A stretch of 63,998 nt of DNA, counting the filler, from Rhizaria sp. SCN 62-66 (taxonomy: Eukaryota), in the NCBI GenBank assembly GCA_001724265.1. It is 4 parts of 4 records of this genome, joined end to end, with 100 filler letters (N's around TTAATTAATTAA, not from the genome) between each part and the next. Parts side by side here need not be neighbours in the genome. Positions count along the whole stretch, not along the records: positions 1 to 13,603 come from MEDY01000523.1; positions 13,704 to 39,433 come from MEDY01000525.1; positions 39,534 to 52,853 come from MEDY01000526.1; 1 more part is not named here. One strand, given 5' to 3'. Under the pieces are notes generated by a model that was not told the DNA's origin, searched no databases, and was given only the letters and a program-made list of their open reading frames with translations. The position numbers and the translations under genes are program-made. Positions within the stretch are counted from its first letter, which is position 1; every line of letters starts with the position of its first letter. This document shows, one piece after another, positions 1-63,998 of the stretch.

Positions 1-703
1 CGGCGGCGGCGGCCGCAGCGGCGGCGGCGGCGGCCTCGGCGCGGGCGGCGGCGCGCGCGGCGGCGGCGGCGGCCTCGGCCTGGGTCAGGCGCAGCTCGTC
101 GGCGGCCGCAGCGAGGCGGTACTCGGCGTCCTGCTCTGCGATCACAGAGCTCGACGCGGCGCGCGCAGTCGCGGGCGCAGACCTGCTGCTGCTGCTGCTG
201 CTGCTGCTGTTGTTGTTGGCTGAGGAGGGGTGATCCGGGGCGCGAGAATAGTCGTCGTTGAGCACCGAGGCGAGTGTCCGCTGCCGGTCCAGGCGCGCCA
301 GCACGCTTGGCGGCACCGGCGCGCCCGCGCGGGGCACGGCACCCGCGGGCAGCGTCCGCGGCGCAGACGCGGAGGACGTTGAGGAGCCAGAGGCAACGAT
401 GCTGTTGGAGCTCTGCTGCTGCTGAGGAACAGCGGCGGCGGCGGCGGAGGAGGAGTCGATGGGGCTGGTTGCGGTAGCGGCAGTGGCAGTGTTGCTGTTG
501 TTGCTGTCGCTACTCACTTCCTTATTGCTGTTATCGGCCTTTTTGTCGGCTTTGTTGTTCTTGTTGGCGGGCGCTGCGGTGAGGCGCTTAAAGGCGACGA
601 CGCAAGCGACGAGCGCGAGGAGGATGGGCCAGCCGAGGCGCTTGGCCAGCGCCAGGTGTTCAGCGGGCACGTACGCCACGGCCTGCTCCACCAGCGACGC
701 CAT
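1..703 (-). CDS. 5' part of a membrane-anchored protein, possibly UBX/FAF2-like; runs off the window
   Basis: ATG at 703 opens MASLVEQAVAYVPAEHLALAKRLGWPILLALVACVVAFKRL (hydrophobic anchor); the frame stays open to position 1. VIAEQDAEYRLAAAADELR resembles the EQDxEY coiled coil that precedes UBX domains. The UBX domain itself is not in the window. Confidence 0.55.
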   Translation of the reverse strand, partial: MASLVEQAVAYVPAEHLALAKRLGWPILLALVACVVAFKRLTAAPANKNNKADKKADNSNKEVSSDSNNSNTATAATATSPIDSSSAAAAAVPQQQQSSNSIVASGSSTSSASAPRTLPAGAVPRAGAPVPPSVLARLDRQRTLASVLNDDYSRAPDHPSSANNNSSSSSSSSRSAPATARAASSSVIAEQDAEYRLAAAADELRLTQAEAAAAAARAAARAEAAAAAAAAAAA

Positions 704-2123
704 GTGCGAGAGCGAGCTGGCGTCGGAGGAAGCGCAGAGAGAGAGAGAGGGGCGGCGTCGCGGGATAGCGAGAAGGAGAGAAGTGAGTCAGCAAAGAAGG
801 GTCGGAGGAGGATATACAATGGGGCTGTTGGTATAGAGAATGAAAGCACAAATTATAGCAAGATAACAACACATAAAATACGTCAACTAAGCAGTGTTTT
901 GTTTAGACTCGATCTTAGAGAGATATAGCGTGGGAAAGGGTGATGACGTTGGTGTCTGGTGGGTGGTCGGGGATATAGGCGAACTTCGAGTCAGAGCACA
1001 CGGTTCCCGACGTCATGGAAAGATAGAAATTGCAGACTAGAAACACAGGAGCAGTTCAAGTCCGAAAGTGATCCCAGATGCATAAAAGTGACGATAAAAT
1101 GAAGAAATGTATCGGTTTTTAACTAGGCCTCGCACCCTTTAGCCTTTGCCTCGCCCAACCGACCCCCACGGTTGCCGCCACCAGCCATCGGCAAGCAACG
1201 GCGACAGAAACGGGTGTGATGAAGAGAGTCAAGTCAGCAGTAGGGGATTGTTACTTTACTTAGACCAAGCGTAGTATTACACCAACGACAAGCACACAGG
1301 TCTGCAGGAGACAATATCCCTGCTCTAGCGACAACGGCAGATACTGTGAACGACAGCGACAACGACACAGTTTGGCAGGGAACAATGGCAGGAAGGGAAA
1401 AGGGCGTAGCAAAGGGGTGAAAAGGACGAAGATGACAGTAGGTGATGGTGATGGGGGTGACATTGTAGTGATTGTTGAAGTTGAGTTACTCAGATGCAGT
1501 TGCAAGCAAAAACAAGCACATAGCAGACCAGTAACAAGCGGGAAAAAGAGAAAGAACTGAAGGGAAAAGAGAATACTGCGTAGCAATACCGAAGATAACA
1601 CCAACCAAAATAATGATACATATTAATACACTATGTTACAAAAATAAAGCGGAAACTGAAATGAAGAGCACGAAAAATGAAAGCAAATTGCCAGTAGAAG
1701 CGAATAGAGCAAACAAGAGAGGGAAAAAAGTGATTGTGTGTGTTGAGTGTCACGAGAACATATAAAAAGGCCAAGGTAACAAGGGCCTTGACGTTTGAAT
1801 GTGCGCGGGCGTGACGGTGGATGTTTAAACGCAAAGGAAAATAAAAAAAAACAGATACACAAACAAACTAAGGAGGGAAACTAGCAACTAGCCGTAAGTG
1901 ATGCACGTGTCGTAATGTTTGTTCGCTGGTATATACTGAGGCAACAGAAAGAAGAAAGAAAGTCTTAAGCAGGCAAAGCAAAGCTTGGCCAAAGAAAAGT
2001 GGAATTACTAAGAGTAACCACTAAGGGTTTGTTTCGATGAAATGTCAAGACGCACGCAAAGTACCAATCGAATCAGCTCACCTTCACCGCTGTCCGCGTC
2101 CACCTCGCACGGCGGCAACGCTC

Positions 2124-5100
2124 TTACTGCCGTTGGCGGTTATTGTTGTTTGCGTTGTTGATGTTTGAGGGCGCTTGCGGGTACGGTACGTAGCCGCCGC
2201 TCTGGGTGAAGCCAGCGCTAACCCCAACGCCAGCGCCAGTGCCAACATTGCTGCCGTTTCTATTGTTCTGCTGGTGATTAATGTAGCCGGCGTTAGCAGC
2301 GTTGCTGTGCCCCTGGTTGTGGCTGTGAGGACCAAAGCCGTTGGCAGCGGCGGCGGCGGCGGCGGCAGCAGCGGCGGCATTGGGGGTGTTTGTATTGCTG
2401 CCGTTGTGGTGATAGGGAATACCGTGGCCGTGGCCGTGACCGTGGGCAGAGTGACTGCCGCCGCCGCTGTTGTTGCTGCCGAGGCTGAAGTGCCGTGGCC
2501 CCCGCGGCTGCGGCCCGTGGCTGTGATGCCCAGTACCAGCGCCAGCGCCAGTGCCAGCGCCAGTGCCAGTGCCAGCGCCGCCCGCGGCAGCGGCGGCGGC
2601 GGCGGCGGCTGTGGGCGAAAATACGGGGAACTGGTCGCTGCGGTTGCGCGGCGTCCCCGGGGGATGACCGTGAGCACCGGAGTGACCATGAGCAGTGAGG
2701 CCGTGGCCGTGACCGTGGCCGAAGCTGTTACTGTTATTGTACCGCGGCGACGACAAGTGACCAGGGGCAGCCGAGTGACCGTGAGCGTGACGCGGTGTGG
2801 GCGCCGCAGACCCCCTCCTGCTCCCGCCGCCGCCGCCGCCAGCGTTGCTGTTGTTGTTGTAACCGCTATTGTTGTTATTGCCGCCGTCACCGAGCGACAA
2901 CTCGGCGGCGAACGTGCTGTTGTTGTTGTTGCCACCGCCGTTACTCGGCGTGCCCGGCACATTGCCCACATTGCCCCCCTGTCCACCGTTGCCGGCGGCG
3001 TTGGCGTTAGTGCTAGTGCGTTCGACGCGGCCGATGACACGCTTGGCGTACTCGGACCGCCGCAGCACGGGCACGAGCCGGCGCACGGCGTCGGTCAGCA
3101 CGGCGCGCTGCGCGGGCGCGGCGGCCGCAAGAACCGTGCGCACGACGTAGTTGGCGAAGGGGTGCATCAACATGCCCGTCAGACCCAGCGTGTTCACAGA
3201 GTTCACAGAGTGCGCCCCCACGGCCGGCGCGTTCGCGCCAGAGCTGGCGGCCGCAGCGGCGAGGGCGGCGGCGGCAGTGCTGTGGGGGTCAGAGCCGTAG
3301 TAGTAGTTGTTGTCGGCGTTGGAGCCGGCGTTGGAGGTGGAGCTCCCGATGCTGGCAGGAGGCAGGTTGAGGGCCGCGCGCGCCTTGGCCGTGAAACCGC
3401 CGGCCCAGTCAGCGCCCACCCAGGCCACGCCCGCACTAGAGGTAGCACTCGCTGCAGCGTTGGCAGCAGCGTTGGCGTTGGCGTGGACGCTGGCGATGAC
3501 GCTAGCGGCCGTGACCGTGGGCGCGGCAGTCGCGCTGGCGCTCGAGTCGCCGGATGAGAGCAGGAGGACGCTCGCTTCCGTGCCGGGAGCCGCCCCGGTA
3601 GCAACACTCGCGCTCGTGCTCGCGATGGCACTGGCATTGGTAGCACTGGGTTGACTGTTACTGTTGCTGTTGCTGCTGCTGTTGTTACTGTTGGCGTGCA
3701 GCGCGGCCGTGATCGCGGCAGACAGGGCGCCCCCAGGCGCGGCGGCCACCGCGGCGGCCGCGGCCAGGAGCCGGGCAGCCGCAGTCACCTCGGCCTCGGG
3801 CTCCCTCTCTTGAACAATTGTAGTCGCGACGGGCGCGGTGACAGCAGAGCTGGAGCTGGGACTCGAAGCCGCGCTCTTGCCTCCGCCGCTCTTGAGGGCG
3901 CTGCTGCCGGCAAGCGAGGGCACCGCAGAGAGGCTGTCGATGAGCTCCACGGTCACGAGCACGGGCACGCTCGCCGCCACGTCAGTCGCGGCGCTGCTGT
4001 TGCCGCCGTGGCCGTGGCCGTAGTTGTGGTTGCGGATCAGCGCGGCGGCGGCGGCGGGCGGGACGTAGAGCAGCGCGCACACCGGCACCGACACGCCGTC
4101 GCCGTCTGCGCCCACCGCGCCCCCGCCGCCGCTGCCGCTGCTGTTGGCGCCGCTAGCGCCGCTGCCGCTGCTCGACGCCATCGACGGCGACGGCGACGGC
4201 GACTGCAGGTTCCGACCGTTGCCACCGCCACTGGCACCGCTTTTGGAGTTGCGCTTGCCGCTGCCGCCGGCCGAGGGCGTGGTGCTGCCGCCGCTGCCGC
4301 TGTGGTTGCTGCCTACCGTGCTGCGCCGCTGCCCCGAGTGGCCGTGTCCGTGACCGTGTCCGTGTCCGTGGCCGCCGGGGCCGCTGCCCACAAGCGTCTG
4401 CGCGGCGGCCACGGTGGCGACCGGCACGCCCGCCGCCGCGAGGGCGCCGCGCAGCAGCAGCTGCACCAGGGGCGGCTGCAGCGCCGCGCCGCCCAGCAGC
4501 AGCTTCACGCTCGCACTCGTCGCAGCCGCGCCAGAGCTAGAGCCAGAGCCAGCGCCAGATCCACCGCCGGAGCCACCAGAGTGGGCGTTGCCGCGGCCGG
4601 CGGTCGGCGTCGGCGGCTGCCGCTTGCCGTCCTTGCCACCGCCCATCGCGCTGCCGTGGCCGCCGCTAGGGTTGCCGCCGCCGCTGCCGCTGCCGCCGTT
4701 GCCGCCGCTGTTGTCGAAGTATGAGATGATTGTCTCGTCGACAAGCGGCGCACACTGCTCGCTGTCGCACAGGTGCAGGGCCTTCTCGACGACGTTACTG
4801 GCGCACTTGTCGAGCGCGTAGGCCGTGGCGCGGCCCTGCAGCAGCCGCGCCACGAGCGCGCGGTGGTGGCGCGCGTGCGCCGTGCCGTAGCGCCGCGGGC
4901 AAAGGCGCGCGCGCGCGTGCAGTGCGGGCCCCAAGCGCGCCGCCGCGGCCGCGGACAGCAAAGACGCCGGGCACGGCAGCACGAACGGCGGCGGCGGCGA
5001 CAAGGCGTCAGCAGCAGCAGCAGCGACGTTAGCAATAGGAGCATTGACATCGACAAGAGCGCAGTTACTGCTCATAGCCTTGCTGTTGTTGCTGCTACCA

Positions 5101-8100
5101 ACGCTGTTGTTGACGTTGGGAACCTTGCCGGGGTGCGTATCGAAGTCCAGCGGCAGGTAGCTGGCGGGCGGCTCTGCCTCCTGCAGCGCAGTGGCGACGA
5201 GCACGTGCTGGATCACGTAGTTGCCGAAGGGGTGCCTGCAGAGGAAGTCGAAGTTGGCGGCGACCTGCAGCAGCAGCGCGCGGCGCTGCGAGGGGGTGCA
5301 GTGGCTGTGAGCGCGCTGCACGACGCGGCAGCCGAACGAGTGCGCTGACAGCAGCACCAGCGCGTTGCCGTTCGCGCCGCCGCTTGCTCCGGGGCTCGCG
5401 CCGGACTGTGCGCTGTGCGCGTTGCTGCTCGAGTCAGGGCCATTGGCATTCGCGAGAGCATTGCTATTGTCTTCAGCAGCAGAGAGCGAGTAATTGCCGC
5501 CGGCGCCAGAGGGGCCCGCGCTCGCGCCGCCACAGGGGTAACCGGCGGCGGCGAGCGCCGCCAGCGCGAGCGGGTCCCTGAGCGGGACGCCCTCGGCGGG
5601 GACCGAGAAAAGCGGTGCGACGGTGGGGTGGAGGAGGAAGGCGGGGACGCACTCGATGGCCTTTTGCACGACGTGGTTGGCGTGCTGATGCAGCGCGAGC
5701 GGCGCGAAGTACGGCGCAAGCGCGGCCGAGATGAGCGCGTGGCACACGGCCGCGCAGTGGTCACTCTGGGCCACTGCCAGCAGGGACGCGGCCGCCGCGC
5801 GCTGCACGGCAGCTGCCACGGCACCCAGGGCGGTCGCGGCGGGGATAGCAGACACGGCGGCGGAGCGGGAGTCGGCTGACAGCGCGGCGTCCTTGTTCTT
5901 AGCGGCGCCGGTGTGGCTACTGCTATGGGGGACCCGGGGGGCGCGGCGGGGGCGGGTCGGGGGCGAGCCGCCGTCGACCAGTGCGCAGCAGTCGTCGTCA
6001 TCATCGCCGTCGTCATCGCCACCGTTGCAACCGTCAGCCGCAACCTCGCCGCCACCGTCGCCGTCGCTGGCGATGACAAGGACGCGGCCGGTCGCCGTCG
6101 CGGGGCTCCCGACCTTACGACCACCCAGCCCAACGCTATTGTCCACGTCCACATCCGCATCCGCATCATCGTCGGCGTTGTCGTCGGCCTCGGCTTCGGC
6201 GTCGGGGTCGCAGTCCCAGTGGCCGCAGCTGCTAAGGGCCCACCGGGTCGCCGCCGCCACTGCCACCGCATCAACAGCCGTAGCCGCGGCCGCACCCGCA
6301 CTGGCGTCGGCGGCGCTAGCGTTGTTGTTGTTGAAGCTGTTGCTAGAAGAGGCTTGCGGGGTGCTGGGGGGATTCAGGGCCGCGTTGGCATTGGCGTTGC
6401 TGCTGTTGCTGTTGGTGTTGTTACTGTTAGCGTTGGCGTTGGCGGCGGCTGCGAGTGCGAGGGCGCCGGCTTCAGTGCTGCTGGTGCCGTCGCCGCTGCT
6501 GGCGTTGTTGTGGGCGGCCGGGCTGACGGCGGCGGAGGCGGCCGTGGCGGCGGCGATGACGTCGAGCAGCCTCTGCACGACTCGGCAGCCGAAGGGGTCG
6601 ACACACAGAGCGCGCAATCTATAGAAAGGAAGAGAAACACAAGCAGGTAGTGTAAGTGCAAATGAGTGGGATTTAAACGACACAAAATTATGTCAAGATA
6701 TTAGGAATTGAACATGCAGTTATTAATACAGTTAACAAGCGATTATTTGTTGGTGCTGCGAACGTACTTTGACCCAAAGCCACTGCTGGGGGTCGCGCCC
6801 ACCGAGGCGGCCTCGGCCGCGGCAGACGCAGTCGCCGTAGCCGCCGCCGCCGCCGCAGCGGCGCTGTTGGGCGTCGCCGGCGTCAACCCGTGGCCGTGGC
6901 CGTGGCCGTGGCCGTGGCCGTGGTGGTGACCGTGGGCAGGGGCGACCGACACAAGTCCGGAGACGGTACTGGCACTCGCACTCCCGCTCGCGCTAGCAGC
7001 AGCGGTGTTGGTGGTGTTGCTGCCGCTGCTGTTGTCCGGCGAGCGTTCGATGGCATGCAACAGCTGCAGGCAGTAGTACGCGGAGGTCGTCAGCACGGGC
7101 ACAGGCAGCGCGCCCCACGCCTTGGCCTTGGCCGCATTCCCCGGCTCAGCCTCTGCCTCAGCCTCTGCCTCAGCACCAGCCTCGACAAGAGCAGTGCTTG
7201 TGCTGTTGTCGCAGCTGTTCGCCGTGTCCCACTGCTCCCACAGCCAGTCAGCAGCCTCTGCCTCCGCCTCCGCCTCCGCCTCCGCCTCAGTAGCCTCAGC
7301 AGCAGCAGCAGCGCCGCGCTTAGGACCGCGGCGCGTGCGCCTGCCCGCGTGCAGCGGTGGCGGCGGCAGCGCGTCGAGCGTCTTCTGCAGCACATAGTGC
7401 GCCAGCGGGTGCGTCGCCAACGCGGCGGCATGCGGCAGCAGCGCCGCCACTACGGCGCGCTTCACCGCCACGCCCGCGCGCACCAGCGCCGACAGCCGCT
7501 GCAGCTCGGGGTCCGCGGCGGCCGAGAGGCCCCCGGCGCCCCCGCCGCCACAGCCGGGGCCGGCGACGATGACGCTGGAGTTGGAGTAGGCGAGCGCGGG
7601 CAACGCAGGGTCACCTGCCGCTGTGGTGTTGTTGCCGCTGCAGCCGTTCGTGGGCGATTGCGAGAGGGAGGCGCGCCGGCGCTGCCGCTGGCGCTGCCGA
7701 GAACCTCCAGCAGCAGCCGCAGTGGCAACGGAGCCGGTGCCCGAGCCGGCGACAGAGCCCGCGACAACGGACGCCGGGGGCGAGACCGGCACCCCAACCG
7801 CGATGGCGTTGTTCTTACCAGTGTTGTTGGCGTTGTTGCTGGCGTTCAACCTGCTGTCTCTGGCCTCCCTGGCGCGGCGCCGCAGCTTGGCAGCCAGCGC
7901 GGCGGCCGCGGCCGTGGTGCTTGCGTGGAGACTCTCCAGCTCGACCTGGAGCTGCCGGCCGCCGCCGTGGGCCGTGGCCAGCGCAGGAACCGAGGCCAGC
8001 GCGGCCGCGTCGCCCAGTGAAAAGCCGGGCGGAAGCGGCACGCCCAGAGCCGCCAGCTCGGCCAGTGCGCGGGCCGCCGCCAGCGCCGCGGGCGTCGCAG

Positions 8101-9081
8101 GGGCGGGCGCCGATGATGCACTCGCAGACGCAGTCGCGGTGGCAGCAGCAGCAGCAGCAGCAGCAGCGGCGGCAGCGGCGGGCGCGTTGGTGACAGAAGC
8201 CGGGCGAGCAGCGTTGCCACTGTTGTTACTGTTCATGTTCATGTTGTAGCTGCTGGCGCTGGTGCTGGGGGGCACGCCGGTGGCCGAGCCGGGCGGAGAG
8301 CGGTAGCGCGGATGACTGTGGCCGTGGCCGTGGCCGTGGCCGCTGGCGCTGGCGCTGGCGCTGGCGAGGGCGAGTGCGTTGGCGTTACTGTTGCTGCCGA
8401 GGGAGGCGTTGCTGATGGTGCTGCCGGGGCCGCTGGCAACGCCGCTGTTGAACCTGTTGTTGTACTGCTGCTGCTGCTGCTGTAACTGCTGTTGTTGTTG
8501 AAGCTGCTGTTGTTGGAGCATAGCGAAGTTATTCGTCATACTAGGAGGACTCGTGTTGCTGTTGTTCGCAGAGGCCGTGGCAGCGGCGGCGGCGGCGGCA
8601 GCGGCGGCGGCAATAATGCTGAGGTCAGACTGAGAGAAGCCACCGAGTCCGCCCGTGTGCTGAAAGAGGCCGGGGGGCAGAAGCGCGGAAGTTAGGCCGC
8701 CCATGGGCAAAGTCAAGCCGCCCATCGCCATCTGGGAATTTAGGCCGCCCATCGCCATCTGGGAAGCCAGGCCGCCCATGGGCGAAGTTAGGCCGCCAGC
8801 GGCAGCGGAAGGCGGCAGCATCATCCCACCCTGCAGCAGCTGTTGCTGCTGTTGCAGATAGTTGCCATTCACGTCGTTGCTGCCGCTGCCGTTGTTGCCG
8901 CCGCTATTGAACGACTGAATGGCAGCCAGCGCCGCCAGCGCAGCAGCCGCAGCATGGTCGTTGCTGCCGCTGCCGCTGCCGTTCGGGCTGCCACCACCAT
9001 GTTGTTGCTGCTGCTGCTGCTGCTGCTGCTGTTGTAGGAGCTGTTGCTGCAACAGCAGCTGTTGGGGACTGAACTGAGGAG

Positions 9082-9128
<47 letters not shown>

Positions 9129-10485
9129 TGCTGCATCTGCATCTGTTGCTGCATTTGGCTGATGATGGCAGCAGCTGCCACCGCGGCAGCAGTCGCCGTG
9201 TTCGAGCTGCCAACATGGCTGCCGCTGTTCAAAGTGTTCATGGCGTTCATGTTGTTGTTGCCCAGCACGTTGACGGCGCTGATGTTGCTGTTGAGATTGC
9301 TGTTGAGCCCCAGGCCGCTGCCGCAAGCGCTGCCGCCGAAGCCGCTGCCGCCGCCATTGCTGCTGCCAAAGCCGATGCCGCTTCCGGGCCGTGACCCCGG
9401 GCCAGAGCCGGGGCCTGAGACGGGGGCGGTGGCGTTGTAGTAGAAGTTGTTGTTGTTGTTGTTGTTGCCGAGGGCGTTGTTAGCGTTGTTGGCACTACTG
9501 CTGAAACTATAGTTGTTGTTGTTAATGTTGTTGACGTTGTTGTTGTTGTTGTAGACGTTCGTGTTGCTGTTGTTGTTGTAGTAGTTGCTGCCGTTGACGT
9601 TGCTGTTGCTGAGGCTGTGCGTGTTGACCGCGGTCGTGGTCGGACTGGAGCCCGAGACGGCGACAGCCCACTGCCCGCTGCCGGCCCGCACGTGCTAACT
9701 CAGCGCGGCGGAGTGAACGAGGGCGGCGGAGTGACCGTGGGCAGACGAGTGACCGTGGGCAGACGAATGGTTGCCGCCGGTGCTCGAGGACGCTGAGAAG
9801 TGACTGTGCGCGTAGCCATTGTTGTTGTTGTTGTTCTGGTTATACATCAGCTGCTGCTGCTGCTGCTGATACTGTTGATGTTGCATCACATTCGCGTTCA
9901 TGTTGTTCATGTTGTAGGGCGGCGCAATATTGACGCCAGAGCCGGGGCCGGAGCCGGGGCCAGAGCCGCCAGAGCCGGCGCTGGCCGCGGGCAGCAGAGG
10001 CGACTGCGACTGCAGCTGCAGCGGCAGCGGCAGAGGCAGTGGCACTGGTACCGGCACCCCACCGCTGCCATACTGGCCGTGCGTTAACGCGGCGTTACTG
10101 TTAAGATTGCTATTGCAGTTAGCGGGGTAGCCAGTCATGCTGCCGCCGCCGCTGCCGCCGCCGTAGCCGCCGCCGCCACCGCCGCTGCCGACGCCGACGA
10201 CAGTGTTGCCGCCGACGCCCGAGTTGGCGACACCGCTGGCGCTAGCGCCGGCACTGAAGACGGAGAGGGAGGGCGGCAGCGAGAAGCCTGAGGCGACCGA
10301 AACGGCGTCGTCGTTGACGTTGACGACGGCGACCGCGTTGCCGCTGCCGAGGCCGCTCAGGTTGTGGCCGCTGCCGTGGCCGTGGCCGAGACCGAGGCTG
10401 TGCGCGGCGTTGGAGTTGGAGTTGGCGTTGACATTCACAGTATTGTTGTTGTTGCTGTTGAGAGACAACAGCTGAAGCTGCTGCA

Positions 10486-10522
<37 letters not shown>

Positions 10523-11079
10523 AAACTGCTGCTGGTACAGCTGTTGTTGTTGCTGCTGCTGTTGCTGCTGCGCGTTGTTCGCAAAGTACTGCTGCTGCTG
10601 CTGCTGCTGCTGCTGTTGTTGTTGCTGCTGTTGTTGCTGGTTAGAGCTGTTGGCAGCCATCACTTGTTGTTGTTGGTGTTGTTGCTGCTGCTGTTGGTGC
10701 AGCTGCTGTTGCTGCATCGGCAGTTGCTGTTGGAAGTGGTGGTGCGGCCGGGACAAGCCGAGCGCAGCAGCAGCCGCAGCCTAGAGTCGCCATAAACAAG
10801 AGATGGAAGCGGGGAAGACAACAAGGCGAGGTATAGAGCGCAAATGGTGAGGTTAGAGTTCTAAACAAATATAGACATACAATACAGTAAAAATTACACA
10901 ACGTGGCATGAAATCAGTGTGATATGCCATAATATATCTCGCCAAATGTGTGTTTTAGCGCACCTGGTTGCCGAGATGCGGGGTGGCGGCGGCGGAAAGT
11001 AGGCCGCTGGTGGCCGAGCTAGGGGCCGAGGGGGGTCCGGCGAGGGGGCTCCGCATCAGCATCCCGGGCCCAACCAAGC

Positions 11080-11111
<32 letters not shown>

Positions 11112-11588
11112 GGCTGCTGCTGTTGAAGCTGCAGCAGTGAGTTGGCGGTGCTCGGGATGTTGACGTTGGCATTGGCGTTGTTGTTGGTGGCCGACATGAG
11201 GTTTGTGAGGGCAGTCGCAGCCGAGTTGGCAGGAGACACTGGCAAATCAACACGTAAACCGCCGCCACCGCCACCACCGCCGCCGTTGCTGCTAGCGCTG
11301 CTGCTGCTGCTGCTGTTGTTGTTGTTGCTGTTGCTGTTGTTGTAGCCTGTGTTGCTGGGGGCAGTGAGTGAAAGAGATAGCGCGAGCTGCTGCGCCAGCG
11401 GGGGCAACGAGCCGTAGGCGTTTACAGCAGCAGCGGCGGCTGCATTGCCGCTGCTGCTGGCATGATCAATCGCATTGCTGCTATTGCTGCTAGGGTTGTT
11501 ATTCAGAGCATGCAGGTGCATGCTGCTGCTTTGGGCATGGGTCGGCGTTGGCCGCGGCGCAAACAGTGACGAAGACAAACCAAACGCG

Positions 11589-11635
<47 letters not shown>

Positions 11636-12072
11636 GCTGTGGTTGATGTTGTTGGCATTCGCACTCGTAGCGTTACCAATGTTGAGTCTAGAAGGACCGA
11701 CGAGAGGCATCGCAGTGTGGTTGCCGTTGTTGTGATTCATATTACCACTACTAATCATATCCGTGTTGGAAGAAGAGCTCACATTGGTGATGCTGATCGC
11801 GTCAACACCAGTGCTGCTGTTGCTGTTGTTGCTGTTAATGTTACTGTTACCGCTGTTGGCGACGCCGATGTTGGTGCTGGCGGCCACGGCGGCGGCGGCG
11901 CTCGAGGTCGGCGTCGTCGCCGAGGGCCAGGCGGGCCACAGCCCGGTCCCACCCGCGCCATTCACGCCGCTGCTGTTGCTGCCACCCACGGCCGAGGCAG
12001 AGTTCGCAGCGTTGTTGTTGTTGAGGTGAGTGGGGCTTTGCTCCTCGATGTTGTGTGTCAGCAGCAAACCGT

Positions 12073-12109
<37 letters not shown>

Positions 12110-12361
12110 AGAGCTGACATGAGCGCTGGCGCTGGTCGTAAGAGGCAGCGCATTGAGCGGGGGGAACGACAGCTGCGGCAAGAACACGGCAGCGTTGTTG
12201 TTGGCACTGCCACCGTTATTTGGACTACCAGCACCGGATCTGGCGTCAAGGGCGGCAGCAGCGGCAGCGGCGGCAGCGGCGGCGGCGTTAGCGTCGTAGT
12301 AGAAGCTGCTGCCACTGCCACTGCCGCCGCCGGGGCCGATGTGGGCGGTATTACTGCTCAT
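2124..12361 (-). CDS. PUM: Giant Pumilio/PUF RNA-binding protein (~3300 aa); exons 12361-10964, 10780-6768, 6618-2124; in-frame TAG at 9697-9695
   Basis: Eight PUF repeat cores in canonical order: GGGRQLQ, LAHYVLQ, FGCRVVQ, HANHVVQ, FGCRVVQ, FGNYVIQ, CASNVVE, FANYVVR, then YAKRVI. Two phase-compatible introns (GTGCGC..TAG, GTACGT..TAG). Q/N-rich N-terminal half; ends in TAA. Confidence 0.85.
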
Positions 12362-13288
12362 CAAGGCGTCTCAGCGGGCGCTGCGGAGGCTGCAACTCAA
12401 CAGCAACAGAGCGGGACTGCGTGAGAGAGAGAACTGCGGAGGCTTCCTAAGAGGCGGGGCGCAGCGGCGACAGGACGCGGGCGCCGGGGGGCTCGGAAGG
12501 CTCTCCGCGGGGGCGGCGGGCGCGCTCTCGGGGCAGGGCTCGATCGTGCGCGTGCGCAGGGGGCTTGCGAGGCGCGGGCGCGGGCAAACACGGAGAGAGC
12601 GCCGTAGGTAGTGACAGCGCAGTGGAAACGGCGTTGAGGGCACACGGGGGAACAACTGCAACGCGCGGGCAGACTCAATCACGAGGGCCAGTGCAGTCGC
12701 GGGGGCGCACAGGGGTTAAGGGCGCTGCGTTGGGGCGCGATAGTGAGTTTTGTGAGGAGACAAGAGGGTGCGAGGCAGGAGTCGGAGAAAGGACAGGAAA
12801 GGAGTTGTTGCAGCGTGAGATATAGTGCGAGAAGAAGAAAAAGCGGAAAGAGGCGCATAAAAGCTGAGTACAGCGCGGGTTAAAGCCCGTTGGCAGAGCG
12901 TTGCAGTTTGCGCGGCCCCGAAGGCGGCCCCAAGAGGGGTGCGTGCGCCCCTGGCAAAGGTTTGTCAAAGGGCGCTGCAGAAGAAAGCATTTGGCGTTAG
13001 TGTAGCGCGCAAACCGAGCGCTAAGCTCTCAGTGCACTTGTTAAAGTATTAAAAAACAGCAGCAGTGCCAATCTCAATTATAACCACGCACACGAGTGCA
13101 CACACGCGACGCAGTGACCAAACTGGAATTAGATACAGCTTCCATCACCCCCGTCGCTATCGCTTGGTTCCGAAAAAAACCGCCGCGCAACAATGCCGCA
13201 GGCGAGCGCGTTTGCGGTAAGGCCTGAGGTCATCTTGGAAAGGATACACGTCATTGTGCCTTTGCTAAAAGCAAGTGTATTCACTACA

Positions 13289-13603
13289 ATGAGGTACGTT
13301 CTCTTCTTTTTTACCTATTCTTCTTTTTACATTTTCTGGCAATATCGCCCTGTCGCACACCATCTATCCGCCGGCTGACCACTTGTGTCTTCGATTGGTA
13401 CTTTTCTTTCCTGTCTGTTATGGTGCCTTCTCAGCAAGATCTCCAGCGACCTCCTGAGCGACGCCATCGACGCCGTCCTCAAGGCTTCTACCGACAAGAA
13501 GCGCAACTTCCTTGAGACCATCGAGCTCCAGTTCGGCCTCAAGAACTACGACGTCAACAAGGATGCCCGCATCTCCGGCGCCATCGTCCTCCCCGTCGTT
13601 CCC
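13289..13603 (+). CDS. RPL10A: 60S ribosomal protein L10a (uL1), 5' part truncated by a gap; exons 13289-13293, 13435-13603
   Basis: Spliced product MSKISSDLLSDAIDAVLKASTDKKRNFLETIELQFGLKNYDVNKDARISG matches the uL1 signature; GTACGT..CAG intron. Confidence 0.95.
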
Positions 13604-13703
13604 NNNNNNNNNNNNNNNNNNNNNNNNNNNNNNNNNNNNNNNNNNNNTTAATTAATTAANNNNNNNNNNNNNNNNNNNNNNNNNNNNNNNNNNNNNNNNN
13701 NNN
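13604..13703. other. Assembly gap with artificial TTAATTAATTAA linker
   Basis: N44-TTAATTAATTAA-N44, stops in all six frames; identical construct at two other sites. Confidence 0.97.
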
Positions 13704-14977
13704 AGGCGGCGGCCGCGGCGGCGCTGGCGGCGGCGGCCGCGGCCGACGGGCCTCGCATCGTGCCGGGCAACACGCGCTTTCCCGACCACATGCTCTTTCC
13801 GGGGCTCGCCAGTCAGGGCGGCAGCAGCCACAGCGCGCGGCGGCAACAGCTTCACCAGCAGCAACAACAGTCACGTGACTCGATTCGTGGTGGTGGGTTT
13901 ACTTCGGGCCACAGTGACGCCTATGGCGGGCCCTCGTATCTCAACATCAGCAGCAACACCGGCAGCAACAGCAACAACATGAAGACTGAGCAGCAAGTGC
14001 AGCTGCAGCAACAGCAGCTGCTGCAGCAACAGTCTCAGACCAAAGCAGAGCCCGCAGCTGTGGCAGCGGTTGGCTCTGGCGCTTCGAACAGGGCTGAGAC
14101 GCGCTCCCATGCGCAGCTGTCGACAGCCGGTGCGGCAGCGCCGGCGGCGAGGCACAAGTTGGAGCCGACACGGACCGCCACCTCTGCCTCTGCCTCTCTC
14201 TCTGCATCTCCGGGTGCTAGCGGGGACGCCCACGCCGGTGCGAGCGCCAGTGCGGGTGCCAGTGCGACGTCGAGTGCGAGTGTGAGTCTTGGCGTTAAGA
14301 CTGAGCGCTCCAGCGACGTCGACCTCGACATCGACGTCGACAGCGGCAGTGGCAGTGTCAGCGGCAGCGACGGCAATGAGAGTGACAATGGCAGTGGTAG
14401 TAGTAGTCGTCGTCGGCGCCGTCGTCGTCGCAGTCGTCGCTCTCGCCGGAGCGGTCGCAGTCGTGGTGACAGCTCTTCCAGCGGCGACGACAGCGACACC
14501 GAGAGTGACCGTGACCGTGACCGTGAGCGCCGGCGCGGCTCTACGCGCTCTACACTCCGCTCTCGCACCAAGTCAAAGTCGAGGCGCTCCGTGAAGACTG
14601 AGTCCAGCTCTAGCTCCAGCTCTAGCTCTGCCTCTGCCTCTGCCTCTGCCTCTGCCTCTGCCTCTGCCTCTGCCTCTGCCTCTGCCTCTGCCTCTGCCTC
14701 TGTATCTCGCACTGTGCGCAGTGTCCGCAGGGAGCGCCGCGTGCGCCGTGTGCGTCGGCTGGGAACAGTGATCCTTACCGACACAGACACTGTCTCGGAC
14801 TCGGACTCTGGCTCCGACCCAGACCCCGAGATCGAGACTGGGGTCAAGACGGAGTCAGGCCTCACTGCCACCGCCGCCGACACTGCGCTGGGCTCGGACA
14901 CCGAGTCTGGGTCTGAATCAGGGCTCGAGGTGGTTAGCGTGGCTGCCGGCAAGCCCCGGGCGAGGGCGCGGCGCTGA
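13704..14977 (+). CDS. 3' part of a Ser/Arg/Asp-rich low-complexity protein, probably nuclear
   Basis: Open GC-rich frame from the gap to TGA 14975-14977, then an AT-rich UTR; RS/RD tracts, (SA)n, repeated VKTE. Confidence 0.7.
14627..14702 (+). repeat. (TCTGCC)n hexanucleotide repeat encoding (SA)n
   Basis: About 12 perfect tandem copies visible. Confidence 0.9.
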
Positions 14978-15188
14978 CTCTTGCATCGCGCAGTCTGCAA
15001 ATACGGTCGCAGCCGCATGATCTACACAGTCTTGATACCGAGTTATATCTAGCAATCCTTCGTTCTATAGTTCATTCAAATACATGATGTATTATTTATT
15101 ATCAGTCTAAGTATCACTCGCGATTATCGCACTCACTAAGTATCATATTATTAACACCACCGGCCACTATTGCACTCCATGCATACGC

Positions 15189-15840
15189 TCACTGCATGCG
15201 CTCGTGGCAATCGCGCGCTTCGTGGCAGAGCTGGTCCAGCAGCGCGTTGAGCCCCTCGGCGCTCGCCTCGTCCAGCCCCGCGCCGGCGCCGCCCGCCGCC
15301 GCCTCGCCGCCGCTGCCGCCGCCGCCGGAGTCGGCGCCGGAGTCGGCGCCCAACGCGCTGTGGGTTCGCGCGGCGCCGTCGTTAGCGGCGGCGAGCCCCG
15401 CGGCGGCGACCGAGGGAAAGTGGTGGAACTGACGCCGGAACAGCGCCTGCTGCACGTGCCGCACTCGCGCCACGTGCGCCTCCATCAGCGCCAGGTTCTG
15501 CCGCTGCCGCTGCGCTGTAGGCGGGTACAACGCAAAGCACGAAGAATTAAGTGGAAGAGAAACAAGGCAAGGGGGGAGTGAGTTTAGCACTGTGGCAAAT
15601 GAGTGTAACACAATATATGCAGAAACAAAGACCAATCTAACAGCGCGGCAACGTGTTCATTCAGTGTCATTGTGACCCAACTTCAGCGACCAAGGAAGCA
15701 AAGCTCTTGAATGTACGATTTCAAAGCCAACTGACTCTGTGGCTGTGGCTGTGAAACGTACCGAACTCGTGCGGCGCCAGGGTCTGTCGAAGCGCCGGCG
15801 GCGGCACCGGCGAAATGTGGTCGTCGTGCCAGCCGTTCAT
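15189..15840 (-). CDS. Hypothetical small helical protein (~134 aa); exons 15840-15762, 15514-15189
   Basis: MNGWHDDHISPVPPPALRQTLAPHEF joined by a phase-1 GTACGT..CAG intron to AQRQRQNLALMEAH...LDQLCHEARDCHERMQ, TGA. Confidence 0.7.
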
Positions 15841-16234
15841 GATGATACAGATGACAATAAACAACGCTGGAGGTTTTAAGTTGGGGGTAAGCGACGAGAC
15901 TGTTGTTGAAGACCTGTGCAGGGAACGTAACATGGGAGACAGTGAGCGCTAGTTGTACGTGCAAGAGAATTCCACAGTGGAGAAGATATGTCACAACTTA
16001 GATATGCACATTTTATTGAATATATTTGCTTTAACGGAGGTACTGAGTCGCAACACAGAGTTTTGTATGAGCCCCAAAAGCTGTGGCTGGAATAACAAGA
16101 GTGCGGCTGGACCGGAAAAGTCAAAAATGTTTTTTCTAATTGTAAGCCGCAGTTTTGTCCGGGCCTAATTAGGGCGGCAGCGAGTCAAGACGAGAAGCGC
16201 GGCTCTTTTGAAATTGCCTAAAACAAAGAACAAA

Positions 16235-17031
16235 ATGGTACGTATTCGTTCTGTGACAAGAACTGCGCGTTGTCTGTGCACTTATTTATCTTGTGTTTTG
16301 TTGCTGATCCTTTTGACGGACGTCTCTCACCCGAAAGACTGCCCCGAAAGAGATGCGCACCGGTCCTCAAGCTTGAAGGGAGCTGGCGACTGTTCCACCC
16401 ACCCCGACTTCGGCTCACCGTTCCTCTCTCGCTTTCTTTGATTCCTTTCCACAGGTCGAGCACATCTGGCAGAAGCCCGCTAAGACGGGCAAGGTTTTCG
16501 GCAAGGGTAACCGCACTTGGTACGTCCTCTTTTCCGTCCCCACTTCCTCATTCCCAGAGCCGCTCTAGCAAGCAGTCCCGTTCTCCCGCCGCCTGACGTG
16601 ACGCGATTGCGCGCTGCGCGTACTGTCTTATATGTTTCCCACATCTACATTACGCTCTCTATCAGTAAAATCAACCGCTCACGGAATCTCCCCGTCTTTC
16701 CCTCGCCCCGTTGCCCCCTTCATACCCACTCTTAGCCGCATCACTAACAACCACCGTGGTCTGATCCGCAAGTACGGCCTCTACGTCTCCCGCCGTTGCT
16801 TCCGCGAGATCCACAACGACCTCGGCTTCAAGAAGGTACGCTTCACTTCCTTCCTACTTCGTCTCGTCACGCCTCTGCCCCCTTGTGGCTAGCTAGAAGC
16901 CTAGAATGCCCTGTCCTTCGCTCCCAAAACCACCCTCGACTCCTCGTCCTGCGCTCTATCTCACCTTTTTGCCTGCTCTTCTCCTTCCTCTTGCTTTTGC
17001 CTTTACGTTCTCCCACCCACAGCTCAACTAA
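16235..17031 (+). CDS. RPS29: 40S ribosomal protein S29 (uS14); exons 16235-16237, 16455-16519, 16736-16835, 17023-17031
   Basis: Spliced MVEHIWQKPAKTGKVFGKGNRTCRITNNHRGLIRKYGLYVSRRCFREIHNDLGFKKLN*; GLIRKYGL and CFRE..DLGFKK signatures; three phase-compatible GT-AG introns. Confidence 0.95.
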
Positions 17032-17594
17032 GGTACTCGCTCGATGGCCTTTTTGCATTCTCCGCGAATGCGAATGCGTTGTCGCGTGCGCCTGTGTCTT
17101 CGCTCCGTCTGACTGCGACGCACCCTCTCTGAGAGTGTGTCCGGGAAGGTAGGACGCGGCGCTCGAGTGCGCTGCAGCGTTCCAGTCTCCTGCATTGTAA
17201 CCCCAATACACCATAGTTCTAATTACACTCTTCTTTTCTGCGTTGTTTTTATCTCGAGCTCTATCAATCTTATTGTTTTTGTGCCTGTTCGTATTGTTCC
17301 AACCACAAGTCAACTTTTGGACGATCGAGTGCAGTCTCTTAATGCCAGCGAGGGCCAAAGTCAAGTTTGTCGGGATTTTAATCGTCTCCAAGTCTATTTT
17401 TGCTATGATTGAGTTTACTGTGTAAAATTTATTATTTGTATAATTTCTTTTCTCTTATGGTCATCATCTAACTCGTGCTTTTCGCTCTTTCTTCTTACCC
17501 CTATGCACTCGTGCCAAGACCTCGTAGGCCGATCGCGTAACCAGACACGAGTCAGTCTAACCGCTTCCTAGCTTCTAGCTGTCCTTTGCACAAC

Positions 17595-19306
17595 ATGTCT
17601 GCCTCCACACCCGCGGCAACTGAGGCCGTTATCGCCTCCGTGGACGAGTTCTTCGCCCTCAACCCCGAGCCCGCGCTCACGACCCGCCAGCGTGTAAGTC
17701 GCCCTTGCCCCTTTCGTATCATCGCATCATGCGCTGTCATACCGCACTCTGTGCACATATCATCGTTGCTCATTGTATTTCGCTATGATATCCACGTTGC
17801 AAAGTTGATTTATCTTATTCTGCATTCATACTCCCCCTCTGTTCCCCGCCGCCTCTTGCTGCTCCACGCGCACTGCACCCATACCACACCACGCCCTGCC
17901 GACACACACTCCCGTCGCCGCCGCAGCCGGCCGTGGCGGCCTTCCTGTTGCGGCACATCTCTTGCGCGGGCCGCCGCGTTGCGCTGGTTACGGCGGGCGG
18001 CACGCGCGCGCCGCTGGAGGTCAACACGGTGCGCTCGCTGGACAACTTCTCCACGGGCCAGCGCGGCGCGGCGCTCGCCGAGGCGCTACTCGCGCGCGGC
18101 TACGCAGTGCTCTACCTGCACCGCGCCGGCACCGCTGCCACACCCTTCCGCCGCACGCTCGACCGCGCCGTCGCCGCTGCCGCTGCGGCCGCAGCGGCCG
18201 CGGGGACCGGCGGCGGCTGCGGCGGCGGGCTCATGGAGATGCTCTATGCCGAGAGCAGTGACACTATCAGTGATAGTGCCGACGCTGCTGGCACTGGGCT
18301 GAGGCTGCAGCTGGGCGACAGCGCGGCGCAGGCGCGCGCCGCGGCGGCCGTGAAGGCCTTCCGGCACTTCACTGACGCGGGCATGCTGCTGCACGTAGAG
18401 GTACGTGAGCGGCAGACGCAAAATACCCAGTTGTTTTTTGGTGGAATGTATTGTGACACACACATAAGTGTTGTTTGTGAGATATTTATGTATCTTTATT
18501 TTTGTTCACAGTATTTTCTTTACATCCCTCGATGGCTCTGTGAGCTTACTGTTCTTCTATCACTCACCTTTTGCTTGCATGCTTGCTTGTTTGTTTGCTT
18601 CTCTCCCCAGTTCGACACCGTGACCGACTTCATGCACTCGCTGCGGCTGGCGTTGCAGTCGCTCGCGCCCCTAGGCGCCCGCGCGGCGCACGTGGCCGCG
18701 GCAGCGGTGTCCGACTACTACGTGCCGCCCGCACGCGCCGCGGCGCACAAGTTGCCCTCCGGCGCGCCCGAGCTCACGCTGACGCTGCTGCCAACGCCGA
18801 AGCTGCTCGCGCTTGCGCGCACGTGGGCCCCCGCGGCCTTCTTTGTGTCGTTCAAGCTCGAGACGGACGCGGCGCTGCTGCTACCGCACGCCCGCGCCGC
18901 CGCCGCGCGCTACGCCGCCAACGCCGTCGTCTGCAACGAGCTGCGCACGCGCTACCAGCGCGTCACACTGCTGCGCCACAGGGTCGCCGCCAGCGTCGAC
19001 GCCAACGCCGCTGCAGACGCCGCTGCAGACGCTGCTGCCGCAGACTCTGCGGACGGCGCTGCCTCTGCAGACTGGGGCGAGTTCGCGACGGTGGAGCTCT
19101 GTCTGGACGACTACGTTGCGCAGTGCACTCAGCAGCAGCAGCAGCAGCAGCAAGGCCGGGAGGCGCCGGACACCGCGGGCGCGGAGACAGAGCTGGAGGT
19201 GCCGATGGCCGACACACTGCGCGACTGGCATGAGGACTGGATGCGCACCGTCGCTCGCTCTGTCGACCGCTCTGTCGCCCGCGCCGGCAGCGGGCGTGCA
19301 ACGTGA
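17595..19306 (+). CDS. PPCS: Phosphopantothenate-cysteine ligase (eukaryotic stand-alone type); exons 17595-17693, 17927-18400, 18611-19306
   Basis: [48 protein letters not shown] and VSFKLETD motifs; two GT-AG introns. Confidence 0.93.
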
Positions 19307-19616
19307 CGGGCGGGACTGGAGTGAGCCAACGACAATGCTGTTGTTGTCTTTTTAGTTCTTTGTCTTTAGGAAATGTTGAGCAGGGCATCTTTATTATTTC
19401 GTCATTTCTAGTCCTCATTCTTTGTATCCTCATTGAGGCTGTATCATCATCTTCTCATTTCATCTCTGCAAACGTCCTGAAGAGCTGATGCGTTGGGGCG
19501 ACGCACGCTCATTCGCCTCGCTGACAGGGCCAGCTGTTGGAAAAGAAGTTGGAGAAACGCTAAGATGCAACTGCAGTACTAAGTATGGACGGACACAATA
19601 GAGCAACAACTCTGGT

Positions 19617-19778
19617 GGTGAGTTCGCGCCGGTATATATCTCTCTACTTGTCGAGTACATTGCGCAGTGCAGTCAGCAGCAGCAAGGCCAAGAGGTGCCG
19701 GACTCCGCGGACGCGGAGCCGGAGCTGGAGGTGCCGATGGCAGATACGCTGCACAACTCCTACACTGCTGCCAAGTGA
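19617..19778 (+). pseudogene. Diverged duplicate of the PPCS 3' end
   Basis: [45 protein letters not shown] aligns with [41 protein letters not shown] at 19076-19225. Confidence 0.75.
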
Positions 19779-20209
19779 GGGTACGCAAAACACAGCATGC
19801 AAGTCTGACACTTTCAAGTCATATATCAGTCAAGTTGTTAAATAAAGCATTATTCTGTGTTTCTGTACTTGAATGACATAATTTGCGCGTTAAAGACGCA
19901 AATAACTTACTTCTTGCGCTGGCGCTGCAGCCACCAGTTGGAGCACCCATGCCTGACGAATTTCTTCAGCACGTTGTTTCTCCGTTGTAGATCCGTCATT
20001 GCGTAAGATGCAACTGGTTTCTCCAACTAATATATAAATTGTACTCATTTTTTGCAACAAATTGTGTTTACTTGTTGTTATATCCTCACAGTCCGACAAC
20101 CAGGCAAACCGCTCCAGCCAGTCTGTTTTGAAGCTCGTCGAACTATCTTTAGCACCATTTGTGTGGGCGCAATACCAGCCCAAGCGCTTTATAGCGCGCG
20201 CTATACAGT

Positions 20210-23200
20210 ATGAGCGCGGATGACGACGAGTTTGACTACGGCCTGGCCTCTGCTCGCGTGGTTTACGCGCCGTATCCGCCCACTGTTTCAGCAGCGTCTC
20301 GCGCAGCGCCCACGCCGGCCACGACCCTGGGCCCGTCATCAGCCACGTTCTCCGGTACGGCGTCCCCTCAGGCCGCCGCAGTGGTCGCCGCGACGGCTGC
20401 GGCGGCCCTGGCCCGCGCCAGCGCCGTGGCCGCCTCGGTCGGCGCGAGCACATCCGGCGCGAGCTCCGGCGGCGCGGGCGGTGCGCGTGTGGGCGCTGCC
20501 GGAGCCGGTGCGCTGGGCGCTGAGGGCGCGCGCGTGCGCGTGGTGCCGCTCTGGCAGCAGGATCTCTGGCAGGCGTCCGCGCCGCCGTCACAGCAGCAGC
20601 AGCACGAGCAGCAGTCTCCGGCATTACCGCATGTGTCCCAGCATCAACACCAGCATCTGAGCCAAGGTCAAGGACAGGGTCGAAGTCCTCTGGTCTCTGC
20701 GCTCGCCTCTGGCTCTAGCTCTGGCTCCGGCGCGCTGACCGGCCCCGCCATCGTCGAGCTAATCGGATTTGAGCCCACGCCCAGGCCCACGCCCGCGCCC
20801 GCCTCCACGCCCGCCGCCGCGACGCCTGCGCCCATCGCCACCACCACGGCCGCGCACGCGGCCACTGCGACGGAGCTTCCTGTGCTCTCGGTCCCGCTGG
20901 CGGCCGCCGCGCCAGGCCCAGGGGCGGCTGCGGCTCACTCCAGCGCGATCCGGGCGACATCCGCTGCCGCTGCCTCTGCCAGTGCCGCATTGGCATCAGG
21001 CTCTACGGCCTCAGGCTCGATGGTCACGGACTCGATGACTCCTACAGGTAGTTTGGCCACCGGGTCAATGCCGTCCGGCCATATGCTGACGGGGGGCGTG
21101 GTGCTTGGGGCAATGGCGGGTGGCGGTGACAGCGACAGCGACGGAGACTATCGCGAGAACGCGCGCGGATAGCAGTCGCAACCGACACAGTCTCAGTCGA
21201 CACAGTCTCAGCCATCACAGACGCAGTCTCAGCCCTTGCAGTCGCAGTCGGAGCTCCCCACTTCGACTCAGGAGCAGACACAAGAGCAGCCCCAGCTGCA
21301 GGCGCAGTCGTCGCTGTTGTCCATGCCGCCGTCGCTGCGGAGCCTGCAGTCGCTTCGCACGGGCTCTTCGCTGGCGTCCCCGTCGCTGGCCTCGCCGACC
21401 GGCGGACAGCCCTGGCCGCTGGCGCTGACCTCGATCCGCGACAGTGTAATGGGCACGCCGGTGCACGCTATTTCAGCTGCAAACGGAGGGTTTAATTACG
21501 GCTTTATTCCCGGCGCCGGTGCGGGCGCGGGCGCAGCAGGCGCGATGGCCTCGCCCGCGCTAGTGCACGCGCAAGCGCACGCGCTCCAGCCTGGGCATCT
21601 CGGCGGTGGCTACGTTAGCGTTGGGGCGTTCGGACTTGCGTCGCCCGCAAACTCCGCCACGCACTCCGCCACGCCCTCCGCCGCGCACTCCGCCTTACAG
21701 TCGCAGACGACGCCGCAGGCCGCGGCCGCGCCCTCGGGCTGGTTTCCCAAGCCCGCGCACACGCCCCAGCCCGCGTATCTGCCATCGCAGTCAATGTCAT
21801 CGCTGCCGCAGCCGTCCCGGCTGCACGTCGACGCGATCGATGCGTCCGCAGAGGCTGCAGAAACTGCGGGGGCTACAGGGGCTGCAGCGGCCGCGGCGCT
21901 CGCCAATCAAGGCGCTGTTGATGCCGCTGCCGCTGCTGCCGCTGCCGCCGCTGCTGCCGCTGTTGCGGACGCACGGAGGCAGGAGCAAGAGCGGGTGCGG
22001 GCGCAAGCACAAGCTGAGGTCGAGGCGAAGGCTGCGGCCGAAAAGGCTAAAGCTGCCGCTGAGGCCGAGGCTGCTGCCAAGGCCAAAGCGGAGGCAGACG
22101 CAGCGGCTAAGGCGAAGGCTGAGGCAGAGGCTGAAGCTGAAGCTGCCGCTGAGGCCGCTGAAGCTGCCGCTGAGGCCGAGGCCCGTGCGCTTGCCCGTGC
22201 TCGCGCGGAGATCGAGGCCAAGGCCAAGGCTCGGGCAGAAGCAGAGGCAAGAGCGCGGGCCCAGGCCAACGCTAAGGCCGAGGCTGAGGCGGCTGAGCGG
22301 GCGCGCGCTGAGGCCGCTGCGGCCGCTGAGGCTGAGGCTGCGGCCGCTGCTGCGGCCGCCGAGGCTGAGGCGCGGGTCCGGGCTGAGCGCGAGGCTGCCG
22401 AGGCTGCCGCAGCTGCCGCGGCCGCCGTGGCCGCCGCTGCTGCTGCTGCTGCTGCTGCCGAGGCCGCGGCCCGCGCTGAGGTCGAGGCCGCTGCGCGCGT
22501 GGAGGCCGAGGCGCGCGCGCGGGCCCATGCGCAGGCACAGGCGCAGGCGCAAGCTGAAGCGGACGAGGCCGCCGCGCGGGCCAAAGCAAAGGCTGAGGCT
22601 GAGGCCGCTGAGGCAGCGGCTGCTGCAGCAGCTGCCACTGCTGCAGCAAAAGCGAAGGCTGAGGCTGGGGCTGAGGCTGTTGCCGTCGCCGCCAGTGCTC
22701 TTAATGCAAGTGCTGCTGGTACAGGTGGCGACGACGAGGTCTACACGTTTGACATCGACGACGACGACTACGGCGACAACGGAAATTACAACAGCGCCAG
22801 CTTGTACAACGCAGGCGGCTACGCCAGCGGCCGCGGCTTTGGCGACAGTGCCGACGGCGACCATAGCGCGGGCGCGAACGCCATCTCGGTGCCGCCTGCG
22901 CCCGCCGCCGCCGCCGCCGCCGTCCCCGTAAGCGCGTCTGCGCGCCCTGCCGCGGACGCCGCAGCTGTGCCCGCCGGCGGCAGCGACGACGACGACGACG
23001 ACGACGGCACGGGGCTGTACGACAACGACTGGGCCGTTGAGAGTGTGCCCGTCACTGCGCGCGAGCAGCCTGAGCAGCCGCCGCAGCAGACACAACAGCC
23101 GGCGCTTCAGCAGGCGCAGGCACATACGCAGACACAACCGCAGTCGCACATGCAGACTGCCTCGGTGCTTGCCTCGTCTCCCCCCGTCGCAAGTGTTTCG

Positions 23201-24841
23201 GCAACAGCCCACCCCAGCGCCGAGTCTGGCGCCGAGGCCGAGGCCGTTGCCAGCGGTGTCGGCGGCTTTAACGACTTCAACGGCAGTGGTAGCGGCGAGT
23301 ACCACGTCGAGGACTTCGAGTTCGACGACAGCGCGCGCCGCGAGGTGCCTAGTGCCCGACAGGAGGCGCCAAACGATGTTGCTGCTTCCAGCGCTTTGCT
23401 TGCGCCTGATAGCTCTCTCCCTGCAGATTCCAACGCTCCGCCTGAGCCTGTCAGCGGTGCGCCTTTGACGGGGCGGCGCAGCGGCGAGCTGAAGCTGGGC
23501 ACTGTAGCCGACAGTGCTAACCTTGTCCCAGGCTACGGTGCTAATGCCGTATATGGTTATGAATACGACTTCTTCAGTGACAACTACGGTGCCATAAGCC
23601 CCTCTTTCGCGCCAGATCCGAAGCAGAAGCTCGCGTCAGCGTCAGTCCCCGTCGCGCTCACCGCACCACTAGCAACCGCTGTCGCAGTGACCGAGCCTAT
23701 CGTGGCCATCCCTATATTAGCTCCAGCTGCGCCAGCGCCCGCTGTGACATCTGTGCCCGCCTCTGTCGCTGCAGCTCCGATTGCTGCTCCCACTGCTCCA
23801 ATTGCTGCTTCCTGGCCCGCACCCGCGCCTATATCCACGCTTGTTGCTGCTCCGCAGGCCTCAGCGCCGCGCAGCGTGTTTGCGGCGGCGGGCGGCGGCG
23901 CTGGCGCTGGTGACGGCGAAGATGACTGGGCCTTCGAGGACACGGAGCCTTCCGCGTCTTCTGTGCCGGCCTTGACCCAGCCGACGGTCTTTGCGCCCGC
24001 GCACGAGTCGGAGGCAGCGCGCGATTTGCAGCCCATTGTGCTAGCACCAGTCACTGTTGAGGCGCAGTCTCACACGACCGCGGTTGCGCCCACTGTGGTA
24101 CATGTGCTGAAGTCTGCTGATGCCTCAGTCGCTGCAGCGGCGCCCGTTGCTCTGCCGTCTGCCGCCGACGTCCTGTCTGCAGACGATTTGTGCGACGGTG
24201 ACGATGATCCGTACGCCAACGAAGGCTTTGAAGAATACGAGGACGACTGGGCAACTGACGACGCTGTGCCTGTCGCATCTGAAAGCGCGGCTGTTGTTGC
24301 TGTTGTAGGAGGCGCAGTCTCGCGGAAAGCGACATTACGTAAAGCCACGGCACGCCTTGAAGCTTTGCGGCAGAACACAGAGCGACAGAGCGTGGTGCGG
24401 CAAAGTAGTGCTCGTGATGACGCAGACGTTGTGGTTGTGCAAGGCACAACGAGCAATGCAACCGCGAATATTAACCAGGATACGAACCAAGAGTCGAACT
24501 TGGAACAGAGTGCGGTGCTGACGCAGCAGTCGGTGGCACGGGTGGCAACAGAGCGGCCCCTGTCGGATAATGGCAACGATGCTGATTTTGATAGCTGGAT
24601 GGCACAGCTGGGCAGCGTGACGCCAGCTGCAGAGCCCACAGCGACATTGTCCCCTTTGGTGGTCGCTGCACCAGCTCTGTCGAAGCCGAAGGTGTCCAAG
24701 TTCAGGAAAAACAAATCACCTTTGCTCCCTGAGGTTCCCACCAAGCCAGGCGAACTCAACGATGAAGAGCAAGACATGCTTGCACTAGTGTTACCTTTGA
24801 ACGAAGCGGCCAGCTTAGTTGACAACGAATACTACTTCTGA
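20210..24841 (+). CDS. Large intronless disordered/coiled-coil protein (~1540 aa) with acidic-aromatic motifs; in-frame TAG at 21170-21172
   Basis: ORFs 20210-21172 and 21236-24841 share a frame, separated only by one TAG with coding-like sequence on both sides; Ala/Glu/Lys helix at 21900-22680; ends in TGA. Confidence 0.7.
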
Positions 24842-25310
24842 AATCACGTGAAATTACTCAATAATACATTTGCCTTTTGGAATCACTCACTTACGGTATA
24901 CTAATACATGTACTTAGTAAGCTTACTAGTGTACAACTAGTACGAAGTACATGTACTAGTACACGTACATGTATAGTCATATTTCGCTTCGATAATCAGA
25001 ACTCGAGAGTTCCGAAAAACATGACACTAACGTAGGTAAAACAACAATCCAAGATTTTCTCAACATCCACGAAAAGCTTGCTTTGTTTTTCGTCCAAGAA
25101 AACTCTCGAATCGTTGTAAGCCTTTTCTCGTCAGATACTTTGTTACTTTTACTCTTATTATTGACAGTCGATATACATTTCACAAGTGTTTTATAATAAC
25201 ATTTTTATTATACTGTATGCAACATCCCTCTTCAATTAGCTCCTCAACTCCCGTTCACAACCTCACGCTTGTTTTGCTACGATCTAGCTACTGGCAAAGC
25301 TGTACTTTGT

Positions 25311-28300
25311 ATGAGTGATACGGAGAGGCATCTCAAGGAGCTCCTTGACAAGGAGGCAGGCGAACAACAACAACAACAACAACAGCAGCAGCAACAACAA
25401 CAACAACGCCTCGATGCAGCAGCTCAGGTGGAGCTGGCGGAGCCTTCGGCACTCTCGACTGCCATCACAAGCTCCTCAACACGGACAGCCCCGCTTACGC
25501 CTGCAGCGACAATACAAAGCTTGCAAGATTCCAGCAATGCCGCGCATGATGAGCTATCCCGCCTCTTGGCTGAGGCCCAGAGGACAACTGAGAGCCACGC
25601 AGACGCAACATCAACGACAAACACTGTGGGAGCTAATCCAGTAACCACTCCAGCTGCTGCTACTGCTGCTGCTGCAACTAGCACTCAGGCTGCTGCTGAT
25701 GCAAGTGTTGCATCAATGGACGTTCCAGGTGCTATGTCTTCCGGGGCAGAACTGTCTCTTTTGCGGTTGCGTGCTAAGATGATTGAGACATCGCAAGCTT
25801 TTCTCTCGCTGTGTCAGCAGTTAGCTGTCGCTGATGAAGCTTTAGATCATGCAGTGTCGCATTTCAATTCGCAAGACTCAAGCAAGGCACATTTACACCA
25901 CGCTGATCCCAAGCATGTTAAACATCTCGAGCTTGTTGCATATAATATCAGCAAGAACCTGACGCGTGCGGCGCCTCAAGCAAAGAAAGCACTTGTTGCG
26001 TATAATTCGGCTGTAGCTGATGCATCTGCAGTTGCGCAACCTGCTGCGCCGGCAACCACGGCAAACGCAGCTTTTCGAAGTATACCGGTCACTGTTGCCC
26101 TGGATACTGCTCAGATCGCCCGTACAGCGGACAAAAACTCTGTAACTGCTTTCTCTCTTCAGCAGTTATATTCGGATATGATCGAAACAGAGATAGCGGC
26201 ATTCGCAGTGCGTCAACAAGAAGCTATTGCGAGTAAAATTCTTCGCATCGCAGTGACGTGTGACGCATCAACAGACGACATCAATGCAAAACAAGAGCGT
26301 TTCATGATTGCGTTCCGCAACATCACTTTTAAGAAGAGCATTGCTGTGAGTCTTGCCAAAATGGCGCGTGCTGTATACAACTTGGCGACTACTATGGTTG
26401 GCAACTCTGTGAATTCTACTGCTTCTCCTGCATTAGTAGATGTGGTTGTAACCATCGTTGCTGCTCCAACCATTGCTTCTGCGGTGACTTTCGAATCCGA
26501 GTCTGCTTCAAGTTTGCTCTTGAAGCTGCGTCAGGCAGATGCAGAGTTTCTGACTCTGCTTCAGCAAGCATCTAACTTGCAAACAGATCTTCTTGATGCA
26601 AGGGTTCGCTCTCAGTCCCAAGACACGCACGATGAGACTGGGACTCTGAAGAGTGGGGCACACAGTCTCTGCGCGAAGATGATTACTTCTATGGGACAAA
26701 CAAAATGTTTGCTTGCTGCATACGACCTTGCTCTCGCTGATGCTGCTGATGCTGCTACTGCTGCTGATACTGTTAATGCTGATGATGATGCTGCTACTGC
26801 TGCTGATACTGTTAATGCTGATGATGATGCTGCTATGATGATGATGCTGCTACTGCTGCTGATACTGTTAATGCTGATGATGATGCTGCTACTGCTGCTG
26901 ATGATAATGCTGATAATAATGCTGATAATAATGCTGATGATAATGCTGATGATAGTGCTGATGCTGCTGTTAGTGTCCCTTATCCTACTGAGAACTCTGA
27001 TGATACAGCAGCGTCAACAACCACGGCCCTTGAACATCTGTGTGCGGAGTTGACTGATGTAGAGAAAACGTCCCGCACTATCCGCCAACAAGTATCTATT
27101 GCTTATGCAGCTCTTCTTAAAGCGAGGGTGTGTTCCCAGTCACAAGATCTTAATGTCGCGCAGCATCAGCGTGATCAAATCGAGCTTCTTGAGAGCACGC
27201 TCCGTGACCTATGCATCAAGGCGAATTTAAACAAAGACCTCGCCAAACGGTTGCTTAATGCGTACAACCCGGCTACTGATGCTGTTGCCAATGAAACCTC
27301 TCATATCGATGTAAACGGTCTTGCAAATACTGTGGTGAACATTGCCATGCAGGTGCAAATGCTGTGCAGCCAGGCTGCTGTACCGCCTATCGCTGTTACT
27401 ACTTCCCCGAGTGTCTATGCTGCCAGCACGATTGCTGCTACTGCTAAATCCGATGTTTCTGCCACTGCGCCAACGGTCGCACATGTAACTCTTAAGCAGT
27501 TGCAAGCTGAGGTGACCAAGACAGAACAAGTCGCTTGTGCGTGGCGCCAACAGACTGTTTCCGCTAACGCGGCAGTTCTTCTTGGTGAAAAGCTTTGTAC
27601 TCAGTTGCAAAACCCGGACAAGGCGGAGCAACAGCGCACTAAAACTGAGCGTCTCAGGATTGCGCTTAACACCGCTACTTTCCAGTCCGAAACTGCGGCG
27701 TATCTTGCATCAGCGGCGCGTGCGTTGTACAACTTGGCTTCTACTGTAAGGACAATTGCTGGGGTTATGACTGATAATCCGATCCCTGATGCAGTCGTTG
27801 CAACAACTGTTGTGCCAACCTCTGAATATTTGCGGAAACCTGTATCTATCGGACAACTACGTTCGAACAGGCTCAAGACAAACGCACATTTGAAAAAGCT
27901 TTGTTGTCAGGCAGTTCACACTCAAAGTCTTCTCGAAAAAATAGCAAGCTCCCCGAAGACGCAAAATAACGAGCGCGAGATGATTGCGGCTCGCAATCTC
28001 TGCACGAATATGTTTTCTGTCATGGATCAAGCAAAATATTAGCTCAGCACGAACGACGTAGCTGTTGCTACGTTTGCCTCAGTTTCCTTTCCTGCCATTG
28101 TTGCAACTGCAACAAGTGCGTTCTTTAAGCAGCTGCCCTATGATATGACCAGGACAAAAGAAACGTATCTCGCAATGCACAAGAAGGCAGTTGTTGCAAC
28201 TGCAACAAGTGCGTTCCTTAAGCAGCTGCCTTATGATATGATCAGGACAAAAGAAACGTATCTCGCAATGCACAAGAAGGCAGTTACAGCTCTCGCGGCT

Positions 28301-30796
28301 CTTGATGAAGCGAGGGCTCGTCCACTGTCGCATAACCCACGCAAGGCACAGCAACAGTGGAGTGAGATTGAGTGTCTTTTGGACGTTGTTCGTGATCTTG
28401 GTAGGGAGGTAGCGACTGCCTTTGATCTTGCTCAAGAGGCGTGCAGCGCGTACAAGGCTGAGATTTGTTCTTCTAGTTCTAGCGTGTCTTCTCCAAACAC
28501 GCCCCTTGAAAATGCGCGTGCGGAGATGACGAAGACCAAGAGCGCTGTCAACGCACTCGATCTTCGGCGGGCTATAATCATGAGGGATTTGCGTGCCGCA
28601 CAGGACCGGTCTTTTTCACAAGACATCTCCGAAGCTCTGCAACAGCGCATGAAGTTCGAGAATCTTAAGAGTGCGGAGCGTGACATTGACGCCAAGATTA
28701 TATCAGCCACATCCTGTGCCAAGACAGCATTCTATATCTTCAACTTGATTGCAGCAGCTACAACAGCAGATATTGCGATGTCTCTCTCCAAGAACTTGTC
28801 TGCTGGCACCGTTGCACCTGTCAGCACAGATGTCCCATCGTGCGTCTCTGCGGGTTTATTGTCGTCCCCCTGGGTATCAAATAGTAATTACATTGCACAG
28901 CTTACCACAACAATTTCTAAAACGCGGGAGAGCACTGACGAGATCATTGAAGAAACGAATATAGCAATCAGTAAGCTGATAAAGGCACGGACATTGAAGA
29001 AGCCTAAACTTCATAATGAAGCGCAGGTTGCTCAAGCACGCACAAACAAGCTTGAACAGAATGTGAAACAACTCTGCAAGCATGCAGCACAAGCGGGCAG
29101 AAAACTAAAGAGTCTGGTCCAGAAGTACAACATGGTGGCAACTAAACTGGCTACTTATCAGCGGTCTGCAGCGTCATACGTCTCAATTGAATCTAAAACC
29201 ACCCGCAATGACGTGATCAACACAAAGGCGAATAACTGTAACCCAGAGGATAATCGTTCTGACAATTACAACGCTGACAACAACAAGGATCATGATGAAA
29301 ACAGCCAAAGCAACAACAACAACAACAATAGTAACGATAGCGACTGCAACGGCGCTGCCGAGCTTTCCAACAGCGATGATGACTCCGACTATGACGATCA
29401 CGATGATGAAAACAACAGCACGTCCATCGCAGACCAGATGAATCTCGCATGGGAGTTCTACTCAGCTACACTGCCGCGCTATGACTGTACCTGTGCGCCC
29501 TGCACTGACAGCGACTGTACGTGCGGGGCGCGGCGCTGCGTGGACGGCGTCAAGTGCGACTGTGCCGACGTGCCCGAGTGGTACCACAACCTGTTTGTGC
29601 AACGGCCCAATGTCTTACGCCGTGTACGCTGTCTTCTGAGGCGCGCAAACGTGTCGTCCTCGAATGCGGTAACCGATATTACGCCCTCGTTCTGTTCTGA
29701 TGCTGCCGATGCAAGCACAATTTTTGCTGCTTTTACGCATGTGCCGCTGCATCAGGTTCGTGTAGTTGTCCTTGGTCAAGACCCTCTGCCGCGCGAGAGC
29801 GGTGCGAACGGTTACGCATTTTGCTCGGACTGCGACAGCGTTGACAGCACGCATGACACCGTAGCTATCGTGCTGCAAGAGATGTACAACTGCACTGGTG
29901 ATGACATCCCAAAAGCTCACAATAGGCTTGATCAGACAAGGAACCCGCTATCCCGCATCATCAACTGCAATGACACAATGCCTCTGTCTAAACATGGCCA
30001 GTTTCTTGCCGAACAGGGCGTGTTGCTGCTACAGTCAGCGCTGACGCACGCAAACGGTGACTTACGCTCGCACTTGCACGCATGGCATCCGTTCACGTGC
30101 GCCATTCTGCGGCTCATTGCGCGCACAAACCCCAACGTAATTGTCGTGGCTCTGGGCGATATTGCGCGCGACATAGTCGTAACGTCGTTACACGGCGTCA
30201 GCGACTCGCTGCTGTGCGACTTCCGCTCTCAACGCGCCGCACACGAGATGGACATGGATATTTACACCGGTAAGTGCGACGAGTACGGGGTGTTGAACGA
30301 CAATGTCGATGCCAACGCAGTTCGTAGTGGCAGTAAGTCCGTGTTGCTGCCAGTGGATCAGGTCATTTTAGCCGGCAACCCATCTTCCAGCAACGATGAC
30401 CTCCGCACACCCGGCGCGCAGCACCAGTTCATCGGATCCGATGTCTACCGAAAGGTAAACCACCTCCTGACAGCACGCGGCAAGCACCCTGTACGCTGGC
30501 TGCCGGCTGAATGGCTTGGTCAACCGACTGATAGCCTTGGGTCAGAGTCAATGTCACAAGCTGATTCTGAGCAAGAGCAAGCTTTGAAGTCGCGTGACAA
30601 AAAAAAGCGGCGTCCGCGCAGGCGTCCGCGCATGCGTTCGAAGAAGACCGATGGCGATGCTGACCTGAATCAGGGCGAGTGCGCCAACGGCAATGACAAC
30701 ACGTTGACATATCAACAAAATGACTGCGCTGTCGAAGAAACTGGGGAGGAAGATATGTCGGAAGAAGAGGATAGCAATGTAAATAAGTCAAACTGA
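25311..30796 (+). CDS. Helical-repeat + Cys-rich + divergent uracil-DNA glycosylase fusion (~1830 aa); frameshift ~26835, in-frame TAG 28040-28042
   Basis: Three ORFs join into one: frame change inside a tandem repeat, then the same frame across the TAG. The C-terminal domain has family-1 UNG landmarks IFAAF..VRVVVLGQDP, ANGYAFC, LAEQGVLLL, H..AW..FT, FIGSDVYRKVNHLL..GKHPVRW. Confidence 0.75.
26737..26968 (+). repeat. 39-bp tandem repeat (ADDDAATAADTVN) decaying into GCTGATAATAAT units; contains the frameshift
   Basis: GCTGATGATGATGCTGCTACTGCTGCTGATACTGTTAAT repeated; one unit is truncated at about 26835. Confidence 0.85.
28098..28285 (+). repeat. 93-bp in-frame tandem duplication (2 copies, 3 mismatches)
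   Basis: TTGTTGCAACTGCAACAAGTGCG...CACAAGAAGGCAG starts at 28098 and again at 28191. Confidence 0.92.
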
Positions 30797-31399
30797 CGAT
30801 GGCTCTAATTGTACTACGTACCATATTGCTGCGTTTAGACGAGAGCAGTGGAACAATGATATGCGCGAAGGCGCAACAAAGAAAATTATGATGACGAAGA
30901 TTCGATGAAAGCAAGAGTAATAACGAACATTCTGAGGTTAAGAAGGCTCAGGGGACTGGGCTGTCAGGTACCCGTCAGTGTAATAAAAATTGTAACGGAG
31001 TATACATGTACGTACATGTACAAAATTTAAAAAAAAAATAGCTACAGATAAGGAGGTCACATAATGTTTAAAGTCGAATGATGACTCCAACGAGTACAAT
31101 ATACAAGTATGAATCCACGACTGCAATACGTATTGATACATGAGATGAGTGCTGCGACGCGAGCGCTTCGCGCATCACTGCGAAGTGGAGCTGCTGCACG
31201 CGTGCACTTTCGCGATGGCTTAAAATGCTCAAATATATAGGCTTGCTAAGAGGAGTTTCACCCCTACATATCACGATCCAGAGATGCTTTAATTTAAAAC
31301 AAATCGGTTTCATGGTGGGTATGATGAATTCTACTATTTTCGCTCAACTTGATATATTCCCCCAATTGTGAGATCTATTATAGATGGGAGGACGCTTGT

Positions 31400-31900
31400 C
31401 ACCTGAAGAGGGAGACTTTAAGTTGGCGCGCGATGCGACGGACACCACGACCAGCGCGGCGGAGAGCACTGTCAAGGCTACAGCCGCCCGTGCCAGCCGG
31501 TGATAGATCGTCGTCGTCTGGAGGAGTTCGCTGCTACCGTGTTCCGTCAGAAGCGTCTGGCCTTCGCCAAGAAGTACCGCACTCACAACTGGAGCAAGAC
31601 CATATTCACCGACGAGAAGGTCTTGAGGATTGGCCGCCGTGGCGCCGCCGTTCACTACCGTATTGGCGAGTTGCCGGTCATGGAGGTCAGCGACTGCGGT
31701 GGCGCGGTCGCGCATCTGCAAGACGCGGCGAATCGCCCCATGTCTCCGAGGGGGCGTCATCCGGCAAGACAACGCTCGGTGCCATGTGGCTCGGGAATCC
31801 TCGGCTGCCTTAAGCGCCGTCGCTCAACGTGCTGCCCAACCGGCCCGCCCAAGAACCAGTTCCTCCAGGAAGAGGAATCCTTCACATGACATGACTGGTT
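31400..31900 (+). mobile_element. Degenerate Tc1/mariner (DDE) transposase remnant
   Basis: QKRLAFAKKYRTHNWSKTIFTDEK (first catalytic Asp block) and, in another frame, GVIRQDNARCH (second Asp block); frameshifted and internally deleted. Confidence 0.85.
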
Positions 31901-32487
31901 GAGGGCTACTAATCGCGGTAAATTTATAATTGTCAAATAAAATAAAATAATATAAATATGATATATTTCATTAATAAATTATGCCTTCATTTTATGAAAA
32001 CTAAAATTACATTTTATGGAAAAGACTTTGATACTAGTTAAAATGTTTAATAAATAATTTAAGTATTCTTTAATAAAATATAATATTTTTTTGTCGCCAC
32101 AAGCAGTATATTTTCAGACAGCTATAACTCAAAATTGAAAACGGTCAGAAAAAGGCAATTAAACATATTAAACACGCTAATGTACAATAAATTATTAAAA
32201 AAGGTTTATATTTGTATTTATTTGCATTTATCTAAATATATCACTATACAATTATCAATAATCAAAGTATTCTAAAAATAAAAATGATTTTATGTATATT
32301 ATATGATTTCATAAAAATGGTATATTTACTACATGTTGAAACCGTATTTTGATCTCCTCGCTGCACTTAAACACGACAATCGAGAGTTGGTGACTGCGAG
32401 CCTGAAGACGTCAAGACCCGAAGACCGGCGGAGAAATTGAGCTGATCATCCTGCGCGAAGGAGTTCATGGATTGTCTAAGCGATATA

Positions 32488-33177
32488 ATGTCTCAAAGTA
32501 AGGCTTCTAAGTGTATTACTCTGTTTGTTATGTTGCCTGTTGCGTTTTGTAGATATGCTGACTTCGCTCGTCCGCGCTCGCCGCGTTGTTGCCGCTACTG
32601 GTTCCGCGTTCGCCGCCGCCGCCGTCACTGTTCCCTCCCGGTACGCTCTTTTTCGTGTGTGTGACTATATATTACGTATCTCTGTTTACATTACGGGATT
32701 TTCTTACTCCTGCCTCTGCGACTCTCCCCGTTTGTCCTCTCCGCAGCGCTTCTTCATTCGAGGTCAAGACTATCACCCCCGGTGATGGCAAGAACTTTCC
32801 TAAGGTACGGTGATTTTCACCTCCCTGGGTTTCTTAACATCAGGTTCATTGTTGGAAAGCCACTCTTGCTCATGCTATCCTTATTTCTTTCTGCCCTTTT
32901 ACAGTCTGGTGACAAGGTCACCGTCCACTACACTGGCACCCTGACCAACGGCACTAAGTTCGACTCTTCCCGCGACCGCAACCAGCCCTTCGTCTTCACC
33001 ATCGGCCGGGGCCAGGTCATCCGCGGCTGGGATGAGGGCGTTGCCAAGCTTTCTGTCGGCGAGCGCGCTACCATCGTGTGCCCCCCCGAGTACGCCTACG
33101 GCCCCCGCGGCATCGGTGGCGTCATCCCTCCCAACGCCACCCTCAACTTCGACGTCGAACTCCTCAAGATCAACTAA
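32488..33177 (+). CDS. FKBP1: FKBP12-type peptidyl-prolyl isomerase with N-terminal presequence; exons 32488-32497 (tentative), 32553-32640, 32747-32804, 32905-33177
   Basis: [68 protein letters not shown]; all introns phase-compatible; TAA. Confidence 0.93.
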
Positions 33178-33750
33178 GCGCGCTACTCCCAGCATCTGCA
33201 ACGAAGCGACTCGTGTTTATCTATTCACTGCCAAACAGCGGGCGCGCGCGGCGGCTGTGGCGGCTCTCTGCAGCCCGCCACGTTGAGTCGCGTGTCCCTA
33301 GAGAAAGGCTCGTTGACAATACATTATGCAATCCTTGCCTTGAGCTTTCACATCTTCCACGCCTGATACGTGTCACCCTTTTCTGAATTGAACTCGGTCA
33401 TTAATTCATTCAGATTCGAGCTTTTCTTCTTACGGGCGCGTTTAGCGTGTTTGCATTGTCAGCATACGTAGCTTCTAGCCGTTCGTTCTCATCATTTTTC
33501 AGCAGCAAAGAAAGTTGGTCTCAATATCAAGAGCTATCCCGAACCACACTTTCCGTCTACGACATTCCCAACATGATATGAGACGTCTAAGTTTATATTA
33601 TATTTGTTTTTGTTTTTATTTTTCCGTTAGTGCTTTTTGGCGCACAGGAGCGCTGTCTATATTCTCGGAGACGACGACACTCTTAACACCTCTGAGCATC
33701 ACTTTATATCGCTCCTCGGAGAGCTTCCATCCAACTTTCACAGTCTTTGA

Positions 33751-34585
33751 ATGAGCTCTGGACCCGAGCCTGTTCCTAACAGCAGTGGCGCTGCGCCGTC
33801 AGGCCAAAACAACGAAGATGACGTACGTTACATCCCTACATCTCTCGTCGCATTAGAGTGCTCACCGTTCCCCGTTCTCACTCATCTCACGCTTCGCAAT
33901 CTCATTTGCTTTCTTTTGCATTATAGCTTATCGCCGGGCTGAAGGGTCTTTCCGTGCCCGCCAGGACGCCCGCCGCAGATGCCGACGCCGCGCTGTATGC
34001 GCGTCTGTGCGCGCTCCGTGGCGTCGACCCATCGAAGCCCAATGCCGCCGCGCGCCCCAAGCCTTCCGCAACCGACGCTGCCTCTGTCTCGGCTGCTACC
34101 GATTCCACTGCTGCGGCTGCGCCGTCTGCCGCACATGCCCTGCTGGCAGCCATGCGTGCTGGCGGCGGCGGCAATGGAGGTGTTGACAACGATGACGATG
34201 ATGATTCGTGGTGGCAGCAGCGACAAGGCAGCAGCAGCAGTATGAATCTTGGCTCTGGCTCTGGCTCTGGTTCTGGCTCTCTTGCAGCTGAGACTGCTGC
34301 CGCAGCGGACGCTGTTGTTGCCTCAGCCTCGGCCGACGCCGCCACCGCGTTGGCCGCCGCGCGCGCTGCGCTGCAGTCTCAGCCACATCAGAACGCCAAT
34401 CTCGCTGGCTTTGGCGCCCTCGACGACAACAGCGACGGCGACGTTGACGCTGATGGAGACGCAGAAGAGGACGGCGATGCAGAGGGTGAGTGGCTATGGG
34501 GAGCTGACTCGGCCGACGCGTTGGTGGCGGCGTTGCAGAGGCAAAATGACAAGAAGAAACAACAAACACACGAGCAGGCATTGCA

Positions 34586-34675
<90 letters not shown>

Positions 34676-35259
34676 CAGCCTAAGACACAACCGCAGCCGC
34701 AGAAGGCTGACGAGAGTGATCTGGCAATGCAGCGGCGTATGTTTATGCTCGGTGCGAACGACGACGCCCATAGTAAGGGGGCGGGCGGCGGCGGCGATGA
34801 CGACGAAGTTGCGCGGCTGATTGCCCAGACCTACGAGTTGGCCATGCTCGAGCGCCATAATAAAGAGGCGGGGGTCGTGTCCCAAGGCAGCGAGGCGCGT
34901 CGCGGTGCAGGCAACAAAGGTCCCAACAAGGACAACAATGACTACGACAGCGATGACAGCGATGATGGCACTGACAGCGGCAGCAGCGGCGACAGCGGCA
35001 GCGACAGCGAGGGCAGCCGCCGCCGTCGCCACTACCGGCGCCACCGTCGGTCGGCTCGCGCTCACAGCCGCGGCCGTGGTCGCAGTGACGCCGCCAAGAG
35101 CAACGACGCCGCCGCCAAGAGCAGTGCCGCCGCCCAGAGCAGTGCCGCCGCCCCAGCTCTGACTCAGGCTCAGGCCCAGGTCCAGGCCCGCGGCTCCCGC
35201 GCCCCAGCGCTGTCCTCCGTCTGCCTCCCCGGCCTCGAGCCCGAGCCTCCCGTCCATAC

Positions 35260-35292
<33 letters not shown>

Positions 35293-35503
35293 TCAGCAAC
35301 ATCAGCAACATCAGCAACATCAGCAACATCAGCAGCAGCCTCAGCTGCCTGCTGAGGCGCAGGCGCTGTTGGCGGCGCGGGATCTGGCCCGGCTCGAGCG
35401 CGACACGGCGGCGCTGCAGCTGCGCCTCGCCAGGGCCGCGAGGGGCGGCGGCGGCGGCGGCGGGCATGCGAGGCACGGACAGCAGGGGCAGCAGGGGCAG
35501 TGA
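33751..35503 (+). CDS. Hypothetical polyQ/acidic protein; exons 33751-33822, 33927-35503, with a 1-nt frameshift at ~34675
   Basis: Phase-0 GTACGT..TAG intron. After the CAG run the sensible reading (QPKTQPQPQKADESDLAMQRRMFML) is in a shifted frame that leads into ORF 34727-35503. Confidence 0.65.
34584..34675 (+). repeat. (CAG)n microsatellite, about 30 Gln codons
   Basis: Directly visible. Confidence 0.95.
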
Positions 35504-36175
35504 GGGGCAGTGAACGCAGACGCTGCTATTGTCACACTTAAAGCTGTATCGCATTGAAGCAGTTGTGGTTGACGCTATATAGCATTTATTTAGGCTGCAT
35601 TTTAGGCCTGTGAACATATTTGAAATTAATACATGCGTTTTTCCCTGTTTATTGGTGATGACACATAGTTTAAACTTTACAGTGCACGATCAACAATGTT
35701 CTGTATGTACTTGGTTGCTGAGTGATTCAAGATGTGATGCATTAGCAAGGTGTTATTTTATTTAAATTTAGTGATGTTACGAATACGACAACATCTAAAA
35801 TAGGGAGACATGCAATCTTGTTGAACCATGAACATGCTTGTCCCATACGCATCAGGTGAAGCAGCACGCCTCTAACACTGTGCAGTTGCTGATATAATAC
35901 TCATCTGACAGCCACAGCAATGTTGTTACTGAATATCAATTTAATATCACGACTCGCTTTCTATATCTGAAGTCCTCGGCCGTCTCCTAGTTCTAGTGTA
36001 CTCACAGAAGGCTCGCTGACATCCACGATACCCGGTTAGTGTGCGTTGTTTTACTTTGAATCATTTCTTGTACTTGTTTGAGATTGTTTTTCATTATCGA
36101 CTCTTAATTATCTTCAACGAATTGACTTCTTCCAAGTCCCCTCGACTCTTCACTAACTGAAGCTTCACGAAATGT

Positions 36176-36859
36176 TCACGAAATGTACGACGGCACGTCA
36201 TCATCGGCCACGGTCACCGCTTTGCGTAGTAGGAACTCGATCTCGGAGGCGTACTCGTCCGCGTAGTCAAACCCGCCGGCGCCCGCGGCGGCGCGCTTGT
36301 CGCCGTCGCCGTTGGCGCCGTCGTCGTCGCTCTTGCCGTTGCTGCTGCTGCGGCTGCTACTGCTACTGCGACTGCCGGACACCGAGCTCGCGCCGAGGCT
36401 GCTGCGGCGGCCGCTGCGGTGGCGGGCGCGGCCGCTGCTGGCAACGGCAACAGAGCAACTGACGGCGCCGGTGCTGGCGCTGGCGCTGGTGGCGGGGGCC
36501 GGAACGCCGAAGCCAGGCTCGAACGACGACGGCGCAACGGCTGGCGCGATCGCCGCGGTCGAAGTGGTGGTGGCAGCGGTGGGGGCCGCAGGAGCAGCAG
36601 GGGCAGCAGCAGAGGGAGCAAGACAGGGCTTCTTGGTAGCCGCGGCAGAGGCGGGTGAGGCCGAGATAGTCTCTTTGCCATCCTCCTCGTCGTCGTCGTC
36701 GTCGCCATCATCATTGCCGTTAGCAGCAGCCCCAGCGGCCCCGGCTGCGGCGGCGGCGGCGGCGGGTGAGGCTGAGTCAGAGTCGGGCCGGGCGCGGCGC
36801 GGGCGCAAGGGCGGCGCAGATACGCGGCGGGCAGCGGCGGCGCGCGCGACAGATGACAT
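36176..36859 (-). CDS. Hypothetical Ala/Ser-rich protein (227 aa); 3' end possibly spliced further
   Basis: ATG-initiated GC-rich ORF between AT-rich flanks; ordered tail FDYADEYASEIEFLLRKAV. Confidence 0.6.
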   Translation of the reverse strand: MSSVARAAAARRVSAPPLRPRRARPDSDSASPAAAAAAAGAAGAAANGNDDGDDDDDEEDGKETISASPASAAATKKPCLAPSAAAPAAPAAPTAATTTSTAAIAPAVAPSSFEPGFGVPAPATSASASTGAVSCSVAVASSGRARHRSGRRSSLGASSVSGSRSSSSSRSSSNGKSDDDGANGDGDKRAAAGAGGFDYADEYASEIEFLLRKAVTVADDDVPSYIS

Positions 36860-37470
36860 CGCGGGCAGGCAGGCGGAAGGCGTTGAGGGAGTGTTAAAGG
36901 ATGGGGCTGGGATTGGATTGAGAGTGCTGGGGGCTAGTGGAGCGCACAGGAAAGGAAGAAAACAGTATATGGGAGTGTCGCTTTGATAAATAATAATATA
37001 TAATGTTGGTATTGACCTGTCCTGGTGAAAAGTCTATGGACTACGATTAAGCCTGCCTGCCGACTCGAAGAAGGTGGAACTAGAGTGTTGGCGAGTGAGG
37101 GAGCTTGATGCCTTTCTTGTGACGTGAAAATACAGCCACATAGGACATTTGTTGATATGAAAGTTTAGGCGAATACAGAAAATTCAATAAGGCAATCAAT
37201 TTCAGACAAATATCGCTATAAAGACGATTAGTTATCGAGAAATCGCCTAAACTGCGGGTGCTCTCAAGCGTTCGACGACCACAAAAAAATCGTGGCCCGC
37301 AACGGTCATCGCTCTGACGCCAATATGTTTGAGGCTGTACCGAGATGGATCTTCTGTCAATGCAAATGCACGTTCACCAGCAGAATATATAGCTTACATA
37401 GTTTACTTTCATGATTTTTTTCCAAATTCACGCCCGTTCTTCTGTGCTGTGCGCGTCCGCATAGCCAGTG

Positions 37471-39433
37471 ATGAGCCGACCGCCGTTCTGGTTCTATCTC
37501 GACGACTCTGGCGCCCCGCAGGGTCCGTTCGCGGACGCGGAGATGCTCGCGTGGTACTCCGCGGGGTTTTTTACCGCTGAGCGCCAGGTGCGCGCGGCTT
37601 TCAGCGCGTCCGAGAGCGCCGCGGGGCTCGACGCGATCGAGTTCGAGGCCATCGGACGCCGTAGGGACTTCCTCTCGAAGCAGCAGCTGCAGCAGTTGCA
37701 GCAGCAACAGCAACAACAGCAACAGCAGCAACAACAGGCTGCCAGTGGGAAGGCGGAGGCTGACGCAAATGTTCAGGCTGCCGCGAACGCTGAGGCTGAG
37801 GCCGAAGCCAAGGCCAAGGCCGATAAGGCTACCGCTGAGGCTGCGGCCGCTGCTGACGCCGCGAAGGCTGCAGCGGTTGCAGCTGCAACTGATGCTGCTG
37901 CTGCTGCTGATGCAGACACAACCGAAGCTACAACGGCGATGACAGACGCAGACTCCACTGTTGCCGCAACCCGCACTACCACAGAGAACGACACACCAAA
38001 GACTGAGTCCGAGACTGCGACCGCGACTGCCCCTGCACCCGCTCCCGCGCCTGCGCCAGTAGAGCCCGTGGAGCCCGTGGACCCGCATGCGTGGTTCTAC
38101 CTGGACTCGCGGGGCCGGCGCCAGGGCCCGTTCCCGACGGCGCTGATGCGGGCTTGGTTCCAGGCGGGCGTTCTGCCGCCCGCGCTGCGCGTGCGCCGGG
38201 CGGGCGACGCGGGCTGCAGCAGCAGCAGCAGTGCTGGCGGTCGCAGCAAGGGCAAGGGCAAGGTCAGTAAAGACACGGATGACAAGAGGGGTGAGGCTCA
38301 GACAGAGACAGCCGACGACAGCTGTTCTGAGAAGAACAACAAGAGTGCCAGTGACAATGCCGCCGACGGCAGCAACGGCGACGACGACACCGAGGGCTAC
38401 GCACCCGCCGAGGCCTACGACGCGGCCGCGTTCGCCGCGTCCGCCGCGGCTGCGTACGCGCCCTTACAGGCGCCCGCGGCGGCGCCCACGCTGAGCAGCG
38501 CTAGCAGCAGCAGCGCAGACACGGACACCGCTGCTGCTGATGCTAAGACTGCTGCTGCTGCCGCTGATGCTGATGCTGTGCGCAGCGCGCTGCAGCGGGG
38601 GCCTGCGCCGTCGTCGCTACGCGCCGGCACACCTTTTTTCGGTCCCCCCGCGCCTCCGGCCCGCGACTGGTACGTCCTGGAGCCGCTCGCGCCCCCACCG
38701 CCCTTCTTCGGCCTCGCCCCTTCCCCAGCCGCAGCCGCCACTGCAGCGCCGACCAAGTCCTCGGCGGAGGCGGCGGCGGAGGCGGCGCGCGCGGCGCTGG
38801 CCGAGGCCCGCCGTCGCCAGCAAGCCTTCCTGGCCTCGGCCTTCGGCTCTGCCGCGGCTGCGGCCACTGGCGGCAGCAAGACCGAGGCCGAGGCGGCGGC
38901 TGCGGAGGCTGCCGCGGCGGCCGAGGCCGAGGCGGGGCCGTTGCTGCCCGCCGCGCTGTCCGCCGCGCTGCCCGCGCTGCCGACGCTGCTGTATCCTGTC
39001 GCACCCGATAGCGGCGACCCCACCGCGAGCAGCAGCGGCGGCAGCTGTGCGCCAGCGCCCGCGCCCGCGCCCACGCCCGCGGGCACTGAACACGGCCCGT
39101 TCTCGCAGCGGCAGATGCGGCTGTGGCTCTCATTGGGGCTGCTGACGTGGGGCGACGCGTACGTGCGCCGCGCCGGCGAGCCGCGCTGGCTGCGCCTGTC
39201 CGCGCATCCGCGGCGCGGCGACGTCCTGCCTGTCGCAGCCGTGCCCGCCGCCGCGCTCGCCGCCGCCGCGCGCGCCGAGGCCGCCGCAGAGGCCGCCGCG
39301 GCTGAGAAGGACGCAGACGCCCGCGCCGCCGCCGCCGCCGCCGCCACGCGCGCTGGCGCTGGCGTAAACGGAAGCGCAACGAAGGGCGGCGAGTTGGCTG
39401 CGGCTGCGGCGCGCGCGGCTGCCGCGGCCGAGG
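37471..39433 (+). CDS. Protein with three GYF domains, truncated by a gap
   Basis: WFYLDDSGAPQGPFADAEMLAWYSAGFF, WFYLDSRGRRQGPFPTALMRAWFQAGVL, and a split third copy WYVLE...EHGPFSQRQMRLWLSLGLL. Confidence 0.88.
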
Positions 39434-39533
39434 NNNNNNNNNNNNNNNNNNNNNNNNNNNNNNNNNNNNNNNNNNNNTTAATTAATTAANNNNNNNNNNN
39501 NNNNNNNNNNNNNNNNNNNNNNNNNNNNNNNNN
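39434..39533. other. Assembly gap with TTAATTAATTAA linker
   Basis: Same construct as 13604-13703. Confidence 0.97.
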
Positions 39534-39846
39534 GAAGCAGAAGCAGCAGCGCGCCGCCGCCGCTGCCGCCGCCGCTGCCGCCGCCGCCGCTGCCGCGGGC
39601 GGCCGCGGGGGCCGGACCAGGGCGACTCGTGCCCGCGCCGCCGCCGCTGCCGCCGCGCCGCTGGGCCCCGCGGTCGCCATAGCCCGCAGCCACCTGCTCG
39701 CGGGCACCGGCGCCGCGGGCTACACCGGCGTCGCCCACAGCAACGGCGACGGCACGGGCAGCGGCGCCAGCGCCAGTGAGGTTGAGGCCGCGGCGGTGGC
39801 GGGCAGGGCGCAGCGGGCGCTGCTGGACGCTTTGGCTGGGCTCTGA
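39534..39846 (+). CDS. 3' coding fragment, perhaps the end of the GYF gene
   Basis: Ala-rich open frame ending RAQRALLDALAGL-TGA, followed by an AT-rich UTR; same strand as the GYF gene. Confidence 0.55.
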
Positions 39847-40447
39847 GAGGAGAGTATGACAGAACTAACATCGTGGACAACACATGACATGCATAAGTTT
39901 TATAATAGTACCAGATTGATTATGAATGAATAATACGCACGATACAAAGACCACCTTTTCATCACGAGGACCAATGTCTCGAAAAGTATTGAATGAGCGT
40001 GAATGGTATTGTAATGACTAAGGTACACATTTTTGTATAACGATGGTTATGATTATTACTTATTATAGTATAGAAAGAATTTTTGTTGTCTTTTTTGTTA
40101 TCTTTTGTTGGCTTTTCTGGATTCATGACTATAGATCACACAAGAACAAGGAAACCAAGAGCAAAATGAAAAGCGAGAGCGAATCGAAGAGTAAGAGCAC
40201 AGATAGTGTGTAGCAAACTGTGGACACACAACACAAAGCATTATCACTTTACAGTGCTCGGTGCTACGCTGAGTTTGCTCCAGCACTCCTGATCTCGTCG
40301 TCGGAGCATTATATTATTCATAGGCTGAGCCAAGCACCTACTGCTAAGCTACAGCTACTACGGACAACATTTACTTTGGCTCGCTTTTGCTGTTTCATCC
40401 TCCGCCCGCTTTGCTTTTTTGCTTTCACGGCAGGTTGTTTCCCGCGC

Positions 40448-42555
40448 TTAGTCCTTGCCGGCCATCTTGCGGCCCGCGCGCATGACCTCGTCGACGAGCA
40501 GCAGGTTGGTGGCCATCATCGTGCCCAGGTGGATCACCTGGCGCTTGACGCAGTAGTTGTCGTAGATGCCCGCAGACTCGGGCAGCAGCGCCTTGCCCGT
40601 CTCGAGGTCCACGCCGGCCTTGGTGCCCTTGCGCGTCTCGTCGAGCAGCTCCACCGTCGTCGTCTGCGCGTCGAAGCCGGCGTTCTGGGCCAGCGTCTTG
40701 GGGATCACGAGCAGCGCGTCAGCGAAGGCGCGCACGCCGATCTTGACGCGGCCGGGGATGTCGCTCGTCGCGATGTACTTCATCAGGTGGTGGTAGCACG
40801 ACAGCTCGAAGGCGCCCGCGCCCAGCACGATGGACTTGTCGACGATGGCGTTGGCGACCGCGCGGAGGCCGTCGCGGAGCGCGCCCTTGATCTGCGCGAT
40901 CGTGTGGTCGTTGGGGCCGTTGATGAGCACGGTGCACGACTTGCTGTTCTTGCAGCCCTCGACGAAGGTGAAGACGTCGTCGCCGAGCGAGTGCTCGTAC
41001 ACGAGCGCGGCGTGGCCCAGGCAGTCAGGCGTCAGCTCCTCGAGCGCGGACACGGCGTAGCCGCCGCAGGCGCGCGAAAGGCGCTCCATGTTGCGGCGCT
41101 TAGCGCGGCGGATGCCGACGATGCCGGCCTTCTGGAGCAGGTCCAGTGAGATGGGGTCGATGCCGCCCTGGTTGATGACCACGAACGCGCCGTCCTTGCC
41201 CACGGTCGCCTCCTTGAACGCGATGATCTGCTTCACCTTGTCGTCGGTGAACTTGCGCTCCGCCAGCACAAGCTTGCGGCGCTCGTCGGCGTTCTTGTAC
41301 ATCATCGTCGAGTTGTCCATCGACTTCTCGTACTCGAGCGAGACGTTGCAGACAAAGATGGCGACGTTCTCGGAGCGCTTGGACATGTTGGGGTGGCGCG
41401 CGCCGTGGTCGAGCACGAGCCCGTCGATGAAGCGCGTGTCGGTCGCAGCGCCGTGGCGCATGTGCATGATCTCGATCATGTGCAGGTCGATGTTGCCAGC
41501 GTCGGCGCCGTCCTTGTCGGGCGAGTCGCGGACCGTCAGCACGGCCTTGACCACGATCTCGGCCAGGTGGTCCGCGAGGTCCTCGGACACCTTGGTGCGC
41601 AGCGACGTGCGCGCGATGGCCAGCAGCAGCTCCTGGTCAAACTCGACGACCTCGCGCTTAAACTCGTCCAGGTGCTTGAGCGCCTCCTCGCGGGCGCGCT
41701 CGTAGCCCTCGACCAGCACGCGCGGGTGCAGGCCCTTGGAGCAGATGCGCTCCGCCTCGGACATCAGCTCACCGGTGAACATCACGGACGAGGTGGTGCC
41801 GTCGCCGGTGATGTCATCCTGAAAGAGATAGGGGAGCGAAGGCAGGCGAAAATAGAAGAACAACGGAGAGAGAGAGAAAAACACAGAAACCGGCGTCGGT
41901 CAAACGGACATGGATTGTTTAGTGAGCACAAGAGGTATTATTTGATGAGCGGTCAAAAATAACAAAGAGGACCATATGAACATTAGCAAATAGTTGATTA
42001 TAATTGAATTTAAGGTTATAATCTAATCACCAGCGCCCCTAAAGCTCGAGTCGAAGAAGTTCGACCGGGAGCTGTAACGTACCTGAGCGGTAGCCTGGCG
42101 GGCGATGAGGGATGCGGTGGGGTGCATGATGGGGGCCTCGTCGAGCACGGCCTTGCCGTCCTTGGTGACCTTGATCAGACCAGCGCCGGAGACGAGCCTG
42201 TGCGTGCGTTAAGAAGCGTTCGTGTGAGAGAGCGAGCAGCGGCGGTCGCCGAGTCGAGTAGGGCGCGTGCGTGTGCGTGAGATTGAACGGAAGCGAGGCG
42301 GGAAGAGAGAAACAAACACAAAAGCAAAAATAAGCACAAGGAGAAGATATATCAAGTGCTGGGGTATGTTCAAGTACTCGGTTAGCGTCAAGCGGGATTG
42401 TTTAGGGGGCGCAGAGGCACGTACATCTTCATGGTGCCCTTGGGACCGAGGTTGCTCTTGACGAGCGCCTGAAGACCCTTGCCCGCCGAGCAGTTGATCA
42501 TGAGGGCGTGGTTCTTGCCGATAATATCGGCGTTGGGGTTAACCATTTGGGCCAT
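40448..42555 (-). CDS. CCT6: Chaperonin CCT/TRiC subunit zeta; exons 42555-42425, 42197-42083, 41818-40448
   Basis: [64 protein letters not shown]; two GTACGT..CAG introns; TAA. Confidence 0.97.
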
Positions 42556-43231
42556 TTTTCCGCGTGGGGGCGAGGCCTGGGCGCGCAGCAATCGAATACG
42601 GCGAGAACGAACGACAAATAGAAAAGTGAGCGAGACGTTGGGACCGACCAGAACAGGGTCCGCCAGTCAAATCGGGAACCGGCCTATAGCTGAGGATCTG
42701 TTGTGATATAACGCCTAAAAACATATTTCAATGATATTTCGCGTTGCAATGTCATCATAAGTGATATCTAATTGCTAAACAACCGATCGTCCGTGACGTG
42801 TATCGCGCTCGAGTGGCCGGGCCGGGTGGGGCGTTTTCGAGCCAGTTCAAACGGGGTGTAAGTGGGCCGAGGCCCTTAGACGGGGACCCGACTGGGCCAG
42901 TGGGGGCCAGATCCCCAAGGGGAGCAGGGGAGCCCCTCTCAGCACCACTTTCGACGCGTCCTTCAGGCCCATTGACGACTTGTTTCGGGTATCACCGATT
43001 TAATATGCCACTATATTCTCCTTGTTCTATCATGGGGCGCAATTTTATGCCCGCTCCATTTTGTGCTGCCCCGCTGGGACACCCTTCGATGTCGCTGCCT
43101 CCCTTGCTGGGAAGCCCAGACGAAGGAGCATTCTCCGACCCTTTGTATGCGTCTTGCTAACCTTGTCTCACCCTATTGACTTCACCATTTGCTTCTTTCG
43201 TCCTTCCCAGGTGCCCCAGTACCGAGCCAGA

Positions 43232-44695
43232 ATGCGAATTTTGGTTTTGTTATTGGCTTTTGCCGCTACCGCTGCTGTCGCGGTGTCGGGCGGCGCCGAC
43301 AGTGTCTATGTCGCGAAGTGGGGCATTCCTAGCTTCGAGGACGAGGGTACGTCCGCCTTTCTTCCCTTTTCTTCTTTTCTTTGCCCTCTTATCTTCTTTC
43401 CCATCTTACTCTCTGCGCCAAACACCCGCTGGAACTGCCGCTACGAAGCCCTCGAAGCCACCCGACCAACCCTCCTTCATGTGAGCTTGCATCCCCGACC
43501 CTGCTCCTCCTGCTTCCGCTCACCCCGCCGCGTCTCCCTCCGTCCCCTTTCCCCTTTTGTTTCTGCCTTCTCTTGCCCCCTTACAGCCTGCGTTCTGTGC
43601 CAGTACGCGGTGCAGCGCGTCGAGCACGCGCTGCTGCAGCGTCTGGACTCGATCGACCGCCAGTCCAAGTCGACCCCGTCGGCTCCGTCGACGGTCGACC
43701 CGTTCGCCAACGCGGCCCCCACTGCTGCGGCTGTTGTCCCGGGCTTTGCCAGCTCCGTCGCTGATGCCGCCAACGTGCGCGGTGCCATCACGAACTCCGC
43801 GACGGCGATGCTCGACACGACGTTCGACCCCTCGATCGGCTACAAGAAGGAGCTGATCCGCTCCCTGCGCACCCGCTGGGGCGGCTCCTCCATCCTGCGC
43901 TACATCTGGGAGGACTTCCTCACGCACTTCTGCTCCCAGGACCGCATCCCGGGCATCTACGTCCCCGTGTGCTCGATGATGTACGAGAACGCGCGCAAGA
44001 TCATGAAGCTCATCTTCTACGGCTTCCCCAACGACCAGGTCTGCCTCATGTCCAAGATGTGCGGCAAGAACTCGTACTTCGCCGCCCCCACCGCCGTGCA
44101 CGACCCCGTCATGTCGCTCTATTGGAACAACAAGCGCGGCCTCTCGGGCTTCGAGGGTGGCATCCACGGCGTCACCGTTTCGGACCTCCAGTCCAAGCGC
44201 GCCGAGAAGGAGGCCATGGCCAAGCAGGCGATCGAGCTCAAGAAGAAGCGCGCCGAGGCCGCCCGCATGCGCCTCGAGTCTGCCGAGAAGCGCGCCGAGC
44301 TCAAGGCGCAGCGCGCGCTCGAGGACGCCAAGCGCGCGCTCGAGACGGCCGAGAAGGCCAAGCACGAGGCCGAGCGCCGCAAGTACGAGGCCCAGGTCGA
44401 GAAGACGCGCGCCGAGCTCGAGGCCCGCAAGCGCGCCGAGGTCGAGGCCCGCGAGGCCCTCGCTCGCGAGGCCAACGTCCGTATGACGAACCTGCTGCCG
44501 CTGTCGCGCCTCAAGATGGAGCTGTCGGGCCACACGCTCGCGCTCGTCGACGCCTCGCAGACGCAGTCGCTGGCCTCGATCACCGACATCCAGGGCGCCA
44601 AGACCGTGGACCAGACGTCGCAGGACGCCACCAAGGACTCCCAGGCCGCCCAGGGCTCGACGTAGGCGGGCGAACAGCCAAACTGGGGCTTCTAA
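43232..44695 (+). CDS. Secreted saposin-like (SAPLIP) protein with C-terminal coiled coil; exons 43232-43346, 43587-44665 (44695 if TAG is sense)
   Basis: Signal peptide MRILVLLLAFAATAAVA; six-Cys saposin pattern CVLC...HFC...PVC...QVCLMSKMC; E/K/R/A coiled coil; strong GC3 bias. Confidence 0.75.
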
Positions 44696-45650
44696 GCAGA
44701 AGCAGATGCAGATGCAGCAGCAGGAGTGTCGTCGTATCCAACAACAGCAGCAGCAGTACCTCAATCATTGTGATCAAGAAGAAAATGACAACCATTGCGC
44801 TCGTATCGCCGCATCTACTCTTGCTAGGAGCGGTGATGTGCGTCGTATTTGCGCTTTGTCAGTCTCAACATCTTTTCCGTGCTGCGCACAGCAGCCGTGT
44901 TTGGGACATCGTCGTCGCTGCAGCTGTCTCGGCCTCGGCCGTCAGTCGCAACATCAATTGTTGACGTTGTTGCTGTTACTGCCGGTGCTGCTTCCGTTGG
45001 CTTGTCTGTCGTCATCGTCGTTGTGTGGCCGCGGTCGGCGCAGTTCGCGCTGCGCCGGCGGGGCGGCCACGGGGGGAGGGGCGCCGCGTGTCGCCGCTGC
45101 TGCCGCTGCGGCTGCATTGCCTGTGAACACGAATAGTACTATTGTTGCTGTTGTTGCTGCTGCGATCTGTTGCTAAAAACGACAATCGCATCGTCCAGCA
45201 GCAGCACGAGTCCGTCGTGTTTGCAGCAGTGCAGCCCGCTTCAGTTGCAGAGGAGGCGTGTGTTGCTTGCTCGTACCGTAGTTAGTTTTATAGAGGATTG
45301 TTGGCTTGTTTGTGGGTACTACAGCTCAGTTCACGTGAGTACCCTTTATTACATACAAAACCGTTTAAATTTCAAAAACAATGCGTCGTCAAACCATTGC
45401 ATGCATATACCTACAGAGTCTCTTAAATTGAACCTAAAAACGTGATATTTGATGAAAGGAAAAAAAGTCACAAATTGTGTATTAAGATATCGGTATACGT
45501 ACTAAAAATATAGCCTATCTTTTTAACTGCAAATAGTCTAAACAAAACAATCCATATCTATCTAATCTAATAATGTAGAACTGTCGCCGGGTAACTCAAT
45601 ATGACTGACTGGCTGGCAGAGGCCAGTGCTCAGCGTTCGGTGCCCAGCGC

Positions 45651-45970
45651 TCAGCGCCTGCCGCTGGACTGCTGGTCCTTGAGCGCCTGGTAGGCGCTGT
45701 TCATGGCCTTGAACATCTCTGTCGCGCGCACCAGCCGGGCGGCGTCGTCGGTGTGCTTGTCGGGGTGGATCAGCAAGCAGGCCTTGCGGTAGGCCTTGGT
45801 GACGACGGCCAGCGTGTCGAGCTGCTTCAGCGCCTTGTCGCCGTTGACTTCGTTCACCATCACGTAAAGCGGCTTGTTGCGCGCCCACGCGGTCACCTCG
45901 CGGATGATCTGCTCCGACTCGCTCAGACCGCCCGCGCCGCCGCCAGCGCCGGCACTATTTGCGCTGCTGT

Positions 45971-46006
<36 letters not shown>

Positions 46007-49000
46007 CGGCGCGGGGGGGCACAGACTGCTGCTGCTGCTGCTGATACTGCTGCTGATACTGCTGCTGAGACTGCGGGGGCGGCGGCGCCGGCCGGGAGCC
46101 AGCGGAGGCGGCGCCCGCGGCGGCGGCCGAGCGGCGGGCGTGCGCGCGCGCCTGCGCCTGCGCGAAAGCTTGCTCCTCGCGGGCCCGCGCCGCGCGTCGC
46201 TGCCGCTCGCGCTCCTGCTCGGCGGCCGCGGCGGCCGCGGCGGCGCGCCGCTGCCGCTCCTGCTCTGCCGCCACCGCTGCGGCCGCCGCCGACTGAGGCT
46301 GTTGCTGCTGCGGCGGCGGCTGCGGCTGCGGTGGAGGCGGGCGCCGCTGAGGCTGAGGCTGCTGCTGTTGCTGTTGCTGCTGTTGAGCGCCAGAAGGCTG
46401 CCTCGCACTTGTGCTCCCATTCCCCGCACTGCTACTGGAGCTAGAGCTAGAGCCGCTGGCGCTGCTGCTGCCGCTCGCGCTCGCGGGATTGCTGTAGGCG
46501 TGCCTGAGCGCGCGCTCGAAGTCAGCGCGCTCGACGAGGCCCAGCACAGAGACGCCGAGGCGCGCGCACTCGCGCCGCAGGTCCGCCGCCGAGAGGCCCG
46601 CCAGCCGCGCGTCCAGCGCGGACTGGGCGCCGCTGGAGCTGGAGGGGCCGCCGCTCTTGGCGCGGGCGCTAGAGCTGGAGCTGGAGTTGCTGTTGTTGGC
46701 GTATGCGTCATAGCTGCCACTGCCGTTGCCGTTGTTGCTGCTGTTGCTGCTGCTGGTGGGATTGTTGTAGGCCTTGCCGGGGGTGGGCGCGATGGACTGC
46801 TTGCCCGCGTTGACGAACGCGTAGCCGGCCGATGCGCGCCCGCCGCCCAGCTGGGACTGCTCAGCCTGCTGAGACTGAGGCTGCGGCTGGGGCTGGGGCT
46901 GGACAGACGCCGACGCCGCCCCTGCCTGGCTAGAGCCAGAGCTTGAGCTCCTGCCGTTAGTCTGCGCTGGCGCTGGCGGCGGCGGGGGCGACGAGTCGAT
47001 TTTCCGGAACCTGCTGTCCATCTCGGCCTTTAGCGCGAGCAGCGCGCGCTTGGCCTCATCGAGCCGCTCCGGCAGCACGACCTCGCCCGTCGCGGCGCGC
47101 AGGCCGCCCGCGCGCGCGCCGGAGGCCGCGGCCGCAGCGGCGGCGGGGCCAGCGGCGGCGGCGGGGGCGGCGGGGGACGCGCCGGCGGAGGCGTCGCCGG
47201 ACCCGGGGGGCGGGCTGCTGCCGCTGGAGGGCTGCTGCTGCTGCTGGGGCTGCTGTTGCTGTTGTTGCAACTGGGCGCCGCTGCCGGTACTACTGCTCGA
47301 CGCGGGCTTCCGCTCCGGGATCACCATCTTGCTGACGTCGATGTTAAGCCGCCTCGCCAGCCCACCGCCGCTGCTGGAGCCAGAGGCCTTGTTAGACTTG
47401 GCCTCACTCTCGGCCGCTGCCGATGTCGCCGCCGTCGCCGCCGCTGCTGCCGCCGCCTCTGCGGCCGCCTTGGCTTCGGCCTCGGCCTTGGCCTTGGCCT
47501 CGAGCTTGGCCAGCGCGAGCGCGCGGCCCTGACGCACCCATTCGGGCTCGGCCGACCGGCGCGCGGCCAGCTCGGCCGCCGTTGGCTGCCGCGGTGGCGC
47601 CACGGGGCTGCCGTCGCCGCTGCCGCTGAGGCTGTCAAAGCGTGGCTGCGGCTGCGGAGGCTGAAGCTGGGGCTGAGGCTGGGGCTGAGGCTGGGGGGCC
47701 TTGGCAGCGGGGGCCTTGGCAGCAGGCAACTGGGCCTCAGGCTGAGGCTGAGCCTGAGACTGAGGCTTCTGCTGCTGCTGCTCAGGTCTGCTGCCGCTGT
47801 TGGTGAAGCCGCGGGCCATGCGCTGCGCGGACTCAGTCTCGTTGATGTGAGCCCAGAAGCGCGCCACATTCGACAGCTTCTCGCTCCCGCCGCCCAGCTC
47901 GGCGCCCCCAGTGCCACCGCCGCCAGCGCCGTTCGCCGCGGCCGCGGCCGCGGCCGCAGCACCGGCAGAGCCGGTGTAAGCGGCGTCCGCAGGCGCGGGC
48001 AGCGGCGCCTGCTGCTTGAGCTGGAGCCTGGCGAGTTGCTGCGTGCGCGCCTCCTGCGCGCGCTGCTCGCGCTCGCGCTCCAGCGCCCGCTCCAGCGCGC
48101 GCTCCAGCGCGCGCTGCTGCCGCTGCTGCTGCCGCAGAGCCTCCGCCTCCGCCTCAGTCTGGGCCTGGGCCTCGGTCGCCGCAGCAGCCGACGTCGCAGC
48201 AGCCGCCGTCGCAGGCGCTTTAGCGTTGGCGCCCGCGCCCGCGCCCAAGCCGTATGCGGTGCCGACAACAGCGGCGTTGCCGTTGCGACTAAAGCCGGTG
48301 TTGCTGCTACTGTTGTTGCTGTAGCTCTGCCCCTCGTAGTCCGGCCGCGGCTGCGACACCGCCACCAGCGACGGCGGCCCCACCGGCCCAAGCCGGCTTT
48401 GGCCCCCGGCCCCCGCGGCCGCGCCAGCAGCCATTGCGGCGGTCGCGGCGGGGCTGAGGAGGTCCGAGTCGTCGGTTACGGCCTCGAAGAAGGCCGAGAG
48501 GTTGCCCACGTTGAGCGAGAGCCGCCGCTGCTGCGCGCGCAGCCTCGCAGCTCCACCCCCGCCAGCGCCGCCGCCGGGGGACTGGGCGGCCTCGGCGGCG
48601 GCCGCGGCGGCGGCCGCGGCAGCCAGCGCGCCCGCGCCCGCAGCAACTGTGCCTGTGTTGTTACTGCCGTTGCCAATGTTGTTGTTGATGCTGCTCGATG
48701 GAACCCGGTGCAACACGTGGACTGCACTCTGCTGCTGCTGATGCTGTTGCTGCTGCTGCTGCTGCTGCTGCTGATGCTGCGGCTGATGCAATACATACTG
48801 ACCCTGCTGTTGCTGCTGTGTAAACGAGTCCAGCATGGCCCTGGACCCCGGGATCGCCGTCACCACTGGCTTAGACGGCTGCGCCTGCTGCGCTTGATAG
48901 GCCGAGCTCGAGGCCGCTGAGCTAGAGCTCGCGTTCGCGTTGTTGTTGTTATACCGGTGCATCGCGTACCCCCCGTTGTAGCTGTAGTCGGCACCCGTCG

Positions 49001-49463
49001 GTAGCACGACGCCCGCGCCCGCGCCCGCGCCCGCCGCCGCCGAGACCGAGGCCGAGACGGAAGACTGCGACGACGCGCCCGACGCCACGCTCGCGCCGTA
49101 CGCGGCGCCGTACGCGGCACCGGTGGCGGCGGCGGTGGGCGGCGCAGCCGCGTGCGCCGCAGCCGTCGCAGCAGCGCCAGCGCCAGCGCCAGTGCCAGCG
49201 CCAGCGCCGTAGGCGGCGCTGTAGGCGGCCAAAGGGACGGGCGCAACGAGGCCGAGCGGGCGCGCGTCAGGCAGCACACCGTAGGCCGCGTAGGGCGCCG
49301 CGCCGCCGCCCAGAGATGCGCCGGAGCCGCCGCGGGGCAGCGCGGGCGCGGACACGCTCGCGGAGGAAGATGACGATGACGATCCGGGTGCTGGCGCGGG
49401 CGCGGGACGCGCGGGGACGGGGGCCGGCTGGTAAGGGCCGCCACCGCCACCGAAGCTGCTCAT
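45651..49463 (-). CDS. Auxilin/Swa2-like protein with C-terminal J domain (~1270 aa)
   Basis: Starts MSSFGGGG at 49463; long disordered body; helix-extension-helix-like LSAADLRRECARLGVSVLGLVERADFE; terminal VTAWARNK..VTKAYRKACLLIHPDKH..ATEMFKAMNSAY. Confidence 0.8.
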
Positions 49464-50326
49464 TGTGGTACGTAACAGAGTTAAAATGTATAGGAAAAGA
49501 TTTTTTTCGTATAAAAACGCGGCAGTAGCTTTGGGGCAAGAATATAGCGCAAGAAAGCGAGACACAGTGTGAGCATAGAGAGTGGGAGAACGTGAGGTCA
49601 AAACACGAGGTGATGATTGTGGGTGAGTGGAAAACGAGACATTCTGCAGCAAATACAGCACTTAGCAAAAAGATGCGTAAATATAATAGAAATGCGTGGT
49701 GCTTATAATCAGAAAGTATGTTTCTATTCTGAAATTACGGACATGCACGGAACTAGAGCGCACGCGCCACACCTGCCCCTCTCAAGCCAATCTAACCGTT
49801 GTTCGTTGGCACTCGTTTCGCTGTGAAGTGCAGTGTGACAGCGGCGCACTACCGTAACGATATCTGCGCAAGACAGCTCGTTACATAATAAAATTCGTTC
49901 TAATTAAGATTCACTGAAATGTTTTTCAAGTTATATTGTTGTGTGTGTTCGCAGAGTCCGTATATAGTCTGTGTATTCGTTCGTCGGCGTCGCGCCCTGC
50001 GGCTACGGCTGCGGCAGTGGCGGCGCCCCTTGTCTCTCAATCGATCGTCCCCGGATGCTTTAAGTGGTATATAAACGTGTCATCTTCTCGTGATAGTTGT
50101 TTGTTTACGTGCGTGTTACCATATATCCCACATTGCGTCGCTACAACTTTTTCGTTGCATGTTGTCTGTCTCAAGTCGTCAAAAACTCGCGACACTTCTC
50201 AACTTGTACAGTTCAAAGCAAAGAACGTCATATGTTTTGTGCGTTTTTGTCTTTAGCATTCTAACCTCATCTTCATTTAGTCGCTATTCCGCGTTATCCG
50301 CGCTCTAAATGCGCTTCGTAGTGCGC

Positions 50327-51130
50327 TTAGTAGGCGAGGTACTTGACGTGGCGCAGGTGGGCCGGGATGAGCTTCTGCGGCGGCTGGTGGGTCGCGATTC
50401 CGCCCGGCAGCGGCGCCGAGTCGAGCTGCTGCATCTGGCGGCGGAAGAGCGGCCGTGCGCGGTCCCCGGCCTCGAGCTCGCGGATCGAGCGCTGCTGGCC
50501 CTCGTTGTGGGCCTCGAGCTGGGCGGCCGAGAAGGCGCCGAAGGTGGTGCCGAAGGTGTCGCGCGCCTGGGGCACGTAGCCCGTGTAGCCGGGGATGTGG
50601 CACTGCGTCGAGGGCATCTTGGAGCCGACATAGGTGTCCTGCGACTGCACGAGCGGGATGCCGCGCGTCTTGTGCGGGTCCGAGGGGATGGGCGAGGAGC
50701 AGGCCAGCTCGCGGTAATCGCGTTCGTATGCACGCCGCGTCGAGTCGCCGAAGGTGCGTCCATGCACATGCTGCATGCCGCGCACGTAGCCCGTGTAGCC
50801 GGGCACGCCCGTCTTGCGCGCCGAGAGCTCCGTGACGGGCCCGCGCGCGGCGGCCTCGGCGGCCTCCTCGGCGGGGGACGGGCCAAGCTTGCGCTGCGCC
50901 TTGAGCGCCGCGAACGACGCGTTGGGCTTGAAGATCACGGGGCGGAAGCCCGTGTGGCCGGAGTTCTGCCAGATGTGGTAGCCGGCGGCCTTGACAGCGT
51001 CCGAGGAGCCGGGGACGGCGTCGCCGTACTGGTGCGGGTTAAACGAGTCCGAGATGGTGTAGTTGGGGGCCACCGTCACGGCGCCGGTCAGGTGCTCCTG
51101 CTCCAGCGCGGCTGCGTAAGCGCCAGACAT
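50327..51130 (-). CDS. FAM166/CIMIP2-family ciliary microtubule inner protein
   Basis: Two PGYTGYV repeats each followed by G.TFG (VPGYTGYVRG..HGRTFG; IPGYTGYVP..FGTTFG); ATG at 51130; TAA. Confidence 0.75.
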   Translation of the reverse strand: MSGAYAAALEQEHLTGAVTVAPNYTISDSFNPHQYGDAVPGSSDAVKAAGYHIWQNSGHTGFRPVIFKPNASFAALKAQRKLGPSPAEEAAEAAARGPVTELSARKTGVPGYTGYVRGMQHVHGRTFGDSTRRAYERDYRELACSSPIPSDPHKTRGIPLVQSQDTYVGSKMPSTQCHIPGYTGYVPQARDTFGTTFGAFSAAQLEAHNEGQQRSIRELEAGDRARPLFRRQMQQLDSAPLPGGIATHQPPQKLIPAHLRHVKYLAY

Positions 51131-51723
51131 CGGTCTGCGCGGCCGGTCGGCGAGAGAGCAGTAAATTGGAAAACGATGAAAACAAGCGAGGGTAAGATGA
51201 GCGAGGGTACTGGGAGAGCGGGACATGGTGGGCAGCGTGGAAGAGGGAGTTTCACTTCTTCCAGTCAAACCGGCGAAGGGTCTGGTTTAAGATTGACAAA
51301 GCAACTGAGCGGAAACGACTATAATATACAATAAAATAAAAGTGAAGATATCCTGGGCAAATTGTTGTTTCGCGATTCTACGGACACCTCATCGCTCTGC
51401 AACCAGTTCTTTGGGCAGCCGTTTCCCCCTCGTCTCATCCCTGTCCCAGGTAAGTCAAGCCGCTTCACCGACGGGAGCGCTCTCCGAGTCCACCAGAAGC
51501 GAGCCACTCTTTGACCGAGACCGACACGTTATCGACTCAATATAACGGTATTACAGCGAGACATGGAAATAATAATCGTGTTTTAGTGTATATCAAGGTG
51601 CTAAGTATAATACTTCGAGTTAAATTCATCAATATCTATCATTAACCCGTGCATATCGATCGTAAAGTTGGAAAAATAAGTAAAAAAGTTCTCCACAGGT
51701 AAGAGCGCGATTTGGTCAGTTGT

Positions 51724-52199
51724 TCAGTCGAGGTCGAGATGCGCAAGGTAGTCTGCGTAGACGGCAACCATGCCAAGCGCGTGGGCCTCGCGCAGCCGCA
51801 GCAGCGCAGAGACCTCGGCCACGCGCGCCTGCGCCTCGGACAGGCCCGAGAGATACGCCTCTGTCGCCTGTGATCGTTATAAGAAACAATATAGACAGAA
51901 AAAGGGGGGATATGAAAAATATATCAGCATTCTTAAGATGATACAGTCATATATAGCAACAATACAGTTAAATATCCAAAGCCTCATCGACATTTCACAC
52001 ACAACTTGCGTGAACTCGCACTTCAAGTCACATTGTCGCGCCTCTGCGTTCGTGCGTTCGTATTCAATTGATATCTGTCTTGTCGTACCTGTGTGTGCGC
52101 CTCTGTCTGGTCAAGCAGTGCAGCTAGCTTGGTCAGCAGCCCTACCCCGCCCCTATGACTCTCGCCTGCTGCAGCATTGTCGTTGACAGCACTGTTGTT

Positions 52200-52244
<45 letters not shown>

Positions 52245-52853
52245 CCCGCGCAGCCGGTCCATGGCGGCCGCCTCCTCGGCCTGCCCCAGCCGCAGCTCCC
52301 ACTCAATCACGGCCCGCAGCGCCGCGCTGGCCTCGGCGGAGGAAGACTCTCTGTCGCAGTCGCTGTCGCGGGCGGCCGAGGCTGACGCAGCGTGGTGGGC
52401 TCCCCAGTCGGGGCCGTGTCCGCTATCGTAGGGCTCGTACGAGAGCGCGGTGCCTTGAGAATCTAGCAACGGCACGAGAGAGCTCGGGCTCCTCGGTGAG
52501 TCATTGTTGTTTTGAGAGTTACTCTCCGCGTGTTTCGCGTTGTACACTCTTAAAACCTCCTCGTTCTGCTCCTCTCTGCAGCCACTCCGGCCGTGGCCAA
52601 GACCGCTGCTACCCCTGTTGCTGATGCTGCTGCTACTGCGACCGCTCGCGCTTTCGCAGTAGCCCGCTCTGTCGCCGGCGGCGCCGTCTGTGACCGTGAG
52701 CGCAGAGACCTCGACCTCCCAGCGCGACATCGGCCGGCGCTCGGCCCCCGCGGCGCCCCGAGCTACCGCGGCCGCCGTGGCGCCCGCCTTGCGCAGACCG
52801 CGTCGCGCCTCGGCCTCGCGCCGCCGCAGCGCCGCCGCGCGGCCCGCCAGCCC
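51724..52853 (-). CDS. 3' part of a hypothetical coiled-coil protein; exons <52853-52089, 51867-51724
   Basis: Open frame from the gap; phase-0 GTACGA..CAG intron; last exon ATEAYLSGLSEAQARVAEVSALLRL...AHLDLD-TGA. Confidence 0.7.
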
Positions 52854-52953
52854 NNNNNNNNNNNNNNNNNNNNNNNNNNNNNNNNNNNNNNNNNNNNTTA
52901 ATTAATTAANNNNNNNNNNNNNNNNNNNNNNNNNNNNNNNNNNNNNNNNNNNN
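52854..52953. other. Assembly gap with TTAATTAATTAA linker
   Basis: Same construct as the other two gaps. Confidence 0.97.
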
Positions 52954-53656
52954 ATATAATTCGAATTATATACTGTGTCTCTGATATTATAAATTGTTAT
53001 TGTTGTTTTCACAGAAAAGAGAAGTCTGTGTTCACAGGAAACGCCACCTTTAAATACCCGCCCCGAAACGACCGTGGGTGGTGTTTGTCCCAGTGTGAGC
53101 CTATGAGACTTGGTATTTTATGCTAAATGTCGGTTGTGACACCATTGTACATCCATACGCAACCACATTCAGATATAATAAATGAGAGTCAACTTGAAGC
53201 ACTATACTTAAATGAGTGCGGTTTAAAACTCTATTAACAGTGCGAAATAGGTAACTAAAGCCATCCCCCTCCACATTTTTTTCGGTCCATGATGGCCGCC
53301 CCAAGCAAGCACATGGAGCTGTGATCTCAGCCACAATGCTAATGACTGGGTGTGGACGTACACGAACGTCAGTCAAGTCACTGGTATGATATACCGCAAT
53401 TCACTTAAATCCACGCTAACTCACGACAAAAATAACGCTATTGATAGCCAAACCATAACCTGGGGCCTAGCTTCATTTGACTCAACCGACATCTCTCCAC
53501 GACATCGTCTCCTTTGCGCATTTTCGGCAACCAGATCTTCTTTGGTGCACTCACTAAGCACGACAGTTCATTCTAGGACACACCAAGTGCGAAAAACTCG
53601 TATAACAACTCGATAACTTCAACACAGACCTGGTTCATGGTCCCTGGCTGTTTCCG

Positions 53657-56600
53657 ATGCCGCTGATTGAATATGCCGATATAGACTTGCGGATCCGCTA
53701 CAAGCCGTCCTTGTGGCGCGCTGAGCAAGACATTCACGTGTTGCGTGGTATCACAGGCTTCTTCCGCCCCGGAGGCCTTACAGCTCTGATGGGTGCGTCT
53801 GGGTGTGGCAAGACCACGCTGCTGAATCTCATCGCGGCGCGCATGGACAGCACACCACACACCGTCACTGGCAGTCTGCTCTTCGACGGCCGGCCCGCAT
53901 CCGCGTACCCCGCGCTCTCCCGCCGCATCGCCTACGTCACACAGGGTGATTTTCTTGTTCCGCATCTGACCGTGCGTGAGAGCCTTACATTTGCGGCCGC
54001 CCTGTCACTCCCGCGCTGGCTCAGCGACGCTGAGCGCGCTGCTCGCGTCGACTCGACGCTCGCGGAGCTTGGTCTCCGCGACTGCGCTGACACGCTCATC
54101 GGCGACGGCATGACCATCGGCTGCTCCGGTGGCGAGAAACGTCGCGTGTCGATTGCGCTGCAGCTGTTGACGGACCCCGCCGTGCTGATCCTCGACGAGC
54201 CCACTACGGGGCTAGACACGTTTACGGCGCTCAACATCGTCTCGACACTCGCGCGCCTCGCCGCCGCGCATCCGCGGCTCACGATTATCGTCTCGTTGCA
54301 TCAGCCGCGCGCGGACATCTTTGCGCTGTTCCGCGACGTCACGCTCCTGGCGCGCGGCCGAGTGGTCTACAGTGGCCCACGCGCGCACATGGGACCTTAT
54401 TTCGACACGCTCGGGCTGCCCTGCCCCGCCGGCGCCAATCCCGCGGACCACTACATCGACGTCACGGCCGTTGACTCGCGCACGCTGCACGGCGGCGACC
54501 TTGCGCTGGCCCGCATCGAGGTGCTCGCGCGGCACTGGCGCGCCCACGGCGCCGCCGAGGCCGCCGCGGCCGAGACCTTGCAGCAGCGCCGCGCGCAGGC
54601 TGCGGCCGAGGCTGCAGCGGCCGCGGCGGAGGCCGAGGCCGAGCGCGCGGGGCGGCGCGTGTCGATCCTGTCCTCGCCCGTCACGCGCGGCATTCGGCGC
54701 GCGCGTCTCTCGCGCCTGCGGTCGGGGCTCGACTCGCCCAGCATGGCGGCGCTCCCATCGCCGGCCTGGGGCGCGGCGGGCTCTGCGCTGCGGCAGCCAG
54801 TGCTTGCGCTGGCCGACCCCGCCACCCGCCCGTCGTCGTCGTCGTCTTCGTCGCTGTCCACTGCGGTGACAATGCCGCCGCAGGCTGCCAAGAAGAGTCG
54901 TACTCGCACCAGGTTCGGCAACACTGAGGATGCTGCCAACACCGATGCGGCTGCTGCGGACGCAGTCGCGAGCGATGACGAGGATGAGGGTGAGGATGGC
55001 ACGGACCGCGCTGTTTGCGTTGCGACGATTTCCCCCTCCGCTTCAGAGACAACGACCGCGTCCATCGTCGAGCTGCAAGTCGGCGAGTTTGACGACGCTG
55101 CCGAAGACCGTGCTCACCCTATCATATGGGCGGATAAGCTTGAACACGTGAAGCACGTGCCGCGCGTGAGCCACCACTACCGCTTTGCGGGCAAGCGTCG
55201 CCGTTCTACTGCCAATGGTTCGGGCAACATCTGCTGCAACATGTTACACGCGTTTTTCTGCTGTGACTGCGCGGCTGGTACCGACGCCGACGACAACGAT
55301 GATGATTCGAGAGACGACGAAGACGAGGCACGCATCAACTTCTGCACGCAGGTCTACTATCTCGCGGGGCGCTTTATCAAGGCCGTGTCCCGCGACCGGC
55401 TCACCATCCTCGGCGGTTTCATCCAGGCTCTCGGCCTCTCGCTCTGGCTCGGAATCGTCTTCTTCCAGCTCCCCGGCGACATCGACGGCCTGCGCGCGCG
55501 CACGAGCGTGATGTATCTCTCCTGCACCGTTGCGCCGTACGTCACACTGACCGCGCAGCTCTACATCCAGTTGAAAGAACTTGCCATCTTTGACGCAGAA
55601 CGGCCCTCGCGCCGGTACTCGCCCACTGCCTACCTCACTGCGCGCGCGCTCACGGCCGGACCGACGCTGGGCGTGGCGAGCGCGCTGGCGTCCACCGCGG
55701 TGTACTTGATGGTCGGGCTCTCTCTGTCCCCGCTGGCCACGATGGGGCGCTTCGTGGGCATCAACCTCATCTCGACGCTGTTCGTGACCGCGTTGGCGAC
55801 CTTCAGCGCGGCCGTGTTCCGTTCCTTTGCTACGGCGTCGCTGCTCGCAAACGCCATGTTCACTTGCTTTTGCCTCGGCTCCGGCTTCTTCATCCAAGCC
55901 GATTCGCTGCCTGTGTTCCTGCGTTGGATGCAGTACACGTCGTACATCCACCACATCTTTACCGCGCTCTCCAGCAACGAGTTCTCCAACCGGCTCTACG
56001 ACTGCCCGCTGCGCGACATGGACCCCGACAATCCACTCTGCGATCTCTACCGCGGCAACTTCGTCCTCCGCAAACTGGGCGTCGCCGTCGACAACTGGAC
56101 TGAGCCCGCGTTCACGGCGCTCGCCATGGCCGTCGGCGTGTACCTGCTGGCTATGCTCGTGCTCTCGGTCTGGAAGCCCGGGCCCGCGTTGGCGACGGGC
56201 AAGACCGACGCGCGGGCGCTCGTGTCGACCGCGCTCGCGGCCACTGCGCTCAATCACGAAGACTTCTTCCTGCTGCCGGAGGCCGAGAAGATCAAGAGTG
56301 GCAGCACTGCTTTGACGCGCGTTGGCTCGCAAAACAACACAAGTCCTGTTGAGGGCAACGATAGCCCCGTCGGCAACGGCGGCGGCAACCTTGGCGTCGA
56401 GCCGGTGTCTTCGACTAGCCGCTGCGGCCCGTTCGAACCTGCGGACGCGGCGACCGTGGGTGCGCTGCACCGGGCAGGGATGCGCGCCTACCCCACGCAG
56501 CCGCTGCTGGCCGCGCTCGCCGCCGCGGAGACGCTCGAGGCTGCGGCATCGATGGCCGCCGCGAACAGAGTGAATGCGGCAGTGGACCAGACGGCTGCAG

Positions 56601-59600
56601 GCAGGACTGCGCTGCAGCTGCAGCTGCGTGCAGCGCGTCCCGCGGTGACGGTGACACTGGACCACTACTCGATCAGTGTGCCTGCGCCGGTCGCTGCGCG
56701 CGAGGCCGCAGCAGAGGCTGCCGCGAGCCGCAGCCGCTGGCTTAACGCGCTGCCCTCGTCTGTCCACAACAATGGCAGCACGAGCAGCAGCGGCAGCACC
56801 CGCCCCAGCCAGGCCGGCGGCTTCACTGAGTCCGCGAGCGTCGCGCTGCTGTCTGAGAACGGCGCCAGTAGAGAGCGCGACAGCGATGCCGAGGACGACG
56901 CCAGCCTCAACGCGCTCCTCGCCGTCGCCGCGGGCGCCGACGCCGCGCTGCTGAGCAGTCCGAGCACGCTGGTGCGCGCCGACGCCGTGGCCGCGATGGA
57001 GCACGCCGGTGTGACGCTGGTCGAGCCCGAAGCCGCGGGCGCGGAAGCCACGGCGTACGCGGCGACGGAGGACCGCGTGCAGGGCGATAAGCTCACGCTC
57101 GTGCGCAGCGTCAACGCCGTGTTTCGCCCCGGGGAGCTGTGGGCCGTGCTAGGCGGCTCCGGCTCCGGCAAGAGCACCCTGCTCAGCGGCATCGCGCAGC
57201 GCCTCACGTCGGGCTCGTACAAGCACGACGGCGGCGTTTATTTTAACGGCGCCGAAGCCACGCCCGCGCTCGCGCACGCCGCCGTGGGGCTCGTGGCGCA
57301 ACACGACGCGTTGCTGCCCTCCCTCACGGTGCACGAGACGCTGACCTACGCCGCGCGGCTGCGGCTGCCGAGCGCGGTCTCTGCGCTCGAGATTGCGCGG
57401 CGCGTGGGCGACGTCATCGTCGAGCTGGGGCTGCGCGAATGCGCGCACTCCATCGTCGGCTCGGAGGAGGTGCGCGGCATCAGCGGCGGCGAGAAGCGCC
57501 GTCTGTCGATCGCCGTGCAGCTCGTGACGGACCCCAGTGTGCTGCTGCTGGACGAGCCCACCTCGGGGCTCGATGCCTTCACGGCATGCAACGTTATGCG
57601 CACCGTCCAGCGGCTCGCGCGCAGGGGCCGCACCGTCATCGCGACCGTCCACCAGCCGCGCGCCGACGTCGCCGCGCTCTTTGACTCCGTGCTTGTGCTC
57701 TCCAAGTCGCGCGTCGTCTACGCCGGCCCCGCGCGCGCGCTCGCGCTCTACTTCAGCTCCGTGCCGGCCGTGCTGTGCCCGCTCTGCCCGCCTGGGCTCT
57801 CGCCCGCGGACTGGGTGCTTGATGCGACCTCGGTCGACACACGCAGCGCGCAGGCCTCGCGCGAGTCGCGGCAGCGTGTGCGCGCTTTGGCCCGGATGTT
57901 CGAACTCCGCCGCCGCGCGCTCGAGAATAAGGAACGCGCGCGCTTTGATGTTACAGCTCGCTCGAGCAGCAATGCCAACAACAACGGCGCTACTACGGGT
58001 GCGAACAACGATGGAAGTAATCAGATCTCGAAGCGTGAGAACAAGAACACAAAGACAGACGTTGACGCCGACAGCACTGCCGCTGCCGCCGCGGTCCTCG
58101 ACGCCGTTCCTGGCAGTCTCTCTGCGCGCCTCTTGACGCTGCCCGCGCTCTCGCTCACGCTCGCGGGGTCGTCTGCCAACGCTGGCGCGAGCCCTTGTGC
58201 CAATGCGGCCGACGCTGATGCTGTTGAGGTTGATGCGGAGGCTCTCGCCGCCGCGCTCGTGTCCCCCGTCGCGGTCTCTGCCGCCGACCTGCCCCCGCTG
58301 CTCGGCCCCGCCGGCGCGCCGCTGCCGCCCGCGGCGGCCGCACTCGCCCGCGCCGCCGCCGCGTGGCCCGGCGCCGTAGTGGCGGACCCCGCTGCCGAGG
58401 CCGACGAGCCCGGACACGACTACGCCTCGGTCGTTGCCACCGCGGCTGTCGCGGCCTCGGGCGTCGTGGCGGGCTCTGCGCTCGCCGTCGCCGCGGCCGA
58501 GCGCGCGGAGCGCATCGAAGTGCTGGGCCTCCTGGTTGACCCCGCGGTGGAGCCTGCAAAGCCGGATGCGAGCGAGTCCGCGCTGGCCGTCGGCGGCGCC
58601 GGCGCGGCTGGTGAGGACGACGTGTTCGAGGTGGTCGCGTGCACGCACTGCCGCGTGTTGTACACGGCGACCGCGCTCACTACGCACTGTCCCGCTGCAC
58701 CGCCCGCGCTGCCCGCGACGGCGCTGACGGGCGCCGCGGCTTCGGCGGCCGCGGCCCTGGCTGCAAGCGCGCAGCAGCCCGCGCTGGCGTTGCTGCGCCC
58801 GCTGTGCGGCCTCGACCCAGCGATGGCGACGGCGCTCACGGAGGACTCGCTGCACGCGTTCGCGCGCTTCGCAGTCCCCGCGGCCGCGATGCGCCGCCGC
58901 ACCGAGCTGCTCGCGCGCCAGATCGCGGCCCGCGGCAACGCCGACGATATCGCTGCCGCTGTGCCTAGTGTCTCCACAGCGAACTCCATCGCGCTGAACG
59001 CGGCCGAAACGTCGTTCTCGCGCGCGTCGTTCGACGCACCGTTGCCGTTCAGCCCCGTCGCCATTGCGTTCACCGGCGCCAACGCCAATGCGCCGCACCC
59101 CAGCTCGTCGGCGTCCTCTCTTGTCGCCACAAAGCCCCTCTCGGCCAAGACGCTGCAGCGCCAGCGGCCGCGCGGCGTCGAGCGCGCGGGCTTCTGCAAG
59201 GCGTTCCCAGTGCTGATCCGGCGCTCGTGGGTGAACCTGGCGCGCCAGCCGAACCTGCTGCTGGCGCGCCTATGGCAGATCGTGGCCTTTGGCGGCATGG
59301 TCGCCGCCTTCTTCTGGCAGCTGGGCCGCGACCAGGTGGGGCTCGCGAACCGCATCGGGCTGGTGACCTTCTCGCTCTCGGTCGTTCCCGTCGGCATGCT
59401 TAACGCCGTGGCCATCTTCCCACCCGAGCGCAATGTCTTCTACCGCGAGCGCGACGACGCCGTCTACGGCACCGCGCCCTTCGTCGCGTCCTACCTCTCC
59501 ACGGAGCTATTTTCAGAGATCCTGGGCGTCGTCGCGCTCACCGCCGTCGTCGGCTTCGCCGCCGCGATGGAGTCGGTGACCACTGCGACGGGCTTCTTCA

Positions 59601-60049
59601 CCTACGCCTACGTCGTCTTCTGCCTCGTCTTCCTCGGCGAGAGCCTCGGCACGCTCTTCTGCGCTGTCGTCTATCACGTCGGATTTGCGGTTTCGCTGGT
59701 GACCACGGCGATTGCCACGGCTGACGTCATGGCCGGCTTCCTCTGCGTCAACTCGCACATCGTAGCCCCGCTGCGGTACATCAACTACGCGCTGCCGCCG
59801 CGCTGGGCGGCGCGCGTGCTGGCCGTGCTTGAGTTCGACGGCGCGAGCTTCTATTGCACGCCCGAGCAGACGCTTAGCGACGGCACGTGTCCGCTCACCA
59901 CGGGCGCGCAGGTGCTTGAGATGCTCGAGATGCAGCCCGGCCAGTGGCACGTGTACCTGGCTGCGCTCGCGGCAACCACCGTCGCCTTCAGGACGCTGGC
60001 GCTTGTTGTGCTGCACGTGCGCAAGCCTGCACCGACGGCCGCTGGCTAA
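53657..60049 (+). CDS. Full-size ABCG transporter (NBD-TMD)x2, YOL075c-like, intronless, 2130 aa
   Basis: Walker A GASGCGKT and GGSGSGKS; signatures CSGGEKRR and ISGGEKRR; LDEPTTGLD and LDEPTSGLD; HQPR in both halves; two hydrophobic ABC2 membrane domains. Confidence 0.95.
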   Translation: MPLIEYADIDLRIRYKPSLWRAEQDIHVLRGITGFFRPGGLTALMGASGCGKTTLLNLIAARMDSTPHTVTGSLLFDGRPASAYPALSRRIAYVTQGDFLVPHLTVRESLTFAAALSLPRWLSDAERAARVDSTLAELGLRDCADTLIGDGMTIGCSGGEKRRVSIALQLLTDPAVLILDEPTTGLDTFTALNIVSTLARLAAAHPRLTIIVSLHQPRADIFALFRDVTLLARGRVVYSGPRAHMGPYFDTLGLPCPAGANPADHYIDVTAVDSRTLHGGDLALARIEVLARHWRAHGAAEAAAAETLQQRRAQAAAEAAAAAAEAEAERAGRRVSILSSPVTRGIRRARLSRLRSGLDSPSMAALPSPAWGAAGSALRQPVLALADPATRPSSSSSSSLSTAVTMPPQAAKKSRTRTRFGNTEDAANTDAAAADAVASDDEDEGEDGTDRAVCVATISPSASETTTASIVELQVGEFDDAAEDRAHPIIWADKLEHVKHVPRVSHHYRFAGKRRRSTANGSGNICCNMLHAFFCCDCAAGTDADDNDDDSRDDEDEARINFCTQVYYLAGRFIKAVSRDRLTILGGFIQALGLSLWLGIVFFQLPGDIDGLRARTSVMYLSCTVAPYVTLTAQLYIQLKELAIFDAERPSRRYSPTAYLTARALTAGPTLGVASALASTAVYLMVGLSLSPLATMGRFVGINLISTLFVTALATFSAAVFRSFATASLLANAMFTCFCLGSGFFIQADSLPVFLRWMQYTSYIHHIFTALSSNEFSNRLYDCPLRDMDPDNPLCDLYRGNFVLRKLGVAVDNWTEPAFTALAMAVGVYLLAMLVLSVWKPGPALATGKTDARALVSTALAATALNHEDFFLLPEAEKIKSGSTALTRVGSQNNTSPVEGNDSPVGNGGGNLGVEPVSSTSRCGPFEPADAATVGALHRAGMRAYPTQPLLAALAAAETLEAAASMAAANRVNAAVDQTAAGRTALQLQLRAARPAVTVTLDHYSISVPAPVAAREAAAEAAASRSRWLNALPSSVHNNGSTSSSGSTRPSQAGGFTESASVALLSENGASRERDSDAEDDASLNALLAVAAGADAALLSSPSTLVRADAVAAMEHAGVTLVEPEAAGAEATAYAATEDRVQGDKLTLVRSVNAVFRPGELWAVLGGSGSGKSTLLSGIAQRLTSGSYKHDGGVYFNGAEATPALAHAAVGLVAQHDALLPSLTVHETLTYAARLRLPSAVSALEIARRVGDVIVELGLRECAHSIVGSEEVRGISGGEKRRLSIAVQLVTDPSVLLLDEPTSGLDAFTACNVMRTVQRLARRGRTVIATVHQPRADVAALFDSVLVLSKSRVVYAGPARALALYFSSVPAVLCPLCPPGLSPADWVLDATSVDTRSAQASRESRQRVRALARMFELRRRALENKERARFDVTARSSSNANNNGATTGANNDGSNQISKRENKNTKTDVDADSTAAAAAVLDAVPGSLSARLLTLPALSLTLAGSSANAGASPCANAADADAVEVDAEALAAALVSPVAVSAADLPPLLGPAGAPLPPAAAALARAAAAWPGAVVADPAAEADEPGHDYASVVATAAVAASGVVAGSALAVAAAERAERIEVLGLLVDPAVEPAKPDASESALAVGGAGAAGEDDVFEVVACTHCRVLYTATALTTHCPAAPPALPATALTGAAASAAAALAASAQQPALALLRPLCGLDPAMATALTEDSLHAFARFAVPAAAMRRRTELLARQIAARGNADDIAAAVPSVSTANSIALNAAETSFSRASFDAPLPFSPVAIAFTGANANAPHPSSSASSLVATKPLSAKTLQRQRPRGVERAGFCKAFPVLIRRSWVNLARQPNLLLARLWQIVAFGGMVAAFFWQLGRDQVGLANRIGLVTFSLSVVPVGMLNAVAIFPPERNVFYRERDDAVYGTAPFVASYLSTELFSEILGVVALTAVVGFAAAMESVTTATGFFTYAYVVFCLVFLGESLGTLFCAVVYHVGFAVSLVTTAIATADVMAGFLCVNSHIVAPLRYINYALPPRWAARVLAVLEFDGASFYCTPEQTLSDGTCPLTTGAQVLEMLEMQPGQWHVYLAALAATTVAFRTLALVVLHVRKPAPTAAG

Positions 60050-60523
60050 GATGATTATCCACACCATCTTTTTTGTGCTATCTTTGTCTCAAACGTTGGT
60101 TCTGAGCGTTAAATGAACCGCACGTGCGTTACCTAACATTGTTTGTACCTTCGCTCATTTATCTATGGGTGATTTTTTACTGTGATCATGTTACTGTCTA
60201 GGCGCAAAGCTCGATTACTATACACGTAATTACTTAAATTCTTCTATGCAGACAAAAATATTGACGTTAGTATCTGGATTATATATGTAAATCGCCTGAA
60301 AACAATTTGTGGTGGGAACGTCAAGCCCGTCGTCACTCTTCGATGAGGGTTGGGTCTGAAGTTGAAATGATGTATATCTCACAGCCCGTTCGTTCTATTA
60401 GTGTGGCACGTCGTGTGCGAATCTTGAATACCTTTGTCAAATGTGTTTTTTAAATAGAATATTGCAACTGACTCAAATTACTGTATAATATCCTCTTTCA
60501 CTTCTGGCAACAGAGCAGGCACA

Positions 60524-62637
60524 ATGGAGTTCATCCCTGTTCCCGCCGGACTTGAAGACTTCGGCGCATGGGTCCAGGCATGCTACGAACGCATCCTTCT
60601 CAACATCGACCGTGCGCGCATGTTTTTGGCAGATGACGTCGACAATCTCTTTCTCGACACCCTCTGCCTGTGGCAGAACAAAGTCCGCAACGACGAAGTC
60701 CCCGAGGACTACCCTTCCGTCAACAGCCGTAACAGAAGGACGAACCGGTCTGGCAACCAAGCGGCCGCCGCCGCTGCCGCTGCCGCTGCAGACTCGCCCG
60801 ACGCCGCGCCCGGTACCAAGAAGAGGAGCAAGAACAAGAAGAAGAAGGTCTCGGACTTTGTGGGCATGCGTGCTCTGGGCTCGTCGATGAACGTCTTCAC
60901 GTTGCCCGCCCCCAAGGTCACTGAGAAGATCGACTTTATCGAGATCCGGGTTCGTCAAATACCATCTACGGTTGTATATCCCCACCACCACATACTACTT
61001 TAAGCTTTTAATATCATATCACAGCTCATATCCCTATCATCAATGCGCTCTCGCGTATAAATATCATCACCTTGATGTCGTTAACCTCGCTTTATGGACT
61101 ATATTTCCCCCTTTCTTGCGCAGTACTACGCGTTCCAAGTGGAGCGTGCGTGGCGCAAGAGCCCCGTGCGCGCGCAGCTGCAGTCCGACCTCATCCAGTG
61201 CCGGCGCCTCGTGCGTGAGTTCAAGTCCGACGCCGGGTGGGGCATCTGCAACGACTCGGGTTCTACGCGCACGCTCTACCGCAGGGAACTCCGCCACGAC
61301 ACGCACTCCTTCAAGGTCACCGGGATCGCCGAGTGCGCGCTCATGGACCTCTTTGCCGTTATCTACGAGGCCGATCTGTACGCAGAGTGGTTTCCCTTCA
61401 TGAAGGTACGCAGGCCGTGGCACAACTGTGAACCAAAGGATGCTCCACTAAAGCACAAGTATATGTGTTTATAATGTAACTGTCGTACTGTACATCACAA
61501 GCCTAGTTAGTTGAACAAAAATATGTCTAAATTACCTTCTTTTTGGTTGATTCCCTCTTCTGCCGTAGTCGACGACTGAGCTTGCGACGCTGAGCCGCTT
61601 CCACAAGCTCGTCCACGCCATCGTCATGTGTCCCTGGCCTCTGTCGAACCGCGACATGGTGCTGGAGGCCTTCGGCGTCGACAACACCGAGGTGGGCCGC
61701 GTGCTCATCAACATTCGCTCCATCGAGGCCAACTCGCGCCTGCGCTATACGCCCGTCTCGCCCCTCGCAGCCGCCGAGGCCGCCGCCGCGTCCGCCGCCG
61801 CCGCGTCTCCTGAGGCCAGCGCCAGCCCCGCCGCCGCCGCCGCTGGCTCTGCTGCTTCTGCTGACGCTGCTGCTGCTGCCCCTACGCGCGCGTCGACTGC
61901 GCCCCCGTCGGCCGTGCAGGACTTCGACCTGGCGTCGGTGTTCCCGCCCGAACAGTCGTCGCCGGTGCGCGCGGACTTCGTCATGGGCGGCTACATGCTC
62001 GAGCTGCTGGGCCCGACGACGACGCGCGTGTCTTTCTTCTGCAACGTGGACCCCAAGATCTCCGTTGTACCCACCTCGCTGATGAACTTCATGACGTCTA
62101 AGCTCATCCACGTCGTCATTGGCAAGATGGAGCAGGCCGCCAAGGACACGCGCAAGCCCAACTCAAAGTGGCAGGAGGTACGTCAAAGCGATCGCTTTCC
62201 GGCAAGCTTGACAAGCTCACACGAAGCCATTGCTTGTTGTGTTAAGAACTTTGTGTGAATGAAATGCTATGTATTGAGTCAGGACAAGTCTCTCTCGTCC
62301 CTTTTTGATTGAGTAAGAATAATATTACGGTTAAATGAAGCGTCGTAATCACGAATCACAACTACGACCACGATGACTCACCAACACTCGTCTGTTTACC
62401 TCATTTGCTGAATGCACTGTTTCTTTCTCTCGCGTTTCGCAGCGCTTCGTGCGCAACGCGGCCGTGTACGACGAGGTGCGCGCGATCGCCGAGTCGTGCA
62501 TGGCGCAGGCCAACAGCCCCACGCCGCACATGCACCTGCAATCGGCCACGGCCGCGGCCGCCGAGGGCAAGGAGACGGCGGCTGGGGACGGTAGCGACGA
62601 CGAAGACGAAGAGGCTGAGGACGGAGCCGACGAGTGA
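60524..62637 (+). CDS. START/SRPBCC lipid-binding domain protein; exons 60524-60949, 61124-61405, 61569-62177, 62443-62637
   Basis: LFAVIYEADLYAEWFP, CPWPLSNRD, TRVSFFCNVDPK..VPTSLMNF; three phase-0 GT-AG introns. Confidence 0.85.
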
Positions 62638-62840
62638 GTGGGCGGGCATGCTCGTGCAAGCGACTATGAGCAGTTGTCATAACCTGTGAGAGCACCGGTC
62701 AGAGGGCGGGGCGTGTGCTTGCGCATAAAGCAACCTCAGTGTGAGGGGTTAGGGAGAACCTCATGTTAGTAGGAAGTGCACGGGCCACGTGTTAAGATTT
62801 GCGGCTGAATTGAGACACGTTAGGGACAGTTGCGACAGCA

Positions 62841-63470
62841 TTACTTGCCCTTTGCTCCACTGGTGCGAAGCTATTAAACATTTAAGACAATACAAATACA
62901 ACCAATAGTGAGACACATTGTTCATTAAGCAGATGTACAACCAGAGTAGCAAGCGGCGCTCGACAGTGTCAAGAGTCGTGAAACACAAACCAATATGCAG
63001 CAAGAGACATTGATGCATTAATGACAAAGAGGAGCTAGGGGTCAACATAGAATAACAGACGAAGAGGGGGCGTACCCAGGTCTGGAAGCACGTCTTAAGA
63101 GAGTTGAACTGGGGGCCGCAGACGTCCTTAGAGAGCGTCGTCAGGTTCTCCTGCACGCACTGGGCATACACAAACGACTGCACAGGCGCGTACGTGAATG
63201 AGGCGATGAACATAGATTAAATGAGGAAGATGTCGAAGAGTGATGAGCAATGGTGTTAGGATGCAAGCACGTTCAATCGGGAGCAGAATGCAAACTAAGA
63301 CGGCGAGAGGCATACATTCGCTAGCGTGGCACAGAGCCGGCAAGTATAATGCACAAAATAGTTGTGTGTAACAGTTAGCCGGAGCAAGAGTAGTGACGAA
63401 CCTCCTTGCTGCACGAGAGCGCGCCGCGGGCGAGCTTAGTGGTGATGATACGGGGAGGGCCGGAGCTCAT
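62841..63470 (-). CDS. NDUFAF8: Twin CX9C protein, complex I assembly factor NDUFAF8-like; exons 63470-63402, 63177-63076, 62870-62841 (last tentative)
   Basis: Spliced ..GALSCSKESFVYAQCVQENLTTLSKDVCGPQFNSLKTCFQTW has the C-x9-C..SKD.C-x9-C pattern typical of NDUFAF8. Confidence 0.75.
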
Positions 63471-63835
63471 TGTGGGTCTAACCTACACAGAGGGTATAAT
63501 GCCGTCATATTCAGTATAAAAAGAAAGAGTGTGTGAAATAGGTAAGTATGGTCGAAAAAGCAAGTCTCGTCGTTATAGACGGATCGTTAGCAGCTGGCGA
63601 AACGATACAAAAGTTAGCCTCATAGCAACGACTCGAACAAGAGCACGTGCAAAGCCCACCGCAAAACAGAGTGACCGTTTATGCGGCGCAATCACATCAA
63701 AACATGGTAGTAGCGGACACGAGAGTGTGTGAAAAAGATAACTCATGAGCATGACAAGATAAGCAAGTATGGTCAATGGTATTATGTTAGGTGCGTTCTG
63801 TATTTTGAAATGTTTGTAAAGATTACATCAACACT

Positions 63836-63998
63836 TTACGCGCGGGCAGCCTTGGCCATGGTGGTGGCAATGACGTCGAGCTCGCGGCGGCCAGCGGCAG
63901 TGATGAAGCGGCCGGTGCGGCCCTCCTTCTTGCCGATGAGCTTGGCGGCCTCGAGGGCCTGGACGGCGAAGCGGATGTTGCCGGAGGCAGCCTTGCCG
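63836..63998 (-). CDS. RPS19: 40S ribosomal protein S19 (eS19), 3' end
   Basis: GKAASGNIRFAVQALEAAKLIGKKEGRTGRFITAAGRRELDVIATTMAKAARA-TAA matches the eS19 C-terminus. Confidence 0.9.
   Translation of the reverse strand, partial: GKAASGNIRFAVQALEAAKLIGKKEGRTGRFITAAGRRELDVIATTMAKAARA

Follow-up and report, generated by a model that had tools for sequence, protein, structure and literature searches.

The window analysed here, 63,998 nt in all, consists of four contigs of the uncultured protist Rhizaria sp. SCN 62-66 glued by N44-TTAATTAATTAA-N44 spacers; the organism recurs in bioreactor and wastewater metagenomes. Three long genes in the window carry one in-frame TAG each (Table 1). The first is a Pumilio-family gene with a long N-terminal part rich in Gln, Asn, Gly and Ser; the PUF domain (Pfam PF00806, E=8e-32) was detected in ORF 2124-6692. 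Its two exons meet at a junction, AA/GTACGT...TCTATAG/A, that preserves the frame and runs on into '...LRALCVDPFGCRVVQRLLD'. The preliminary description had ended this gene at a TAA at 6743; that triplet lies instead inside the probable intron, and the gene runs into the Pumilio ORF.

Gene B encodes a low-complexity protein (Ala/Glu/Lys/Gln-rich) without a known domain and is followed by an AT-rich spacer. A Gln/Ser/Thr/Pro-rich repeat comes right after its TAG, and when residues 200-520 were used in a homologue search, none of 8,000 candidates scored. Gene C encodes about nine helical repeat modules of ∼90 aa, an acidic, Asn-rich linker, a Cys-rich stretch and a C-terminal domain resembling uracil-DNA glycosylase (Pfam UDG, E=2e-4; PDB 3wdf, E=1e-11).

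Table 1. Features of the window (positions along the whole window)
Feature	Position	Strand	Remarks
Pumilio-family gene	2124..10717	-	∼2,814 codons; TAA at 2124-2126
Pumilio-family gene, exon 1	10717..6768	-	
Pumilio-family gene, probable intron	6767..6619	-	Read from sequence
Pumilio-family gene, exon 2	6618..2124	-	Carries PUF repeats
In-frame TAG number 1	9695..9697	-	Codon 341 of Pumilio-family gene; next base C
RPS29 intron	16836..17022	+	187 nt, GTACGC...CACAG; confirmed by spliced RNA contig
Gene B	20210..24841	+	1,543 codons; TGA at 24839-24841
In-frame TAG number 2	21170..21172	+	Codon 321 of gene B; next base C
Gene C	25311..30796	+	TGA at 30794-30796; in 50% GC island
GAT/GCT microsatellite	26736..26963	+	Periods 3, 12, 39, 56; gene C reading frame changes inside
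In-frame TAG number 3	28040..28042	+	Repeat module 6 of gene C, 13 residues before module end; next base C
Uracil-DNA-glycosylase-like domain (family-1) of gene C	29708..30517	+	Three segments aligned to PDB UNG chains; same frame, downstream of TAG 28040
CAG (Gln 1178 of P0003)	30359..30361	+	5 residues before 'GNPSSS' motif of glycosylase fold; TAG in X4
CCT6 (TCP-1 zeta) main exon	40448..41899	-	No TAG; ends TAA; used for placement
Sole TAG at an ORF end	44663..44695	+	TAG 44663-44665, next base G; TAA ten codons on, 44693-44695

Each TAG, in the frame originally given for it, divides a long open stretch: the open pieces on its two sides measure 361 and 983 codons at 9695 (minus strand), 325 and 1222 codons at 21170, and 404 and 917 codons at 28040. 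The gene frame has no stop in any of these six pieces, while the other five frames have 3-75 stops each; upstream of the TAG these frames hold 10, 7, 3, 12 and 10 stops at 9695, 6, 7, 9, 7 and 4 at 21170, and 12, 27, 6, 11 and 25 at 28040. The open gene frames are therefore not a matter of the general openness of GC-rich DNA.

The three sites also lack the signature of a gene end. At all 20 other ORF ends in the comparison (RPS29 was left out) GC drops over the following 150 nt, and between 1 and 10 in-frame stops occur within 100 codons, while past the three TAGs there is no GC drop (0.60 to 0.62 at 9695, 0.65 to 0.61 at 21170, 0.43 to 0.47 at 28040) and no in-frame stop within 100 codons. 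A codon-usage model was fitted to six ORFs or partial ORFs outside the three genes (CCT6, ABCG, DFP, CMI2B and parts of FKBP and DnaJ; 3,833 codons together). Its score is similar before and after the TAG, 0.37 and 0.30 in the Pumilio-family gene (0.31 in exon 2) and 0.13 and 0.14 in gene B. At two sites recognisable domains follow in the same frame, Pumilio repeats after 9695 and uracil-DNA glycosylase after 28040, which argues that these two genes are not dead.

The introns seen in the window are 149-264 nt long, pyrimidine-rich and begin with GTACGY, and no sequence of this kind flanks the TAGs. Short in-frame GT..AG segments (24 nt) at 9695 and 28040 were considered as introns and rejected on account of that size range; at 28040 a tiny intron was also ruled out by the sequence aligning as repeat-module protein. 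Other candidate interruptions were discarded as well: single-stop TGA or TAA junctions in the six-frame scan fall on the antisense strand or in alternative frames of known genes, and in-frame TAGs 5′ of the start codons of ORFs 36176 and 33927 and the GYF ORF belong to AT-rich leaders and are not coding. In agreement with the preliminary description, then, TAG alone interrupts long genes here, with the frame open on both sides and no intron-like flanks. Each of the three TAGs sits within one reading frame that is coding before and after it, and none is a gene end or part of an intron.

The TAG at 21170 is spanned with no differences by DNA contigs from two studies, X1 record 3 (16814-21910) and X3 record 10 (17561-21485). 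It is also spanned, unspliced and without a gap, by a contig of the poly(A) RNA run X5 (record 28, 20527-21382), which has two differing letters whose places are not given. Since the same run yields a spliced RPS29 contig, X5 contains real mRNA of the organism. Three further X5 contigs lie on gene B (20261-20522, 21485-21803 and 23795-24150), and depth over the spacer 3′ of the gene is zero. One of the three TAGs, that at 21170, thus occurs in mRNA, with the reservation of the two RNA-contig differences of unstated place. Gene C, with TAG 28040, has no X5 RNA cover. For the DNA itself one site was checked directly and one indirectly (28040, see below), and there the TAGs are real.

Assembly or consensus errors, missed small introns, RNA editing or pairs of adjacent same-frame genes might produce a similar picture, and we regard explanations of this class as very improbable. 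The window joins four contigs of a metagenome bin, the frame change in the microsatellite of gene C shows imperfect assembly, and X5 has three T>C places in total, to be set beside the two unplaced differences over 21170. Such explanations are opposed by the identity of TAG 21170 in the contigs of two independent studies, by the gap-free RNA contig, by TAG flanks that do not resemble the introns described above, by the position of TAG 28040 inside a repeat module, and by the AT-rich intergenic DNA of the window, which adjoins none of the three sites.

Gene C deserves separate treatment. Repeat module 6 continues past TAG 28040, and both MAFFT and a profile built from the remaining eight modules align the TAG to a column with five Ala and three Leu; an Asn column obtained by eye was dropped in favour of this result. 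The change of reading frame in the microsatellite reflects a wrong number of repeats in the assembly or else a genuine frameshift; right beside it, at 26977-27037, the X1 contigs and the window disagree. A search with the whole protein returned no homologue except its own downstream piece, the 883-aa form in which alone the database carries gene C; all four database members of the corresponding protein cluster begin past TAG 28040, and no uninterrupted version was found among database proteins of 727-2,314 aa. A scan against viral contigs and prokaryote genome contigs matched nothing.

In the strain X4, which is 1-2% divergent, no difference is listed at TAG 28040, and the 286-nt contig over the site (27887-28172) has three elsewhere; the TAG thus appears to persist across assemblies and in this strain. 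X4 also has C>T at 30359, seen at a depth of 12.5 in one contig, 34 nt from the contig end, which creates a further in-frame TAG inside the UNG fold, with G as its next base. X4 record 22 is 1,907 nt long vs 1,910, a possible in-frame indel that is absent from the listed indels and was not used as evidence. Nonsynonymous changes make up 13 of 22 strain differences in gene C for X4 and 8 of 12 for X1, two places being common to both lists. With its atypical composition, frame change, lack of RNA cover and mostly nonsynonymous differences, gene C may be decaying.

These properties of gene C, together with the second TAG in X4, are in line with a standard code under which the TAGs would be nonsense alleles that a polymorphic population tolerates, or young pseudogenes, in long genes under weak constraint. 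The downstream domains would then be translated from internal starts, if they are produced at all. We judge this explanation rather unlikely. Several observations are in its favour: ATG codons occur ∼35-150 codons past each TAG, one database variant of the gene C product stops where the window reads CAA (a TAA or a contig end being possible), and C>T changes in CAG-rich, GC3-rich genes make TAG the commonest nonsense product. The probability that a single-base nonsense mutation gives TAG is 0.69-0.72, 0.64-0.67 and 0.47-0.48 in the three TAG-bearing genes, and plain nonsense would yield TAG at all three sites with P ∼0.2, or ∼0.1 with the X4 site included. Against it, three genes out of about 15 in 64 kb would be affected, none of them by TAA or TGA, and the sole frameshift is in the microsatellite; a single frame stays open over hundreds to thousands of downstream codons, both domains, Pumilio and UNG, are intact, and TAG 28040 is apparently common to every assembly sampled and to the diverged strain.

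The sense frames of 17 ORF pieces (13,580 codons) contain three TAGs, no TAA and no TGA. The preliminary description had made much of TAA and TGA never interrupting genes; the count stands, and as an argument it is weak, given the P of ∼0.2 under random nonsense. Composition predicts 137.7 TAGs, so that the observed three, or about 1 in 4,500 codons, are 46-fold too few. The other 13 ORFs, 7,438 codons in all, hold no TAG; CCT6, ABCG, DnaJ, DFP, FKBP, GYF, CMI2B and Pumilio exon 2 have none, and RPS29 has none either. The earlier statements that TAG is rare and is absent from CCT6 and ABCG were likewise borne out, and no column conserved across species was found at any of the three TAGs. Because TAG is depleted to this extent and occurs far less often than even the scarcest Leu codons (TTA, 32; CTA, 36) or CAA (153), it is clearly still selected against in frame.

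TAG is also scarce as a terminator. A recount of the 20 ORF ends gave 9 TAA, 10 TGA and 1 TAG, where the preliminary description had 8, 11 and 1, only the TAG figure being unchanged. Among stop triplets counted in the six frames of the window, 834 of 3,355 (25%) are TAG, and its use at no more than one of 20 ORF ends has P ∼0.025 against that share. The sole terminal TAG, at 44663, is backed ten codons later by a TAA, as had been noted. Past it GC falls from 0.69 to 0.52 and five in-frame stops occur in the next 100 codons; the region 44663-44695 is identical in L001, and the C-terminus of this ORF is not conserved. The gene ends at 44663-44695 under either code. For tolerated nonsense alleles under a standard code, the depletion of TAG as a terminator is left unexplained.

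Being shunned as a terminator (1 of 20) and avoided in frame, TAG behaves as a codon poor at both jobs. Such behaviour is expected if UAG were formally still a stop that near-cognate tRNAs read through in a C context frequently enough for the long proteins to be produced, the code being ambiguous or in transition and having no suppressor tRNA of its own; this we consider unlikely, slightly more so than nonsense alleles. Termination is leakiest when C follows the stop codon, a context that favours readthrough. C is the next base at all three in-frame TAGs (chance P ∼0.014, a post hoc figure from three sites) and G follows the terminal TAG at 44663. The in-frame TAG of X4, however, has G next. 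Moreover, readthrough would have to yield products of 917 to 2,473 codons that carry the genes' only recognisable domains, and at low efficiency the cell would be starved of Pumilio protein.

The position of the organism was sought with CCT6. In a tree of 25 rows the window sequence falls in a nine-row clade with Guttulinopsis vulgaris (100% SH-aLRT), the closest named relative at 69% identity; this placement covers one gene, on a contig other than those with the TAGs, was made by a quick method and has one named sainouroid in the tree. The best reading is that the organism is a rhizarian of the Guttulinopsis (Sainouroidea) clade. The PPCS gene of contig 2 gave no taxonomic resolution, its best matches being from a barnacle, Symbiodinium, Tribonema, Gefionella and Lagenidium at 47-55% identity over the matched stretches. 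That one organism stands behind the glued contigs is supported by the 5′ splice site GTACGY, common to three introns, one each on contigs 1, 2 and 3.

This clade holds the sainouroid exLh, in which UAG encodes Leu while UAA and UGA are stops (Panek et al. 2017, PMC5304391). The placement by CCT6 therefore lends independent weight to a sense reading of UAG in the present organism; tolerated nonsense under a standard code would need a coincidence with the one rhizarian clade that has a known UAG-sense member. On the side of the standard code, a relative with 70% CCT6 identity has a mitochondrial-carrier gene that seems to end at TAG.

We therefore favour, at slightly better than even confidence, the reading that UAG is translated as sense here and that UAA and UGA are the stops. 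The same reading stood at the centre of the preliminary description; it is the best supported by the open frames, the downstream domains and the clade, and falls short of proof, with an evidence base of three sites, all in low-complexity or orphan sequence. Under such a code, of the same kind as that of exLh, the ribosomes would insert an amino acid at UAG, presumably through a tRNA with anticodon CUA, eRF1 would recognise UAG poorly, and UAA and UGA would serve as terminators. UAG would be nearly missing from genes and confined to long, weakly constrained and probably weakly expressed ones. Searches for tRNA genes in the window and in L001-L003 returned none, with no Rfam match; the eRF1 gene is absent from the 64-kb window, and no orthologue spanning any of the three TAG sites was found.

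Candidates for the inserted amino acid would be Leu and Gln. The Ala/Leu repeat column of gene C hints at Leu, and the CAG>TAG strain difference and the Gln-rich context at 21170 hint at Gln. 'Likely Leu', as first proposed, fits the repeat column and is not established, the latter two observations being compatible with Gln.

The novelty claimed at the outset was overrated, as the precedent exLh sits in the same clade. In exLh, 384 in-frame UAGs are reported in 71 genes, many at conserved Leu positions, UAG being the commonest Leu codon in proteasome genes (PMC5304391). The two organisms share, besides the clade by the CCT6 tree, TAG-only interruptions and termination by UAA and UGA (here at no fewer than 19 of the 20 ORF ends). 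In both, highly expressed genes have the least UAG: this holds for the ribosomal protein genes of exLh, and RPS29, CCT6 and ABCG have none here. In contrast to the 384 UAGs in 71 genes reported there, we count three among 13,580 codons, with no conserved position found at any of them; usage of the exLh kind, with several UAGs per gene and conserved genes included, is not seen in this window. UGA ends half of the ORFs here and 15 of 71 in exLh. exLh is insect-dwelling and known from transcripts alone, whereas the present organism is represented by genomic contigs from bioreactor and wastewater metagenomes.

G. vulgaris is described as having the standard code, with UAA almost the only terminator and a UAG terminator in one putative case (PMC5304391). 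There, as in our window, UAG scarcely serves as terminator; no reliable in-frame UAG is reported for G. vulgaris, one in-frame stop in a transcript being ascribed by Panek et al. to sequencing error, whereas three occur here in 64 kb.

Outside Rhizaria, UAG is reported as Gln with UAA as stop in Iotanema spirale (Fornicata) and the ciliates Hartmannula sinica and Trochilia petrani (PMC5304391; PMC11687900). UAG is uncoupled from UAA in those organisms as well, and the CAG/TAG strain interchange and the Gln-rich context at 21170 would fit their Gln assignment; they are unrelated lineages in which UAG is reported to be widespread as a sense codon. In uncultivated phyllopharyngean ciliates UAG is reported as Leu and suppressor tRNA genes were identified (PMC11687900). 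Like the present case, theirs is described as a discovery from metagenome-derived genomes in which UAG alone is affected; suppressor tRNAs were identified there, whereas our tRNA search covered 64 kb. Codes that alter UAG and keep UAA as stop are few, exLh, Iotanema and some phyllopharyngean ciliates among them.

A more specific version of the sense reading, which we offer tentatively and think rather improbable, is an ongoing change of code: UAG, almost gone both as terminator and as sense codon, would be re-entering long, weakly expressed genes, possibly as Gln, unlike the Leu of exLh. This would correspond to the 'unassigned codon' stage that the codon-capture model postulates. The near-absence of UAG would bear on the route of reassignment, codon disappearance vs an ambiguous intermediate, and if UAG were Gln here and Leu in exLh, this would be a second, independent reassignment of UAG within one small clade.

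Standard-code gene callers split genes of this kind, as with gene C and its 883-aa database entry. In 2017 the rhizarian case still lacked a genome and an identified decoding tRNA, a matter that its authors left to genome sequencing (PMC5304391), and our literature search found no later paper on sainouroid codes. A free-living relative, accessible at the genome level and recurring in bioreactor and wastewater metagenomes, would make the questions of tRNA(CUA) and eRF1 directly testable.

The three in-frame TAG triplets of the preliminary description are all present in the frames it gave, and we slightly favour the reading that in this rhizarian, apparently of the sainouroid clade, UAG is translated and UAA and UGA terminate. 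A concern checked first was that GC-rich, low-complexity DNA may hold long open frames by chance: five places in the window are a single stop with at least 300 open codons on each side, and two of the five lie antisense to known genes. At all three TAG sites the gene frame alone is open (see table), and the chance of the shortest flanking piece being open is ~0.001 (Poisson, rate set to the average over the other frames). A codon model was trained on six ORFs or ORF parts (CCT6, ABCG, DFP, CMI2B and parts of FKBP and DnaJ), with the TAG-bearing genes excluded. It scored the gene frame highest, and equally before and after the TAG, in the Pumilio-family gene (0.37/0.30; exon 2, 0.31) and in gene B (0.13/0.14); gene C, which differs in composition, scored about zero on both sides.

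Features of the window discussed in the text
Feature	Position (strand)	Details
Spacer block	13604-13703	N44 + TTAATTAATTAA + N44
Spacer block	39434-39533	N44 + TTAATTAATTAA + N44
Spacer block	52854-52953	N44 + TTAATTAATTAA + N44
Pumilio-family gene (probable extent)	2124-10717 (-)	~2,814 codons
TAG, Pumilio-family gene	9695-9697 (-)	codon 341; stops before: gene frame 0, other frames 10, 7, 3, 12, 10; after: 0 vs 17, 20, 10, 19, 27
Gene B	20210-24841 (+)	1,543 codons
TAG, gene B	21170-21172 (+)	stops before: gene frame 0, other frames 6, 7, 9, 7, 4; after: 0 vs 21, 65, 18, 17, 25
Gene C	25311-30796 (+)	start approximate
TAG, gene C	28040-28042 (+)	stops before: gene frame 0, other frames 12, 27, 6, 11, 25; after: 0 vs 33, 75, 20, 27, 38
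Antisense single stop, TGA	3555	opposite Pumilio-family gene
Antisense single stop, TAG	57149	opposite ABCG ORF
Pumilio-family gene intron	6767-6619 (-)	149 nt; GTACGY start; sequence reading only
RPS29 intron	16836 (start)	187 nt; GTACGY start; confirmed by spliced RNA contig
CCT6 intron	42082 (-)	264 nt; GTACGY start; sequence reading only
GAT/GCT microsatellite, gene C	26736-26963	period 56 nt
Tandem duplication, gene C	28098-28285	93 bp, exact frame; 2.0 copies, 96% match
CMI2B-like gene	50327-51286 (-)	ciliary inner-microtubule protein

The window is four contigs of one bin joined by three spacer blocks and not a single molecule; apparent ORF ends at 13651 and 39489 fall inside the linker, with no real stop there, and genes on either side of a block need not be neighbours in the genome. 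Its GC content (0.46-0.74 per 2 kb) is that of GC-rich eukaryotic DNA, with short, AT-rich spacers between genes. Recognisable genes encode a Pumilio-family protein, PPCS/DFP, FKBP, a GYF protein, CCT6, a DnaJ protein and a CMI2B-like ciliary protein, the last of which points to a probable flagellum in this organism; a further ORF, 2,147 codons long, owes its name, ABCG, to the preliminary description alone. Metagenomes from several studies, of bioreactors, wastewater and activated sludge, contain the stretch 20000-29999.

The end assigned earlier to the first TAG-bearing gene, TAA 6743, falls instead within a probable intron (AA/GTACGT...TCTATAG/A). Splicing it out connects, in frame, the poly-Gln/Asn ORF that holds the TAG with the ORF of PUF repeats, and the two are probably one gene. 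Gene B has no known domain and is transcribed, as RNA contigs show. Gene C carries a C-terminal family-1 uracil-DNA-glycosylase-like domain (3wdf, E=1e-11); given the placement of this domain and of the PUF repeats, two of the three genes have their sole recognisable domain 3′ of the TAG and in frame with it. The frame of gene C changes within the microsatellite, where two frames both give the peptide AATAADTVNADDDAATAAD; the probable cause is a wrong repeat number in the assembly, though a real frameshift could also explain it. An orphan, gene C combines ~nine helical repeats of 90 aa with a Cys-rich stretch and a UNG-like domain. The domain retains GQDP and has the Asn of ‘GNPSSS’ at the position of the catalytic His of UNG motif B. 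The gene lies in a ~9-kb island of ~50% GC (24842-34000) within a 60-70% GC contig. The tandem duplication begins 56 nt past its TAG, and database variants vary in the first residues of the duplication (MTRTKE, MIRTKE or a start at MHKK).

The TAGs do not look like gene ends. All 20 other ORF ends are followed by a GC drop of 0.06-0.34 in the next 150 nt and by 1-10 in-frame stops within 100 codons; past the three TAGs there is no GC fall and no in-frame stop over the same distances. TAG 28040 lies inside module 6 of the 90-aa repeats, and the alignment runs 13 residues beyond it. The three introns looked at share the extended 5′ splice site across contigs 1, 2 and 3 and close with a pyrimidine-rich tract and AG; nothing resembling them flanks any of the TAGs, and we rejected introns as an explanation. 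That the TAGs are artefacts is very improbable: TAG 21170 is crossed by DNA contigs of two studies with 0 differences, and a poly(A) RNA contig (20527-21382) spans it gap-free, with two differing letters at places not given. The RNA run is real mRNA, since its RPS29 junction is spliced and its depth is zero over the spacer past gene B.

The preliminary description stressed that interruptions are only TAG, never TAA or TGA. As evidence this is weak. Enumerating every single-base change in the three genes, we found that TAG makes up 0.69-0.72 of nonsense mutations in Pumilio exon 1, 0.64-0.67 in gene B and 0.47-0.48 in gene C, shares so high that three TAGs out of three have P ~0.2 under plain nonsense mutation. 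Other counts are unusual. Three of ~15 genes are interrupted, and 13,580 codons hold 0 TAA, 0 TGA and no frameshift outside the microsatellite; at most one of 20 ORF ends is TAG, vs 25% of six-frame stop triplets (P ~0.025). That the TAGs are tolerated nonsense alleles is a serious alternative, though in our estimate an unlikely one. Gene C may be decaying, judging by its atypical GC, its frame change, the lack of cover in the poly(A) RNA run and the mostly nonsynonymous differences (13 of the 22 listed) of a divergent strain. Unusual, too, is that TAG 28040 appears to persist: this strain, ~1-2% different nearby, has no change listed at it; among proteins of 727-2,314 aa the collection contains no uninterrupted version of gene C across that site, and all four members of the downstream product cluster begin past it. 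The strain also carries a further in-frame TAG, at 30359. One database variant (P0288, 792 aa) ends directly before the window's CAA 30521-30523, with four changes within its last 28 residues; the end may be a CAA>TAA stop just past the UNG fold, or the contig may simply break off there.

Several points stand against a settled REASSIGNMENT. TAG is 46-fold below position-specific composition (3 observed vs 137.7 expected) and far rarer than TTA (32), CTA (36) or CAA (153); the other 13 ORFs, 7,438 codons in all, have none. The next base is C at all three TAGs, and C after a stop is a leaky termination context. Leaky readthrough of UAG, for which this context speaks, is a serious alternative as well, though again one that we hold unlikely. 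Finally, L003, a 332-kb contig of 52% GC, comes from a relative whose CCT6 is 70% identical; on it a mitochondrial-carrier gene (L003:7323-8771, minus strand) apparently ends with TAG, a second TAG following nine codons on, which suggests that this lineage uses TAG in the standard way.

The top named match of CCT6 is Guttulinopsis vulgaris (69%), followed by other Rhizaria at 61-63% (Bigelowiella, Paulinella and Lapot). A quick ML tree of 25 CCT6 rows puts the window and G. vulgaris in a nine-row clade with 100% SH-aLRT; on this one gene, the clade is the sainouroid one. PPCS, on contig 2, gave no taxonomic resolution. That CCT6 (contig 3) and the TAGs (contigs 1 and 2) come from one organism is supported by a common GTACGY splice site, by composition and by the transfer of the codon model across contigs. 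Panek et al. (PMC5304391) place the rhizarian exLh in the sainouroid clade: 71 of its genes carry 384 in-frame UAGs, UAG stands for Leu, and the terminators are 56 UAA and 15 UGA; G. vulgaris terminates almost only with UAA. In the eRF1 of exLh, position 69 of the human numbering is Ala. A literature search for more recent work on the codes of sainouroids turned up nothing.

As to the amino acid, kinship with exLh is a weak hint of Leu, as is the repeat column of TAG 28040, which has Ala in five and Leu in three of the other eight modules (MAFFT and profile concur). The Gln-rich repeat past 21170 weakly hints at Gln, and so does position 30359, five residues ahead of ‘GNPSSS’ in the glycosylase fold, where the window has CAG and the divergent strain TAG. 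If UAG is indeed translated here, this would be a new UAG code of known type from the clade that already holds exLh, and it would stand out by the near-absence of UAG and by its availability as genomic DNA.

What the first reader, a model, noticed from the sequence alone, without database searches (positions are those of the whole stretch)
29560..30500. Family-1 UNG with a rewired active site: candidate new-specificity glycosylase or modified-base reader
Seen: motif A is GQDPLP (canonical GQDPYH), the uracil-reading Asn in GVLLLN is Gln (GVLLLQ), and motif B HPSPLS is NPSSSN; the catalytic Asp and the fold landmarks are kept, with two insertions. Established: in human UNG Tyr147 excludes thymine (Y147A excises T), Asn204 selects U over C (N204D excises C) and His268 is catalytic; E. 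coli MUG has NPS in motif B. Inference: changes at all three positions suggest activity on 5-substituted pyrimidines, or a binding-only pseudoenzyme, perhaps in antiviral or epigenetic conflict.
Basis: partly seen in the sequence, partly recalled or inferred. Interest (0 to 1): 0.75.

Follow-up and report, generated by a model that had tools for sequence, protein, structure and literature searches.

The report
Divergent uracil-glycosylase-like domain, altered pocket
A gene of an uncultured wastewater protist ends in a well-folded relative of the DNA-repair enzyme uracil-DNA glycosylase that has lost three of the residues that make that enzyme specific and fast, so it probably no longer repairs uracil and may bind or cut something else.

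Summary
ORF 28145..30796 (+, 883 aa) carries a family-1 UNG fold at residues 475-795. The best PDB sequence match has E 1.3e-11, and the AlphaFold model matches human UNG on DNA at VIA Z 24.6. The motifs are GQDPLP, GVLLLQ and GNPSSSN. In the 145 best other family-1 hits these positions are Tyr in 138, Asn in 144 and His in 143.

Only three other lineages in about 1.8 billion representative proteins form a clade with it (SH-like support 100). All four lack the Tyr. The Asn-to-Gln and His-to-Asn changes are private to the window's species, and its sister has His and His.

The gene is not decaying. The ORF is intact. dN/dS against the sister locus is about 0.23, and 0.13-0.27 in the fold core. 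The two terminal branches are equal.

The best reading, still unproven, is a nuclear UNG-fold module that has lost efficient uracil excision and acts as a DNA or flipped-base binder, or as a weak glycosylase of altered specificity.

Side finding: this lineage reads TAG as a sense codon, so the gene probably extends upstream to at least 26828.

Function, expression and the presence of a canonical UNG could not be tested.

The parts
28145..30796 (+). ORF of 883 codons (P0001) from the first ATG after the in-frame TAG to the TGA stop. The true start is uncertain.
   Evidence: four near-identical copies (99-100% identity) in public assemblies
26828..28042 (+). Upstream ORF in the same frame, separated from the UNG ORF only by TAG 28040-28042. 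It is probably part of the same gene, which would then be 1322 codons if TAG is read as sense.
   Evidence: in-frame TAGs inside conserved coding sequence of the relatives L001 and L002
25200..27053 (+). Further upstream ORF in another frame, overlapping the next ORF across a GAT/GCT-rich 9-nt-period repeat (about 26700-27005). It may be the gene's 5' part, shifted out of frame by the repeat length.
   Evidence: in run X1 one contig skips 26815-26942 (128 nt), which by my arithmetic would put both ORFs in one frame. This is weak: side 29, flagged by the tool
28098..28283 (+). Tandem duplication of 2 x 93 nt (97% identical), giving a duplicated 31-residue stretch that holds the first ATG
29231..29434 (+). 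Asn/Asp/Ser-rich acidic low-complexity linker (about residues 363-430)
   Evidence: family D3
29486..29563 (+). Cluster of eight Cys (C448, 450, 453, 458, 460, 465, 471, 473) just before the UNG fold. All eight are kept in the sister sequence and four in P0004. A zinc-binding role is inferred, not shown.
   Evidence: AlphaFold pLDDT under 50 here; no Pfam family
29567..30529 (+). Family-1 UNG fold (residues 475-795)
29774..29791 (+). Motif A GQDPLP. Gln and the catalytic Asp are kept, Tyr147 is Leu548 and His148 is Pro549.
29810..29827 (+). GYAFCS, with the base-stacking Phe559 kept and a clade-specific Cys560
29894..29980 (+). Insertion 1 (about residues 584-612), present in all four clade members. 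Poorly conserved: 19% identity and dN/dS 0.86 against L001.
30017..30034 (+). GVLLLQ, where the uracil-reading Asn204 is Gln630
30191..30358 (+). Insertion 2 (about residues 683-738), shared only with the sister L001. Low model confidence, dN/dS 0.51.
30374..30394 (+). Motif B GNPSSSN. The catalytic His268 is Asn745 and the Leu272 position is Ser749.
30599..30646 (+). Basic cluster K819-K834 in the C-terminal tail. A role as nuclear localisation signal is inferred from composition only.

Best explanation
This is the C-terminal domain of a large protein of at least 883 residues, probably 1322 or more. The protein is likely nuclear and belongs to an uncultured GC-rich eukaryote.

[quoted passage not shown] The whole clade has lost the thymine-excluding Tyr.

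In the window's species the domain has also lost the uracil-reading Asn (now Gln), the catalytic His (now Asn), the intercalating Leu (now Ser) and the Ser of the Gly-Ser loop. It keeps the GQDP turn with its Asp, the stacking Phe and the whole fold under purifying selection.

I infer that it no longer excises uracil efficiently. It most likely works as a DNA-binding or flipped-base-binding module with little or no catalysis, which anchors the long helical N-terminal part and the Cys cluster to DNA.

Shown: homology, fold, substitutions, clade, selection on the fold. Inferred: loss of uracil excision, DNA binding, nuclear location, zinc binding.
For: - Homology and fold: PDB phmmer E 1.3e-11. 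The AlphaFold core has pLDDT above 90, pTM 0.79. VIA Z is 24.6 to human UNG on DNA, with 222 of 224 residues aligned at rmsd 2.3.
- Substitutions sit at positions that are Y in 138, N in 144 and H in 143 of the 145 other best hits. Their roles are described in PMC8587785 (passages).
- The domain scores far below the ung equivalog cut-offs: 69-80 bits against 162-223 for the three best models.
- The pocket side chains differ in every clade member: Tyr site L/M/C/S, Asn site Q/H/N/N, His site N/H/H/H, Asp site D/D/D/E, Leu site S/R/L/E. Fold motifs and clade-specific motifs are kept. This pattern is expected if catalysis on uracil is no longer the selected function.
- Purifying selection: window against L001 over 372 codons gives dN 0.37, dS 1.59 and omega about 0.23. 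The fold core gives 0.13-0.27 and the insertions 0.51-0.86.
- The window's terminal branch is 0.31 against 0.30 for its sister.
- There is precedent for non-catalytic use of the UNG fold. Vaccinia D4 has a catalysis-independent role in replication (abstract of PMC1936997 in the listing). Gamma-herpesvirus UNG is a structural replisome element (abstract of PMC5934625 in the listing).
Against: - No assay was done.
- Asp546, Gln545 and Phe559 are all kept, as an active enzyme would need.
- Family-2 enzymes work without the His; E. coli Mug has PNPSGLS. Asn745 therefore does not prove inactivity.
- Gln for Asn keeps an amide that could still read a pyrimidine.
- The sister and the two other clade members keep the His, and two keep the Asn, so the clade as a whole may be catalytic.
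- dS is near saturation and omega is an average over both lineages. A recent relaxation in the window's lineage alone cannot be excluded.
- Of the 11 strain or relative differences listed inside the ORF, 7 are non-synonymous, 3 are synonymous and 1 is CAG to TAG. This is a subset picked by read support (184 more differences not shown), so it is not a rate estimate.
- No RNA evidence for this part of the gene.
Confidence: 0.4

Rival explanations
1. It is an active DNA glycosylase with a new specificity. Opening the pocket at the Tyr147 position lets it take 5-substituted pyrimidines (thymine in mismatches, 5-hydroxymethyl-, 5-formyl- or otherwise modified uracil). Gln630 and Asn745 retune recognition and leaving-group activation.
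For: - The Tyr is lost in 4 of 4 clade members, replaced by L, M, C or S.
- Human UNG Y147A gains thymine excision (passages of PMC11289083).
- A natural UDG with motif GQDPA excises uracil, 5-hydroxymethyluracil and xanthine (abstract of PMC5449639).
- The catalytic Asp, Gln and stacking Phe are kept.
- The fold is under purifying selection.
- Mug-type enzymes act with Asn in motif B.
Against: - In the window's protein the His, the Asn, the intercalating Leu and the Gly-Ser serine are all changed at once. In known family-1 enzymes each of these is nearly invariant or contacts DNA.
- The pocket residues are not conserved within the clade, which argues against one shared new substrate.
- No modified-base pathway genes were recognised in the window.
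Confidence: 0.28
2. It is a decaying copy (pseudogene) whose active-site changes are neutral damage.
For: - The Asn-to-Gln and His-to-Asn changes are private to this species.
- GC3 is 0.41-0.65 against 0.63-0.95 in neighbouring genes.
- There is a frame change in the upstream repeat.
- Most listed strain differences are non-synonymous, and small indels occur in the C-terminal tail.
- One related population has TAG at codon 739.
Against: - The reading frame is open for 883 codons and is the same in four assemblies.
- Omega is about 0.23 overall and 0.13-0.27 in the core.
- The terminal branch is no longer than the sister's.
- The model core is confident.
- TAG is not a stop in this lineage. All 5 in-frame stops read through in L001 and L002 are TAG, 3 of them followed by conserved UNG sequence, so the TAGs are not damage.
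Confidence: 0.1
3. It is simply this fast-evolving lineage's ordinary uracil-DNA glycosylase and still removes only uracil.
For: - It is a family-1 homologue with the catalytic Asp and stacking Phe.
- No second UNG could be looked for, because no genome is held.
Against: - Asn204 is N in 144 of 145 and His268 is H in 143 of 145 of the other best hits, and both are changed here.
- Scores are far below the ung equivalog cut-offs.
- The domain is fused to a very long non-repair-like N-terminal part.
Confidence: 0.08
4. The gene was acquired from a virus or mobile element and sits in a foreign island.
For: - About 24.8-33.9 kb of the window has 35-57% GC (one 400-nt bin at 24%, one at 58%) against 60-74% around it.
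- The gene's GC3 is lower than its neighbours'.
- The Atlas look-alike clusters are mostly viral UDGs.
- phrog_12143 matches at E 9.6e-19.
Against: - The relatives use the same TAG-sense code as the host-like genes.
- No viral hallmark or transposase family was found beside it.
- Viral and cellular UNG structures match equally well.
- The host gene FKBP lies inside the same lower-GC stretch.
Confidence: 0.08

Closest known systems
[quoted passage not shown]
   Same: - Same fold: VIA Z 22-25 over 215-232 aligned residues.
- Recognisable sequence homology.
- GQDP turn with the catalytic Asp, the stacking Phe, the GVLLL strand and the -PS- of motif B.
   Different: - Tyr147 is Leu, His148 is Pro, Asn204 is Gln, His268 is Asn, the Leu272 position is Ser, and Gly-Ser is Gly-Asp.
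- Two insertions.
- Below the Pfam and NCBIfam curated cut-offs.
- Fused to a Cys cluster and a long N-terminal region.
Engineered human UNG Y147A/C/S and N204D
   Same: - The clade's natural residues at the Tyr site (L, M, C, S) are small or flexible, like the engineered ones.
- The Y147A and N204D activities are in passages of PMC11289083. The C and S variants are recalled from memory (Kavli et al. 1996, not seen here).
   Different: - The engineered enzymes keep His268, Asn204 (in Y147A) and Leu272; the window's protein does not.
- No activity data exist for the natural proteins.
BdiUng (Blr0248) of Bradyrhizobium diazoefficiens, a UDG with motif GQDPA
   Same: A natural enzyme with a GQDP motif that lacks the Tyr. 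It excises uracil, 5-hydroxymethyluracil and xanthine (abstract of PMC5449639).
   Different: - BdiUng has a family-4-like overall fold, no classical motif B, and is bacterial and dimeric (same abstract).
- The window's domain is a family-1 fold.
- No sequence comparison was made here.
Family-2 MUG/TDG
   Same: Asn-Pro-Ser at the start of motif B; E. coli Mug has PNPSGLS (passages of PMC12001322).
   Different: - MUG has GINPGL with Asn in place of the catalytic Asp; the window has GQDP.
- All best sequence and structure matches are family 1.
Vaccinia virus D4 and gamma-herpesvirus UNG (UNG fold used as a structural replication factor)
   Same: - The UNG fold is used to hold a partner on DNA independently of catalysis (abstracts of PMC1936997 and PMC5934625 in the listings).
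- Divergent motifs.
   Different: - Those proteins are still active uracil glycosylases and are free-standing viral proteins.
- Here the partner-like region is fused and the catalytic residues are changed.
Nuclear genetic codes with UAG as sense and UAA/UGA as stops (rhizarian exLh UAG=Leu, Iotanema spirale UAG=Gln, Blepharisma table 15)
   Same: - In-frame TAG inside conserved coding sequence of this gene family.
- TAA or TGA at the ends of recognisable genes.
- Precedents in passages of PMC5304391.
   Different: - The organism is unidentified and GC-rich.
- The amino acid is not determined.
- No tRNA(CUA) was found in the window.

Membership tests
Family-1 UNG (UDG superfamily) | UNG alpha/beta fold | tested here: met
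   AlphaFold model with pTM 0.79 and core pLDDT above 90. Foldseek TMt up to 0.80. VIA Z 24.6, 222 of 224 residues of 9lnp_E aligned, rmsd 2.3.
Family-1 UNG (UDG superfamily) | Sequence reaches the curated family or equivalog score | tested here: not met
   Pfam PF03167 scores 22.9 bits against a cut-off of 24.3. NCBIfam TIGR00628 scores 68.8 against 185.75 and NF003592 79.7 against 162. Homology itself is clear (E 1.3e-11).
Family-1 UNG (UDG superfamily) | Motif A GQDPYH: catalytic Asp | tested here: met
   Asp546 in GQDPLP
Family-1 UNG (UDG superfamily) | Motif A: thymine-excluding Tyr | tested here: not met
   Leu548. The column is Y in 138 of 145 other hits.
Family-1 UNG (UDG superfamily) | Uracil-reading Asn at the end of GVLLLN | tested here: not met
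   Gln630. The column is N in 144 of 145.
Family-1 UNG (UDG superfamily) | Motif B HPSPLS: catalytic His and intercalating Leu | tested here: not met
   Asn745 and Ser749. The His column is H in 143 of 145. The Leu column is variable (L in 47 of 145).
Family-1 UNG (UDG superfamily) | Uracil excision, inhibited by Ugi | not testable with these tools
   Needs a biochemical assay
Family-2 MUG/TDG | Motif A GINPG (Asn instead of Asp) | tested here: not met
   The window has GQDP. The MUG motif is from PMC12001322.
Family-2 MUG/TDG | Motif B beginning NPS | tested here: inconclusive
   The window has NPSSSN, which resembles PNPSGLS only in three residues. No family-2 structure ranks among the listed best matches.
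BdiUng-type UDG | GQDPA motif on a family-4-like fold without a classical motif B | not tested
   Only the abstract was read; no sequence or structure comparison was made.
UAG-sense nuclear code (TAA/TGA stops) | In-frame TAG inside conserved coding sequence | tested here: met
   L001 975-977 and 1515-1517, and L002 668-670, are each followed by conserved UNG sequence such as the WLP..WL motif. L002 857-859 and 1040-1042 also lie in frame in the tail. Window TAG 28040-28042 joins two ORFs in one frame.
UAG-sense nuclear code (TAA/TGA stops) | TAA/TGA, not TAG, end genes with a recognisable C-terminus | tested here: met
   TCP-1 and FKBP reach the end of their Pfam profiles and stop at TAA. PUF, GYF and ABC stop at TAA; the DnaJ and DFP genes stop at TGA. 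The four TAG-ended ORFs have no family, and three run on in frame.
UAG-sense nuclear code (TAA/TGA stops) | Cognate tRNA(CUA) and identity of the amino acid | tested here: inconclusive
   No tRNA gene in the window and no Rfam match. Alignment columns at the TAG sites are uninformative. One CAG/TAG difference between populations at codon 739 fits Gln.

The most novel reading that the evidence does not exclude
A TAG-recoded, uncultured protist lineage has turned family-1 UNG into a small family of natural Tyr-less glycosylases or base readers for thymine-like or modified pyrimidines. The window's protein is a derived member in which the pocket (Leu548, Gln630, Asn745) recognises a 5-substituted or otherwise modified base. 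It tethers a large coiled scaffold to such sites, which would make it a new kind of modified-base reader built on a repair enzyme.
Probability: 0.2. Interest if true: 0.75.

Novelty: new variant of a known kind. Interest (0 to 1): 0.5.

Why it matters
[quoted passage not shown] Natural members that lack the thymine-excluding Tyr, the uracil-reading Asn and the catalytic His while staying under purifying selection are very rare. Only four lineages were found among about 1.8 billion representative proteins.

If active, these proteins would be natural counterparts of the engineered UNG variants now used as thymine and cytosine base editors. They would point to unusual bases in the DNA of an unstudied protist. 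If inactive, they would be a cellular example of a UNG fold reused as a DNA-binding module.

The accompanying evidence that this lineage reads TAG as a sense codon matters in its own right. It affects every gene model from these organisms, because standard gene callers split their proteins at TAG.

Tried and rejected
- **Whole genome.** None is held, so a separate canonical UNG could not be sought.
- **Expression.** No RNA holder is listed for the stretch. One polyA metatranscriptome run (X10) has contigs of about 94% identity over 25480-25853, 26427-26608 and 27392-27949 only, and none over the UNG part. Contigs cannot show absence.
- **First word-based protein search.** It found only the query; 8000 candidates were scored, and I think low-complexity words swamped the list. 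A later search with region 436-800 found only P0001 and P0003. The profile of the C-terminal half found only P0005 and P0002 before a gap to E 5.5e-13.
- **Metagenome scan.** The call with the gappy alignment A3 failed. It was repeated with the narrower A4 and gave L001 and L002.
- **Labelled phylogeny.** A tree with named cellular, NCLDV and herpesvirus UNGs was not done, because the protein libraries carry no names. The unlabelled FastTree shows only that the four-member clade is one branch.
- **Viral affinity.** BFVD matches (best E 4.9e-11, Solivirus UDG) are no better than cellular PDB matches.
- **N-terminal region.** There is no Pfam family above noise, no Atlas look-alike and no significant internal repeat by BLAST. 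My impression of recurring helical modules is by eye only.
- **Neighbouring ORFs 31.3-31.9 kb.** They looked transposase-like to me but matched no Pfam family.
- **Amino acid encoded by TAG.** The alignment columns are uninformative.
- **Table 6 (TAA and TAG both sense).** Rejected, because TAA ends the conserved genes.
- **Motif-coordinate script.** Coordinates come from the residue numbers and arithmetic.
- **Supplementary files of the papers.** Not seen.
Full report
**What is there**

The window is a GC-rich (55-74%) eukaryotic contig. It encodes PUF, GYF, TCP-1, FKBP, a DnaJ-domain protein and an ABCG-type transporter. No whole genome is held for it. Near-identical DNA occurs in wastewater and bioreactor metagenomes of several studies.

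The finding lies in ORF 28145..30796 on the + strand: 883 codons with a TGA stop. Four copies of this protein at 99-100% identity exist in public assemblies.

- Residues 475-795 are a family-1 UNG domain. phmmer against PDB sequences gives family-1 UNGs from E 1.3e-11.
- An AlphaFold model built on a 149-row alignment has pTM 0.79 and pLDDT above 90 through the core.
- The model superposes on human UNG bound to DNA with VIA Z 24.6, 222 of 224 residues aligned, rmsd 2.3. Foldseek agrees.
- The motifs are G544-QDPLP, G625-VLLLQ and G744-NPSSSN.
- In the 145 best non-clade hits of an exhaustive HMMER search, the corresponding columns hold Tyr in 138, Asn in 144 and His in 143.
- The catalytic Asp, the preceding Gln and the stacking Phe are kept.
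- The position of the intercalating Leu is Ser, and Gly-Ser is Gly-Asp.
- Both insertions exist. The first is common to the clade; the second is shared only with the sister sequence.
- The domain falls below the Pfam cut-off (22.9 against 24.3 bits). It falls far below the NCBIfam ung equivalog cut-offs.

**Relatives**

Scoring every one of 1.84 billion representative proteins gave 1775 hits at E<=0.001. Only four stood clearly above the mass of ordinary UNGs:
- P0002 and P0003 are two pieces of one gene, seen whole on locus L001. They are 53-60% identical to the window's domain.
- P0004 is 41% identical.
- P0005 lies on locus L002 and is 38% identical.

Two further searches of the 5.8-billion-protein collection added no member. 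In a FastTree of the 149 rows the four form one branch with SH-like support 100 and a stem of 0.73.

The pocket residues differ in each member (order: window, P0158, P0159, P0004):

| Site | Window | P0158 | P0159 | P0004 |
|---|---|---|---|---|
| Tyr | L | M | C | S |
| Asn | Q | H | N | N |
| His | N | H | H | H |
| Asp | D | D | D | E |
| Leu | S | R | L | E |

The loss of the Tyr is therefore a clade character. Asn-to-Gln and His-to-Asn belong to the window's species alone.

**Not a decaying copy**

- A Nei-Gojobori comparison of the window with L001 over 372 aligned codons gives dN 0.37 and dS 1.59, so omega is about 0.23.
- The three fold-core segments and the Cys-cluster segment give 0.13-0.27. 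The two insertions give 0.86 and 0.51.
- dS is close to saturation, so the ratio is approximate and is an average over both lineages.
- The window's terminal branch (0.31) equals its sister's (0.30).

Points on the other side:
- The gene's third-position GC (0.41-0.65) is lower than that of most neighbours (0.63-0.95).
- Of the 11 differences to related populations that read laying listed inside the ORF, 7 change the amino acid, 3 do not, and 1 turns CAG into TAG. The list is the best-supported subset (184 more differences are not shown), so it is not a rate estimate.

**TAG is a sense codon here**

- In L001 the UNG reading frame passes through TAG at 975-977 and 1515-1517.
- In L002 it passes through TAG at 668-670, 857-859 and 1040-1042.
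- After the L001 TAGs and the first L002 TAG, conserved UNG sequence continues, for example the WLP..WL motif.
- All five in-frame stops are TAG; none is TAA or TGA.
- In the window, TAG 28040-28042 is the only interruption between ORF 26828..28042 and the UNG ORF, which share a frame.
- Two more TAGs (21170 and 9697) join long ORFs in frame.
- Genes with a recognisable end stop at TAA or TGA.
- One related population has TAG where the window has CAG (Gln739).

Codes of this type are known from a rhizarian (UAG=Leu) and from Iotanema (UAG=Gln) (passages of PMC5304391). The amino acid could not be fixed here. No tRNA gene or Rfam family lies in the window.

Consequences for the gene model:
- The TAGs are not damage.
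- The gene probably starts upstream, giving at least 1322 codons from 26828.
- It may include ORF 25200..27053, which is out of frame across a 9-nt-period repeat. One contig of run X1 skips 128 nt there, which would restore the frame, but the tool flags such joints as unreliable.

**Anatomy of the protein**

From the N-terminus the protein has:
- a long region without known family;
- a 2 x 93-nt tandem duplication;
- an Asn/Asp-rich acidic linker;
- a cluster of eight Cys, fully conserved in the sister and half conserved in P0004;
- the UNG fold;
- a tail with a Lys/Arg cluster (residues 819-834).

Zinc binding and nuclear import are inferences from composition.

**How it most likely works**

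The literature read here gives these roles in canonical UNG (passages of PMC8587785):
- Tyr147 excludes thymine.
- Asn204 reads N3 and O4 of uracil.
- His268 gives the catalytically important hydrogen bond to O2.

Changing Tyr147 to Ala or Asn204 to Asp yields thymine or cytosine excision (passages of PMC11289083).

The window's domain has lost all three residues, together with the Leu and the loop Ser, yet keeps its fold under selection. The clade's pocket residues vary from member to member. I therefore favour a module that still engages DNA but has little or no uracil-excising power. It would serve as the DNA-binding end of a large scaffold protein (confidence 0.4).

Precedents for non-catalytic roles of UNG folds:
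- Vaccinia D4 (abstract of PMC1936997, listing).
- Gamma-herpesvirus UNG (abstract of PMC5934625, listing).

The main rival is an active glycosylase for 5-substituted pyrimidines (0.28). It is supported by the clade-wide Tyr loss, the retained Asp, Gln and Phe, and the natural GQDPA enzyme BdiUng, which takes 5-hydroxymethyluracil (abstract of PMC5449639). This rival is more plausible for the P0004- and L002-type members, which keep the Asn and His.

The remaining readings are each about 0.1 or less:
- decay;
- an ordinary UNG;
- recent viral acquisition.

**Comparison and novelty**

The domain works on the frame of a family-1 UNG and descends from that family. It fails four of the family's defining sequence features and the curated score thresholds. 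It should be filed as a divergent UNG-like subfamily, not as a uracil-DNA glycosylase. It is not a family-2 enzyme, because it has GQDP rather than GINPG.

I rate it a new variant of a known kind. It is a real and rare feature with an open function. The TAG-sense code of its host lineage is a second point of interest.

**Limits**

- No assay was done.
- No genome is held.
- There is no RNA evidence for this part of the gene.
- No named phylogeny was built.
- Supplementary files of the papers were not seen.
- The Y147C/S activities and the names of the canonical DNA-binding loops are recalled from memory.

Noticed in passing
window 28040-28042, 21170-21172, 9695-9697 (- strand); L001 975-977 and 1515-1517; L002 668-670, 857-859, 1040-1042: TAG lies in frame inside coding sequence, and in L001 and L002 inside conserved UNG sequence. 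Recognisable genes end in TAA or TGA. The lineage appears to read TAG as an amino acid (Gln is the likeliest guess, not shown). Standard gene callers have therefore split its proteins, for example P0003 and P0002.
   Followed up: partly
window 26700-27005: A GAT/GCT-rich repeat with 9-nt period lies where ORF 25200..27053 and ORF 26828..28042 overlap in different frames. One contig of a DNA run skips 128 nt here, which would put both ORFs in one frame. The window may carry a repeat-length variant or an assembly error.
   Followed up: partly
window 28098-28283: A perfect-register tandem duplication of 93 nt (97% identical) duplicates 31 residues around the first ATG of the UNG ORF.
   Followed up: no
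window 24800-34000: This stretch has 35-57% GC (one 400-nt bin at 24%, one at 58%) inside a 60-74% GC contig. It holds the UNG-like gene (GC3 0.41-0.65) and also the FKBP exon (GC3 0.85). No mobile-element or viral family was recognised in it.
   Followed up: partly
window 30359, 30374, 30438-30509, 30604-30780: Related populations in the metagenomes differ from the window mostly by amino-acid changes at the C-terminal end of the UNG fold (G744S, S765F, Y768D, T776A, K780E, E789K) and by small indels in the basic tail. P0152 carries four of these changes (S765F, T776A, K780E, E789K).
   Followed up: partly
window 21173-24841 and 6743-12364 (-): These are very long low-complexity ORFs (Ala/Glu/Lys-rich, Gln/Ser-rich, Asn-rich) without any Pfam family. 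They are typical of this contig's genes.
   Followed up: no
P0008, P0009 (hits): Two UNG homologues of 420 and 475 aa carry a C-terminal extension. By eye it resembles an RNase H domain. This was not checked.
   Followed up: no
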